A stretch of DNA of 64,000 nucleotides, taken from the NCBI GenBank assembly GCA_038496445.1, contig JALMLS010000596.1, positions 186,001 through 250,000 on the forward strand, in the 5' to 3' direction. The DNA comes from Trichosphaerium sp. ATCC 40318 (Eukaryota > Protista > Tubulinea). A model generated the notes under the pieces. It was not told the origin of the DNA. It saw only the letters and a program-made list of their open reading frames with translations, and did no database searches. The position numbers and the translations under genes were made by a program. Positions 1 to 64,000 of the stretch are shown piece by piece; the stretch's first letter is position 1, and each line of letters begins with the position of its first letter.

Positions 1-1402
1 TCATTAAGCTATAGAGAAATCAACCACAGGCAAACAAAGTTAAATAAAATTATTATTATTTGATACCTCTAAAATAAATTCTTTTCCACTTTTTTTATCA
101 TGAACACCGTCCAGAGCACATATATCCATACCTATAGCCTAATGTATAATAAGTTATTATTGTTCTTTTAGAAGCCTTAATGATATTGTTGTATTACCTT
201 GCTGGCTTTGTCAACCCACAACTTATAGCGATCTTCAACCTTCGAAATTGTCAACAAAACACGTGGGCTAAGAAAACTGAAAATTCTACCTTTATATCTT
301 CATCCTTCTGCTGCATACCACTTCCCTTCCAATTGCTGGATACACGCTTAAATGCACGATAGTTATTTCCGATCTTTGTAAAAGGTCAGGAGGATATAGG
401 CACATAAAACCTTCAAACAAAAAAATAAAAAAAGAGGCAACTTACTTTTTGAATACGAATATCATAATCCCAATCAATAAAAGGCTCAGAAGTTACGTAA
501 CGGCCTTGAAGAGCAATAACACTTCTGAAATCTTCATAGTCAGATTGATTTGTTATCCTCATCTGCAATAAAATCAAACGTTAACAACAACATCTTTTTT
601 TTTTTTACTTACCTTTCCAAATCCAGCATGTGCTGTACCTATCTTCATTACAGTAGGGAAATCAGGAGGGAAAGTCTGTTAGATACGTTAAATAACTTAT
701 AATGGGTTGGTTTACTATTGTACCATTGAGCGCCATGCAGAGTAATACGTCTGATTTATCAAAGGAAACTTGTCCTTACCAAGTTTATTGCGAACCTAAA
801 AAAATTGTTTCTCTCTCCAATAACTGTACTAGATTATCCATACATACCTGTAGTAGTTTACCATATACAACAGGTTTCTCTAGACAGAAGTACAGAGATT
901 GAAGTGAGTTTCTAAGCGAGTTAAAAAATGTTAAAGTTACAAATTTTTATGGTATTTTTGTGCAGCTAAGAAAGCGTACATTGAAGGGACATTAGCGTGC
1001 ATGAGTCCAAACAACACGTTTCGCCAGTCTTGACCGTGTAACGCCTGTGTTGCGCTTCGTACAAGTACAAAATCAGGTGTGAAGGATCGCCTTTGTTTCT
1101 GGAGAGGCGTTAGAGCTGATTTATCTGCCTTTGCGCTGATTTATGTTACCTGTTGGTCGCGTGTTGGGTTTTTTGCCGGAAATAGGTCTAAAACGACCGA
1201 TCCACTGTCTGAATACGATGCCACAGATATTTCTACGCGATTTAAGTGATTAACAGTCGTTAAACGTTTAAAATTATGTACCACTCCATCGTGCCATTTC
1301 TACGTTAATAGGAAAGCCATTTACAGCCTCTTTGTCGAATACTTCATACCAATCGATTTTAGGGTCACCACCAATCACTAGAAGATTCTTCTTGCTGTGC
1401 AT
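1..1402 (-). CDS. Synapsin-like ATP-grasp protein (multi-exon, 3' end runs off the window)
   Basis: Spliced minus-strand exons read MHSKKNLLVIGGDPKIDWYEVF..., NSLQSLYFCLEKPVVYGKL, FPTVMKIGTAHAGFGK, YVTSEPFIDWDYDIRIQK, IGNNYRAFKRVSSNWKG and GMDICALDGVH. These are collinear with the synapsin C domain (LLVID...DWAKYF, KMGHAHSGMGK, EPFIDAKYDVRVQKIG, GLDICAV). The start codon is uncertain. Confidence 0.9.
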
Positions 1403-1878
1403 TATTGGTAGTCTGTATGTGAGGAGCTTGTATTATTCTTTGACAGCGGTTAACTGAATTTTATAAATACATTGTTACGCCGATTGTTTGGCGATATTTA
1501 GTCGAAAAAACTAAGAAATGTTGCCGTTTGAAACTGCATGGGTGTTCCCCATCTTTGTTTTCTTGAAAACCTGAGTATTGATCGATACGTTGGCTACAAT
1601 ATAGTCTATCTAAGTGCTTATAACAGCCACTTGAGAACAATATAAGTTGATGTCACTAAATGCAGGAACAAAAACAATGCACTATTCACTGTCTTTGTGG
1701 TGATGTAACAAACACAATGTCAATACAACTAATGTAATTTTTCATTTGTCGTATAGCACCAATGCTAATGCACATACATTCACACTTTGTGACAGACGTT
1801 CGTAGGTTAAAATATTATTCTAACTCGAATCTAGTGCTGTAAAAAAACTGGACACGCATGTTATAATACATTATATTT

Positions 1879-3399
1879 TTACCAATCATCGTCTTCTACA
1901 GCATCTGTATTTGCGATTTTCGCTAAAACTTCAGCATGTGTTTTCAATGGGAAACTCTCACATCCTAGTGTCTTTCCTCGTAACTCTTCACGTGCTTTTT
2001 TCTGTACATCCTCTTGACCATCTAACCATTTACCATATTTATCAACAACAAGGTCACGAGATCCATCTGGACCAATCTTGAATGGATTGTCTAAATTGGT
2101 AAAAAAAATTAGTTGCGGAAAAATAATACAAAAGAAGGTACCCCATTCTGAAGGTTCTCCAACGTAAACATCAAAAGGTTGTTTATAACAATTCCTCACA
2201 TATTTTCTAGTATCATGATGGGTATGTGATTTATGCTTTGGTTTAGGTGTGACAGTTGGTGATGAAGCAGCAGCGCATGCTTTAAATACAGGCTCCAAAA
2301 TGTTAACAATTACTTTTGGCGTTGCAACTCCAGTAATGTATAATGCTCTAGATAAACAGTAAGTCTTATTTGTCATATTGAGTATACTCGATAGGGTTTA
2401 ATAAAGGGTATACCGTATATGGTTATCAAGAATAAAAGATTTGAACTTTGATATGTTATCTTCAAGAACATCATCATCGCCATCATTTAGCATCAAAAAA
2501 TGTCTGTATTTATGGGACTCAATCGACTCTTCTTCATCCTATAATCCAATTAACACTCTACTCTAATACAAAGGATCATTAAACTTTGCTAAAAGACATA
2601 CCAGTTCCTCAGTTGGCGTTTCCCAATCACGTGAATCACAGTATTGACCCAACTTTGTTATAGCACGGTGATCTTGATCTACTGTTTTAAGAATAACAAC
2701 ACCATCAGCTTCCTCTGCATTCTACAACAATATACTTTAGCATCAACACAACAACAACAAGAACACATAATTCAGAAAAAGACACTGCCAAAACCAGTAC
2801 AACGAAGAAAGCGCGTACCAACTGATAAGTTTCGGCAATGTTATGAGGTGATTTTTCAAGGTTATATTTTCTCAATACATCATCTCCTGTTCCTTTGTAT
2901 GCGTTTCCTATATTCAATGGAAGTAAGTCGTTGTTATGAAGGTGGTTTATAAAGAATTTAAATACCTCTTGTCGTGATGGAAGACATTTTTGCTAGTTCA
3001 AGGGCTTTTGTCTCTACCATGCCGCCACCGCCGGCTATTACGTATTGAAGGCCTGAAAAAAATTATTGGTTCATTGTTTTAACTGGTTGAGTTAAAAACG
3101 GGTATAAGTGATACATTGTGGGCGTTTGCAGCAATTCAAAAAACTTTCCGAGTCGATTTACCTTTATATGGTGTAGAATCCAATTTAAACGCTTCATCTT
3201 TCGCTGGTTGCTCTGGAGTCCATCCTTCTGGACGTTTAACGCGTCTTGAGCTCAATTTTGCTGAAACGTAGCGGGAAGTCGTATAACCGCGTGTTTGTAC
3301 TGCTACCAGTACGTGTTAATAAAAGGAAACGAGTTACAGCAACTAAGATTAAAGAAACGTACAGACGCAACAAGTTTTAGTCGCCAATCGTGTCAGCAT
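1879..3399 (-). CDS. Putative mitochondrion-targeted protein with C-terminal DUF4326-like domain
   Basis: Arg-rich N-terminus (MLTRLATKT...). The C-terminus PFDVYVGEPSEW..NPFKIGPDGSRDLVVDKY...ELRGKTLGCESFPLKTHAEVL matches the DUF4326 pattern VYIGRPSxWGNPF...LxGKxLGCWCxPxxCHGDVL. Confidence 0.7.
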
Positions 3400-3487
3400 T
3401 GCCTATAGAGTAAACACTTGTCCCTTTGAAACTCAGAGAAGAATACTATGTTTGACCGTAGATTGAGCGATTTTTTGATTGTTTGAC

Positions 3488-5277
3488 ATGTCACAGTTAG
3501 ATGAAGCATTACACTTCGCAAATGTTACTCTACCGTCTAGTTTACATACGTCTTCACTGTGGCTTGACTCAAAATCGTTTTTGGACGTAGAGGCGCATAA
3601 AGCAGTTAACAAGATTTGCTCAAACGGCGCGTTGGCTATTGTATACGAGAACAATGGGCCAGTATGCGTTATTGCGCAGGTACGTACAACATCATTTCAA
3701 TTCAGTTACATTCGTAGAAAGAAAGCACAGAATACATAATCAACAACGCCAAGTTACCACTGGAGAAGGTTTACAACAGCAATGATGGCGTGCCTAAAAC
3801 GTACGCTCATGTAATACGTAAAAATACGCTCTTACGCTCTTAGGGTTTTAGAAGAAGGTTTGAAGCGTCTACTCACTCTTCATTTACAAGAACGCGGATG
3901 GACGCGTATTGGCGTTAAGACGTTCGTACATGGTGAATTACAGAAACAAAGACAAACAAGAGAAGCCATAGAGCTCGTAAGCCACTGTAATAGCCAAAAT
4001 ACGTAATTTAACTTAACCACTTAGCAATTCTCGCTTATAGACTCGTCTAAAGCTTGCTTCGCAATTAAACCAGCTGCATTACGTCATACTCCTTATAATT
4101 TAACAAATTTGATGTCATCTGATGTTGCTATGGCCATGTTTGAACGTGGTGAGCGTGTTTCTGGGGACTTTTTGGTTCAATCACAAGTATTGTGCTTTCC
4201 TCTTTTGAATGAAGGTGAAATTCGTTACATTCAGAAAAACCCTCCTCCTAGCAATAAGTTTAGCACAGAAGAAAAGTACAGAGAATACTGGAAAGAGGTT
4301 GTACGTCAGAACTTCGTACAATTGTTGAAACTTTTCCGATTTTTTTCGCAGTTGACTAATCACTCATAGTACGCTTGTACACTACCTGAAAATATAGAAG
4401 GATACGCTAGTATAGACTTTAATGGAAGCGTAAGAGTATATCCTATATGTTGTATCTGTTCTTCAACAGGGTTACTCGAAATCCGTTCCAAAACAAAAAA
4501 AATCGCATCACTTGCTTTGGAACATTTTTTTAAAGATGTTTGTGAGACACGGTGTTTTGGCAAGGTACTTCAAAGAACTATTATTTACTAGGCACTAAGA
4601 ACCCCTATTAGAAAGTATTTTCAATAATCAACGGCGTGTCTGAACCTAGATTCAATTCTTCAGGTGCGAGCAACTACGCGCGTAGCTAAATTTTTCCTAA
4701 TTTTTTCTTAAAGGATGGATATCAGCTTCAAAGCTTCCTAAAACAACAGAATCATTTCTAAACACGACAACAGACACAATTACAGCCAATAAACCATTAG
4801 AAGACAACCAAGACGATGTTTCACCAGAGCGCATACGAGAAATGCTGAATCCTCCAAGGTACTTCCGATTCTCATCCTTAAACCACTAAACCAAGCGTCA
4901 CTATAGGCTCAGCGCTCCTCAAACAGTTTCTAAACCAAAAACTACAAAAAAACTTTCAGAACCTCCAAAACCCAAGCGGAAAGGTAAAAGACTTGGTATG
5001 AGGCGAAATCAACAGGTACCAGCTGCATTAATTTACCTCATCAACAAAAATTAAAACTACAAAATCTCAAATCTAACAGCGTCTTATTTAGTCCAAAACA
5101 GTCGGTTCAGGTGTTGGACACCTCGCCAAAACGTCAAAGAAACCACTATCTAAACGACGCGTCCCAAAACAAGCGACAAATATCACCAAGTCTGAGACAA
5201 GGAAGAAAAGAAAACCGACGACAAAGTCAACTACTGCACGCAAGAAGAGGCGTGTGTCAACAAAAAAGGATACTTAA
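3488..5277 (+). CDS. C18orf63/DUF4708-like protein with Lys/Arg-rich C-terminal tail
   Basis: Multi-exon ORF with VLCFPLLNEG...YREYWKEVYACTLPE...VYPICCI, resembling the DUF4708 YWxxxYGxxLP...YPxxC motif. Basic low-complexity tail ends KKRRVSTKKDT*. Confidence 0.55.
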
Positions 5278-5590
5278 CAACGACTCTACTACGTCGAACT
5301 GTACATAAAAAATAAAAGGAACTACTGTTCCTTCCGTAGACGGTTATTTTCCTGAATCGAAGTGTTGATGTTAGCTGAACGGTTTACAGTCCAAGCAAGG
5401 CTTGTTTTGGGCGTCCAGACGCCTTTGTATTTTTAGTAAATACTTCAACAACGGAGCTAGGCCTTTATTTGTGCCTTCCTTGCAGTCGTGTGAACCAAAA
5501 ATCGGGGTTGGAAATAATCTCCGACCTTTTTCTTTTTTTTTCATTTAATCCAAAAGACGGCACTGTTCTCCACCTCAAACACATTAAAAA

Positions 5591-8548
5591 ATGTCGCTTA
5601 TGCAGCGATCTATATCGCATAAGCAAGTTATGGGTGGTAGTAGGTTCTCAGCTGCAGAGAAGATTGGTCAATTCGCTCGTGTTATTATTGTTCGAGTTCA
5701 AAAAATACAGAAATATACGTGCGAAATGGAGCTAGATGACATGGTATCAAACAAGACAAGGAGACATGTATCGTTATTGATAGAAATGATCAATGGTAAG
5801 CTTTTAATTCAAAAAACTAAAAAAAACGTTTGTACACGTGATAATGAACCGGTACTATAACGAAACGTGTAAAACAGCTTTTTTTAAGGTTCTTTTTTTT
5901 TCGTTCTTATGCGTTTTAGAACTTGGACAAGTAACGGCGCCTATGCCTTTTCTTTCAACATCTAAACAAGATATTCATACTGCGGAACACCCTAGGCAAC
6001 TTGATTTACTCCGACTCTGTAAGCGTTAAATTTACCCAATTTGTTTTCATCAACTCATTATTATTTTGTTAGCATTGCAAAGAATGGTTACTGAGGTTGT
6101 ATGGAAATGTACTTACGTAGCAACACTTTGTCAGCACGTGAAACACATGGAATTTACTTTTAAAAATTACCTCCGGATATTTGAGGCCATTGACAAGGTA
6201 CTACAAAGGCTTATTTTCTCGTACAAAGACGTAACATTTTTTTAATAAGTTAATTGTGTTTTCTTTCTTTAGCACATGCATTCTATTCGCGATGAATCTC
6301 CTAAACGCTCTTATGCAAAGAGTACAACAGGTCCACCGCCTCCTGAGTCGTGGATTGGAGGAAATAAGAGAAAAAGAAGCGTGAGCAGCACTGAAGTGTT
6401 TAAAAAGTTACCAAAGACATTCTCACCTATAAAAAAGAGCTGGGTGTACATCAAAGGTATGTCAACGCCTTACTTTTTTGATTTTTAGCGTTGTAACACG
6501 TGCGGTTTAGTGAATGAAGCTAAGAATTTACATCACCGAGAATTTAACAGAAAACCAAACCCATACGTCTGTATTATTGTCGATAAAGAGAAGTACTACA
6601 TGACAAATACAATAGCAAGTACAGATACGCCAGTATGGTCTAAAGATTTCCATTTGTACGTACCTAACACGTGACATGCTGTAAAAAAACATTCCATCAA
6701 TTTTTTTATCGCACGTGCTAAGGCTTGATGAGCACATGTTAAAAAGCGCAAGTTTTCTTTTTTTTCTGAGGTTAATGTTTACCCCTTTTTACAGTTCGAT
6801 CCCTTCAACAGCGAAAGAGATAAAACTTCGTGTTTATGATAGAGGTGATGCATTCGATAAATGTCTTGGAGAGACCACGTTCCGTATAAGAGCACAGAGG
6901 ACGCATAAGTTCAGTGGATTTATGGATCTCGTTCCACGTGCTACGAGCTCTAAAAGTGGTCACCGAACTATGTCAGCTTCGGCTCTTAAAAACCTTGGAG
7001 CGTCAATGACAAGTCTAACTTCAATAAAAGGACTAGGTCGCTTGAACTTTACTCTACAATATGAGGTACGTATACAAACGCAAATACCTTCTAGTTACTT
7101 ATTGCTTTAGGGTCAAGTTGTCCTTCCCGAAGAGTGCTACGATGAAATTTTTGAGGTTCGTTTTGATAGGGTTTTGTGGCTCTTGTGCTGATTGTTTCGT
7201 AGATCTTTTCAAGTGATAGCACAGTACTCCTCACACTAGCAGAGCTCACTGAGTTCGATGAGACACCAATGAGAAAAGCTGTACTACGCTCCTTTATCAC
7301 TGCTTTGCATAGCAAAAACTTAGCGTTGGGTTTTCTAAAAGATGTGGTAACAAAAGAAATCAACAGTTCAAGTATGGCACCTTAATTAACATTGTCTTCT
7401 AATGCTTTTATAGCAAGTTTGTCTACAGTATTTAGAAGCAGCTCAGCCGCAGTTACATCACTCTCGATATTCGTTCTAATGCGTTGTGAACCATTACTCC
7501 GTGCTTCAATAAAACCACATATTGAGGCATTTTGCAAGAAACCAAAGAAGCTTAATGCACGTGTTCCATACCACCTTTTTTTGAAAAATCACTAGCATCT
7601 TTTTCTTTACAATGACTAACATCAACTTACAAATACAATAGTACAATGATGTATTGAAGGATAAAGCAAAAACAAAACGTATAGATAACCTTGCAGCTTT
7701 TGTTGATAAACTATGGCAAAGTATTATCAAGAGTCACAATCAAGTGCCACCGTACGTTCATTCTGAAGCACGTTTTTCAGTAACCTTCTTTTTTTAGTGA
7801 TGTAAGAGAACTTATTTCGTGGGTCCGTGATAGCGCTGCAAATAAATGGCCAGCAGAAACAACAGCAGAATATGTTGCTGCTTCAAATCTAATGTTCTTG
7901 AGATTATTCGCTCCAGCAATCATGGCGCCATACGCCTTTAACATGGTTGAAGGTTCGCTTGTTTTAACACCTTAAGTCATCTTTCATTTCTAACTAACTA
8001 TTTACCAGAGCCTCCATCGGACCTTGCTTCAGCCGGGCTAAAACATGCTGCCAAGATTTTACTTTTGTTGGCGAATTTCAGACCACTTCCAAACAATGAT
8101 ATACTACTTCATAAGATTCATCTATTCCTCTCCCAGAATAAGCGTAGAATGGAGTCTTATCTTGATTTCCCTGAATTAAATGGTTCGTATGAATGTAACA
8201 GAGTCGGTGGGAGGAAGATATTTAAAGCACTAACAGCTGCAAACATGAACGCTGCAAATTATAAAAACTTGACAGATAACACAAATAGTGCTGATCCTTA
8301 CTTGGATGCAATGGTCCATGTATCTTCCTTGTTGATGCGTAAACTCGATACAATCAAAGCAATGCCTCCTGTGCGTACTAGTCTCACAAAAACCAAAATT
8401 CATCAAAAAACACGTGTTGTGGTTTTTTCGTGTTTTCTTTTTTTGTTTGTTTGTGGGTGTCTTACTTGCTGTTTAGACAAATGAACTTACTCAATTGATA
8501 AAGAGAGTTGAAGCTCTTAAGGTTGGTGTGAATAAATTCCCATGGTAA
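5591..8548 (+). CDS. C2-domain RasGAP
   Basis: C2-like KLRVYDRGDAFDKCLGETTF, arginine-finger region TVFRSSSAA, and RasGAP signature NLMFLRLFAPAIMAP. Confidence 0.85.
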
Positions 8549-8822
8549 CAAACGTAGATTCTTATCAGTGAAAAAAAACTACATGTAAATAGAAAAAAAA
8601 ACCAACACACCAGTGTTGTGTATTGACGATAGTGTAAATAATAAAAAAGTTCAAGCAATAGCACATGGTATTGTAAAAAGGTCAATGTAGCTACGGCAAT
8701 ATTTTTTTATTTACACACTTACAATTTGATTGGGTGACATGATCGAACTTTTGGTTTCTAAAAGGAGATGATGTTAAGAACAACAAAGCTGTTTTTGTTA
8801 TGAAAAAAGCAAAGAACTAATG

Positions 8823-11370
8823 TTACGTACCTTGTTCTGGTAGCATTCTAATACCAGTTATCATATCACCATATACTGTATTTATACTACCATCAACGTG
8901 TGGCGCAAGTAAGTTACGTATACTTGCCAAGTCTCCACGCCACCAGTAAGGGACTAACACCAATGTAATACCATGGCTCTTTAAGTAACGAGATTTTTCT
9001 TCATCACGTGCTTCAAAAGCTACTGTAGGTATCATATGAGGTACACAATCCATATAGTGGTGTTGTCCTAAAACAGTAAGAAATAAAGGAACGAATTGTT
9101 TGGTTCTTTCTCAAAAAAAAACTGAAATGTTTACAGTTCAAACAGTACTCACCTTGATATTCCACTGCCACGTTGTGAGATGGTATAAAAATATCCACTG
9201 AGAAATGCCTTCCCGTAGTAGAGTCAACGCCAACTGGAAATTCTTCTAATATTACAGTATCGGGTAGTGCTTTCTTTACACTTTCAAGAAGCCACCTAAG
9301 GTGCGACGTCAAAATATGATACAAGAATGTCATGTTCACTAAGTAAGGAACATACCTTTGAGAAGATCTCTTTGAGGGAGATCCAAAGTTTCGCCATACC
9401 CATTTATACCCAGGATGAAGACCTTTTAATGCAGCTGGATAATAACGGGCAAATCCTCGTCCACCAAGTTCGGCAAGTTGTGTATCTGAAATCCGATACC
9501 TAACAGGCTCAATTGAGTAATCACAATAAGAGTGATAGAAGCAGAGATGCAGGTATCTTATGGTTTTCAAGACGAATAAAGAGTGACAAACTTACCATTC
9601 CCTTGGATGACAGATTTGAAGTTTTTCTTCGACATGTTGAAGAAATGCAATCTGATTTTCTCTATTCCAAAATCGCTTCTTGTCCCTTTTATTTTCATTA
9701 AATATTATGGCTAGAATATCATGTAAACTCTTGTACCTCTCAAAATCATACATTCCCTTATAGAGATAACTTAAAGTATTATACAATGAAAATCCATATC
9801 TAGGAAGTGATTCAGTTGAAATTCAATGAAGGACGCCGTGATGCTTATTTATATTCTTGACTTATCGGTATAGATTTTTAAGTGTTACCTATTAATAAGA
9901 CCAGAATATCCTAGATCATTTACAAGTTCATGTGTGATAGTGTACCAGTCATCAAAAGTAAATACAGCTAATTTTTTACCAAGATCTTCAATTGATTCTA
10001 ACTGGTTGTTTATATCATCCCAGTATCCTTTAGGTGTATATCTAATAGTTAATAATTACCACAAAACAGAGGGCATTAAAACCAAAAAGAGGGTGAAAGC
10101 AAAATATCACGTGATGTTCAACATACAAAAACTTTGTAGGCTCCCAGTCATGATTTTTATAAATAGTCTGAAGAGCTAGAGAGAACGATCCACGGTACCT
10201 TTAAATAGTAATTTGTTAGATTTTGTTAGTGTTAAACATAGTCATGACATACTTTCCTACAATTATACCCCATATCGTATGTTCTTGAGCAACTTCAATG
10301 CCTGTAGTGTTGTACCTAACCAAAACATTTAGTGTGGAAAAAAAGTAATGAACGTAGTACCAATCATCCAATATCTTGATACCTATGGCTTCGCCAGCAT
10401 GCTCAAATCTCTCCCTATGATCGGTTGCATGTGCAACGTTTCTGAGTCATATTAAAAACAATCCACAGGAGAAGCGAAGCAATAAGAACTTAAAAAAAGT
10501 ACAAACCTTCGAAGTGCTGGTTCCCAATCAAACTCTGAAAAGACTGCTTTCAGTGTATTGAACAAAGAGAAATCGTGGCTACATTGCATTAATTAGTATG
10601 TATTGAGTTTGGTTGTAAACCTTTCTATTGGGTATAATGATGAATGAGTTCATACCTTATGGAGAGATAAACATTATTTCCTCGAATTTCTTCAGCTTTG
10701 ACATGGTACCATTCATCGAATGTTTTAATGCCAAGAATCTTGCCAATATGATTAAAACTTTCTCTTATACCTTCCTTGTTTTGCCAATAAAACCGAGGGG
10801 AAACCCTATTGTTGACAAATGAAAACAAACCGGTCACCAAAGTAAAAAGTGAACATGTTGGTTTCAACATTTCATTAAAATTCACTTTCTTATTTTGTAC
10901 CTGAATTTGAAAGGCACCCATTTGAAAGATGGATAAACAGCTTGCAAGGTAGACGATATTGAGTTGTTATACCTAAAAAGATTTTTGTTTGTAAGAAGTT
11001 CGAAAGAAGGAAAGAAGAGCAGAAACAAGTTTTGTCAATTTTAATCGATAAAAATATCTAAAGTCGCCTGACGTTGTACCTATTTAGTATTGGTCCACCA
11101 CCTATCGCTTTAACGTCCAAATACGTTATTTTATACCATTCTGGCATTGTTTTAACGTCAAGTGTTTCACTGGCACTTTGAAAGAAAATACGTTGGTTGT
11201 TGATACACGCCCAGCGACTTAATGTCATTTGAGACGCGTTTGACAGATTTTAACGAAAATGTAGTGTATTCGGACCAAAATAGCAGCCTTTGACGGTTAT
11301 ATACTATGTATGCGTAATTTAGCGCTATATGTGACCAATTGTTGTTAGATACGCCATTCCTACCAACCAC
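8823..11370 (-). CDS. Trp-rich tandem-repeat protein with C-terminal PD-(D/E)XK (RAP/DUF559-like) domain
   Basis: Repeats of the type YWQNKEGIRESFNHIGKILGIKTFDEWYHV. C-terminal SVDIFIPSHNVAVEYQGQHHY...RDEEKSRYLKSHGITLVLVPYWW. The 5' end is approximate. Confidence 0.75.
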
Positions 11371-11684
11371 CGCCTTTTTTTGTATTACTCACGCTTGCCT
11401 ACGCACGGTACGTCTTGGGCGGTATTTTGACTCTCGGCAAAAAAGTCTGACCGTTTTTGCTGTCTATAATTGTACCGAACTCGCGCCTATGATACACTTA
11501 CTGGTGACGCGTTTCTGCTATTTTTTTGCGAAGTGTCAACGTCATAGTTTATCCGTCAAGCGAAAAATTGAGTATCCACGCTTTGGAAGCACTCGTTAGG
11601 CTAACAAGACAAGTCTTCACAGCGCTTTCACTTTCACGTAATACATTTCAACTGTGGCTTGTCAATTGCATTTAAACCACTCAA

Positions 11685-12550
11685 ATGATATCAAGACAAC
11701 TACTCAAAGCTATAGATTTCGCTGCAAGCAAGCATAGGGTATGTTAGGCTGTATTTTACTAACAATAGCTTCTCACAGCATCAAATAGACGCAAAGACGT
11801 AAAGGTGGCGACAGGGACCCTTATATTAACCATCCAATCGGAGTTGCAAATTTACTCGTCTCAACTGGCAAATTATCAGACGAAGACCTTCCCATTCTTC
11901 AAGCAGCTGTGCTGCATGAGTACGACAATTATTTTTAACCTGATTCGTTAACGTTGTTTAGTACAATTGAAGATACAAACACAACTTTTAAAGAAATCGA
12001 AGACAAGTACAGTGAATGTGCTCCCGTTCAGTTTCCTTACCTGTTTTCGTTTAGGTTCGGTCCTACAGTTCTAGCGTATGTCAAGGATGTTACTGATGAT
12101 AAAACCCAACCTAAACACGTGCGAAAAATGAACCAAGTGAACCACGCAGCACACTTGCCACGTGGGAGTAAACTCATAAAACTCGCCGATAAACTGTACA
12201 ACTTGAGGGACTTGCTCGTCAATACACCTGATAAATGGGATGCCGAACGTGTACAAGGTAACAATACATACCTATTAATCAAATGTACTAATTATCAACA
12301 ATAGGATACTTTGTGTGGGCGAGAAAAGTCACAGACAGTGAGTTGTTTCTCTCAATTTTGTAATTTTTTTTCACATTTTTTATGTTTTTTAGATTTGCGT
12401 GGCACAAACGAATTCCTTGAGAAAGAACTAGATAAAGTATTTAGTTCTACTTTTAATCACGATGGTAAAACATACAGTGTTCTTCCTGACTGTGATTTGG
12501 AAGCATATTTACAAGAATATTATAAGAAAATGAGTGTAGCCAAGGATTAG
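11685..12550 (+). CDS. HDDC3: MESH1/HDDC3 HD-domain (p)ppGpp/NADPH phosphatase
   Basis: LLKAIDFAASKH...PYINHPIGVA...AAVLHDTIEDT...VTDDK...KLIKLADKLYNLRDL are the canonical Mesh1 motifs. Confidence 0.93.
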
Positions 12551-12808
12551 CAATTTGGTTGCAGTGTGTGTTAGAATAAACTTATAAGTATTCCACTAGT
12601 TTCAAAGTACCGTGATTGTCACCTTTTCTTTTACTTTCCTGTTTCTTTTCATTTTTATTGAAGTTTTTTACTCAAAGTGATGGAAATATCAAGCCGCTAA
12701 GACTACTCGAATATGTGAACTAACAATGACCTTTTGCGTCTCTCAAAACTTGGCTTATTTGTCAACTTAACTGGTACTTAATTGCTATCTCTCAGAGATA
12801 ATTAAAAC

Positions 12809-13570
12809 ATGTCAAGTACATTGTCATATACGTTTGCTTTTTCTACCTCTGACAAACCTGAGCAATATACTATCCCCCATGACAATCTGTTAAACCATCC
12901 AGAGTCTATTTTAGTTGGTCTCATTAACGAAACAGTCAGCGATCAAGCCAAAGCGAACCAAAACAATAAATATGAGCTTTCGAGGTGTGTCAATTTATCT
13001 CATTTATTTCATTGACATTTACAAAGGTTTAAAGACGAGTTCAAGTACATTGCGATGTTCTACAACACTGGCAGTGTTGTATTGGAAGAATTAGTAGTTA
13101 AACAGATATGGTCTCTCATTGAAGCCTTTGATTACTACTGTTTACCACTTAAAATCGAAGAGCTACAATTCAAACGAGTTGGTGAGACCGATAAGTTAGT
13201 ACCTTAATTACTTTGCTTTAGGTGATACGGCTACTTTTCAAGCGTTCAAAAATTATGTACCTAAGGTCAGAGAATTACACACAAAGGCTCTGGAGGCTGC
13301 AAGCAACGCTGTATGATAACAACTAGGTAAAAGTATCATTAATAGTATACATAGGTTTCATCATCTCTCTCATGTTCCAGCGTTGTTATTTATGATAAAG
13401 ATAGAGTAACACGAGAGTACCTAGGATTTAATACGTTGTGTCAACTGCTTGCAGAAGATGTGATCTCAGTCCGCAAAGGTAAAGACACTGGCTATGGGAT
13501 ACCTATAACATTATCCTGGAGGCAAATAGATACAACATTCGTGTCACTGTTGGTTAAGGCGACCAAGTGA
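12809..13570 (+). CDS. BTB/POZ (KCTD-like) domain protein
   Basis: NLLNHPESILVGLI...SRFKDEFKYIAMFYNTG...EAFDYYCLP resembles the T1-type BTB fold. Confidence 0.65.
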
Positions 13571-13782
13571 CTTGAAAGGAAATCTCAAAAGCAAAAATTG
13601 CTAAACCAACAAACTGTAATAAAATGATTTGCGCTAGGCTTGTTTGTCATCAACATAACATGTACTTCAAGCACATTCTGAATTCACATGAAGCCTTATT
13701 TCAATGTACAACAGTTTGCAACCGACATATTTATTCTTTTATCTACAGATTTGTTTGAATTGTTTGTTTCGGATCTTCACAA

Positions 13783-15964
13783 TCAAACAAGGTGAATTCT
13801 AGGCATTTTCCATGGCATTTGAGATTTACAATACAATATAGTATTTGGTGGTATTAGCTTAGCCCACTTTATCTTACCCCATGATGTTGACACATAAAAC
13901 GTTGATAATAGTACCTTCGTACTTGCACAGAAAATCGATACTTTTTTGTCAGTGGAGAAAGTAACCAACATGTTATTATCAAAATCAAGATGTAGGAAAG
14001 AAAATGTGGTATCCATAGTTTTGTACTTTGTTACCACACGGTGACTGCTATAATCCATTTTCCATACAATTCTTCGCTTTTTAATACTATAAACAACAGC
14101 AGTAGCCATGTGCTTCTGTAGTGATTTAATTTGATACAACAAATACCCTGAACAAAGCTGTTAGACGCACCAAAAAAAAAAAAAGAAGGATGTAGTTTAA
14201 CAGTCACTTTTTCAAGTGGGTGAATCACACTTCACTTGAATCAAGGCTTTCAATAAAAGATAATATGTCATAAGAAATAAATGTTTTGGTTCAGAGTGAG
14301 TCAGAGACGGTAGTCAAAGATGGTTGCTTGGAGAATTGGCTTTGGGAAAAAAAACAGGTTTTGAAAGTACCTCTTTCAGGGTAGTACTGCATAGCATGCC
14401 CTTGTCCTGCAGAATGACCGAGGTGTATTGTTTCTTTTGTATCCAATATCATAATGAACGTTTGTTTCAATGCTCTAATAAACAAGAAGGGACCGATATC
14501 AGATGAATTAAACAACTTTACAGTTTCTAACTTTCTTTCATAAGTATACAAACATCTTTCTCTAGCTTCCTACAAAATGTAACTTGTTAGTACACCACTT
14601 GACAGAAGTGACACTTAAACGTAGTTTTATTGAAAAAGCTCTTGTCGAAGAAAACCAAATGTCCTGAGAGCTTACCTTTGAATCTTGATCATAATATACT
14701 TTTAATAGTTTGTTCCCAATACGAACAATAGCACCACTCTCTATACAACCAACAAGTTCAAATGAGTTCTTTTGTCTCCAAGAGTAACGCTCTTGTTTAG
14801 TATCTATAATACAAGTAGCCTCTCTAGGAGCACTAATTCAAACATAAGCACTTGAACAAAAAAAAAACCATTGCATACTCTGAAGATTTTGCTCCCTTCA
14901 ATGAGAAGTATTGAATCTCAGGCTTCACAGTAATCTATTTTAAACGTTAATCCAACGCAAAAAGAGGATGGTTTTTCAGGAGTAGTTAACATACAACAGC
15001 CAAGTGATCCTCGTTAGCAATGTAATCAACTGTCTGGCGAACTGTTGTATCCTTTAGAATTACAGTACATAAACGTGTCATCTTCTTGCGCTTTGTTTTA
15101 CCACCCCACTGATTCACGATCAGTGTATTTTCACCACCTTTTTGAAGGAACACTAAGTTTTTACCTAAAACAGAAAGTGACCTTTTGATCATCAAAGGCA
15201 CGTGATAGTGTTGTCAAAAAAAAAAAACTTACAATCAAACTGTGCTGATAACATTAAACGTGTTTTGGGTATGCTTGTCATTTGTTGTGTTGTTTCCTTC
15301 ACAGAACGCTGATTAAACTTATACAAGTCAAATTCGCCCTTCTCATTATGACAAAACCCAAGATTAGGTGGCAACATGAACGTCTCATGAAGTTTTGTTG
15401 ACACTTTTCTTGAAACTAACGTAACACCACCTCGATATCCTGCTTTCATGAGTTCTTTTGAAGACTCAAACCGCCTAAATAACTTATAAGTTCATCCATC
15501 AAACAAGGTTTAAACATTTTCATTAGTCAGATACTAATATCAAGCTTGGTTTTGTTGACAACCACCTCTGCAGGCACGTGCACAAATAATTAAACAAAAG
15601 AACACAAAGGCTTGTTGCCAACATACTTGCGCCAGAACCTGCATTTCCAATCTCCACTGTACTATTTGAGATATTAATTCTTCGTTAGGTTGTTAAAAAC
15701 GCGTTTAAAAGGATAACCTTAGCTTTCCAAGAGTCATATGGAGCACATGAACCTGTTGCGCTGCTTTTTAAGCTTTTCCAGTGAAAATCATCTTGCATTT
15801 CGTTAAACAATTGTTTTGACACCCGTCTGGTAACGTTATGGCGTAACAACAATTATTTTATCGTACTCAAGGGAGAAAAGAGCGTTTGGTGTTAAATAAC
15901 GCGTTATCATGCACAAACACTCTGTTGGAAGAACTAAAAGCATAGCCGGTGACTTTTCGCTCAT
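13783..15964 (-). CDS. F-box protein with divergent beta-propeller (WD40-like) C-terminus
   Basis: N-terminal LLVLPTECLCMITRYLTPNALFSL..RVSKQL...W is an F-box. C-terminal LDFDNNMLVTFSTDKKVSIF is WD-like. Confidence 0.7.
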
Positions 15965-16351
15965 TGGGCTATGTGCTTTTTAGCGTTTTGTTTTCTTAAA
16001 ATAGGTTTTCAAAAAGACACTGACTTAACGGAAACACGAAAAGTGCTGAATTTCAGAGCGTTTGCAAATCAATAAGTCATTTATAATTGTATTGCAGTAC
16101 ATACAGTTTATGCCTCCTGTTCGTTTTACGAACTAGTGATTCATAGTCAAATCAAATTCTGCCGATTTCTCGTTTTCCAATTACGTGAATTATTTGACAC
16201 GTGTCAAAATTGAATGCCCAACTCAGTGAGCAATGAGGTGAGTTGTTTTTCAATATAGTGTACATTGGCATTTAATTTACTAAGATAACAACCTTACGCG
16301 CTCATAATTAAACAAAAATTTGACAGTGAGGGACATAAAGGGACAGTGTTA

Positions 16352-17730
16352 TCAAGTAGAACTTTTTACATTAAAAATTTTAGCCCAAGAAACAGCATTT
16401 CTCGCTTGTTCCAACAAAAAAAAGAAAGAGGCTGAGCTCAGCGCCAATCGCCATAGAGAAGGTCCCATACCTTTATACAATCCAAGAAATCCTTCATTCC
16501 TATAAGAACTACATAAGAAAAAAGAATGAAAACAAAAAACAAAAAATCTCGCTCCAAAAAAAGAAGTGATTTGGTTTTTTTTTATGGCTAAATCACGTGC
16601 CTGCATATAGTCATTGCTGCATTAAACAGCCCAGAGTATCTTTGCGGCTCAAACGCACGTTGATCATGTAAACGTGAACGAATAACGTAAAATGGGTGTG
16701 TTAGGAGTACAGCTACTATACGGCTCATGCCTCCAAACGCTAAAGCTTTTGTAGACTTATCAAGCCACCGTACGACCTACAAGGAACCCTTAGATTTGAT
16801 TTCCAAAAAAGAATATACAATAAATAACATACCTCGCTATCCTCATCTATTAACGGAGCACAACGTGCCATTAGTGTCTCATAGAATCCAAACTGGATGC
16901 CTCCTTGTAAAGAAGCGAAAAGAGCGGGTGCCATGCCTTTATAGAATGCTGTTATGCCCTAGGAAGCATTATATCAACAACAATATTAAATTCAAGAAAT
17001 CCCGAACCTCTTCGCGTAGAATTCGCGAAATCGCGTCTAGATTAATCAATTAGATACCACTATTACTGTACAATGAACTAAGCATACCTATTGCTCCTTT
17101 ATAAGGTACTCGTTTAACCAAATTATCAGTAGAAACTGAGTTTTTCGCTTTTTGTTGTAACTGCAATCTTGTTTTAATTACCCTGTATTTCAATATAAGT
17201 GTCAAATGACATTTGCATGAATGATCTCCTTTAACGTACCAAATAGGGTTTGTTAACATTGCAACGCTAACACCGCTTATAATGCCAGAGACGAAAAAGT
17301 GCTGAAACTGTAAAGAACCATAACGTGCTTCCATCTGTGATTTAGCAATGCTGTAACTATTTTACAGTTACGGCTAGGCGTAATAGGGCGCTGTCAGGAA
17401 TTTTTACGCACCAATACATGTACATGCCCCAAGATACAGTTGAACCAAACAACGCTATCGGCAACCCTTGGTATAGGCCTCTAAACGTTTCAATACGCAC
17501 TATGCTGCTAATGGCAGTAAAAGTCGATCTATATTTCGGTATAGGGTTTCCCTTTGTGTTGCCATCATGTACTAGTATTGTGTCAACGAAATGTATTACT
17601 CCACTAACAAATGACCTTGGAAGCGCGTCTTTATCAAATCCAGAGGATAGGTGAGCGTCAGATTGGTTGAAGCTGCCATACAGCCAGCTAAAGCTTGACC
17701 AGTCGCAGTGAGTTCCAGTACGTCTGTCAT
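16352..17730 (-). CDS. Mitochondrial carrier, folate/FAD transporter (SLC25A32-like)
   Basis: Three carrier signatures (YPLDLIKTRFQ, NPIWVIKTRLQLQ, HPFYVIRSRL), plus GLYQGL..ALFGSTVSWGMY and GGIQFGFYE. Confidence 0.88.
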
Positions 17731-18078
17731 TTACAACAGCTGTTCATTTCAAGGCTTATTGGTTATTTTACGCTTCAACGTTCGCTCTTGGAGCCAAATA
17801 AACTTAAAATAAAATGTTAGACTAAATCCAAATAAAATCAACCTTCAAACGTGCCAATACCAGTAAAAAACATGTTTATAACCATTTGGTATCATAACGA
17901 CGCACGTGGATCGAGCTTTACGGTTTTAGAAATTTTTTTCAGTACGTCGCTGTAAAACATTGATAGTAATTACCAAATATCCATACTGGCGGCTTTTTAC
18001 CGTTGTTTTGTGTTAAATTGCGTTGACTAAAAAAGGGTGTTTGAAGTATTCTGACTCGAACAGAAGTCTTGCAGCGCG

Positions 18079-20008
18079 ATGACAAGTGGACAGAACATCG
18101 TTATTTTACTTCTGTGTTTGGTTCTCGCACTAGTGAGCTCGCACAATGAGGGAAACAGAGTATTGGTACTCCTTGACGACCTCTCTCAACAGCATTCGTA
18201 CTCTATCTTCTTCAACTCACTAAAAGGTACCGCAACTCGCTATTTGATAGCGTCCCACACTATAGAATGCCCTCAAACAATCAATTTGTAGAACGCAACT
18301 ACGCACTCTCTTTTTTTAAAGCAGATGATGCTTCCCTTGCACTAACAGAATACGGGGAGTACTTATACGATCACCTTATTATTTTTTCACCAACAGTTGA
18401 AGGTACCACGTCACAAAATGTTTTTTTATTGCTTGGTTTGTAACCGTAGCGCAGAATTTGGTGGATTAATCGATGTACCATCTATTCTTGACTTTATCGA
18501 TGACGGCCACAACGTTCTTGTTGCCGCAAGCAGTGAAGTCTCTGACTCAGTAAGAGAAGTAGCAAGCGAATGCGGTGTTGATTTTGATGAGGAAGGAAGC
18601 TTCGTCACTGACCACCTCAACTATGATGAAAATGACCCACTTCAAACCCACAACGTACGTAGAGAATGACGTGGCACAAAAACAAAGTTTTTTTGTTTTT
18701 CGAAAGCAAATTTTTTTTCAAAAACAATTTGACGTAATAAAACCTATATTACAAGCCTCTATACGCTTAAATAAAGGCGCACGTTTGACCGAAATGTTAC
18801 CAGGTGATTGTTGTTGACCCAAAATCTTTGGACAAACTCAATGACGTTATTGTATCTACCAAAGCAATCAAGAAGCCAATTGCTTGGTCTGGTATTGGCG
18901 CTGACGCCGAAGGTACGTCACAAAACGAAATAAAAAAAAAATTAAATTAAATCGTTGACTTTTTACGACTAATGTATTCACGACACTCAACCACGTTTTA
19001 GGTTCTCTTACTTTCCCTCTATTGAATGGCGCTGAAACATGCTACTCTGCTGTACCTAACAAGGCCATTTCTGGTGAACCTCACACCATTGGCACAAACA
19101 CTGTTCTCGTTTCTGCTCTACAAGCTCGTAATAATGCGCGTGTTATTGTATCAGGAAGTGTTTCATTGTTTTCTGATAAATATTTCAACCAAAAGGTTAA
19201 GAAGTATGGTGGCGTTGAAACGTACGTTCAAGTGTTTACACGTATTTTTGGATTTTTTTTGCGGTTCTTTTTCAACTCTCTTTGCGTTGACGCGCTTTGG
19301 TTTCGACGAAGCGTTGCTGTTTGCTTTTTTTTTCATACTGATTTTTGGTGTTTTAGCGAAACTGCCAACAAGGAGTTCTGTGTTGAGCTTTCCAAGTGGG
19401 TATTTAAAGAGAAAGGTGTCCTTAAGGCTGGTAACTTGACACACAAATTGGTTGGAGATGATGCTCGTGAGTACCGTATCAAAGACGAGATTGTATGTTA
19501 ACATTTTTTCTCTTTTTTTTAATTTATTTTCACTGTCGCTAAAAAGTTTTGTAGAGCTTCAGCATTGAAGTACAAGAGTACAAGAAGGGTTCTTTCGTTC
19601 CATTCGTTCTCAAAGACACCATTCAAGTTGAGTTCACTATGATTGATCCTTACGTAAGAAGCACCCTTGATGTAAACAAAAAGGGCCGTTACTCCACCCA
19701 ATTCAAAATCCCAGATGTATACGGTGTCTTCACCTTCCGTGTTGAGTACAGTGCTCGCGGTTACACTGGTTTCACATTAGAAGAGCGTGTTCCAGTTAGA
19801 CCATACAGACACGACGAATTCGAAAGATTCATCCCTGCTGCGTATCCTCCAAGACGACTTTTTTTTTTCTTTTCTTGTTTCTTATTTTATTCTTATTACA
19901 TTTTGTGTTGTTCCTTGACTTTTTATAAGATTCCCTTACTACGCTAGTGCATTCTCTATGCTCGCTGGATTATTTGTATTCTCTGTAGTATGGCTCTACG
20001 GCGCTTAA
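18079..20008 (+). CDS. DDOST: Oligosaccharyltransferase 48-kDa subunit (OST48/WBP1)
   Basis: Signal peptide, [79 protein letters not shown] and a C-terminal TM segment. Confidence 0.97.
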
Positions 20009-20452
20009 ATGAACAAATTTTAAAGCAAGGTCCTTGTATTTTACGGCATTTTCCTTTTTTTTTGTTTGGGAATATTGCTTTTGGGGATGTTGCAATTTGA
20101 AAAAATACAAAAAATCAATTTGAAAAAAGTGTGTAGTGGCCCATGCAAATAAATATAAAAGCTGCAAAAAAAAGTGTCAATTTTTGCCAATAACACGTGT
20201 TTAAACTCAAAATGAGAAAACAAGTGCACACGTGTCAAAATTGCGAACGTAGCATTGGCTCTATTTTTGCATTAACTCAACAAGTGTGCTGGCTTGCCTT
20301 GGTGCCGTAAAGATTGAGTTTTTTTGCAAGTACAGGTCCTTATTTAACAATCAAATCAAGCTACGAGAAATGTGAAAGTATTTTGAAGCTCGATCCTTCT
20401 GGTTGCGTAACGGTACAATGTGGAAAGGGCGAATTCAAGGTTTATTTACTGA

Positions 20453-21033
20453 TTAACAAGTATGTGTTACATCAATGCCATCAATGAACCAGCGAGCATT
20501 GCAACCACCTACTCAGAATTTAGATTTACATCGAAACAAAAAATAACAAAGGTACATACCGCAAAGATCAGAGATGCAGCACGCTTTAGCATTTCTACAT
20601 GTAGCATGTTCACAAGGATCAACGAAGCAGTGAGCGATGCCATTGTTACAAGGACAAGTGCAGTCCACTGGATGACCGTCAATTTGGTAGTTGAATGTGC
20701 CTACCAAAGAGTTAGATTGATTTAGTGTCTGATTGCTTTTTGAGCGATTAGGGCAATAAAGGGCGTACAAGGTGTGTCTACACAATATCTATCACAGCAC
20801 TGGGCTTGTGGGTATCTTTGGCAAGCTTCGGCGAAAGTACATGGCTGAATAAAGCAAGGTGTTGTTGGAGTGCAGTCACGTGTTACACATTTTCCTGCTG
20901 GGCATCTCCTTGGTTGGGCAGTGGCGCCTATTGAAGATATATAAGCCAAGCCTTTCCTGTAGATAATTTAAATTATCAGAAGCGTACTAAGGGCCAAAAG
21001 AACAAAGATTGTAATAGAGAGGAGAAGCTGCAT
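20453..21033 (-). CDS. Small secreted Cys-rich protein with two CFxxPC...C..xC modules
   Basis: Signal peptide MQLLLSITIFVLLAL. Modules PCFIQPCTFAEACQRYPQAQCCDRYC and HCFVDPCEHATCRNAKACCISDLCGGCNARWF. Confidence 0.75.
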
Positions 21034-21518
21034 CGAATAGGGAACGGGTTGAATATGGACTTATTTTTCTTAACATAAACCAAGGTTTAGTAGTTCACTC
21101 ATTTGTTGAAAAAAAATGCACAATGCATTTTTTTAAAGGTTTTAACTTTCGCTCGGAATATTAGAAGATCACCGTTATTGTACCTCAAACACTATGGTAG
21201 GCAGAAACTTGAAATAAAAGAAAGTTAAGATAACTTAAAAAGAGTCATTGTCTTTTTGTTTGGGCAAGTTACGTTTTCAAGTCACGTGATTATTGATTAA
21301 TTGTTTATTTTCTTTTTGTTGCGGGTGAATTGTTACTGTATTAATCCGCCGCAGCTTTGTTTCACAAAAAGCAAGACAAAGGGAACAGATGTTAAACCAG
21401 GGCTAATGTTTGTTGAGTTGACAATTTGTTGCGAAGTATTATTGCTTCCAAAACTATCCAGTACGTTGGTGAAGTGTAGCTCTCTCTAGAAAAGTTCACA
21501 AATAGGAAAGAAATACAA

Positions 21519-22170
21519 TCACTCAAACTTTATTCGACAAGACAACTCACGTACGCCAGCCAATGCCTTGACACCCTCATCTGATATTCCTTTACAACTG
21601 TACAAGTTGATTTTATAGGCATCTGCTAGTAACTTGATGCTCTCAGCTGTTACATTGGTAGAAGAAATCAATTGTATGTACACCAGCTAATGCCTTGACA
21701 CCTTCATCTGTTATTTCTCTACAAGACGATAAATTAATATCATGAACACCAGCAACTGCTTTAATTGCATCATCTGTTACAGAATAGCAGGCAAAAAATC
21801 AATTGTGTACGCCAGCTAGTGCCTTGACACCTGATATACTGCAACATGTCAGTTTGATAGTATGAACGCCAGCCAATGCTTTGATCCTTTCATTTGTTAT
21901 TTCAGTATTATACCATTTCAAGCTATTACAATTTGTTACCAAGCGTTGTTTAACACCTATTGTAGCGTTCAGAGAAATACGACTTTTTGCGACATTTTAA
22001 CAGTGAATGATGGTTGGAACAGCTCTCCAAACAGGTTATAACACTTCAAATTAAGTATTGTGTACATATGACAATAAAACATTGTCTATGTCGGACTAAA
22101 GTAAGCGTAATGCTGCTAGTTTAGTAATTAGTGGTACAAGAACAGTTCCCACTATGTCGATATTAATGAA
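21519..22170 (-). pseudogene. Decayed intronless cysteine-containing LRR (FBXL/AMN1-type) gene
   Basis: Repeats VTDDAIKAVAGVHDINLSSCREITDEGVKALAGVH and KINLYSCKGISDEGVKALAG are interrupted by frameshifts (e.g. near 21665). Confidence 0.75.
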
Positions 22171-24400
22171 TGTAAACAAGTCTCAATATTGAAATAACGT
22201 ATATTGTGTTTGTCAGCCATACACAGCATTTTAAAATGGTTCCTAAGTGAACCTGTAAACTCTATAATACTGGTGGGCTGTTGGCTATCACGGACGTAGC
22301 TTTACATAGCACGTGAATAGTGTAGGCTAGGTTAAATTTGATTTTGTATGATACCAAATTAAGAAACTCGCGTAGACAAATAAAAGGAGAAAATAACGAG
22401 AATTGTTGGCTACTAACATTTTAAGCAGCTTTCCTCATCTTTGGGTTCTCCGTTTGTTTAAATTTTTCAAGTTGCTCTTTCAGCGCCTTGTTTTCTGTAC
22501 TCGAAATAATATTTGCTTAGGTACGTACGCATTCTTTTCGTTTCTGCGATATGTCGTCTGCGAGCTATCATTTCTAAATAAATATGATTATTTTCGTTCG
22601 CAACTTGTTACAACGAGTACCTTCTTTGTGGTGTCTTATCACGTGGTTGTGGATTATTTACTTGGCTGCCCAAAGTTAAACAAAAGTTGCTACAAATTTT
22701 GACGTAGCAATAACGAGCAGGTTCATCATGTGCTCCCAACGTGTGTTTTCTACAGCACAAGTAAGGGTAGTAGACGCAATCAAACGTATAGAGTGTTATT
22801 CATTCTTGATTGGTTGCCCACACGCGAGGTTTAGCGCCTAAACAAAGCTAGTTAGCTTTACCTGACAATCGTTCAATCGAAAGTTGCCGGCTAGGAGTCA
22901 AGTAGTAAGCGTGGATCTGGTACCCCACTGACGGTTTTGAGGATGCTTGCAGGGATGGTTCCTAAATATCATAAGTACTTTTACACATCTTTTTGAAAAA
23001 GTTTAGCGAAACATCTTCTACTTTCGCTAAAAATTAAAGTCAACTTTAATAATCATATTCGCTCGTTTCACCTTGTTCGTTGAACTATTTACAGTGTAAC
23101 TACTCTTGTACAACATTCTTGTTGGATTATTCTACAAATACGAGACGATTATTGGCTATTGTATCCATCACGAATAAAGTTCAAGATGTATTGGAGATTT
23201 AGGAATGTAAGAATAGCTTACATCTTTCCTCAACAGTTTACTATTACGCAAGTTATGTAGTTCAGACATTGCTTCTTGCTTCTACCGGCAATGGTATAAG
23301 TGCTATAATAAATTCAGGAAACTTGTGCATCAACGGTTTTTTTCCAAAAATAATTTATATGATAAAAAAGAGAGCCAATAGTCCGATCTTATTGGCATAT
23401 TCCATTATTCAAACCAAAAGTGCGTGATGTCTAGTTTTGCTTCATTGTCCTGCGCAGTGGCTATTGAAGTTATTGTTACAAGTGACTTACAATACGAAAT
23501 TGTTAATCCCTTTTTATTCTATGATTGCATCGTATTTCGGATTATCACCCACCATCCCGACTAAATTACCAAATACGATTATTTCATAAAGTGCTATTGA
23601 TGTAGAGTGCATATTGTATAGTTAATTGTAGCTTTTTCATATAGACGCCTGAAAATAAACTGACTTAATCTGAATTGTCTGTTTTTTGATACTTGCAATA
23701 ATACTGTAGGAAAACAAAAAAGGAGCGAACAAACAATCACAAAGACATCGAAGATAAAGTAAGATTCTTTCGCCTCACAAGAAATAGCACTTCTTTAGAG
23801 TGAGATATAAGCTCGTCTTCAGCTTACAAAAAACGGTAGGTGTTGATGCATTGCAAGACAAGTTAACAACGGAGAATATGTCTGCGAATCTGAAACAACA
23901 AAAACTACTGCATTGTACAAGCAATGATGAGGCAAATGCGCTGGATTGAGATTTTCACGTGCCTATCTTTAGGCCGTGGTTAGAATATCAGCTTTGGTCC
24001 TCTACTTCAAGGTTACCTTTACAGTAGCTCCTGTTGAAGTACCAAATTTTGTAAAAAAGGCGATACTATTTATTCGCTGACATACAAGGGTGCCTAATTT
24101 GTCTTCTAGTAAGTACATTCAACTCATGAGGTGGCAACAAGGTCCACGTGACTATCTTTTTAATAGGAAAATTTAGTTTGCAATGTACTCAGTCATGATA
24201 CCGAAGGATTGTAACTATCACATTGCCCTTTATGTACAAGGAGAAAACCAACAAGATTAGAGGAAAACATAAATATTTAGTTACTTTGTTCAAGTTCTGG
24301 AAGTAAAACGACAAATTTATAACATCAAACTTTATTGTAGTTTGCAACAATTGGTATGAGCGCCAATGCCACGGCCTACAGCTATACCAATGTATATCGC

Positions 24401-24800
24401 TTATTCGCATTCATAGCGGGTAGCTCTAGGAACGCCACCTAACCACATGGTACCATCGTAGTTATTACATCTTCCGGCGCTAGGTGTTCGCTTATTGCAT
24501 CGTCTACCACAGTTTTTCTTGCCTTGTATGCTGTAGTACTAAGCTTTGAATTGAGTGGAAAGTTGAAAGTGTATGGGATGAACAACTACGTACGTAAGCG
24601 TAATTGTCTTTAGGGCAAGATCCCCAAAGGTCAGCGCAATAAGTTCCCGAACCTCCGTTAGTTTTTTCATACAATTTTGAGCACCATTTGGCTATGCACG
24701 CTTCCGCCTCTTCGTCATTTCCTGATACTGGACATGCGAACATGAAAACTACAAAAATAATAGCCAGGGATAGCGTAGGTATTAAAGAAAAGTTGCTCAT
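24401..24800 (-). CDS. Small secreted disulfide-rich peptide (8 Cys in mature part), two exons
   Basis: MSNFSLIPTLSLAIIFVVFMFACPVSG-NDEEAEACIAKWCSKLYEKTNGGSGTYCADLWGSCPKDNYAY, a GTACGT..TAG intron, then YYSIQGKKNCGRRCNKRTPSAGRCNNYDGTMWLGGVPRATRYECE*. Confidence 0.8.
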
Positions 24801-25499
24801 TGTGGGATTAATCCTTATTTTTAGACATGAACAAATGGTGTGAGTTTTTATCAAATTTATTCTCAGAGTAGTTTGTCCTATAAATCCCCTATTTCACATA
24901 ACTTCAACAACTTGAATGAAACCATTGTTTAGCTTCCAACATACCATGGTTAATAATGAACGCCAAAACAAGGGTTCAAAACAAGGGTTCAGTTAATACA
25001 TAACACGAGACTACATGGAGCGGTGGAAATTTTGCAAAGTAGTCTATTACTCCAGGATAGAGATTTATCCAGTTTTTGTGCAATTGAGTGTGTCCGATGA
25101 ATCTCGCTATCACGTAACTACACGATGAACGCGAGAAATACCCGCCGTCTTAGAGCAGTCTTTTTCAATAAACACAAATGCTGGCTTACATACAGGTGTT
25201 TCTTGAGCCTCGTGTAACTTAGTGAAAATTGTGAGCTCGAAAAAATACTGTATCACGTGGCCGAAGGTGTTATTTAAAAAGCTGAAAGTTACGTTTGGTA
25301 TTAATAGTAGTAATTTCACTATGATAGGCTTGCAATTTAAAGCAAAGTATTGGCAATATCTCTACTATTCTACTAAAATTACTGTTCAACGTTTCAATAG
25401 ATAACAACGCTGATAATGTCATTATCAGAGCACTGATAGGTCTCTTATGTGTACTTACAGTTGATTACTGCAATGAAGACGTCCAAATTTTTAGCCAAA

Positions 25500-26467
25500 G
25501 ACTTTGAAATTGAGTACCCGCTGAACTTTTTACGGGAAGAAACTGCATCATAACTAGCCATTTGAGAAGGATTTCAAGACCCCCTTGTAGTAAGAGTTAG
25601 CATACAGGTAACAGAAAAACAACATTACCAGTGTGAAAATAAACGAGGCCATCATCCTTTAATGTATTCCAGTTGTCACATATAGCACGCCATACCTTAG
25701 TAGATATATCAAGTCTATTTCTAACTCTTGTGTATACTATATCATAAATCTCCTTCAAGTATTTATGAGGCTTTGAAGCTTCTTCTCTCTCAAAGTGTTC
25801 AAAGTGGCTGGGAAATCATTGCCTATTATGCATTAACACAAACGTCTTGCTTGTGAATAACGTACCAAGTACAGACATCTGCTCTGTTAGGTAATCTTCT
25901 GTACCCAAAGTTGGTACGGTGTATACTTCGATATCATTGATGTGCTTGTGTAAATAGTACGCTGCAGCAGCAGCAGCTTTGACCTATGAGTTGTTATTTT
26001 CTACTTAGTGCGCACCAGACGGTAGAACAACGTTAAATTTGCCATTTGATTCGTGCATGTCAATAAACTCTAGAAACTCTTTCGCAAGAGCGAAACGCTT
26101 GCAATAAAACTAAGAAAAAAACGTAGTACGAGCATACGAGAAAAGTTCAATAATTATTTTCTCACATTTTTCTGCTTCGCGTGAACATCCCCACGTGGTA
26201 TCCATAAATCATCTGTTACTTGCTCATGGTTGCACTGGCACGCGTTCTCTGGCTGTGCATTACGGCACTATGTTGTCTTCGAGATAGTTGAAATATCGAT
26301 AATGCGTGTTCATAATATTATTTGAATGCCTGGTTTGTTCTATTATGCAAGGTACGTCACAAACTCTATTTTAAACTTTGCAGAAGCTGCTGAAAGGTAG
26401 TCGAATTTCTCGTCTTTTTAATTTTGTGCTTCATAAGCTGCTTGTATCTGCCAAATCGCTATGCTGG
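25500..26467 (-). pseudogene. Decayed intron-containing gene (helical/TPR-like fragments) interrupted by TIR element copy 1
   Basis: Coding-like fragments (VKAAAAAAYYLHKHINDIEVY, RFALAKEFLEFIDMHESNGKF) with splice sites and in-frame stops. Confidence 0.35.
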
Positions 26468-26469
26468 TA

Positions 26470-27213
26470 TTGTCTGTTTCATTCAAGTTTTACTAATATT
26501 TTCTAGAAAGTGAATTTTTAGCACTTTTAGCAGATCTAGCAAGATCTGACACTTCTATCAAATGGTGTAGATCTATGACAATGTGAACTATTTGTGTTAC
26601 AACGTCCTTCATTGTATGACTTAGGTACCTTACGGTAAGTGATAGCAAAATTTTTAATGTAAGTTTCAACATCCCATGGGATGATCGCAGCATTTTACCT
26701 ACGCAAACTATACACAGTACGATCAAACCACAGAAGTCTAAAAGCGAATTAAAAAGGTATGATGTCCTACAAAGCTATCGCATTACCGCCAAACACGGTA
26801 TGAATGCCTCAAACACTGTTTGCTGTATGTTTTGCTTCAAAAAATCAACGTATGTGTATAACTTACTAGCGCCTACCCCACGCTAACAGAAGCGCTATGG
26901 TAGCATCCAAGCAGCAATGAAGGTGTAACAACGTCAAAACCGCCCCAAAACACCACCAACGTTGCTATAGGCTTTGTAAACGCCGCTAGGCATCAAATAT
27001 GTAAATAAAAAAGTTTGCTCTGGGGTTTGTTAAATCACGTGGGTTTGAAACGTTTGGATTCACTGGACAGGCTTGAGGGTAGATCACATTTAAAAAATGA
27101 CAATTTGCAAGATCTGTCAGAAGTGTCAAATCCGTCAGATCTGACAGATCGGGCAGAAACTGGGTTTTTTTGCTAAAGGTCAGTCTGTCTGAAAACTTGA
27201 ATGAAACAGACAA
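26470..27213. mobile_element. Non-autonomous TIR DNA transposon (MITE-like, 744 bp), TA target-site duplication; copy 1
   Basis: Left end TA|TTGTCTGTTTCATTCAAGTTTT and right end AAAACTTGAATGAAACAGACAA|TA (22-bp perfect TIR). Subterminal AGATCT and TGACACTTCT motifs occur at both ends. No transposase ORF. Confidence 0.9.
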
Positions 27214-27459
27214 TAGTAAACAAACTGTTTATTCGAGTGGCTAAATATTATGATTATTCAATTTTTCTGCTAGTACACCAGAAAGCAAATGGACTTATAC
27301 GCATGAGCATAATATGAAAAAAAAGGAGATAATATTTACTAACTTTTACTAGAAATATGAACACTCAGTTAGTTTGGTATCTATTATTACCAGCGTAAAA
27401 TCCAACATACATTGGATAAATAAGAACAAAGAAGAATAGAGTACTGCTTTGTTCTCATT

Positions 27460-28476
27460 TCAGTTTGTTGTTATTCCCTTTGCAATACAAACACCATCCT
27501 TGTATACTGATCTTTCTTCCAAGGTTCCATCTTCAAACCATAACAAAAACTCGCCATCAGGCTTACCGTCGCTATAGTACTCACAAGATTGCATCTGGCC
27601 TGTTTCATAGTAGCTCTTTGTCTCACCATGTATCTTACCATTGCGATAATTAAGGACAGAATCAAGTTGTCCATTTTTAAACCATATTTTATTCTCACCA
27701 GATTGTTTACCAGTTTCTTCATCATAAAGACTAACCTCACGTATTTGACCGTTCGAGTACCAAAAAGTATGTTTGGACATCTTTCCTGGTTGTTTGTAAA
27801 CATACAAAGACTTCAACTCTCCATTTTTATGCCATGTTTTTTTCTCTCCAATGATCTTACCGTGTTCCATAAACATCTGACTGTGCAGCTTGCCATTTTC
27901 GTGAAACGTACTGACTTTACCATTTACTTTATTGTCCTTGTATGTCTTCTCCTCACGCAACTGACCGAGCCTGTTCCATGACTTGTAAGCACCTTCAAGT
28001 ACACCCATCTGATAGGTTACAAGCCATTTGAGTTGTCCTTCTTCATACCACTGTCTTTTGGTACCATGTAGTGTACCATCAACATACTTAGTTTCTTCTT
28101 GTATTTTACCATTCTTGTACCATTTTGTTGATGTTCCTTGAAGTTTCTTATTCGAAAAAAATTGTTGCATCATAAGTACACCGTTTGTATACCATCTCTT
28201 CCAGTCACCATCCCAACCACCGTCTTTATAATGTACTTTCTGTGACATTTGACCATCATCAAACCATCCAATTTTGTATCCATTTTCTACTCCATTTTCA
28301 AATTCAATTTGCCATTTTTTTTTCCCACGATAGAATTTAATAAATAGTCCATGTTTTTCTAGTTTGTCGTTGAAGCGACTTGTGATGGCGGCTTTCTTGC
28401 ATAGTAAAGGCCATTTCAACCACACTTCAGTGTCAGTATCGCATATTGATAGGTGTAGCTCTACAGGAATAGCCAT
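27460..28476 (-). CDS. Intronless F-box-like + MORN2 (YwqK-type) repeat protein
   Basis: 338-aa uninterrupted ORF with IPVELHLSIC..EVWLKWPLLCK at the N-terminus, followed by about 12 W/Y-x-x-NG-x-L...Y.xG repeats. Confidence 0.9.
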   Translation of the reverse strand: MAIPVELHLSICDTDTEVWLKWPLLCKKAAITSRFNDKLEKHGLFIKFYRGKKKWQIEFENGVENGYKIGWFDDGQMSQKVHYKDGGWDGDWKRWYTNGVLMMQQFFSNKKLQGTSTKWYKNGKIQEETKYVDGTLHGTKRQWYEEGQLKWLVTYQMGVLEGAYKSWNRLGQLREEKTYKDNKVNGKVSTFHENGKLHSQMFMEHGKIIGEKKTWHKNGELKSLYVYKQPGKMSKHTFWYSNGQIREVSLYDEETGKQSGENKIWFKNGQLDSVLNYRNGKIHGETKSYYETGQMQSCEYYSDGKPDGEFLLWFEDGTLEERSVYKDGVCIAKGITTN

Positions 28477-29559
28477 AAGATAGTTTTCGGTTGAAACAGG
28501 TTGTTTGCGTATTAAATTGCCAATTACATCAAGAGCGCTTTCATAGACACTCTACGGAACGTAAGTAAGTCGGCTATTGTTTAAAACTGTTACCATTGTA
28601 CTCAATTTATCTGAATGTGACTGTAAATAGAGTATTTGTGAGTTATGTGTAAAGGCGTGAGAGACAACGTGTTTATGGCTTTTAAGAAAGACCTTGACTG
28701 AGGCATTTCCGCTAAAATTCGCAGAACACAAGTCTTGTTTATCTTCCATCTATTTTCTTAAATTAGTAAGTTACTATGTATATCGCTGCTGTATTGTTAC
28801 ACACATCGCATATGGGAACTAGAATAGAAGTAAGGCATTATTGTCTGTTTCATTCAAGTCTTACTATTATTTTCTAGAAAGTGAGTTTTTAGCACTTTTA
28901 GCAGATCTAGCAAGGTCTGACGCTTCTGTCAAATGGTGTAGATCTATGACAATGTGAACTATTTGTGTTACAACGTCCTTCATTGTATGACTTAGGTACC
29001 TTACGGTAAGTGATAGCAAAATTTTCAATGTAAGTTTCAACAGACCACGGAAGATGATCGCAGCATTTTACCTACGCAAACTATACACAGTACGATCAAA
29101 CCACAGAAGTCTAAAAGCGAATTAAAAAGGTATGATGTCCACAAAGCTATCACATGTCCGCCAAACACGGTATGAATGCCTCAAACACTGTTTGTTATGT
29201 TTTGATAAAAAAAATCAACGTGTATAATAATTTACTAGCGCTACGCTGGCCTACCCCACGCTAACAAAAGCGCTATTGCAGAATCCAAATAGCAATACAG
29301 GTGTAATAGCGTTAAAACCTCCCAAAACACCAGCGTTGCTGCTTTGTAAACGCCGCCAGGCGTCAAATATGTACATAAAATTGTTTGCTATGGGTTTGTT
29401 AAATCACGTCAGTGATTTTTTACGAGCAGTACATTTACAAAAATAAAGCTATCTTTCTAACCAGCTGGCGCATATTTTGACTCCCCCAATGGATCCCATA
29501 ACTTATAATTATATTCTCACGATGCCAGTTACACCTGCAACAACCAACAAACATCTCAA

Positions 29560-29760
29560 AAAAACTGTGTTCTTGACAGCAAAAAATAGTTACAAGTGAT
29601 AGTATTTACCTCTTGGAAGCTTGGGATTTTGAAGGTGTAATTGCAGGCGCAACAGTAGATACAGCATTTGGTATTGCGGTTTGCGTGGTTGTTTTTGGTG
29701 CCATTGATGGAGAGGTGTTGGCGTTATTATTGGCTTTATAGTTCTATTATAAACCCATCA
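29560..29760 (-). pseudogene. Fragment of a Thr/Pro/Ser-rich stalk exon captured inside the element
   Basis: Reads NNANTSPSMAPKTTTQTAIPNAVSTVAPAITPSKSQASKR, followed by a GTAAAT donor. No upstream exons were found. Confidence 0.45.
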
Positions 29761-30195
29761 ATAAAGAGTTTGCAAGCAGACTTAATTTCTAATTTACTAT
29801 ATGACACAAGTCATGTTGGGTGCTATAATTACGTACTACACCAGTACTGAGTATTGCTTCATCGAACAAAAGGGAATAGAAAGGTAGCATCTTACATGTT
29901 TTTTAGATGAACGCTTTTTATGAGCCTGCCTCTTATTTGAGTTAGGACCACAAGAGCTTTTTAATTGTCATTTGCTATGAGGAAAAAATTTGCTGTTTAA
30001 TTAAATAACGGTAACTAACACGTGATAATTTTAACTTAGCAAGATTACGTTGAGCTACGTACAGTCTCAAATTAAGGAAAAACTTGAAGGTGAGAATGAA
30101 GAGGAGAGAAATAGACAAAGGGTAAATACTAAACTGAAAAAAAACGAAAAGAGTGTGAAAGGGGCTTTATTAAAGCACTTTAGTAACATATGTAT

Positions 30196-30942
30196 TTAGC
30201 TACATGCACTACAATCGCCGTTGAGAGGTAGAACAACACTTGCAGTAGTAAGAGGGTGGATATCAGCAGTACCTTTCCAACAGAAATGAAAAGAGTTAAA
30301 GATTTTAACTTCGGAGAAATTCCAGCCATCATGACCGAATATTGTCATCTCAACACCTTGAAGTGCCTTGTCGGTATTCTTTGAAGGTGCGACCATATAG
30401 AACAGATCAACAGCACCTGATTGAAACTCGTTGAGTCGGGGATCAACAAGGGCAGCGCTGTAAGGAGAATAGGTTCCGTCAGTGTAAGCATATCGGTACT
30501 TAATTGGTGCATTTGTTCCATGGAATTGCCCGTTGTTCGTCTTTGTCATTATCATTGTGTATTCGCTAGTAACCTTCTCATATGTATCTCCAGATGCTTG
30601 ACTATAAGTGTTTGAACAGCTGGTCATGTAGAATAAGTTGCATATACTTCCGTGGTAGGATGTGTAGTAATTACAGCGGTCGTCTGCATTACATAGTTGT
30701 TCACATTGAGCTTTTGTAACTGAAGTATCTCGAGGGAAGGAACAGTCTCCAGGGCCGCCAACCCAATTGCAGTTTGTTACCGTTGATCCGGGCACAGAGC
30801 CATCACAGTACACAAATTGTCCGGCATGCATGTCTTTACGACAGCCAGAACAAGTGTTGTGGGCGTTGAGAGTAATGGCTTTGTAATTGAAGGCCAATGC
30901 CAATGAAAAACAGAGACAGAGTAGAATCGATGAATAGTTCAT
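30196..30942 (-). CDS. Intronless secreted protein with Cys-rich PAN/apple-like and PLAT/LH2-like domains (cargo of TIR element)
   Basis: Signal peptide, TKAQCEQLCNADDRCNYYTSY (PAN-like) and NEFQSGAVDLFY...GHDGWNFSEVKI (PLAT-like FExGxxDxF / DGW). Confidence 0.8.
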   Translation of the reverse strand: MNYSSILLCLCFSLALAFNYKAITLNAHNTCSGCRKDMHAGQFVYCDGSVPGSTVTNCNWVGGPGDCSFPRDTSVTKAQCEQLCNADDRCNYYTSYHGSICNLFYMTSCSNTYSQASGDTYEKVTSEYTMIMTKTNNGQFHGTNAPIKYRYAYTDGTYSPYSAALVDPRLNEFQSGAVDLFYMVAPSKNTDKALQGVEMTIFGHDGWNFSEVKIFNSFHFCWKGTADIHPLTTASVVLPLNGDCSACS

Positions 30943-33244
30943 GAGTGGAGGGGCTTGTACGCAAACTAAAGCTGTTGTTTGTTGTTTGAAGGTTATTGGT
31001 AAATGATCAACAATGTTGGCTTAAAAGCACGTGTGCACGAAAAAAAAAATAAAGCGAAACCAACAGCAATGTCGCCGTATGAAAAAAACAACACAGGAAA
31101 ATGTGCTGGTATTTACAAACCAAAACAGAAAAAAAGTCCAACCTGTCGGGTTAATGTGATTTATTTTATTTATGATCAAATATCGCCAAATACGAAACGC
31201 ATGGATGAGTTTTGGGTTGTTTTGGTGTTTTTTACTTCCATTCCACATGTGTTCAGTGAACTATTGATTTAGAAATAATTTCGCTCCTTCTACGACCCGA
31301 ACCAGTTCACTTCTATGAACGACATCTGTTTAGCTATTAAAAAAATTGTTTGAAAACAGTAACAAGCTCCGGAGTACAAAATGGGCCTTGCTTTCTCAAA
31401 ATGAAAAAAAAAACAAACAAGATTGTTAAAGTTTTTTCGCTACACTTTTGTAGTACCCATCCTCATTGCAAGTGCATGAAAGGTTAGACCCTTATGACTT
31501 CAGTAATTTATAGGGTCTTTAATAGGCACAGGGCAGTGTCAATCTCAGAAAAAAAGCCATAACTCAACTCTTTTTTATTGAAATCAAATTGATTATCATT
31601 TGTGTAGACTGGTGTTTTGTAGTAATAGCTGTTACAAGTCATCGCAGTATATGTGCACTTCGCCTTGAAGTATTTATACATATTCCGGTTGTTAGAAAGG
31701 TACAGGGATCGCTCTCTCTCTAGTGTCAGACAGATCGCAGTATCACAAGTTGCAGTATGAAGTTTTCATTAAAACTACTTTTCCCACACTCTTGAGATAA
31801 ACCACTGTAGTTGTATAGTTGCTATACCGCAACTAAAAACAATGAAGCAGTGATTAAAACATGTGATTCAGAAGAGAGTGCTTGCTAAACAACGCAGTCA
31901 CTCTCATACTTGATAGGCACTTCCAAATTTCAACCCATCATAAACTGTTGTATGTTCCTGTCCTCACATCATTCTTCATTGTTAATACCCACTACAGCGG
32001 GCGCATGTCGCTTTGGTAGGTAACAGGGCTACATTCTACCGAAGTAATATGTATCACAAAAAGTTTAGTTAAACCATCTGTGCAACACTTTTTTATTTAA
32101 AAACTAGCGTGTAACTTGATGTGGCTCTAATGTCTCTTCGTTGGTGATGCTCGCCAATAGGTGTTTGATTAACTAGCTTGCGCAAGAGAAACTACTAATA
32201 TGTATCACCAGCGGATTGCCATAGAACCTAGCTGTGACAGCTCATTGCCAATAGCCTACATACGTATTTTTTCATCCAGAGCTCACTTATTTCAATACAC
32301 GCCTGTAGCATTGACGGATGTACTCACAAATTCATTCATACAGCACTTGCTTGAAAATCATAGCTACTATAACGTGACATAGCGGAGGAAGGTAGTCTTA
32401 GTCGTAGTTTCCTCGCTTTTCGGTTGATAAAAAAAACGGTTGTTATCTTTAGATTAAAATGGTGGCACCTACCTAAACCTGGACCCAAAGCAAAACCGAA
32501 TACGGTTACTAGTATACAATCACTATGATGTCACTTTCTTTCATTTTTCAAACCAACGGAACAAAAAAGTTGTAATAGCGTGCGTATAGTATCATTGACG
32601 CACAGTGCTGCATAAAATACGGTTTAACAGATACTTTCTCGTAAGTTGACAATCTGCATTTTTTTTAATTGTGCTAAACACGCTTGATTGTTGGGTTTCA
32701 ACCCGTCAATCGATTCAAAATCAAATGTTACAGCCATTTAGAGGGTTTAGAACTCTTGAAAAGCAGGTGATGGCGAAGAAAACACCAATCAATTTTTTTA
32801 CAACTTCATTGAAGCAAACTCCAGGATCGCCTTGAATAATATGAATGTATTTGAATAAATACAAGGTTTTTTGTTGTGAATATGAATTTGCCGTATATTC
32901 GTATTGGAAGAACGTTACTCTAGAGCCATTTTACTACCCAATCAAGTTGTTTAACGCCAAAATAAGCTTGATCGAATGTAGTTTTTACGGTAAACATGGT
33001 CTTTTCATGAAAACGAAAATAGTAAAACAGCTTTATCCGTTTCATTTTTTTTTCAAATGTAGTACGTGCCGATTTGAAACGGTTGGATTCACTCGACAGG
33101 CGTGAGGGTGCTCACATTTAAAAAATGACAATTTGCAAGATCTGTCAGAAGTGTCAAATCCGTCAGATCTGACAGATCGGGCAGAAACTGGATTTTTTTT
33201 GCTAAAAGTCAGTCTGTCTCAAAACTTGAATGAAACAGACAATA

Positions 33245-33590
33245 CACGTCATGTGATCCAAAAAATGGACAGATGAGTTTGGTAGTTAATTCGTGCTTGA
33301 TAAGCGAGAAGGAAGCGAAGGACATCAACACTAAAATTGATGTCTATGAGACATGGTTTGCAAACGGTCAGTTGAGATGTTGTAGGAATTTAGTAAACAA
33401 AACTTAATAGAGGTGAGAGTGGTGTTTAAATGGTAAATAACAAAGGTGTATAATTATATGCATGGTAGACTACAAGGAGAACAGAAGCTGTTGCATGATA
33501 ACGGACAATTTACTTTAACGTATATTATCATAGATGGCAAAAAGCGTAGTAAGCCTAGATGGGTTCGTGATGGCCGAAAACAATACTCAT
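33245..33590 (+). pseudogene. Decayed MORN2-repeat gene adjoining the right TIR of element copy 2
   Basis: KNGQMSL..., YETWFANGQLRCCRNLVN* and GRLQGEQKLLHDNGQFTL, with stops and frameshifts. Confidence 0.7.
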
Positions 33591-33848
33591 AGCATGATCA
33601 TTTGTGCTGACATATATTGCTGTAAAGCAAGAAGTCCAATTTTTCTTTTCACTCATACCATCTATGTATTTCATTAAAGTCCCTTTTTGTTACTCAAAGC
33701 GTTGACACATTAGTGTTTGTATGACATTAATGAAATGCATGGATAAGAATTCAGTGGGTCCCTCATAAAACATATGCAAGGGCGATTGTGATGTTGGTAG
33801 GAATAAACTTAAAATTAAAACATGAGGAAAACGTTTTATTGGTGTACA

Positions 33849-34292
33849 TCAAACATACTCAATAGCCCAAGTACTATCGAGTGTATCTCCATTGTTTGGC
33901 TCAAGAAAAACCCGTTGAGCGTGGCTAGCACCAGGTCCCCCATCAAGCGCATGTCCTGAACGAGTAATACGCTTATTTATACCCCAGCCTGTGTTTTCTA
34001 GGGTGAACCTTTGTCTGTTGTTTAATGAATCGCACCAAGCTAGCTTTACAATTTGCCCAGGTGTTGCTTCCATACACCTCCCTGAGGCGACATGTTCAAA
34101 CCTGAAGTAGGTTCCCCAGCTTTGCATATCCCACACTGTTGGTCCGTAAAAGCTTGGCATCAAGTGTACATAGTTTGAGTTTGGAAACGATGATAGAGCA
34201 AACGTGGTTCGAAATTTTATAATCTTAACATTAGCCGAAGCACAGAGGGTAACAAGACATAAGATACATAGAAGAAGAGAAGCTGTTTGCAT
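33849..34292 (-). CDS. Secreted ricin-B/beta-trefoil lectin-like protein, paralog L1
   Basis: Signal peptide plus about 130 aa with FRFEHVASGRCME...VKLAWCD...RQRF...W; intronless. Confidence 0.8.
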   Translation of the reverse strand: MQTASLLLCILCLVTLCASANVKIIKFRTTFALSSFPNSNYVHLMPSFYGPTVWDMQSWGTYFRFEHVASGRCMEATPGQIVKLAWCDSLNNRQRFTLENTGWGINKRITRSGHALDGGPGASHAQRVFLEPNNGDTLDSTWAIEYV

Positions 34293-34429
34293 CGTGTTGA
34301 GTGAGGTTTTTGGTCTTTATTGATTTTATAATGAAAATGTACGTTCAAACACAATTGGCAGCTTGTGTTCTTGTTTTCTTGCGTTCTGTGTTCAATGTGA
34401 TTGAATACTTCAATCCAATGAGTTTGCTA

Positions 34430-35235
34430 AATAGACATGCAACGTAGTGTTTCGCCTAACTATCATATTTTCGGACTTTATCTGAATCGATACCTGACGT
34501 AAACCAAGTCGTAGATTTTGTATCGTAGTGCTCAGTACAGCAAGAAACAACTCCAAATAAGAAACCATTTTGTGAATACTTTTCAGCTGGCGACGTTTCG
34601 AAACCGCGAAAAACGGTTTACAATCACGTGTTTCTAAAAACCATTAAAATATCAACATGTTGTTAAAACGTGATTCTAAAATAACGCGAACTATAGATCA
34701 CAATAGGTCAAATATCGTGGTAAAACAACAAAGCGTATAGCTAACAATCAGCGAGTATTTTCAAAAGCTAGTTCGGTTTCCAGCGCACAAGGCAGTACCC
34801 ATCCATTGAATCTTTTTTTAAATTGTTCCCTCCCGGATGAAGTTTGCTCTTTTAGCCAGAAGTGTTAACATAAACCTATTTTTATTTTGGAGGTACAAAT
34901 CAGTACACCCTGGAATAATATAAATCTATCCTACTTGGTGTTGTCAGCGTTTGTGTGTATGGTAGAAGATGTAAGGTGAAGATGGTATTTGGTTTGTTAC
35001 CAACACAAGAATCATGTTTTAACAATGTGTTTATATTTTAATGGTTTTTAGAAACACGTGATTGTAAACCGTTTTTCGCGGTTTCGAAACGTCGCCAGCT
35101 GAAAAGTATTCACAAAATGGTTTTCTTGTTTGGCGTAGTTCCTAGCAAGCTGTACCACGTGCAAAGCTTTGTCGGGTATCGTTTCAGATAAGTCCGAAAA
35201 TACAATTAGGCGAAAATACAACGTTGCAGGTGTTT
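34430..35235. repeat. Inverted repeat (arms about 34430-34677 and 35008-35235) between divergent lectin genes L1 and L2
   Basis: GAAACCATTTTGTGAATACTTTTCAGCTGGCGACGTTTCGAAACCGCGAAAAACGGTTTACAATCACGTG at 34561 is reverse-complemented at about 35055-35123. Confidence 0.9.
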
Positions 35236-35579
35236 GTTTAAGCTAAACAACTACGTCAAATTATTCGATAGGTGTAAGAACAAGGGTATATCAATTAGGT
35301 TTCGCAGTATTTTGATAAGAAACTATGCGAGGTTATTGTCATTGTCTTAGAACCATCTGAGGTTATTGTCATTGCCTCAGAAGACCAAATAAAGCTAGAG
35401 CCTTTTATCACCACACTTGCGTTTTAAATCATTCTGTACAACATAAATAACATCAAAATATTATTGTTTATGGTGGCATCATCGATTACACGATAAATAC
35501 GGTCACATTAACAATACAGAACAAAAGAAATCACTTGTGTTTTTTTTCTCAAAATAAAAAGAACAAAACCTGATTCAAC

Positions 35580-36032
35580 ATGATGCGAACAGCTTCTCTT
35601 CTTCTACTCGTATTATGCCTTGTTACCTTATGTACTTCGGCCAGAGTTAAGATTATTAAAATAGGCACCACGTTTGCTCTATCGTCTCTTCCAAACTCAA
35701 ATCATGTTTTTTTGATGCCAACCTTTTACATTCCAACAGTGTGGGATATGCAAAGAGTGCCAAACACCAATCTCTTCAAGTTTGTAAATATCGAAACAAG
35801 GTACTGTATGGAAGTAGCTCCAAACCAAGTTGTATTTCTGGCTCTTTGCGATGTATCAAAGAGCGCTCAAAGGTTCTCGCTTATAGATACTCGCTTTGGT
35901 GGTAAGCGTATTACTAATCTAAACTACGTAATTGATGGTGGACGCGGAGCTAGTCACGCTGAGCGTGTTTATCTAAAGCGATACTGGGATAGAGATAATA
36001 TTGATATCACTTGGATAATTGATTATGTTTGA
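35580..36032 (+). CDS. Secreted beta-trefoil lectin-like protein, paralog L2
   Basis: FKFVNIETRYCMEV...VFLALCD..KSAQRF; homologous to L1. Confidence 0.8.
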   Translation: MMRTASLLLLVLCLVTLCTSARVKIIKIGTTFALSSLPNSNHVFLMPTFYIPTVWDMQRVPNTNLFKFVNIETRYCMEVAPNQVVFLALCDVSKSAQRFSLIDTRFGGKRITNLNYVIDGGRGASHAERVYLKRYWDRDNIDITWIIDYV

Positions 36033-36817
36033 CATGTACAACAATAAAACCATTCCCTAGTATTTTAATATAAATTGTGTAGACTTCATTCTTGATACCC
36101 TGTGGTTTTATTGTTGCATGTGACTGCACGTTGCAGGTTTACTTGTTGTTCATCTGTTCATCGTGTTAAAGTTGTATTACTAAAGCGTTGGTTGTATACC
36201 AGCAATAATCAAGTAAACTGGCTCGCCAGGTCATGATAGTTCTGAATATACAGTGTTGTCCACATCTTGTTTTGTTTATAGCAAGTAGGCTATCTTACAC
36301 AGCAATACAAGCAATGTAATATGGTAACAATCCAAATACCATTTTCCTAGCTGCATATTCAACATCATGGTATGTACTCAGGAACAGAAACGGCAACAAT
36401 GAGTTAGCACGTGATAAAATAAGTACGGCCTTGAACCCCAAAACCAAAATTGGTTTTATGTTAACACTTTTTCATGGACTGATGTAAACTGTACAGCGGT
36501 GCATGTAACACAACTAAATGTATTGTTGTTTTTAAACTGTGTACTGGCAAAACCAACTTGGTTTACATGATATCAGGTTCATTGTTTCTATGATTTGAAA
36601 TCCAATCACATTGACAACGTCGGGTATCTATTCAGATAAATTCCGAAAATATGATAGTTAGGCGAAACGCTACGTTGCATGTCTATTTAGCAAACTCATT
36701 GGATTGAAGTATTCAATCACATTGAACACAGAACGCAAGATAACAAAAACACAAGCTAACAATTGTGTTTTTTTGGTCAAAGCACAAAAAAAGCGAATAA
36801 AACCCTGACTCAACACA

Positions 36818-37270
36818 ATGCGAACAGCTTCTCTTCTTCTGTGTATCTTATGTATTGTTGCCCTCTGTGCTTCGGCTCATGTCAAGATTATAAAATACCA
36901 AACCACGTTTGCTCTATCATCGTTTCCAAACTCGGATTATGTACACTTGATGCCAACCTTCTACGGACCAACAGTGTGGGATATACAAAGCTGGGGCAGC
37001 GGAGGATGGATCAGGTTTGTACATGTCGCCTCAGGGGACTGCATGGAAGCAGTACATGGGCAAATTGTAAAGCTGGCTCTTTGTGATATATTGAGCTATA
37101 AACAGAGGTTCACACTTGAACAAAGCGGGTATGGGGCAAGCTATGGTCGTATTGCTCGTCTGGGATACGCACTAGATGCAGGACCTGGAGCTATCCACGC
37201 TCAGCGCGTTTTTCTTGATCCAAACAACGGAGATACAGTCGATAGCACTTGGAAAATTGTTTATCTTTAA
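36818..37270 (+). CDS. Secreted beta-trefoil lectin-like protein, paralog L3
   Basis: IRFVHVASGDCME...VKLALCD..YKQRF. Closest to L1, and shares its upstream sequence (about 34352-34500 inverted vs 36615-36765). Confidence 0.8.
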   Translation: MRTASLLLCILCIVALCASAHVKIIKYQTTFALSSFPNSDYVHLMPTFYGPTVWDIQSWGSGGWIRFVHVASGDCMEAVHGQIVKLALCDILSYKQRFTLEQSGYGASYGRIARLGYALDAGPGAIHAQRVFLDPNNGDTVDSTWKIVYL

Positions 37271-37660
37271 TGTACACCAATAAAAACCCAAAACAGGTTT
37301 ATGGTAACGGGACTCATTTTTTTTTCGTGCACAGATAGGTGTAGGCGCATGTAACATGCCTTGAATCATTACGTAAGGTGAACAAGGGTGATATCAATTA
37401 GGTTTCGCAGTATTTTTATCAGAAAACTATGCGAAGTTATTATCATTGTCTCAGCAGACCTCAGAAGACCAAATAAAGCTAAGCCTTTTATCACCACACT
37501 AGCGTTTTCAATCATGCTGTACAACATAAATAACAGCAAAATACAATTGCTTATGATGGCATCATCGATTCAACGATAAACCGAATCACATTGACAACAC
37601 AGAACGAGAGATCACTTGTTTTTTTTTTCTCAAAATAAAAAGAACAAAACCTGATTCAAC

Positions 37661-38113
37661 ATGATGCGAACAGCTTCTCTTCTTCTATTTGTATTATGCC
37701 TTGTTACCTTATGTACTTCGGTCAGAGTTAAGCTTAAAAAGATAGGCACTAATTACGCTCTATCAGCTATAACGAATTCGGACTATATTTATTTGATGCC
37801 AACCTTTTACATTCCAACAGATTGGTGGATGCGAGACTATGGTACATACGTGAAGTTTGAAAATATTCACGCAAAAAAGTGTATGGAGGCATCGTTTGTA
37901 CTACAACGTGTTATTCTGGGAGATTGCGATGATTATAACTTTCGCCAAAGGTTCGCACTTGATGATAGCCGTTGGGGTGAGCAATATAAGCGTATTAATC
38001 ATGTGTACAACTATGTTGATACAGGACCTGGAGCTAGGCAAGCTCAACAGGTTTATCTAAAGCGGAACAGAGTTCACACAGCCGATAACACTTTTGAAAT
38101 TGTATACGTTTGA
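37661..38113 (+). CDS. Secreted beta-trefoil lectin-like protein, paralog L4
   Basis: VKFENIHAKKCME...VILGDCDDYNFRQRF. Upstream region about 37375-37660 duplicates about 35275-35580 of L2. Confidence 0.8.
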   Translation: MMRTASLLLFVLCLVTLCTSVRVKLKKIGTNYALSAITNSDYIYLMPTFYIPTDWWMRDYGTYVKFENIHAKKCMEASFVLQRVILGDCDDYNFRQRFALDDSRWGEQYKRINHVYNYVDTGPGARQAQQVYLKRNRVHTADNTFEIVYV

Positions 38114-38699
38114 TTTGTACCAATAAACATCGACTATGAATCACGTGATACGAAAAAAATTATGAACAAGTACAAATTCTGTAGTTGCGTAGTGAAACTT
38201 TGTTGTAGAGCTAGTGGAGTTTAAGTCAGAGGTCTTACTTTTCCGGCTACAAACCGGTTAACCGTTTAGGTTCTGAAAGCCGGTTAACCTCTACTTCTTA
38301 GCAACTATGATTCATAGTGAAATATTGTGCTTTACATCGTTGGACACGGCGAACTGTATGATAAAATGACACACAACTTACACTTGTTCAATATTCGGTG
38401 AAAAACGGTCTTCTAATTTGTTGCTTGTAATACCGCAAAGGCTAAAATCATTCTTCAGGCTAATTACTGTTAGTAGACTTTCCCATGTTGGTTTACAATG
38501 ATATTGTGTATTCGTGTACTTTGCCCTCAGTTGTAAACCCTTTGAAACTAAGGTTGATAGTATGAACGGTTGAAAATGATGTGATACCTTCATGTTTATG
38601 GTGTCTATGGATAAGACCACCAGCAAGGGATCTAATAGCTTCAAATTGTACAGTACATTTATTTAATACTCAACTTGCAAGGTACATGACCGCCTGTTT

Positions 38700-40395
38700 T
38701 CAGGGTACATACGGTTTTATACACCCAGATAAAGCGTGTTCACTGAGTTTTTCGCATACAGAAGCTTGGCTATTTTTAGAAAACCGTTCATGTCGCGGAT
38801 CACTACAAAGAAAAAATTATTTTACAAGAAACAATTCAGCCTTCTGTACGTTGTAAACCTTACTCCTAGTTCCAAAATACCATCATCATCGTTTAGAGCG
38901 CCACTTAATCTTCCGATAGACCGCCCAAGCTGACGTCTAGTATATGTAGGAGTGCTGTAGTTTGTTGTTGACTATTTTGTTAGTAGGCAGTCAAGTTATT
39001 TAATCACCAGACTTACCGCAGTGTTGCAATATTGTCCACCAACTACAATAAATTCGGCACAATTATGAAACAGCACTGAGACTGTTGTGGTGCCACAACA
39101 TTGAGGTATTGCATTGATTTTTGGGAACGTATTCCAAGGACTTATACTGCATTCTGGAGACTCACGCTCATTGTTCCATTCCACATGGCCTTGGTAGAAA
39201 GTTATTTTACAAAAAAGAGGCTTGGTAGATACCAGTTGTTGTGTAGATCAAAGCGTTTTCTATGGTCACGTGCGCGTTCTACAAGAAAAATGAGCTTTTT
39301 TGGTTTTTCATTTCAAGAACCGTTTACCACGTCAGATTCAAAGAACACGTTTATACCCATTACCACTAAATTATAATCAAACAGCTTAAGATATACAAGT
39401 GGTTACATACCATCTGCAATGTAGCCTGCAGTTTTTTCAACATTTCCTCCACTTGCTCGGTAGTATGCTACGGTTATAGCTACACTCTTACAGAAAATGA
39501 ATTGTTATAGTATCGTATAGTACGTACAATAGTAATCTCTTGCATTTCTGAGGGACATGTTTCAGGTGGAGGTGATAGCGGAAGAGTAGCACCTTCAGGG
39601 TAACCTCTTTTTAAGGTTTTTAAGTCTTTGTTTGTTCCTCTACGAAGAACAAGGTGTCAACAACTACTTTCTCAAATTATGTACCTGAATACCAAGTGAC
39701 TATCATTTCCTATCAAAGACTTGTGACGAGGATGCATGAATGACACATGTCTGGTTGTTTCATCAGTATCATACTAATGTGATGCGAAGGAACGTGGTAC
39801 CTATCAAGAGCATCAAAGAAGTGCCAATGACCTTGTTCGGATTGCCAGAAGCCAGAGAAAGTACCATCAGAGTATTGAGTAACTCGAAAATGTTGATGGT
39901 TCTCTCCAATCGCTTTGAACGTGTTTGAAGGTGCATCAATAAAAGTCACATTGTGTTCGTTTTGAATGGTAATCTACAACTCATTTCAGTTTTAGTCACG
40001 TGATTTGATGGTATTGTAATTGTATCTCCAAATATGATATTACCTTCGTATTCTTTGCGTAGGGAGAGTGTTTAATACAGGTGAAGCTCAACGTCTTGTT
40101 TGTATTGAAAAAAAGGTCGACGCGATGTTGTTTTGAATTTATTGCCTGATAAGCATCCACGTGCGTAAGAGATACTATTTAATGAGAAACTAGCAACGAA
40201 TCTACGCAAACGTACTTTTTGATATAGCTTCAAATTCATCCATATTGTCCCAAAACTCTTGGCTATAGCCCCACGTGAACGTGGTAAATATAAAGATACC
40301 TGATAAACCCATTTAGTATTCCATTTCATCCAATGCAAGGTAAAAGGCCCGCTAGTTGGACATTACGTACCTAAAGTTACGAGAAGCTTCCACAT
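38700..40395 (-). CDS. ADAM/reprolysin (M12B)-like pseudoprotease, copy A
   Basis: Signal peptide MWKLLVTLGIFIFTTFTWG, prodomain, then KR, LSPPPETCP, LFHNC, GRSIGRLSGALND at the HExxHxxGxxHD position, and ERFSKNSQASVC...GCIKP*. Confidence 0.75.
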
Positions 40396-40980
40396 GGTTG
40401 TTAGTAAAATAAAACAAATGTGATCTAACATTAATTTGTAAGGTAGAGTCTCGTTTTATTTAGATAACTGCGCAAACTTCGAAATGATATAGTGACAACT
40501 CAACGCAAGGACCCAGTATTTCAGAGCTTCTTCGTGTTTGAGGTGCAAAAGAGAATGATATTCTAAGTTGACTCGGATTCAGACGTTCTTACTGCGTCAA
40601 CCGAAGTAGTGCACTTAAAAAGAACATTTTTCACTCAAGCAAAGATTCTTACTACGCGGTTAAGGTCTTGCAGATTTTCTGCTCGCAACGGTGCCTTTTG
40701 CACCAAATAGGTACAGATGTGAGCAAGAACGTTCTGGCTCGCTTGTACATGCTGGGGCATACCAGGAATTCATACAAGACAATGACTCGGTTCTGCGTTC
40801 TATGAACTTACAAATTTCCCAACACTTGGTCTTTTGTAAACTAAGACTTGTCACCTTGCTACCGGGCAAATTGTACATCCCAGTGATATACGCCTCCTTT
40901 CGAAGAAATCACGTGATTGCTTAAAACAGTCACTTTAGTCATATTTAGTAGATACTACATTATAAAGCACACTCTTCTGT

Positions 40981-42405
40981 ATGTCTTTCAATAATCAATG
41001 TACGATAGTGCCCTACTGGGTTTCTTCTCATAAGTATTTAGGCACGCCTTTAAACCTAGAATCGCTTCCTTGTGATATACAGGTGTATATTAGCAGCTAT
41101 TGTAGCGAAGTGTTCGCTAAATGGTACGTTTCTTTTTTTCAAAAAAAATGTGACAGAGCGATAGGAACTTGTTGAGCAAATCTACTGCGACATCAACTCG
41201 CTACAATGAAAAGCTTAACAAAACCGGCGTTTGGTTGAAATGGCATTCAAACGGTAGATTGTCAGATAGTAGACACTTTGTTGATGGTATCGAACATGGA
41301 GCTTTACAAGTTTGGTTTGAGAATGGGCAAACAAGAGAAAAGTCTTTCAAAGAAGAAGGTTTGTTCGAAGGTGAAATAAAAACATGGTATGCCTCCGGAC
41401 AACTTGAATCACAGGGTTTCTATAAGTCTGGTAAGAAAGAAGGTACTTATAAGATTTGGCATGAAGGAGGACAACTCTACAAGGAAGCTATGTATTGTAA
41501 CAATGTACGTCATGGCTTGCTCCGTGAGTACTTTGAGAATGGGCAAATGGCTAGCTATGTGATGATTCAAAATGGAGTTGATAACGGCTTGGTTCACTAT
41601 TGGAATGAAGATGGACATATGATATTAAAGGGAACATTTGTGGACGCAAAGCCTGAAGGAAAGTTTGAAGAATGGTACACGTTACACTTTTTCCTCGTAC
41701 TTTCTTAACTTTGCTCTTTGCTTTGTATTTAGCTTAACCGTATGTAGGTATGACAATGGTAACCCCAAAGTATTGTGTTGGTTTTATTCGAACAAACGAG
41801 AAGGAAAGTTTAGCGAATGGCACGAAAATGGAGCAGTTGCGGTCCAGTGTAATTATGTTGATGAGGAATTTGATGGAGAATACAAAGCATGGTATTCCAA
41901 TGGTCAATTAGAAAAAGAGTGTACCTATGTAAAAGGAGCCCTTGACGGAGAACACAAGATGTGGTATGACAACGGTCAATTAAAGCACTGTAGAACTTAT
42001 GTCAATGGCAAACATGACGGTACTACCAGAAACTGGTATGCCAATGGTCAAATACAATTTGAGTGTCAAGTTGTTAATGATTTAAGACATGGTACTTTTA
42101 AGCGTTGGGATAAAAGCGGTGTTCTTCTTGAGGAGAGGAAGTATATTAATGGAGTCCAAAATGGTCTGTATCAATGTTGGTCATCAAGTGGTAGCTTAAT
42201 CCTCAAGTGCACTTATTTGGACGGACGGCAACATGGTAATTGCTTTCAGAGAACTAGCAATGGTTCTATTGAAAGTCATTATAAGCACGGTCAACTACAT
42301 GGTGACTATAAAGAAGTGAATGCAAAAGGTGATATTTTAAATGAGAGCAGTTACGAAAATGGTCAAGTAAAATCAAAGCCACTTAATTTTGGAACATGGA
42401 TCTAA
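40981..42405 (+). CDS. F-box-like + MORN2 repeat protein with about 3 introns
   Basis: LESLPCDIQVYISSYCSEVFAKWNLLSK...RYNEKLNKTG is homologous to the N-terminus of 27460-28476. Many WxxNGQL repeats follow. Confidence 0.88.
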
Positions 42406-42888
42406 TGTAGCTGAGTCTTAAAATTGAATAAATTCATTATAAAATTTCCGTTGTGGTTTTTTTCATAGTGCATCATTTCACATAATCCTAGACGGTCAAC
42501 AATACTATTTCTTACCACAACAGATGCCTAGAGTTGTTCTTGTTGGTAGAGAATTTTTCTCTAAGCAGTTGATGAAAAAGTAAAAAATGTGTCAGTAACA
42601 CAGCAGTCAGCTACTCGCCTGAAACTCCCGTATATGATAGGTTAAGGTTTGTATTTCAACGAGAAGTTCGAAACAGATATGCACAATAAGTACATTATAT
42701 GCAATTATCACAGAAAATATGTGCCGTGATCTTTTCAGTAAAAAAGGAACTTTTAATTCCTTATTTAAGAGCATCAACACCTTTTTCCGTCGAATGAATA
42801 GGCCAAATCTACTTAAACAGTGATGTACTACTTATCCCTGATGTGAGATCGCAAACAACGCCGTTTAAAAAACAATTTTGTTCACTAT

Positions 42889-42987
42889 CTTATGCAACAT
42901 CCCAAACAGCCAAAAATGATGTATTGTATTCAACATGCGCGTGTAGTATGTATGTATCATTTTTGGCTGTTTGGGATGTTGCATAAG
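42889..42987 (+). ncRNA. Candidate hairpin RNA (pre-miRNA-like), or tiny palindromic element
   Basis: Perfect 32-bp inverted repeat (42889-42920 / 42956-42987). The 35-nt spacer also folds using G-U pairs on the + strand. Intergenic. Confidence 0.45.
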
Positions 42988-43498
42988 TTAGAAAGAGGAA
43001 AAACACTGTAAACATTTTTAGAAAAAGTGCCCTACAACAAATGCAAAGCGTTTAGCTCGGTTTTATATCGCTAATCAAGATCAATAAGCGGAACTTGACG
43101 TTTTTAGCGGAGCCACAACTAACGTTTTAGTGTGCGCACTCAGGTTCGATGCAATAGTACTCTTTATACACTTTCAAGGTATAAATGATGAACAATAAAA
43201 ACCTAGTGAGAAGATTTTCACATCTTACAATAACGTCATACCACAAAAACAGTAAAACGTATTTATTTTTTTACACGGCTACAGGTTTATATTAAGCTCT
43301 CATACTTACTGTGTAGATTCAAAGCATATAGCGCTTACACCATAGCACATTCAACTGCTTAGCGAAAAATTCTCTAAAAGCTATGAATAATATTACAGTG
43401 TTTGGCTACAAAGTCAAGTTTAAGTCAATCACACTTTCTAACGTATTATTAACCACATACAACACAAAATCACTCACCACTCTTTGTAAAACCGTTAT

Positions 43499-44637
43499 AT
43501 GGCTGCACCAATACTACCTGGAGAGATAGTGTACCATATACTCGCGTTTGTAGATGATTTATACACAAAGTATGCTGTAGCGCTTGTATGCTCGTATTGG
43601 CGCACTGCCATAATATCTACAACAACGACAGTTGATGTTTCGTATCTTTGCCTAGATGGAGAAAAACACGAACGAATGGGAACTTTTCCAAGATACTCAA
43701 AATTGAGGTCTGTTTTTCATATTTTTAAAAATGTGGACACTGTTAAGGTACCCTTTTGGCTGTCAAAATACCTGCTTAAGTGTGTTAGCTTTGTGATATC
43801 ATTGTTGGCTTCAGAACATTCTGGAAACTGGGTAAGAAATTAGACAAGTTGTTGTGCAATTTTGTCTTTGATTTTTTTGTTTTGCATACTTGTTAACTAT
43901 TCTTTTTTGTTTCAGGATGTGCTGTGCTTTCAGGTAAATTAGATCTTGGAGAACGGATAGGGTTTGGTGCTTATCATGAGTACATGAGCCTTGCTGATCT
44001 TAAAACACAAGAATTCAATGATAGCCCAGAAGTACAAGGTATGCATGAGTGCTACTTTTTCAACCTTCTGTAAGCTTTTTATAATATTATTGATAGAGAT
44101 TCGAGCCACTGGATGTACGCCCATCACCAGTATAGTCATATCAGACTGTAATATAAAGTACTGGTATTGTATGTAGCACTTAGCAATGGTTTGGGGCAAA
44201 GTAAGTCTAACATTGTAATTATAGCCTCATGGCCATCTGTGATGTTTGCCGGAGTTACATTATTTAGAGCTTTGGCAACTAAGGATGCTGTATTTTCAGT
44301 AGATGTTTCAGGTTCTACTGGAGAAGGCTTGAAATATCTGTACAAGGAAGGATATAGTACGTTAATACAAATAATTGTATGCCTTGTTTAAGGTTTCTCC
44401 CTTTGTTTTTATTTCTTACCCTTTTGTGGCTTATATCGTTCACTAGAAGTATCACACCTTCCACTTTGCAATCTAGAAAAATGGACGTTGAACATGTCTG
44501 ATACAAACATACCAGAAGATGAAAAAAAAGGTGCGTAGAACTTTGCTTGGTTTTAACATGTTTTGACATGATTTTGTTCAGAAATACAAAGCATTATTCA
44601 TAGTTTACAGAAACAGGCATCACAATATCGGATTTAG
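43499..44637 (+). CDS. F-box protein with uncharacterised C-terminus
   Basis: ILPGEIVYHILAFV..YAVALVCSYWR is an F-box. Downstream exons were assembled tentatively. Confidence 0.65.
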
Positions 44638-44885
44638 TAATAATGTACAAGTTTGTAGTTTCAATATCACGTGAATGAAGTGCCCTGACAGCCAAAGTTA
44701 AGAGGCTTTTCGAATTGACATTGATATCCACAATCAACTGAACTCCCAGCTTCCAGCACTACAAAGTTTAATGGCTTGCTAACCATTCAGTACTTGCCGG
44801 AGTCGATGCTGTGTTTCCTTTATTTCAGCTGTTAGACGTACAGTGTTATTGATAATCTAATAATCTTTTATAAACTGGCTAAAAT

Positions 44886-46962
44886 TTAGTTGTCTGATTC
44901 TACACTTTCTTCCATTGTTGTAGCTAGTGGCTCAGGTTGTTCCGATTGACCAGTTGCCAATACTGTTTTACTTTCATTTGTATATCTATCATTTGTTTTC
45001 AAGTGCATATCTACGATTGTACGCCTACATAATTATTATTAATTAAATGCATTAAGTGCTGTGTACTTACTTAGATGTTGAATTACAGCTAGGACCCCTT
45101 ATGTCTTTGGATTTTATTTGTGGTGGACGTAGAGAAACAAGTTGTACAGTTATAAGTGAGCTCATCATTAGCCAAAAAAACCAAAACCATGTTACATAAC
45201 CAGTAAGATGTCTAGTTGCTCCCAACCTTTGTAAACGTTAGCCTGATACGTACCACAATAAATATGTTGTTGAGTACTCACAAGAACGAAATATAGAGGA
45301 TATAGACTGAGCATATGTTGACAACAACTGCCACAAGTTGTACTTTTATCTACACAAAGTAACCCTGTCAGCACATGATGAAGATGTAAAAGTTGACCAT
45401 ACCCGAAACAACTCAAGTGTTGATTGTTTGCTTTGAGCTTGTAACTTCTTTACTCTTCGTTGTAATCGATACAACGTAACACAACAGTATACAAGCACCA
45501 ATGTGTACCCCAAAAAGTATAGCGTAGGCGATATAAATTGGACAAATGTTGGGACCTATAAAGAAGTAAATCTTGATAGATTTTGCAGCTGTTGGTGACC
45601 TGAACGAAAACGTTTGTTATTGAAATTATTAGCTCTTGAACAATAAGAAAGGTGACCCAAGCATAGAATATCCATCTTGGTACGTGCGTTAGAGGCATTA
45701 AATGTAATAAATTGTATACCTAAAACGTGGTAGTCCAGGATGCACTTGAAACTTGAGTGACTTTAAAAGAGTATGCCTACAGAATTCACAAAGTTGTCAA
45801 CAAAAAAGAGTCCTGAATAGTATTTACACGTGCCACCACAAAGACATTAGAAATAGAGGTGCTATAATTATAGGCAATGGTAATGTTTCCATGACACCTG
45901 AAGTAATATGAAATCGTAGCTTGGCAAATTATTACTACCTACAAGCCAATAAGGACTTATTCTTCGACATCCCAACGGATCAATAGAGATATACAGCATA
46001 ATGCCTTTGTTAATTTAGTTTTTAACAACTTGAAGCGGCCACCATACCCATTGAAGCAGCAAGGCAGAGTAGTAAACAGCACAGGCCAACAGTTCTCTTA
46101 CAGCCGTCATAGAACCTGACAAGTACAACAATTCTTTTCACATGACAAAAGAGTGAACAATAAAGCAACACTATTTAGGCCTACCTAAATACTGCAAATC
46201 CGGCGTTGAACAAAGAAAATGCGATCAAAGAAAGCTGCCACACCCACATCCATCCAGATGAGAATAAATCTATAAACTCGTTGCGCTCTGATAAACAACG
46301 TTAACAGCAACCAAAAGAAGTAATCCATTTTCTGCAACAATACCTGTAGTAAGTGTTATGAATACAGTTTTGTTTAGTGACAGTATGCTCTCAATGTCCT
46401 TTATAATAACTGTTACTATAGGTACGTTGATATCGCTGGTATCACTTCCGTCAATTTCAAACATTTCCTAAATTGTGTGACCATTCATTCCATGTTTCAT
46501 TTCGTATTACGTTTCCTGACTTGCGATCACGTGGAGGTCCTAATACCCCACATATAATCGCGATAGCACCTTGATTTTGTATTCTACGATACTCCGGTTC
46601 ATATGGACGAGTACAACCGCTCAATAGAACTATTTTACCTACACAAAACGTAAATGAACATCATTAAAGTGGTGGAACTGAGTGGCTATTTGGAATTACT
46701 TTTTTTCTGGTTTAGCATATTGTTGGATACCTGTTTTGTTTGATTCTGACGCTTCTACAAGCTGTCCGAATATGGGTTCGAAATTTATAGTATTACCATC
46801 GTATTTCTGAGGCCATACGCGTATAGATGTGTTTGTAGATGTGTAAGGTGTTAAAACAGTTATTGATCCAAACACGTGTAAAATGAACTGCAAAATTGCT
46901 AAAATGAATTAGAAGGACTGATTTATAAGCATAGTACCTAGTGAACATATGCACCGGTTCAT
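44886..46962 (-). CDS. PA-domain multi-pass (GPCR-like) membrane protein
   Basis: Signal MNRCICSLAILQFILHVFG, PA-like GKIVLLSGC...IQNQGAIAII...VPIVTV, then several hydrophobic TM exons and a polar C-tail. Confidence 0.65.
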
Positions 46963-47153
46963 AATTCGGGGATTGAAATGGATACAAGTCTAAGCGTCGG
47001 AGTTTCATTTGTCCCGAGCAACTTAAGATCTTTCTTGAAGGTATTGCAGTAAGAGACGTAAAAACCCAAGTATCTTCACTCCCATCTGACACTCTCTCCT
47101 GTTTTAGAAGACAAGTAATAAAAACAAGGACTTTTTAACATAATTGTTTAGTG

Positions 47154-48833
47154 ATGAGAAAGTGTGTCGCTTTAGGTATCACGTGTCTTTGATGCTCGCA
47201 CTAATACAATTTTTAGTATTATGCCTGGTAGTTTCTGCTGTTGGCTACAGCAAACAGTTTTGGGATAAAACAAACGAGTTTACAGTTATATCCAATAGTA
47301 CGTCGCTGTTTACAAGCGGGTTTTGGAATACTAATGGCCATGACTACAAATAAAAATCCTGTAGTATCGCTTACGCACGTGGATGAGCCCCATACTGGTT
47401 TACATAAAATTAAAATATCATTTGAAAATAATGATCACATTCAATTTACGTGTGTCAGTCACTCACCATACGCTAAAAATACAAAGGTACGGACATTGTA
47501 CAGCATATAAAGTTATAATAAAAGTAGATTGCAGTGCGAAATGGCTCTAACACGACATTTATTGACGCACCTTCAAACACGTTCAAAGCGATTGGAGAGA
47601 ACCATCAACATTTTACAGTTACTCAATACTCTGATGGTACATTCTCTGGCTTCTGGCAATCCGAACAAGGTCATTGGCACTTCTTTGATGCTCTTGATAG
47701 GTACCACGTTCCACATCACCTTAGTATGTTACTGATGTAAAACTAGACATGTGTCGTTCATGCATCCTCGTCACAAATCTTTGATTGGAAATGGTTCTCA
47801 CTTACTATTCAGGTAATTATCATACCACTATCCTGTTTACCTTACGTCTGTTCAGGGAGCCTGGGGTCAATAAAATACCCAAGAGAGATTACCCACGAGG
47901 TGACGATCTTCCTCTGTCGCCGCCACCGCCTACATGTCCTCAAATATTGTATGAGGTTACAATTGTACGCTTATTTATTTACCTTGGCGATTTTTTGTAA
48001 CCACTGGTAGAGTATAGCAGTATCAGTATCTTACTATGACATATTTAAGAACATCGAGGAAGTAGCTAACTATTTAGCAACTGGTATGTAGCTTTTCTAT
48101 TTCTCATTTATTTCTTACATCTTGTTAAAGGAGTCATGTCAGCCAACGTGTTTCTTGAATCTGATTTGGTACTTTTTTTTCAAAAAGTTTGTTGTTGTCT
48201 TCTTATTGTTAATGCCTTTCCAGAATATACATGCTACTATTGAAAATGCTGTCATATACACAACAAAAGGTGGGGATAAAATCACATCATATTGATTAGC
48301 TAATTGCTATAACAACAGGAGGAGAAAGTTGGAACGATTTCCGAGGTTCTCAAGCTTGCGTTGTAAACCCTGTTCATATCTTCGCTGACAACTGGCAAAA
48401 TGTCATCCCACAATGCTGTGGTAAATCAACAATGGGTCTAATGTTCCATAATTGTGAAGAGTTTTTTGGTGGGCATGCTGGCATAGTTTGCAGTGAGGTG
48501 AGTACCAAATCTTTTCCAGATAACCAGTTTTTAACCCAAGTCATTAGTTTCCAAATACAGGATCACATCAACGCTATGGCAATATTTACACGACAAGACG
48601 TGCTATAGCAAACAGTGTTGGATCTGCGCTAGGTGGTTTACAAGGCGGCGATGGCGTGATGGGACTTATTTTTCCTGACTCGCACGTTTTTTTTTTCTCA
48701 AAAATAACACGTTAAATTTCTTTCTAGGGATGAAAGACACGACAGATTTTCTAAAGCTAGTCAAACTGCAATATGTCCTATTATATCGGAAATAATTTCC
48801 AAGCAATGCTTGAAGCCGTTTGTTGTAGCATGA
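47154..48833 (+). CDS. ADAM/reprolysin-like pseudoprotease, copy B
   Basis: Signal peptide and shared prodomain exon, then PKR, LSPPPPTCP, MFHNC, ANSVGSALGGLQG-GDGVM and DRFSKASQTAIC...QCLKP. Confidence 0.75.
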
Positions 48834-49009
48834 TAAAGCTCTCAGAGTGAAGCATATGTAGCTTTCATTTTCAATCAAATAAACTTGTGTATATGCTACG
48901 GTGTTTCATGGTTTCATGGTAGTGGTGGTGATTGAAATCAATGGACTTTCAAAGAAAGGGCAGCTAGTTTTATTGTTGTCAATTTATCTTGTAACAAAAC
49001 GCACCACAC

Positions 49010-50274
49010 ATGAAGATATCGTTCTTTGTATTGCTTGTAAGGTATGTGATGGTTTTTCGTTGTGCCACAGAGTGGTTGGTTTAAAACTAACAACATAAAG
49101 CGTATTGGCTGCTTATTGCGTTGATTTGTCCATGTACATATGCGCGCCAGATAGTACGCGCTTTTAACTGTCTTTTTGCGTTTTTCCGTTTTTTTCAGCT
49201 AGCGCACATGATTTATTTGTAGTTTTCTTATTTCTTGTCAAATAGTGGCCAACTGTGGTATCTCGGTCAGTAGTTGTACATTAGACAATAAGACACCAGA
49301 TGGAGACTGTTTTGCATTAGACCCTTGTATAGGTTTATCAGGCGCTACACACGGATCATTCGTAGCTAGTGGCGGCGGGTACGCTTTGTTTTGCGCTTTT
49401 GTTTTGTTCCCATTTGTTACCCTTTTTTTAGATATCAACTGCGAGGTTTCTCTGACGCTAACTGCAACACACAAGTTGGAAATGTAGATGATATAAGCTT
49501 AACAAACGCTGGTTGTACCACAAGAGTCCCAGCTTGGACCTGTTCGTTTATCATTCGAGAGGGAACACCAGCAATCACAGGAAACGCTTGGAATGGTTGG
49601 CAGTACACAGGTTTGCAGCTTACCGTGGATGATAGTGCTAAAGGATTCCTTTTCTAGATGATTGTTCATTGGCGGCATCAAAAAGTGATGCTCCAGTACC
49701 TTTTGGAGACTGTTCTTTGGTTCCGTTTTGTGACAGTAATAGCAATTGGATAAAAGTCACAGCAAAAGCAGGCGCAAGTGATATGGTTGAAATTAACCAG
49801 TTTCGATCTCAATCAGACTGTATGAACAACATGAACAGTGTACCTAGTCTTGAACGTGTCATATTTGATCTTGAAGCTCGTCCTCAGGGTTCATGCACGC
49901 GATTCAGTTGTAATTCTACCTGTATGCAAACAGTCTTATTTTTATTTCAATATACTAATCGCTAATATTTGTTTGCAGCTCTAACTCCATTCCTTTCATT
50001 CAATTATGCATCTCTGGGAAACGTACCTTCCATGGTTGGACAACCATCAACAGGGATGACACCATCTACAAGCAATACGCCAACTACATCAGGTACAGGA
50101 AACACACCAACAACTGTAATGACGCCATCAGCTTCTACAACCAATACACCAACTACTATGACAACACCGACAACTACACTAGCACCAACAACTACACTAT
50201 CACCAGCATCCTTTTCTCAACAAATACTACCACATGTATTTGTTGTACTTGTCTTATTTACACTGCTCTTGTAA
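49010..50274 (+). CDS. Cell-surface protein with Cys-rich N-domain, Thr/Pro stalk and GPI-type tail, paralog G1
   Basis: Signal MKISFFVLLVSFLISCQIVA, CGISVSSCTLDNKTPDGDCFALDPC, WTCSFIIREGTP, a TTP-rich stalk and a hydrophobic C-terminus after a Ser-rich site. Confidence 0.8.
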
Positions 50275-50613
50275 CTTAAAAAAATCGTTTTGACTTTCAA
50301 TCACGTCTTGAGATTTGCGCAAAAGAGAAACGTACTATAAAGATCAGGATTGCAGTCAACAACATGACAGATCCACGAATAACAATTTTTGTTACCACTA
50401 CTGCACATCCTATTTCGGTTTTATTTCTAAACTTCCAAAAAACTTGATCTAATGTTGGCCATTTTAAAGGCCGCTAAAACATTTCCTAAAATAAACCAAA
50501 TTTCTAGCGCTAGTTCACACTAACTGATATCAGAAATTGACGCTAGTTTTTGGGTTTTTTCGTACCTTATTAACACAAAGCAACGCTTCCCCTTTTCTAG
50601 CGCTTAACCACAC

Positions 50614-52121
50614 ATGAAGATATCTATTATAGTATTGCTTGTAAGGTATGTGATGGCTTTTCGTTGCGTTAACACGTATAACGTAACCCCAAAAGGGGTT
50701 CTTAAATGAGTTGTTTGAAACTAAAGTATCGTCAAGCGTATTGGCTGCTTATTGCGTTGACTTGTCCATGTACATATGCGCACCTGATGGTACGCGCTTT
50801 TAACTGTTTTTTGCGTTTTTCCGTTTTTTTCAGCTAGCGCACGTGATTTATTTGCAGTTTTCTTATTTCTTGTTAAACAGAGGCCAACTGTGGTATCTCG
50901 GTCAGTAGTTGTACATTAGACAATAAGACACCAGATGGTGGCTGTTTTGCATTAGACCCTTGTATAGGTTTATCAGGCGCCACACACGGGTCATTCGTAG
51001 CTAGTGGCGGCGGGTACGCTTTGTTTTACGCTACTTTTGTTTTATTCCCATTTGTTACCCTTTTTTTAGATATCAACTACGAGGTTTCTCTGACGCTAAC
51101 TGCAACAATGATGCTAGCAGTGTTAATGGCGCAAGCTTAACAAACGCTGGTTGTACCACAAGAATCCCTTCTTGGACTTGCTCGTTTATCATTCGCGAGG
51201 GAACACCAGCAATCACTGGAAATGCTTGGAACGGTTGGCAATACGCAGGTATGCCTTGGACAGATGTAAAAGTAGTAACTTTTGTCCGTAGGTGATTGCT
51301 CAACAATGACAACAATGACTCGTGGCCCTGTTGCTTTTGGAGAGTGTGGTTTAAGTCCATACTGTAGTAGCGATTGGATCAAAGTCACAGAAAAAGCGGG
51401 TGTTAGTGATAGAGTTGACATTGAACACTTTGAATCTCAATCAGACTGTATGAGTGACATGAACAGAAGAGGTTCTGGCGAAGCTACCATATTTGATCTC
51501 GAAGCACGTCCACAAGGTTCATGCTCTTCATTCCCATGTTCTTCTGGTAATTAAACTTGTTAAATTATTGTTTAACATTTGTGTACAGGTCAATCTCCTT
51601 TGGTTGCGTTCAGTTATGCGTCTATCGGAGTGCCTGCCATGGTTCCTTCAACAGGAATGACTCCAACATCTGGAAATATGCCAACTACAATGCCGCCAAC
51701 TCAGTCGGTTACAGGAAATACACCAACAACAGGAATGACACCATCAGCTTCTACAAGCAATACGCCAACTACATCAGGTAGTACACCATCAGCGTCCACA
51801 GGAAACACACCATCAACAGGAATGACGCCATCAGCTTCTACAAGCAATACGCCAACTACTATGACAATACCGACAACTACAATGACGCCAACTACATCGG
51901 GTAGTACACCATCAGCGTCCACAGGAAACACGCCATCAACAGGAATGATGCCATCAGGGTCAAGTGCTAATACGCCAACTACAATGACAACGCCAACAGC
52001 AATGAATACACCGACAACTACACTAGCACCAACAACTACACTATCACCAGCATCTTTTTCTCAACAAATACTACCACATGTATTTGTTACGGTTGTCTTG
52101 TTATTTACACTACTCCTGTAA
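50614..52121 (+). CDS. Cell-surface GPI-type mucin-stalk protein, paralog G2
   Basis: Tandem duplicate of G1 with a longer stalk of GMTPSAST/GNTPST repeats and a near-identical tail SPASFSQQILPHVFV. Confidence 0.8.
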
Positions 52122-52285
52122 ACCAAATAAAGAATAACTTGTGCTACTTTTTACTGTTTTGCGTGAAGTTGCTTAAGAACGAATTCGTTGGTTGATAAAA
52201 AAAAGATTGATTCTCAATAATCACGTGACAATCGTCATTTCTTTCTTCTGCACAAGTCAATTTAAAATTGTTTAGTGACATTACA

Positions 52286-54300
52286 ATGAAAGCGCTTACT
52301 TTCCACGGCAAGCAAACTATAAAGGCAAGTCATTTGCGAACTAACTTCACCCAAACAAGTTCCACCGTTTCGAAACGTCTAAACGCCTCCACTAGTATAC
52401 ACAAGTACCAAAACCTTCAATTCAAGCGCCTACAGATGCCATAATAAAAGTTGAGCAAACAGCGATATGTGGATCAGATTTACATCCTTACCACGAGAGG
52501 GAGGAGGGTTTGGACCATGGTACGCCAGCTCAAACGCAAAACAGAATTTTTTAAAGAAAACTTCAAAAAAACTTTCCGTGTTGGTGCATAAACTAACTAT
52601 CTTAGGTACGTACGTACCTATTTCCACGCTTACCATTGCTACGGAATACTAAGAATACCCACAGAGTGATGGGACATGAGCACGTTGGCATTGTATTGGA
52701 GGTACACCGATTTTTGTTCATATGATTTCATTGAGAAAAACTGGTTCTGTTCAGGTAGGAGATCAAGTCAAATCCATCAAAGTAGGTGATGCAGTGTGTT
52801 GCCCATTTACAACATCATGTGGGAAATGCTTTTACTGCCTGAAAGGCACGTCAAGTTCCATAAATATGTCAAACCGACATATTCCAAAAATAGTCTTGTT
52901 GATTTGTTGTATTACTTATTATGCTATCAAGGTCTCACATGCCGGTGTGAGAATGGTCAATTATTAGGATGGGTAGAGAACGGAGTTGGTTTACATGGAG
53001 TACAGGCAGAATACGTCCGTGTACCGGTATGAACAGCATTCGAATACATGTATTGAACTATTTTGTAACTTTTTATTGCCAGCTTGCAGATACGACCTTA
53101 ATGCGTATTCCAGAAGGTGCGCATAGAGCTTTAGTATATTGAGGTAACATTAAGAATAGGATTAAGTCTATCCCAAGGGTTACTGCTAGGTACTTATGAA
53201 AAGTGATTAGAAATTCTTATTACCATTTTCCGCTTTAATTCTTCCTTTTTAGGTGATGTTTTTTCGACGGGATACTATTGTGCCGATAGAGCAGATATTA
53301 CTTCAGAATCTGTGGCAGTAGTGATCGGCTGTGGTCCTGTTGGTAAGTGTTGGATATGTCTTTTTTAAGACTTACAAAGTGGTAGGATTAATGAGCATCG
53401 TGGGTGCTCAAAGTCTTGGAGCAGATACTGTATACGCTATAGACTGTGTAAAAGAGCGAATGGTAGGTTTAAATTGTACAGAATTTATGTGTTAAATCTT
53501 TATTTGCGTTTAGGATCTTGCTGCAAAGTTCGGAGCAAAGCCACTCAACTTTAAGACTCAAGATATAATAGCTATTGTTAAAGGTATTATTACCACTGTA
53601 AACTAATTAAGTTAATGTGAATTGTATAGATGCAACGGATGGGCGAGGCGCAGATTGCGTTCTTGAAGGTACAACGAAAGTTAACAACATAAAGCATAAA
53701 TTCACACTTCTGTTTTAGCTGTTGGTAGCCCACAAGCAACTCGCACCGCTTTTGATATGTTAAGACCTGGTGGAACATTATCAACAGTCGGTGTACATAC
53801 AGGTATTTAGTTTAAACCACAAATCAATCTGTTGCTAAATTACATTGAAGAGAGCACGTTGAACTTTAATCCTGTCGAAGCTTATGATAAGAATATTACG
53901 TTCAGAATTGGTAAGTCACTTTTGCGATAAGGTTGTTTACGTATGTACTATTGTAGGACGTTGCCCAGCAAGACATTACATGTCTTTATTGCCTAAGGTT
54001 ATAAAAGAGTTTAAAACTGATGTATCTCAAGTGTTCTCTCACAAGATGCAGTTGTCTGAAGGTAACGAGGACGAACACCCAGGACTGCCTACTACTTATG
54101 CTTTGAGTTTTTTCTTAAAACATTCTTGTGTATTTCTTGAACACATAATGATAATGTATGGTTTAGGTCCTGAGGCTTATAAAATCTTTGATGCAAAACA
54201 ACAGGCACGTAATTTTTTTTTCAGTGGGTTTTTTTTACCGTTGCTTGTATGTTTACCTTACTGGTTATAGGGGTGTACTAAAATTTTACTTGTGCCATAG
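52286..54300 (+). CDS. Zinc-dependent medium-chain alcohol/formaldehyde dehydrogenase-like protein
   Basis: AICGSDLHPY, GTVMGHE, CGKCFYCLKGLTCRC, GVQAEYVRVP, GDVFSTGY, VIGCGPVG and GRGADCVLEAVG. Confidence 0.93.
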
Positions 54301-54827
54301 ATGATTCAATATAATAGGCGTATAATATAAATGTATTATCAGAGTGCTTTTTTTTTTTTTTGGTTGAACGTTTCTAGTTTAAAACAAATTCTTGACACTG
54401 GACCAATCAAATAGATTTGAGCCATAATCAACACTCTCTTAAATAAGTGGGAAACTAAAACCCAGTCATAATTCTTGAAAGAAAATTCAATGAAACTTGC
54501 TTTTTCATTTCTTTGGCATTGTGATCATGCAGCCCGCAATTTTTTTCGTACGATTTTAGTTTGAGCATAAAAGGAGTTTGAAATTTCCTTCTCATGTGTT
54601 TCTCGGCCTATTGGCTTTGATCATGTGTAGTAAAAGTTAAGAATGGGTTAAACCCCAGGCAAGTGACCACGTGTCACTTTGTCTTTAACCCATTATTTGG
54701 AAAACTAATGGTGATTGACATTGCTTGCAATGTCAGTTCCCATACAGTGATTATCCTAGCATAGCACTACCCGCTAGAGTCATATTCACTTTTTTTACTG
54801 TATTTGCAACCTGTGAAGAAATCTCTT

Positions 54828-56538
54828 TTATTGAACTTTAGAGAATACGCGAGTCATGCACGTGGCCACTTGTTGCAATGTACCAACACAAATGTAAGCT
54901 TTATAATGCATTGTTGTACCTGCCTTTACATTGTTGTTCCTATTAAAATCATTTAACGCATAAAAGCCCAAACATTGTAATCTGTTTTGCATACCGGTGC
55001 ACTAATGTCCACTTGTTTGTGGAGTCAAGGTCGTTTGGAATTTTTACTTGGAATTTACCATAACCAGTGGTTGGATATCCTAACATTATTAGTATCTACA
55101 CATTGAATCCGATTTCTTTTTAACAGTTCTGTTACCCGGAGACGGTAATCCTGGAGACCACATGCCCATGGCATACGCGCTATCGGAAGTGCTAAATACA
55201 AGTGGATCTGGTATTCCTCCCCCTTCGGTGGCAATGCTTTTAAGTTGCCTTGAAAACACGAATATTAGTACTGACTTTTTTGTTGTTTATAGTGTTTCTC
55301 ACCTGTAGAAACATTGATGCTATAAAAATGGTCAAAATCCTTGGTCATATATCCTGTGGGCGCTTCAACTTGTAGGTAGTGATCATCTTGTGGAACGAAA
55401 ACACTTGATAAGAAAGAGATTGCATTTTCAATTCCAGCAAAACCTAGTTTTTTGTTTGCCTTTAGTATGTGTTGTACTAGCTCTTTCTTCATGTACCGAT
55501 TGTTACCTTCTTTGACATTGTATACTTGGATACCTTGACCTTGTTAAGTGCCTCAGAGCATGTTGAAGTTGGCTTTTCAGGTTTCTGTCCTGGAGAAAAC
55601 CAAAAGGCAGGAAGAACCTAAGTATTGTCAAAATGTACTTTTACTCTGTTGGCGTGCTGACCTGAGTTTGAAGTACGTTTTGAGAAGATGTGATATTTTG
55701 AATGACTGTTGTTGAGTTGGGGTTGTGGAGATCTCTTCCAGATCCAGCCTCAGTTGGATTGAAGCACTCCTTCGCAAGAAATCAGACAATCACGAGCTCA
55801 AAGAAAATTTATTTTGTACTCCGTATCCATTAGTGACAGCTGACTGTAGCTCTCGACCATGATCCTTCATACTTGATTTAATACGTTAATAGTAAGACAG
55901 GATGTACCCAGGCATTTATGAACTCACGATTGTTCCAAACAACACTATTTAAATAAATCAAATAACTAGACAACATAATTACAATACCTATCTACAGCTC
56001 CACCCATACGATCTGATGCACTCATAAATATACCACTGCTTGGATTGTGAATAGTATATCTACCGCCATAACCGCCTTCAACGTAACCCAAAAGCCCTAC
56101 AACTACTTGACTATTTCGGTTCGAAAAGGTTAATAGCAAAAAAGCTCACCTTGGGCATGACCGATAGTCAAGTAGTGTTCTATGGCAGCAGAATAATTTG
56201 ATCCATATTTTTGCTTTAAGTATGGATAGCGTTCGAGGTATTGTACAGTGTGGAAGCTTCCACAAGCTTGTCTTCCTTCATGAATGCCGATTGTCTACAG
56301 AAGGATTTTTTATCAGACAAAGAAAAGTGGTCGTAAAACTCTAGCGAGTTTTTTAAATTCGTGGATTTACCTTCCAATGGTTTTGCGCTTTCTCCAGAGT
56401 GTATAATCCGGCTTCATTTAAATCATAGTTTGTGTTTATGTAGAAGTAAAAACTAAACACTGATGGAGAGAAAATATCGAATGCCTCACAACACGTGATA
56501 AGCGCAACAAAAATAAACAAAAAACGGAATGAATCCAT
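54828..56538 (-). CDS. Secreted protein with FxxxxYLxxYPDL...HYxxxG-type repeats and a bacterial-like beta-sandwich domain
   Basis: Signal peptide, FHTVQYLERYPYLKQKYGSNYSAAIEHYLTIGHAQG, GRELQSAV, CFNPTEAGSGRD, PAFWFSPG, QVEAPTGYM and YICVGTLQQV. Confidence 0.6.
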
Positions 56539-56713
56539 TACAGTTTAACGGCGAGTGGAAACAAATACGAAAAAACTGACTTAAGTTATTTAATAGTTAA
56601 GCAAACAGTCGACGCTCAAAAAAGAGATTTTTGTTGTAAAAGTTCCATTTGGGCAAGTTGCGCTAGTAGGCTAAAACACACAGTTGGTTTTTATACAATA
56701 CATCACGCTTGTT

Positions 56714-58303
56714 ATGAATAAATTCTTCGCTATTGTTCTTGTCAGGCACGTATACGACGTTCCAGAGTTTGTAGACGCGGAAGAGCATTAGATACAGCGC
56801 TCTCGCTTTAATTAAACTTGGCACCAAAATTTACACGATTTAGCCTTTATGCTGTCACGTGTATGGATATATCTATGTACAGATGTTCGGGAGATGAATG
56901 TACGTCATTTGAAAGAAAAGATTACGCTAGCACGTGACTTGTTTTCCGTAATTAAAGGTTAATTAAACAACTTATTTGGTTTGTTTAGTGCGCGGTTGTG
57001 GCATTTCTGTAGCTCAATGTACCCTTGATAATAAAACTCCTTTGGGTGATTGCTTCGCACTACAGCCTTGCTTTGTTATAGCAGGCGCTACGCATGCAAA
57101 GTTCGTTACTGATCCAAACGGGTAAGGTACATCTTTCTACACTAAAGATTAAATTATTTTTCGCGTGTAGGTTTCGCATTCAACCATTCTCTGACGCTGC
57201 TTGTAATTTCACAGTAGGCGGTGGAATAGGTCCGTTCGACACCGACAGTCCATGCACAACTTTTCAAAATGACTGGACTTGCTCGTTCCTTATCCGTGAA
57301 GGCACACCTATGATAGTTGGTACGGCACTACTTATCTTCGCAAATATTTTTAACAATAAAATAAGGTGATTCCTGGACAGGCTGGGAGTTTCCAGGTACA
57401 TCAATTAGTCTACTGAAACTCTTACACTCACTCAAGGCGGTTGTAACCTGCTTCCGCAGATGAAGCGTGACATTACAAATTTTGATGAGTGCGCGCTTAG
57501 CCCATATTGTACAACAGGCGATTGGGTTAAAGTTTCACCAGTGCCTGGGATGAGTTACAATATCAGCATTACGCATTACACATCTGAGGACTTTTGCAAC
57601 CGTGATGTTAATTCAAGAGTTCAATATGCAGGTATTTTCGATTTGGAGGTAACGCCTACTGGAGCTTGCTCTACTTTTCAATGTGGTGGATGTATGTTTA
57701 TTTTCCTTTTTTTGTTAAATTCACTCTTTAACATTTCGTTTACAGCTCAATCCCTCCCCACCGCTTTCAAGTATGCAGTTACAGGCTCTCCATTCGTTCA
57801 AACACCAAACAGTGGCGTGTCTCCAATAGGAGCAACACCTACCTCAGGCACAACTCCTGTAGGCACCAATACGCCAACATCCGGTAATACGCCTGTAGTT
57901 GGCGCTGTACCAGCATCCGGTAATACACCTGTAGTTGGCGCTGTACCTGCATCTGGTATTACACCCAGCAGCGATACTCCAGCGACACCTTCAACTGGAA
58001 CCCCAACAATACCTACAACTGTCATCACACCAAGTACTGTCAACACACCTACTACTGTCAATACACCAAGTACTGTCAATACACCAAGTACTGTCAACAC
58101 ACCAAGTACTGTCAATACGCCAAGTACTGTAATCATACCATCAAGTTCAGTAGCACCAATTGACTCAAACGTACCATCAGCTCGTTCAAGTGGCATTACC
58201 TTGGTAAACTTTTTGCTACTTTTGTGATAAATTTTGTTAACATTGTTTCATTTAGGTTCCTTTGTCATTTGTTTTATTTGTAATGGTGATTTTTGCCTTT
58301 TAA
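56714..58303 (+). CDS. Cell-surface GPI-type mucin-stalk protein, paralog G3
   Basis: CGISVAQCTLDNKTPLGDCFALQPC and WTCSFLIREGTP, a stalk with GNTPVVGAVPAS x2 and TPSTVN x about 6, and a spliced tail GITLVPLSFVLFVMVIFAF*. Confidence 0.8.
58026..58133 (+). repeat. Coding 18-bp tandem repeat (TPSTVN)
   Basis: ACACCAAGTACTGTCAAY repeated about 6 times inside the G3 stalk exon. Confidence 0.9.
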
Positions 58304-58453
58304 TTAATAAGTTAAATAAATAGTGTATTGTCAGCATACTACAAACGTTTTACAATCAGTAAAGTAGCTCCACAGAGCCAAGGAGATTCACATTTTAAAA
58401 AAAAAGATGAATAGTCGATGACGTATTAACTAACTTGACTTTTAGTACGAAAC

Positions 58454-60182
58454 ATGGGGAAGCTTGTAGCGGCCATATGTACGCGTTTTTATACAGTTTG
58501 GCATAGATTTAAATGTTTTTCTACCTTCGCACAGGTATCTTGATTTTCACCACGTTCACGTGGGGATATAACCAAGAGTTTTGGGACAATATGGATGAAT
58601 TTGAAGTCATTTCCAAAAGTACGTTGTCGTGTTGGGTTACTACAACTAGTTACTCATTAAATAGTATCTCTTACGCACGTGGATGCTTATCAAGCAATAA
58701 ATTCAAAACAACATCGCGTCGACCTTTTTTTCAATACAAATAAGACTCTGAGCTTCACCTGTATTAAACAGTCTCCCTACGCAAAAAATACAAAGGTAAT
58801 ATCATATTTGGGAGATACAATTACGATCTATCAAAATCACGTGGACATAACTGAATGATTTGTAGATTACCATACAAAACGAACACAATGTGACTTTTAT
58901 TGATGCACCTTCAAACACATTCAAAGCGATTGGAGGGGACCATCAACATTTTAGAGTTACTCAATACTCTGATGGTACTTTCTCTGGCTTTTGGCAATCC
59001 GAGCAAGGTCATTGGCACTTCTTCGATGCTCTTGATAGGTACCAAATATTGCCACAATAGGATATTACAAATGAATAAAATTAGGCACGTGTTGTTCATG
59101 CATCCTCGTCACAAGTCTTTGATTGGAAATGGTTCTCATTTAGTATTCAGGTAATTAATATTGTACACTTTGTTTGCACTCACGTTGTACAATTTTAGAG
59201 AACCTGAATTATCGTATCAAAACACAAAGAGAGGTCCAGCTATTGGAGACAAGGCACCTCTATCGCCTCCACCTGATCCTTGTCCATCACAAGTCCATGA
59301 AGTTACACTTGTGAGTTTGATGTATGAAGTGTATTACATTTAACAATGTGTACAATAGAGTGTTATTGTAACTGTTGCTTACGTAAGGGCTTCTGGAAGT
59401 ATTGAAAAAGCTGCAAATCGCATTGCAGAAGGTACTTGTTGTAGATTTATACTCTTTTCAATCTCTTATCATATTAATTAGCTGTCACAAGTCTGAATGT
59501 TTGGTTTGAAATGGATGTGGTAACGATAAAGAAGACCTTTCCTGTTTCTAACTTTTGATTCTTGTTCTAGAGATTGCATGTCACGATTCAAAACGCAATA
59601 ATATACACCACCCCAGGTACCTTGATTTCGTGAATACAAGTAAACTTAACTGTTGTTTTCAAGGAAAAGTATCATGGAACGTGGAACGCTCCGATAACTG
59701 TGAGAATCCTTTTCAAACTTTTGTTTCCGAATGGTACAACGAGATACCTCAATGCTGTGGAAATACAGCGATGGGTATATTATTCCATAACTGTGCCTCA
59801 CATTCTGCTGTGACGGGTGCTAGAAAATTGTGTGGAAACGTTCGTATTCCGATTTAGTTTTTTGGTTGTATGTTCACACCTAACTGTTTCACTAGCCAGC
59901 CTTACCGGGAATGACTGTTAATTACCGTGATCCTGTACGTACCCGCCGTTCAATTACATGGGGTATCGGGTTAATGACCAGAGCACCTGTTGACAGCGAT
60001 GGTATTTTGGAAGGGACAACCAGTAATGAGTATGTCAGTTTTTTATGCAACATCACCAATGGTTATTATTGTTTAGAGGTTCCGGTTATGACAGGTTTTC
60101 AAAAATAAGTCAAGGATTTGTATGTGATGCCATTCCTGGTTTAATCGCTACAAACTGTTTGAAACCCTATGAATCAACATAA
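58454..60182 (+). CDS. ADAM/reprolysin-like pseudoprotease, copy C
   Basis: MGKLVAAICILIFTTFTWG, TKR, LSPPPDPCP, LFHNC, TWGIGLMTRAPVD-SDGIL and DRFSKISQGFVC...NCLKP. Confidence 0.75.
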
Positions 60183-60766
60183 AACATAGAACTTTTAACT
60201 CACTTTTTTTGATGAACTTGAAAAAAAGAAAAATTTCGGCAAAACTAATAAAAAAAATCATGTGACTTTAAAAAGGCCTTAGTCAAATTAGCTAAGAAAG
60301 CAGAGCACTCAGTATAAAATTTCGAGTAAGTAATAATTTGAATGAGATACAGTTACGGACTCGGCCCAATATTTTTTTTATCGGTCCGTTAGGCGTAATT
60401 TAAACGCACGTGATTTTCCAAGTTTTGTTATATTTGTGGTGGCGTTTATAAAGCCTACAATAATATTGCTTACATATTTTGATCTGCCTTGTCGATACTA
60501 TTCCAGTGCTAGCATGGATAGGTCAAGTTAATTGTATTTACACGTTGCTTTGAATTGATGTATTTGCATTCTTATTTATGTTACAACGCTGTGAGTGCGT
60601 AGTACTAGCCAATGAGGAACTTTTAAACTAAAAACTAAAGAACTAGCGTGTCTATTTGTTACAAGGTTTATATAGCTTTCCTTGTGATACAAATTCTTTT
60701 CACGCAAAAAAGTTCACACAAGATAAACCTTCAACAAAAAAAAACAAAGGTTAACTTGCGAACAGG

Positions 60767-62498
60767 ATGTGGAGCGCGAAAACAGTTTGTACGTTGCCAG
60801 TTGTTTTTCGTACAATGCTAAACCTCACTATCGAAGGCATTGCAGTATTATTCATCCTATCGGCTAGAGGATACAATCACGAGTATTGGAACACCATAGA
60901 ACACTTTGAAGTGATTACAAAAGGTACCGTCACATTCTGGTTTATCTTGTAACGCTATGTAGTATCGCTAACGCACGTGAATACATCATACCACCAGGTC
61001 ATGCTTCATTTCGATTCAAACAAAACAATGAGCTTCAACTGCATCAAACACTCGGTATACGCAAAGAATACAAAGGTATCGTGTAATAGCATTAATAATG
61101 AACTTTTACAACTGCTCTGCTTATTTTTGATATCGAAAAATAAATTTACTCACCTTTCTGCTGTAGATTACCATTCACAATGAACACAATGTGACAGTTA
61201 TAGATGCACCTTCAAACACGTTCAAAGCGATTGGAGAGAACCATCAACATTTTCGAGTTACTCAATACTCTGATGGTACTTTCTCTGGCTTTTGGCAATC
61301 CGAACAAGGTCATTGGCACTTCTTTGATGCTCTTGATAGGTACCACGCTCCTTCACATCACTTAGTATGTTACTGAGGGAAAAAACTAGACATGTGTCGT
61401 TCATGCATCCTCATCACAAGTCTTTGATTGGAAATGGTTCTCATTTGGTTTTCAGGTAGATTATGACGCTTTGTTTGAACTCACGTTTTTCAATTTTAGA
61501 GAACCTGAATTAACGTTTCAAACCACAAAGAGAGGTCCAGCTGTTGGAGATAAGGCACCTCTTTCGCCTCCTCCTAATCCTTGTCCATCACAAGTCCATG
61601 AAGTTACACTTGTGAGTTTGATGTATGAACTGTATTACCGTTAACAATGTGTACAAATAGAGTATTGCTGTAACTGTCGCATACGTAAGGGCTTCTGGAA
61701 GTATTGAAAAAGCTGCAAATCGTATTGCAGAAGGTACTGCTGTAGATTTATAAACTATCAGTTTAATCTCATTATAAATAGCTGTCATGAGCATAAATGT
61801 TTGGCTTGAAATGGATGTGGTAAAGAAAATAACCGAGAGCATTCCATTAACTTTTTGATCCTCATTCTAGAGACTGCACGCCACAATTCAAAATGCCGTA
61901 ATATACACCAGCCCAGGTACCTTGATTTCGTAAATACTCTGCCAAGGCTTTGCAGCTTAAATTAACTCATTAACTTTGTTCAAGGAAAAGTATCATGGAA
62001 TGTTGAACGCTCCGATAGCTGTGAGAACCCTTTAAATTCTTTTGTTTCCGAATGGTACAACGAGATACCTCAATGCTGTGGAAATACAGCGATGGGTATA
62101 TTATTCCATAACTGTGGGTCATATTCTACTGTGACAAGTGCTAGATTATTGTGTGGAAACGTTCGTATTCCGATTTAGTTTTTTGGTATGTTCACCTAAC
62201 TGTTTCACTAGCCAGCCTTACCAGCAGCAACAGCCTATTACCGTGATCCTACGGCTACACGCCGTAAAATTGGATTTGCTATTGGTATTAGTACAGTGAC
62301 AGAATTGCCTCCTAGTGAGAAAGATGGCATTTTTGGAGGGGCAAACAGTAATGAGTATGTCAACACTTTTATTCAACATCGCCAAGTTTATTATTGTTTA
62401 GCGATCCTGGTTTTGACAGGTTTTCAAAAGATAGCCAACAATTAGTTTGTAATGGAATTGATGGATTAATCTACAGAGGGTGTTTGAAGCCCTTATAA
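60767..62498 (+). CDS. ADAM/reprolysin-like pseudoprotease, copy D
   Basis: Same exon structure. The site region reads GFAIGISTVTELPPSEKDGIF, followed by DRFSKDSQQLVC...GCLKP. Confidence 0.75.
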
Positions 62499-62979
62499 AT
62501 CAAAATAAAATTTAACATATTTTTCAGTCTTAGTTTTTGCCTTCCAGAGCTTGTATTATCGATCTTGGTTCCATTTTGATAGGCAATACAGCTGCTGTCG
62601 TGTTGTAAAGAAACAACTTATTGACAAAAGCAGGTCAATCGCTCCAAAACAAACTCTAAATGATGCTTGCAACATGCCTCAATCACTGTTACAAAGTACG
62701 ACAAAACTATAATGAAAATAGTTTACGGTCTTCAGAAGATCTTCTCGCCTGAAAAAAAAAACCCCGTGTCGCCAGTAACCTTTAAATCTATTGGGAAGGT
62801 TGCACATTCTGTTTGTGGCAGATACTGAAGTATCACGATTAAATTATCAACTCTAGTACTTTGAATTGTATCTCACTGACTAACAATAAAGACAAATAAA
62901 CAAGAGAGAAGCTGGTAAAACAAAAACCCTTTTAAAAACTACATTTGTAATAAGATGGTTAAGTGCTGTATGGTAAGTT

Positions 62980-64000
62980 TTATATCGATTCATATTCATA
63001 GGGCTTCAAGCACTTTGTAGTAATTAACCCAGGAATGGCATTACATACTATTTCTTGACTCTCTTTTGAAAACCTGTCAAAACCGGAGTCTCTACACAAT
63101 AATTAACTTGGAGTATTGGTGAAAAAAAACTAGCATACTCGTCGAGTTTCAGAATACCTTCCAAAATACCATCACTGTCTTTAGGTGCCCCTGTCATTCT
63201 ACCCATACCCCATCCGATTGAACGACGGGTTTGTATAAGGTTACGGCTAACAATTACCAATATAGGGGCTGGCTAGCGAAAGACTAAGGTACAACCAATG
63301 GACCAACATACAAAAATACTTACATTTCCGCACAACATTCCATTCTGTGTTTTGGTTGTTTGTCGATGTGAAGAACAGCTATGGAATAATATACCCATCG
63401 CTGTAGTTCCACAGCATTGAGGTATCACATTGTACCATTCATCACGAAATGCATAAAAAGGATCTGCACAGTCTTCTGAGTCTTCCTCATTCCATGACAC
63501 TTTTCCTTGAAAACAAAGTTAATGAGTTTATACTGTAGAGAAACACTTGTATTCACGAAATCAAGGTACCCGGGGTGGTGTATATTATTGCGTTTTGAAT
63601 TGTGGCATGCAGTCTCTAGAACAAGGATTAAAAAGCGTTAAAATAGGAAAGGACTAGTCGTTTTTTTCTTTACCACATCCATTTCAAACCAAACATTAAT
63701 CGAATCGACAGCTAATTAATATGATAAGAGATTGAAAAGAGTATAAATCTACAACAAGTACCTTCTGCAATACGATTTGCAGCTTTTTCAATACTTCCAG
63801 AAGCCCTTACGTATGCGACAGTTACAGCAATACTCTATTTGTACACATTGTTAAATGTAATACACTTCATACATCAAACTCACAAGTGTAACTTCATGGA
63901 CTTCTGATGGACAAGGATCAGGAGGAGGCGAAAGAGGTGCCTTGTCTCCAACAGCTGGACCTCTCTTTGTGGTTTGAAACGCTAATTCAGGTTCTCTACA
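62980..64000 (-). CDS. ADAM/reprolysin-like pseudoprotease, copy E (5' part outside window)
   Basis: TKR, LSPPPDPCP, LFHSC, GWGMGRMTGAPKD-SDGIL and DRFSKESQEIVC...KCLKP. Confidence 0.75.

Follow-up and report, generated by a model that had tools for sequence, protein, structure and literature searches.

Structure of the locus

The window analysed here is the whole 64,000-nt stretch of Trichosphaerium sp. ATCC 40318 DNA (GCA_038496445.1, JALMLS010000596.1, 186,001-250,000, forward strand), and all positions are counted from its first nucleotide. Two copies of one terminal inverted repeat (TIR) element lie on either side of an intact open reading frame with MORN_2 repeats (Table 1). Copy 1 is short, whereas the long copy 2 (28841-33242, 4,402 bp) consists of two arms separated by an insert with a complete gene. 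Copy 2 itself interrupts a MORN-like reading frame.

Table 1. Coordinates of the features at the two element copies and their surroundings
Feature	Position	Strand	Remarks
Copy 1, 744-bp non-autonomous TIR element	26470-27213	+	TA at 26468-26469 and 27214-27215
Only CACGTG in copy 1	27036-27041	.	Its ACGT core matches the point of insertion in copy 2
Subterminal 9-nt unit array (copy 1, right arm)	27110-27150	+	AGATCTGTC, 4.6 copies
Intact 338-aa ORF with MORN_2 repeats, between the two copies	27460-28476	-	
Upstream part of interrupted MORN-like frame	28776-28840	+	
Copy 2, left arm, 569 bp	28841-29409	+	TA at 28839-28840; last four bases ACGT (29406-29409)
Insert, 3,654 bp	29410-33063	.	No TIRs, long direct repeats, poly-A end or trace of a transposase
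Thr/Ser/Pro/Ala-rich open stretch, 45 codons	29609-29743	-	Ends at AG/GTAAAT; outside the 248-aa coding sequence
Intact intronless gene, 248 aa	30196-30942	-	Hydrophobic signal-like N-terminus; Cys-rich PAN/apple-like domain; C-terminal domain
Copy 2, right arm	33064-33242	+	Second ACGT at 33064-33067; TA at 33243-33244
Downstream part of interrupted MORN-like frame	33245-33407	+	

The 18-nt end TTGTCTGTTTCATTCAAG occurs exactly at 26470 (+), 27213 (-), 28841 (+) and 33242 (-). These four exact matches compare with 0.20 expected, and none of 100 shuffled sequences reaches four. A TA adjoins every one of the four ends; with this TA counted in, the inverted repeat of copy 1 is perfect over 24 nt. 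The earlier note had described a TA-flanked TIR family with one short and one long copy, and both the family and the 744-bp extent of copy 1 are borne out. Flanking TA dinucleotides are the usual behaviour of IS630/Tc1/mariner elements. Both copies are bounded by what reads as a TA target-site duplication, though formally the TA might be part of the TIR.

The array of 9-nt units in copy 1 recurs at 33138-33178 in copy 2, and these subterminal repeats are candidate binding sites for a transposase. TIRs of 18-24 nt, 9-nt subterminal repeats and TA flanks mark the 744-bp unit as a non-autonomous cut-and-paste DNA transposon. BLASTN reveals no family copies in the 64-kb window beyond these two, and no transposase family is recognised among the window's ORFs of at least 95 aa. 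Searches of JGI metagenome contigs with exact probes, 21 nt of the TIR and 24 nt of the right arm, returned no match.

The site occupied by copy 2

Removing copy 2 together with one TA joins the two parts of the interrupted frame into an open one with MORN-like motifs, as had been proposed. Only 22 codons lie upstream, and the match to a MORN paralogue that spans the junction has E = 0.12, so the rejoined frame gives weak support. The alternative of an AT duplication shifts the rejoined frame by 2 nt. Overall, the result argues for a single insertion site for both outer ends, within a MORN-like reading frame. Further MORN-like pieces follow downstream in another frame, which makes the interrupted locus a pseudogene.

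The intact ORF between the two copies had been called an F-box-MORN gene. Its MORN_2 repeats are present, but Pfam detects no F-box in it, and it has no close match in the RNA data. Since both copies share the same orientation, mobilisation of this gene by the outermost ends is geometrically possible.

The two arms of the long copy

The left arms (26468-27040 against 28839-29409) are 88.9% identical over 584 columns, and the right arms (27044-27215 against 33073-33244) 94.8% over 173 (BLASTN). Positions 33068-33242 (175 bp) carry on the sequence of copy 1 from 27041. When 29410-33063 and one ACGT are taken out of copy 2, exactly 744 bp remain, which align end to end with copy 1. Hence no element sequence has been lost.

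An assembly artefact, in which flanks and arms of different family copies are misjoined across the repeat, could draw on the arms being repeated sequence (569 and 175 bp). Yet the junctions between arms and insert are unique sequence, the arms together complete the element with base precision, and a single frame results when the outer flanks are joined. Such an artefact is therefore hardly credible.

Conservation differs along the element: between the two copies the ends are 96.7% identical and the middle 90.3% (Fisher p = 0.0005). Given this pattern, the insert sits where the constraint for movement is least. In addition, all four 18-nt ends are identical despite an overall divergence of approximately 6-8% between the copies, for which the chance is about 0.06-0.1. 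This suggests that the family stayed active after the two copy lineages had split, in which case movement of a composite with both ends intact would be feasible.

The insert and its junctions

The insert is bordered by a 4-bp direct duplication, ACGT. Its site is the element's only CACGTG, a coincidence with a chance of about 1 in 744; the window contains 62 such hexamers where 11.7 are expected, an enrichment of approximately 5-fold. We estimate the chance of a 4-bp match at the junctions after blunt insertion at about 1 in 100. The earlier note had placed the insertion at an internal ACGT: the place is right, and what lies there is a 4-bp direct duplication of the centre of CACGTG.

Inverted similarity between the ends of the insert is at background level (local alignment score 19; shuffled sequences average 18). 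A pattern GTAC..ATTT..AAAAA..TAAAGCT, seen inverted by eye, was considered as a pair of TIRs belonging to the insert and dropped, as 103 of 300 shuffled sequences score equally well. Long direct repeats are absent from the insert. On reading the junctions, none of the Helitron, LTR, poly-A, Transib-like or CACTA-like ends fits. No transposase family was found in the open pieces of the insert, in agreement with the earlier observation of a cargo free of any recognisable transposase. The same note had taken TIRs or a duplication belonging to the insert as the mark of a nested insertion; the insert has its own ACGT duplication, whereas TIRs of its own, or other transposon ends or genes, were not found.

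Apart from the gene, the insert holds a Thr/Ser/Pro/Ala-rich stretch of 45 codons before AG/GTAAAT, possibly a fragment of a mucin-like gene. The proposed mucin-stalk exon is a plausible reading of this open stretch. No support was found for other decayed coding-like DNA in the cargo. Short matches at about 32146-32263, considered as the remains of another copy of the cargo gene, are not colinear (E >= 0.06). The lectin tandem paralogues at 33.8-38.1 kb, considered as CACGTG-bounded cassettes, are diverged duplicates without sharp borders.

Two further explanations concern these junctions. The insert might be a mobile gene cassette in its own right, of a kind not described before: lacking TIRs, it would target CACGTG, duplicate ACGT and have become nested in the miniature element. 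The 4-bp duplication at the centre of a 5-fold-enriched palindromic hexamer and the clean insert edges, with no loss from the host element, would agree with this. However, the insert shows neither a recombinase or transposase nor any terminal structure, it is a single instance, and it carries an apparent truncated fragment of a neighbouring gene, as a random chromosomal piece would. We consider such a cassette very unlikely.

The direction could also be reversed, the long form being ancestral and copy 1 derived from it by an internal deletion, through repair between its two ACGT microhomologies. Among DNA transposons such derivatives are frequent and are the usual origin of short non-autonomous elements, and two ACGT in the long form against one in the short is what a microhomology-mediated deletion would leave. 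Nonetheless, neither a transposase nor the remains of one is seen in the long form; it would itself first have to be a gene-capturing non-autonomous element, which adds a step. Moreover, the deletion must by chance create a perfect CACGTG, a motif that is otherwise strongly enriched in this genome. This order of events appears improbable, if less so than the cassette.

The cargo gene

The 248-aa ORF is a real gene and it is transcribed, since 243 of its 248 residues are matched by an MMETSP ORF, and RNA contigs match it at 98-99.7%. Upstream of it, at a distance of 86 bp, is a CACGTG (31028-31033). In the RNA data at least three distinct variants are found at 98-99.7%, plus one at 90%. Neither the neighbouring lectin gene nor the MORN gene has a close match in the same RNA source, and therefore an allele at 98% and a paralogue at 98% are not separable. 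Recent copying is one possible cause of the variants; alleles, paralogues and strain differences are others that these data do not separate. A large contig with a homologue (L001, 57.6% GC) belongs to an unrelated organism and has no DNA similarity.

The earlier note had read the gene as an intact, intronless secreted protein with PAN and PLAT domains. It is intact, and the PAN assignment draws its support only from homologues. On the cargo protein itself Pfam returns nothing at E <= 0.1 (PAN_4 has E = 0.43), but PAN_1 or PAN_3 scores above threshold in homologues that align with residues 28-121. The modelled N-terminal domain (pLDDT approximately 90) has apple/PAN domains as its best PDB matches, at E > 0.1. 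Based on these homologues, the N-terminal half (about residues 28-121) is probably PAN/apple-like. The C-terminal domain (about residues 129-246) is a different matter. Residues 122-248 have no Pfam or PDB sequence match, and their structure model has a pLDDT below 50. PLAT, which gains nothing from Pfam, the PDB sequence search or the structure model, is a weak lead from language-model features, where PLAT/ATS3 clusters score 0.77-0.79, below the tool's own reliability line.

Order of events

By structure copy 2 is a gene-carrying (Pack-type) TA/TIR element, known from a single instance. Host coding DNA lies between non-autonomous TIRs, as is required structurally of a Pack-TYPE element, because the ORF has cellular PAN-domain homologues and is transcribed, and no transposase was found in the insert. 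The question is whether the cargo arrived before or after the element reached its present site.

We favour, with a probability of roughly 0.5, a later insertion of the cargo into a copy already resident at the site over movement of the composite as a unit. Copy 2 would have landed in the MORN-repeat reading frame, after which its poorly conserved middle would have received, in one event, a 3,654-bp piece of ordinary host DNA. A staggered break at the single CACGTG of the element, once filled in, would leave ACGT on both sides. With this host piece would have come a complete gene for a secreted PAN/apple-domain protein, free of introns and equipped with its promoter, with approximately 0.8 kb on one side of the gene and 2.1 kb on the other. 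The staggered break as mechanism, the direction (insertion rather than deletion) and the timing relative to transposition are all inferred. If the cargo came later, the composite only resembles a Pack-type cargo element; it would still be a potential carrier, as both ends are intact.

Several observations fit a later insertion. Abortive gap repair with template switching usually deletes some element sequence, and here none was lost. ACGT is present at both junctions, at the element's only CACGTG, and the insert lies in the less conserved middle of the element. It is without inverted ends, long repeats or transposase, and the 64-kb window holds neither a second copy of it nor another cargo-bearing element. 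Against this, we know of no established mechanism for a 3.65-kb insertion that lacks TIRs and duplicates ACGT. The identity of the four ends fits a mobile composite, and the near-identical expressed variants of the gene also count against a later arrival. Besides, the order of cargo insertion and transposition into the MORN frame is not readable from the sequence alone.

The main competitor, a serious one that we rate below the later insertion, is true Pack-type behaviour as the earlier note had claimed. A host segment would have entered a family member elsewhere, and a transposase acting in trans would then have cut the 4.4-kb composite and pasted it, with a working secreted-protein gene aboard, into the TA of the MORN frame. 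The intact TIRs and subterminal repeats, the TA on both sides and the outer flanks that rejoin as an open frame agree with this, as do the cargo's position in a dispensable middle and the existence of near-identical expressed variants. Ends that are more conserved than the middle, together with four identical TIRs, would imply selection for mobility. There are also precedents in maize and rice (PMC8903248) and in Pyrenophora tritici-repentis (PMC3538342). However, the flanks and the rejoined frame are equally expected if the cargo came after transposition, only one cargo-bearing copy is seen in the 64-kb window with no donor locus known, and the window has no transposase with these ends. The host-type gene between TIRs and the lack of a transposase stand; movement as a unit would rest on a single instance. 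As for the further suggestion that the family shuttles secreted-effector genes, the window contains the cargo only once, and none of the evidence speaks to a role as effector.

Comparison with known systems

A close likeness is to the Pack-TYPE elements of plants, including Pack-Mariner of rice; in maize and rice, short and long forms differ by one internal insertion (Gisby & Catoni 2022, PMC8903248). Shared features are a non-autonomous TIR element, a TA target-site duplication, host coding DNA inside, and the occurrence of empty and Pack forms. In plants, however, the cargo usually consists of gene fragments and the long form is multicopy, so that its mobility is proven (PMC8903248). Here the cargo is an entire gene without introns, together with the region upstream of it, in a protist and in one known copy, and we see cargo borders with a 4-bp duplication and no loss of element sequence. 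Pipelines for Pack-TYPE elements such as packFinder discard singletons (PMC8903248).

Pyrenophora tritici-repentis, a fungus, has an ORF enclosed by Tc1/mariner TIRs and amplified to 46 copies (Manning et al. 2013, PMC3538342), and histone H3-like genes lie inside hAT elements (PMC3538342). As in our case, a complete transcribed ORF of cellular type is found between the TIRs of a TA-type or hAT transposon. The fungal elements are multi-copy and near-identical, some with a transposase, in contrast to the one cargo copy in our 64-kb window.

Another model explains DNA acquisition by neighbouring insertions (Catoni et al. 2019, as summarised in PMC8903248). Two copies in the same orientation, 1.6 kb apart, bracket the MORN gene, and their outer ends form a valid pair; a mobilised product with the MORN gene between the copies was not seen. 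As far as that summary goes, the model does not predict cargo inside one element with exactly complementary halves, as observed here.

Finally, the locus resembles a nested insertion in a resident MITE: the interruption falls at a single point, a duplication flanks the insert, and the element has lost nothing. It differs from ordinary cases in that the insert has no TIR, LTR, poly-A, transposase or Helitron ends and holds a working host-type gene.

Implications

If the composite is immobile, the locus represents a tidy but ordinary later insertion into a resident small transposon, and the ACGT duplication at the approximately 5-fold over-represented CACGTG would be its sole curious detail. If the composite moves, DNA transposons would duplicate a complete, promoter-bearing, expressed gene in a protist, where plant Pack elements usually carry fragments; this may also explain how a family of secreted PAN-domain genes could spread. 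ORFs between Tc1/mariner ends are already known from rice and a fungus. It is a tentative and somewhat doubtful idea that the TA/TIR family, or a CACGTG-targeting cassette riding it, copies whole expressed secreted PAN-domain genes around this protist genome. Were it true, the same arm-gene-arm composite would be found at several TA sites and a surface or secreted protein family would have been expanded, extending the transduplication of complete functional genes beyond plants and fungi.

Element family and target site

The earlier note had claimed one terminal inverted repeat (TIR) for the short and the long copy, and this is borne out. The 18-nt end is matched exactly four times in the window, at 26470(+), 27213(-), 28841(+) and 33242(-), against 0.20 matches expected by chance (none of 100 shuffles contained four), and TA precedes all four. 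With the TA counted in, copy 1 has a 24-nt inverted repeat free of mismatches. When the region was compared with the 64-kb window, BLASTN yielded only two related pairs, the left and the right arms, i.e. the element halves on either side of the insert in copy 2, and no further sequence like the arms or the insert. Removing 29410-33063 and one ACGT from copy 2 leaves exactly 744 bp, which align end to end with copy 1, and both right arms contain an array of a 9-nt motif (4.6 units).

The first 300 nt and last 100 nt of the two copies are 96.7% identical against 90.3% for the middle (Fisher p = 0.0005). Overall divergence is approximately 6-8%, yet all four 18-nt ends are identical; by our inference, even decay would give this with a chance of about 0.06-0.1. 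Judged from the sequence, such a pattern is that of a non-autonomous cut-and-paste family in which selection for mobility preserved the ends. Flanking TA suggests the IS630/Tc1/mariner group; as the window yielded no transposase, this putative membership is based on TA and TIR only.

When copy 2 and one TA are removed, 28776-28840 and 33245-33407 form a single open frame with MORN-like motifs, as had been claimed, and with AT kept in place of TA the frame is off by 2 nt. For these reasons a single insertion site with TA duplication is weakly suggested for copy 2; a MORN paralogue aligns over the rejoined junction at E = 0.12, the upstream part comprising just 22 codons. An intact MORN_2 gene lies head to head with the MORN pseudogene (300 bp between them). 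In database searches the MORN protein came closest to bacterial proteins of the YwqK type (24-30% identity).

Coordinates of the features in the window
Feature	Position	Strand	Details
Left arms, copy 1 vs copy 2	26468-27040 vs 28839-29409		88.9% identity, 584 columns (BLASTN)
Right arms, copy 1 vs copy 2	27044-27215 vs 33073-33244		94.8% identity, 173 columns (BLASTN)
Cargo gene	30196-30942	-	248-aa ORF
Thr/Ser/Pro/Ala-rich open stretch	29609-29743	-	45 codons, ends at AG/GTAAAT
Example CACGTG sites	27036-27041, 30019-30024, 31028-31033, 34625-34630, 35156-35161, 36408-36413		
MORN_2 gene, intact	27460-28476	-	
MORN pseudogene	28776 onward	+	
Additional MORN_2 ORFs	41169-42405		
F-box-like ORF	43499-43843		
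Paralogue adjoining copy 2	33849-34292	-	
Paralogue adjoining copy 2	35580-36032	+	
Paralogue adjoining copy 2	36818-37270	+	
Paralogue adjoining copy 2	37661-38113	+	
OST48 exons	19022-19947	+	N-terminal domain E = 7e-19, middle domain E = 4e-23
U2 spliceosomal RNA gene	54595-54794	+	full length; Rfam RF00004, 67 bits, E = 5e-11

Junctions of the insert

Copy 1 reads AAATCACGTGGGTTTG at 27030-27047. In copy 2 the left junction reads AAATCACGT followed by CAGTG, and the right junction GTAGT followed by ACGTGCCGATTTG. From these readings it follows that ACGT borders the 3,654-bp insert on both sides and occurs once in copy 1, with all element sequence present. A 4-bp duplication without loss of the host element is the product of a filled-in staggered break or of a transposase-type insertion. 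The usual outcome of abortive gap repair with template switching is unlike a 4-bp duplication with an intact element. Terminal inverted similarity of the insert is not significant (score 19; shuffles average 18). The insert has no long direct repeats and no terminal poly-A, and reading the sequence revealed no Helitron-type ends at its junctions. Its open pieces hold no transposase trace, in agreement with the cargo as previously described.

The direction of the event is only inferred, since the junctions, read in reverse, also fit a deletion between two ACGT microhomologies. Such a deletion would make the 744-bp form a derivative of the long one, which we consider unlikely. A misassembly is hardly credible.

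The insertion site is the element's sole CACGTG. With 62 occurrences against 11.7 +/- 4.1 expected, this motif is the most frequent 6-bp palindrome of the window, though G+C is 37%. Its flanks show no extended consensus, and it is frequently found upstream of ORFs; one occurrence (54668-54673) lies within the U2 gene. It is probably a regulatory motif of the E-box/G-box type. It likewise marks the insert's entry site in copy 2; that the insert is a new CACGTG-targeting cassette seems very improbable.

Content of the insert

An intact coding gene is indeed present in the long copy. The ORF has a hydrophobic, signal-like N-terminus. Its match among database proteins is a single MMETSP transcript ORF, called complete (243/248 residues identical). 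In one RNA run, contigs span 30161-30528 (1 difference, 368 nt) and 30499-30792 (6 differences, 294 nt); other pieces are ~90% alike, and the run gave no RNA on the element arms. By our reading, two amino-acid changes of the second contig are absent from the MMETSP ORF, and therefore at least three close variants exist, whether alleles, strains or paralogues.

Scanned in full, a set of 1.84 billion representative proteins contained 27 relatives, most of them aligning to residues 28-121 and two to residues 129-246. The N-terminal relatives score above threshold for Pfam PAN_1 or PAN_3, and the N-terminal domain is modelled confidently, with apple/PAN domains as best PDB matches at weak E-values. 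The C-terminal half is poorly modelled and found no match by Pfam or PDB sequence search; PLAT/ATS3 is only a language-model lead, scored below the line that the tool itself sets for reliability. Of the proposed PAN+PLAT protein, the PAN part is supported through its homologues and the PLAT part is a weak lead, and nothing found bears on the suggested effector role.

The supposed mucin-stalk exon fragment is retained as an open stretch, but it resembles the mucin-like stretches at 50-52 kb and 58 kb in composition only. Should it be real, it is a neighbouring gene cut short, such as a random chromosomal piece would be expected to carry. Elsewhere in the insert, 63 nt (32910-32972) match the central part of a 505-nt RNA contig at 92% identity, the contig's flanks being unrelated; the match borders lack splice sites, and this may be a short dispersed repeat.

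Neighbouring genes

The four paralogues adjoining copy 2 encode 147-150-aa signal-peptide proteins (DNA identity 68-82%). Three of them show weak matches to ricin-B / CDtoxinA-type beta-trefoil lectins, and no database homologue was found for the one at 36818-37270, the only member searched. OST48, the oligosaccharyltransferase 48-kDa subunit, is a housekeeping gene and a possible taxon anchor.

Origin of the cargo-bearing copy

A Pack-type element is defined for working purposes by TIR, target-site duplication (TSD) and host coding DNA (PMC8903248). Copy 2 shares all three and, as far as its sequence goes, would qualify by structure. Whole ORFs between Tc1/mariner ends have already been documented in a fungus (PMC3538342). 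The same structure would suit transposition of element and cargo as a unit, but the 64-kb window contains a single cargo-bearing composite and hence no sign of its having moved, and we regard this course as possible but doubtful. Our best reading, with a probability of about 0.5, is a later insertion: the insert would have entered copy 2 when the latter was already resident at the MORN site.

Follow-up and report, generated by a model that had tools for sequence, protein, structure and literature searches.

An expressed clade of predicted pseudopeptidases within the reprolysin-like protease family of the amoeba Trichosphaerium

Introduction

What is a protease gene kept for once the residues that perform catalysis are gone? 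The question is raised by a 64,000-nucleotide stretch of contig JALMLS010000596.1 from Trichosphaerium sp. ATCC 40318 (hereafter, the window), in which five paralogs, copies A to E, had been predicted from the sequence to encode catalytically dead ADAM/reprolysin-like proteins. In animals, dead metalloproteases have been investigated in detail, with ADAM22, ADAM23, and ADAM11 at synapses and ADAM2 and ADAM7 in sperm. To our knowledge, they have hardly been described in protists, and a literature search returned no paper on dead reprolysins of amoebae or protists. Here, we describe the gene structure, expression, ancestry, and selection regime of the amoeba genes and weigh what they may have been maintained for.

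Gene structure and former zinc site

Modeling with our own spliced aligner resolved all five paralogs into twelve exons with open frames (Table 1), and transcripts verify seven introns in copy C and one each in copies A, B, and D. The original prediction of four complete genes and one cut by the window edge agrees with these coordinates and models, as does its claim of intact multi-exon frames, except that the exon count is 12 rather than 11. Exons 1–5 of copy E lie past the window edge and extend to window-equivalent position 64776 (C68:250776; L001:776); beyond copy E follow three further copies, of which one has a frameshift and is truncated, another is a relic, and only one is intact. The start codon is contributed by a mini-exon further upstream, which is conserved (MWKLLVTL.., MGKLVAAI.., or MWSAKTV..) and followed by a GTAC donor.

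In copy B, an open frame requires a GC donor (GCACGT at 48682) for intron 10. We considered whether this frame problem between exons 10 and 11 marks copy B as a pseudogene and rejected the idea: a 46-nt GC-AG intron of typical length restores the conserved DERHDRFSK, two sister copies possess GC donors (at a different intron), and copy B is transcribed. We infer that the GC-AG intron is used.

Table 1 Positions of the five paralogs and their features in the window
Feature	Position	Strand	Description
Copy A	38700-40395	-	12 exons, 385 aa; exon 1 at 40371-40395; spliced model; signal peptide, propeptide-like domain, KR, dead reprolysin-like domain
Copy A, former zinc site	38888-38926	-	GRSIGRLSGALND; aligned with GHEIGHxxGCNHD of active paralogs
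Copy B	47154-48833	+	12 exons, 382 aa; most diverged copy of the window
Copy B, former zinc site	48608-48646	+	ANSVGSALGGLQG; followed by DGVMG, Met kept
Copy B, intron 10	48682-48727	+	GC donor
Copy C	58454-60182	+	12 exons, 387 aa
Copy C, exons 1-6	58454-58478, 58535-58618, 58665-58795, 58866-59038, 59085-59150, 59199-59310	+	
Copy C, exons 7-12	59359-59431, 59482-59519, 59571-59616, 59664-59839, 59896-60029, 60077-60182	+	
Copy C, dibasic KR	59227-59232	+	putative convertase site between propeptide-like and protease-like domains
Copy C, former zinc site	59956-59994	+	TWGIGLMTRAPVD
Copy D	60767-62498	+	12 exons, 381 aa
Copy D, former zinc site	62272-62310	+	GFAIGISTVTELP; 3-residue insertion
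Copy E	62980-64000	-	exons 6-12 in the window; full model 385 aa
Copy E, former zinc site	63177-63215	-	GWGMGRMTGAPKD

The predicted layout, in which a signal peptide precedes a propeptide-like N-terminal domain and a KR site, can be seen in the sequence of the copies, and each motif of the series proposed to unite them (KR, LSPPPxxCP, WN, PQCCG..LFHNC, and FSKxSQ..C..CLKP) was found in all five. Throughout the wider set of dead copies in this genome, the dibasic KR is kept (as KK in one), and so are the eight cysteines of the mature part. Disintegrin, cysteine-rich, EGF, and transmembrane modules are absent from all copies, which stop ~30 residues past FSK..C..CLKP; the absence of disintegrin and transmembrane domains had been anticipated.

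Direct translation of the exact coordinates reproduced all five 13-residue strings that had been reported for the former active site. The zinc-binding and catalytic motif HExxHxxGxxHD is missing from all 15 dead copies that we modeled: catalytic Glu and second His are absent in 15 of 15, two C17 copies alone retain the first His, and the C6 copy alone has kept the third (together with Asp). What replaces these residues varies between copies—W, R, N, F, H, Q, or K at the first His and G, S, A, T, L, or F at the Glu—and an IGW[GST]IG[RLI] core is common to most of them. Since catalytic Glu and second His are missing from every member, the proteins are predicted to be unable to act as metzincin proteases. 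The Met downstream of the former zinc site, taken as that of the Met-turn from alignment to MMP and reprolysin sequences, is indeed kept only by copy B within the window (Leu in A, C, and E; Phe in D), yet copies H, C67, C564, L004, and L006 outside it have retained the Met as well; active paralogs read ..HD(x2-5)GIM at this position, with GIL in one copy.

Expression

Spliced junctions for copies A, B, C, and D were present in the contigs of run X1, which are public and cDNA-like, the RNA label of the run being a guess. For copy A, a contig crosses an exon junction into the exon starting at 39639, for copy B, one continues into the exon starting at 47857, and for copy D, three contigs lack the intron located between 61339 and 61390. 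Coverage of copy C extends to seven of eleven introns, excised exactly at the modeled GT..AG borders, with the zinc-site exon and both flanking junctions spanned by a single contig at 0–1 mismatches. It had been considered that splicing might supply an HExxH-containing exon; copies A–D have spliced transcripts, and no exon restoring HExxH occurs in the transcript contigs. Three ORFs from MMETSP/JGI (P0001, P0002, and P0004) represent spliced transcripts of three other members of the clade, or alleles, and P0002 and P0004 terminate at the same place as the window copies.

These ORFs were also all that database searches recovered. Querying 1.84 billion representatives with a profile of the propeptide exon returned P0001, P0002, and P0004 alongside ten unrelated repeat proteins, and a search of 5.8 billion proteins with P0002 and alignment A4 retrieved the same three only, such that the clade's sole detectable relatives in this collection are transcripts that come from the same strain or one very close to it. 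Metagenome contigs, from which records of this genome may have been excluded, yielded no match.

Relationship to active reprolysin-like proteases

The same genome encodes an active family of at least 14 paralogs that keep GHExGHxxGxxHD..GIM in a homologous exon and share the propeptide exon. An HMM built from the active catalytic domains alone matched 15 of 15 dead domains (87–120 bits), and hhalign scored the dead against the active catalytic domain at 99.9% over 193 columns. The two groups show 27% identity along the whole catalytic domain and have CP..WN..C..NC..C..RR.IG....G...D..GI..RFS..C..C in common.

The active paralogs, in turn, can be assigned to Reprolysin_5 (PF13688; curated cut-off, 27 bits): collinear exons matched with 26.4 + 19.2 bits, a single exon reached 29.1 bits, and a six-frame genome scan detected the active paralog at C58:265113 with 55.2 bits. 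None of the 26 matches of that scan was a dead locus, the dead clade scored below the cut-off (13 bits for P0002), and individual exons from copies C and B, submitted to Pfam searches, gave no meaningful match. As the dead clade is invisible to Pfam, routine annotation would call its genes 'hypothetical'. Against the matrixin model Peptidase_M10 (cut-off, 24 bits), the best active exon reached 23.4 bits, below its own Reprolysin_5 score, and the upstream exons of active paralogs match Reprolysin models only. Searched against PDB sequences, the active zinc exon had weak matches to MMP-1, karilysin, fragilysin, SVMP, and ADAM, and P0002 matched nothing. AlphaFold2, run on P0002 with an alignment of only three full-length sequences, returned a mean pLDDT of 32, too low for the model to be used. 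Language-model neighbors of the dead domain were all Reprolysin clusters (score 0.94), which we take as a lead only, and for the N-terminal domain 98 of 100 neighbors were Pep_M12B_propep clusters.

In total, the dead clade comprises 17 loci, of which 15 look intact, one is frameshifted, and one is a relic. In the tree, a branch with 100/99 support separates off the 15 modeled genes, which are nested among the active paralogs, most intron positions of the dead genes are common with one active subgroup (positions are shared, for instance, with active paralog L007), and an early-branching member still has the third His. The dead clade thus originated from within the active reprolysin-like zinc proteases of the amoeba itself, and the HMM scores, the hhalign result, and the nested tree position together bear out the prediction of catalytically dead reprolysin-like descendants. 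That prediction further held that the His and Glu residues had been lost differently in each copy. While Glu and second His are indeed gone throughout, independent losses are not what we found: because the genes form a single clade, lack these two residues everywhere, and for the most part share the IGW[GST]IG[RLI] core, catalysis was probably lost once, in the ancestor of the clade, and we rejected inactivation copy by copy. Being homologous to active enzymes, devoid of the catalytic residues, expressed, and under purifying selection (see below), the members of the clade are, judged by their sequences, pseudopeptidases.

Selection on the dead clade

Across the dead genes, the ML estimate of omega under model M0 was 0.29, with pairwise values of 0.16–0.50; three independent young pairs gave an overall value of 0.38, falling to 0.19 within the propeptide core. 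Purifying selection acted most strongly on the propeptide-like domain and, within the protease-like domain, on the N-terminal half. Within a block that takes in all cleft elements (residues 294–357 of copy C), omega amounted to 0.68, as opposed to 0.24 in the rest of the protein (ML), and to 0.79–0.98 in the young pairs. The conservation of the zinc-site columns, at the 99.4th percentile in active paralogs, falls to the 12th percentile among the dead copies.

The original prediction had read the dead cleft as repurposed into a variable surface for binding, serving prey or self recognition or acting as an inhibitor decoy or toxin-like binder; such a surface would be under diversifying selection. 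Computing dN/dS across the paralogs, as was proposed at the time, agreed with this reading insofar as the cleft block evolves fastest: its mean posterior omega is 0.99, three of the four sites with P(omega>1)>0.5 fall inside it, and the genes are arrayed in tandem, with copies arising and decaying. Positive selection, however, did not reach significance (M2a vs M1a, p=0.062), just one site exceeded P>0.8, omega of the block is significantly below 1 (p=1e-5), and the stretch of greatest variability lies immediately upstream of the former zinc helix. Moreover, simple release from catalytic constraint predicts the same pattern, conservation peaks in the propeptide-like domain and not around the cleft, and ADAM22, the dead ADAM that has been studied best, contacts its ligand through the domain surface and not through the pseudo-active site (PMC11266112). 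The cleft as a repurposed binding surface is not borne out by these analyses, and we deem it unlikely, although the borderline test result, with three of four candidate sites in the block, leaves room for some diversifying selection. In its fuller version, which appears distinctly unlikely, the tandem family would be a set of variable binders with a metzincin scaffold whose cleft block is the diversifying surface, whose latency is ensured by a highly conserved propeptide, and whose targets are prey, kin, or foreign proteases.

Could the clade instead be functionless, consisting of inactivated protease duplicates on their way to pseudogenes? Members do decay, as evidenced by a frameshifted copy, the neighboring copy F, in which 1 nt is deleted and the last exon truncated, and by several relics, among them G, L022, and L023, and the cleft block is near neutral in young pairs. 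Yet, 15 copies have preserved open 12-exon frames despite a synonymous divergence of 0.3 to >1, omega is 0.29 for the whole and 0.19–0.25 over most of the protein (p ~1e-19 vs neutrality), and the mature-part cysteines, KR, and splice sites are conserved in genes whose transcripts are spliced, rendering this explanation very improbable. Hardly credible is that the proteins are still hydrolases or metal-binding enzymes using another residue set: single ligands do persist in the C17 and C6 copies, but the general-base Glu and the second His occur in no copy, and no alternative conserved catalytic set exists because the replacing residues vary from copy to copy.

Discussion

The best overall explanation, to which we assign a probability of roughly 0.7, is that of a secreted-type dead-protease clade in which catalysis was lost once, the cleft drifted, and the proteins engage in non-catalytic binding via conserved surfaces. 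One inactivation in the ancestor of the clade would have been followed by relaxed drift of the cleft, accompanied by indels, in which most constraint was lifted from the edge strand that follows ..FHNC, from the former zinc helix, and from the Met-turn loop. The eight-cysteine scaffold, a TRR..IG..G..DG framework, and the propeptide-like domain would have been retained. From sequence features, the proteins are predicted to enter the secretory pathway and are probably cleaved after KR, and we infer both their secretion and an absence of zinc binding. Binding might then be exerted by the conserved surfaces rather than by the dead cleft, and the proteins could plausibly partner with, or regulate, the active paralogs or those paralogs' substrates.

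On this explanation, the amoeba genes would provide a protist instance of a dead enzyme kept for another job, a pattern represented by animal ADAM proteins. The whole path lies side by side in one genome, from active parents via an early brancher with the third His to a 15-gene dead clade and decaying relics, and may serve as a natural experiment on how a secreted-type protease loses catalysis, with propeptide, disulfide scaffold, and N-terminal subdomain kept and cleft elements released. The family would also constitute a tractable protein set for testing whether pseudoproteases regulate their active relatives.

Known M12 pseudopeptidases in animals include ADAM2, 7, 11, 18, 22, 23, 29, and 32, as well as unc-71 of C. 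elegans (PMC11266112). Like the amoeba proteins, non-catalytic ADAMs combine an M12B-type propeptide with a metalloprotease-like domain whose HExxHxxGxxHD is degenerate, and they are maintained by selection, acting through protein-protein binding. Unlike the amoeba proteins, which end after the protease-like domain, they are membrane-bound and carry disintegrin, cysteine-rich, EGF, and transmembrane parts. The Met-turn is usually kept in animal ADAMs, but the corresponding Met is lost in most dead copies of the amoeba, which, relative to ADAMs, have gained the PQCCG cysteine pair; the amoeba clade, moreover, is a single lineage-specific expansion with an independent origin within the amoeba's own protease family.

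In layout, there is a parallel with class P-I snake venom metalloproteinases, secreted proteins composed of a signal peptide, a propeptide, and a reprolysin domain with nothing further, which are likewise encoded by fast-evolving multigene families with tandem duplications. Among snake venom metalloproteinases, natural variants whose zinc motif is substituted and inactive homologues have been described (PMC5086652). These are animal venom proteins, however, and mostly active, the inactive ones described belong to class P-II and carry a disintegrin domain, and there is no specific sequence kinship with the amoeba proteins beyond the M12B superfamily. Also close to the dead genes are the active paralogs of the same genome (Reprolysin_5 / Reprolysin_2 / Reprolysin_4), which have the propeptide-like domain in common with them but differ in that they keep GHExGHxxGCxHD..GIM and are detected by the Pfam model; many of them additionally carry C-terminal extensions, for instance a ricin-B lectin domain or CGxxxC modules rich in Cys.

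Twelve-exon paralogs in a longer array

The window (C68:186001-250000; ~37% G+C, with numerous short introns) lies in a 70.3-Mb genome of 642 contigs. Three-frame reading, together with a purpose-written spliced protein-to-DNA aligner, bore out the five paralogous genes of the original prediction (copies A–E), with 12 exons apiece, products of 381–387 residues and introns of 33–91 nt (46–70 nt in copy C). What had been missed is a conserved mini-exon 1 that carries the start codon (MWKLLVTL.., MGKLVAAI.., MWSAKTV..) ahead of a GTAC donor, placed by sequence conservation; once it is included, each copy is predicted to open with a hydrophobic signal peptide of typical kind. The five 13-residue strings reported at the former active site are exact translations of genomic intervals, and the KR, LSPPPxxCP, WN, PQCCG..LFHNC and FSKxSQ..C..CLKP motifs were each found in the translated copies, the last directly followed by a stop codon. 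We infer that these dead proteins, devoid of zinc-site and catalytic residues, are secreted, cleaved at KR and unable to bind zinc.

Genes and relics in the window and on the adjoining part of contig C68 (locus L001)
Feature	Position	Strand	13-residue string	Remark
Copy A	38700-40395	-	38888-38926	spliced model
Copy B	47154-48833	+	48608-48646	spliced model
Copy C	58454-60182	+	59956-59994	spliced model
Copy D	60767-62498	+	62272-62310	spliced model
Copy E	from 62980, past window edge	-	63177-63215	spliced model
Copy F	L001:3722-5415	-		1-nt deletion in exon 6, last exon truncated
Copy G	L001:6732-7100	+		relic: exon 4 (propeptide) and scrap of last exon
Copy H	L001:7430-9199	+		intact, with GC donor
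Interleaved paralog	49245-50274	+		unrelated to dead family
Interleaved paralog	~51000-52121	+		unrelated to dead family
Interleaved paralog	57094-58227	+		unrelated to dead family
Neighbour	41169-42405	+		MORN-repeat protein (98 bits)
Neighbour	43499-43843	+		F-box-like ORF
Neighbour	52722-53032	+		zinc-type alcohol dehydrogenase exons

Three further copies (F, G and H) continue the array just past the window, and more relics lie on contig C17. The three paralogs interleaved with the protease-like copies combine a small Cys-containing domain (..C.F[IL]IREGTP..), a long Thr/Pro-rich mucin-like stretch and a hydrophobic GPI-like C-terminus; none matched Pfam. The neighbouring genes in the window are ordinary. 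GC-AG introns recur in the dead family: judged by conservation, intron 10 of copy B (48682-48727) opens GCACGT, while GCAC opens the intron that follows the large propeptide exon in copy H (L001 ~8021-8066) and in the C564 copy (L020 ~2777-2820), suggesting that the genome tolerates donors changed from GT to GC.

Expression and database relatives

Splicing was read from X1, a single public run of 2015 stored as contigs, whose RNA label is a guess only. Seven copy C introns are absent from these contigs exactly at the modelled GT..AG borders, including 59839|59896 and 60029|60077 on either side of the dead-site exon, and a 308-nt contig spans that exon and its neighbours with 0–1 mismatches. 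One intron of copy D is likewise removed, and the loose ends of two contigs uniquely match the next exon (47857 of copy B, 39639 of copy A), which shows splicing of A and B as well. None of the transcripts adds an HExxH exon. Absent expression and a spliced-in HExxH exon, two of the three findings that were to count against the original prediction, were thus not encountered.

The only relatives that came back from a propeptide-exon profile search (1.84 billion representatives) and from two further searches (5.8 billion proteins) were three transcript ORFs: P0002 and P0004, both in MMETSP, and P0001, on a JGI transcript contig. All three represent dead-clade genes on C49 and C447 in spliced form and come either from this strain or from one very near to it. 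We found no paper on such a dead reprolysin-like protist family.

Descent from active reprolysin-like proteases

The genome contains 39 matches to the best-conserved exon, which lies in the propeptide region, or ~31 loci when allelic haplotigs are left out (C344, identical to A; C466, an allele of H). Small contigs C344, C466, C265, C401, C98, C185 and C430 repeat family loci at 98–100% identity; the assembly therefore contains allelic haplotigs, and a tally of copies that includes them makes the family look roughly a fifth too large. HExxH is missing from the 14 closest and seven intermediate matches, whereas in all ten more distant loci fetched the homologous exon encodes GHE[IFT]GHxxGxxHD and then G[IM][ML]. 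The zinc exons of these active paralogs match Pfam Reprolysin_5/2/4 (29.1 bits for one 48-residue exon alone), and in L014 the preceding exon covers Reprolysin_5 positions 45–118 (26.4 bits), and the zinc exon follows collinearly at 132–163.

A six-frame genome scan with PF13688 (cut-off 27) scored active paralogs at up to 55.2 bits and found no dead loci; P0002 reached only 13 bits against Reprolysin_5, under that cut-off, and had no match among PDB sequences. However, an HMM built from the catalytic domains of ten active paralogs alone recovered 15/15 dead domains at 87–120 bits, hhalign aligned dead with active at 99.9% (193 columns, 27% identity), and exon boundaries in the catalytic part are common to the dead genes and active paralog L007. 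Homology at the sequence level is thus unambiguous and extends beyond the propeptide, in keeping with the reprolysin descent first proposed. As leads only, language-model neighbours of the dead domain were Reprolysin clusters throughout (0.94), and those of the N-terminal domain were ADAM propeptide clusters in 98/100 cases (0.93).

Loss of the catalytic site

When 25 members of the family are placed in a maximum-likelihood tree, the 15 dead genes fall on one side of a 100/99 branch; with the root on the L011/13-16 group, they are nested among active genes as sister to the L007-9 group. The Glu and second His of the former zinc site are kept in no dead copy, while the first His persists in two C17 copies. 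The earliest-branching dead member, L005 (C6:382200-386500), has an active-like GYLLHTC, retains the third His and Asp (GAPHD) and lacks the PQCCG pair; it resembles a copy caught early in its decay. Copies A, B, D and some intermediates depart further from an IGW[GST]IG[RLI] core. The single clade and the two residues gone throughout speak against the separate loss in each copy that had been envisaged, and the sequences better fit a single ancestral inactivation followed by stepwise decay.

Selection on the former cleft

Whole-gene pairwise Nei-Gojobori omega within the dead clade is 0.16–0.50 (dS 0.33 to above 1). Three phylogenetically independent young pairs gave 0.38 overall (p ~7e-20 versus neutrality), with 0.19 in the propeptide core, 0.25 in the N-terminal half of the protease-like domain and 0.79 in copy C residues 294–357 (Fisher p=2.7e-4 versus the rest). 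This fast block comprises what we take, from alignment with active paralogs and the metzincin plan, to be the whole cleft: substrate-binding edge strand, zinc helix and Met-turn loop. Purpose-written maximum-likelihood codon models of Goldman-Yang type (nine close copies, 357 codons, branch lengths fixed up to a scale) gave an M0 omega of 0.29, and a two-partition model gave 0.68 in the block versus 0.24 outside (single omega rejected, p=3e-34).

The original prediction had the cleft repurposed as a variable binding surface, yet omega in the block lies below 1 (p=1e-5), and M2a did not significantly improve on M1a (2dlnL = 5.55, p = 0.062) in models that ignore gene conversion between tandem copies; the sole site with a posterior above 0.8 was copy C residue 327, which immediately precedes the former helix. 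Conservation of the 13 zinc-site columns drops from the 99.4th percentile in active paralogs to the 12th in the dead clade, where the lowest values lie just upstream (copy C residues 296–324). The cleft is thus freed from catalytic constraint within an otherwise conserved protein; these data do not demonstrate that it was driven to diversify.

The propeptide-like domain (58866-59150 and homologous exons; omega 0.19) is the best conserved part of both dead and active proteins, with no Pfam match and no sequence relative outside the source organism. It is puzzling that the best-kept portion of the dead proteins is one supposedly cut off.

Relation to known pseudoproteases

M12 pseudopeptidases are an already known class. 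ADAM2, 7, 11, 18, 22, 23, 29 and 32 and unc-71 have degenerate motifs and act by binding, with LGI1 docking on the domain surface of ADAM22 and not on its pseudo-active site (PMC11266112); among snake-venom metalloproteinases, too, inactive homologues have been described (PMC5086652). Motif degeneration in the dead family is similar to that in the ADAMs and unc-71, but the family is P-I-like in layout, lacking disintegrin and TM parts, has lost the Met from most copies, has gained a new CC pair, is of independent protist origin and has grown to ~15 genes. By analogy with the animal precedents, and from the selection pattern, the dead proteins are probably non-catalytic binders working through the surfaces they have conserved, with the active paralogs as possible targets. 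The active paralogs bear C-terminal additions absent from the dead clade: a ricin-B lectin domain (45 bits) in the C21 gene (L010:1537-1989, - strand), and Cys-rich CGxxxCGxC modules in the downstream parts of the C58, C43, C26 and C46 genes (L013-L016).
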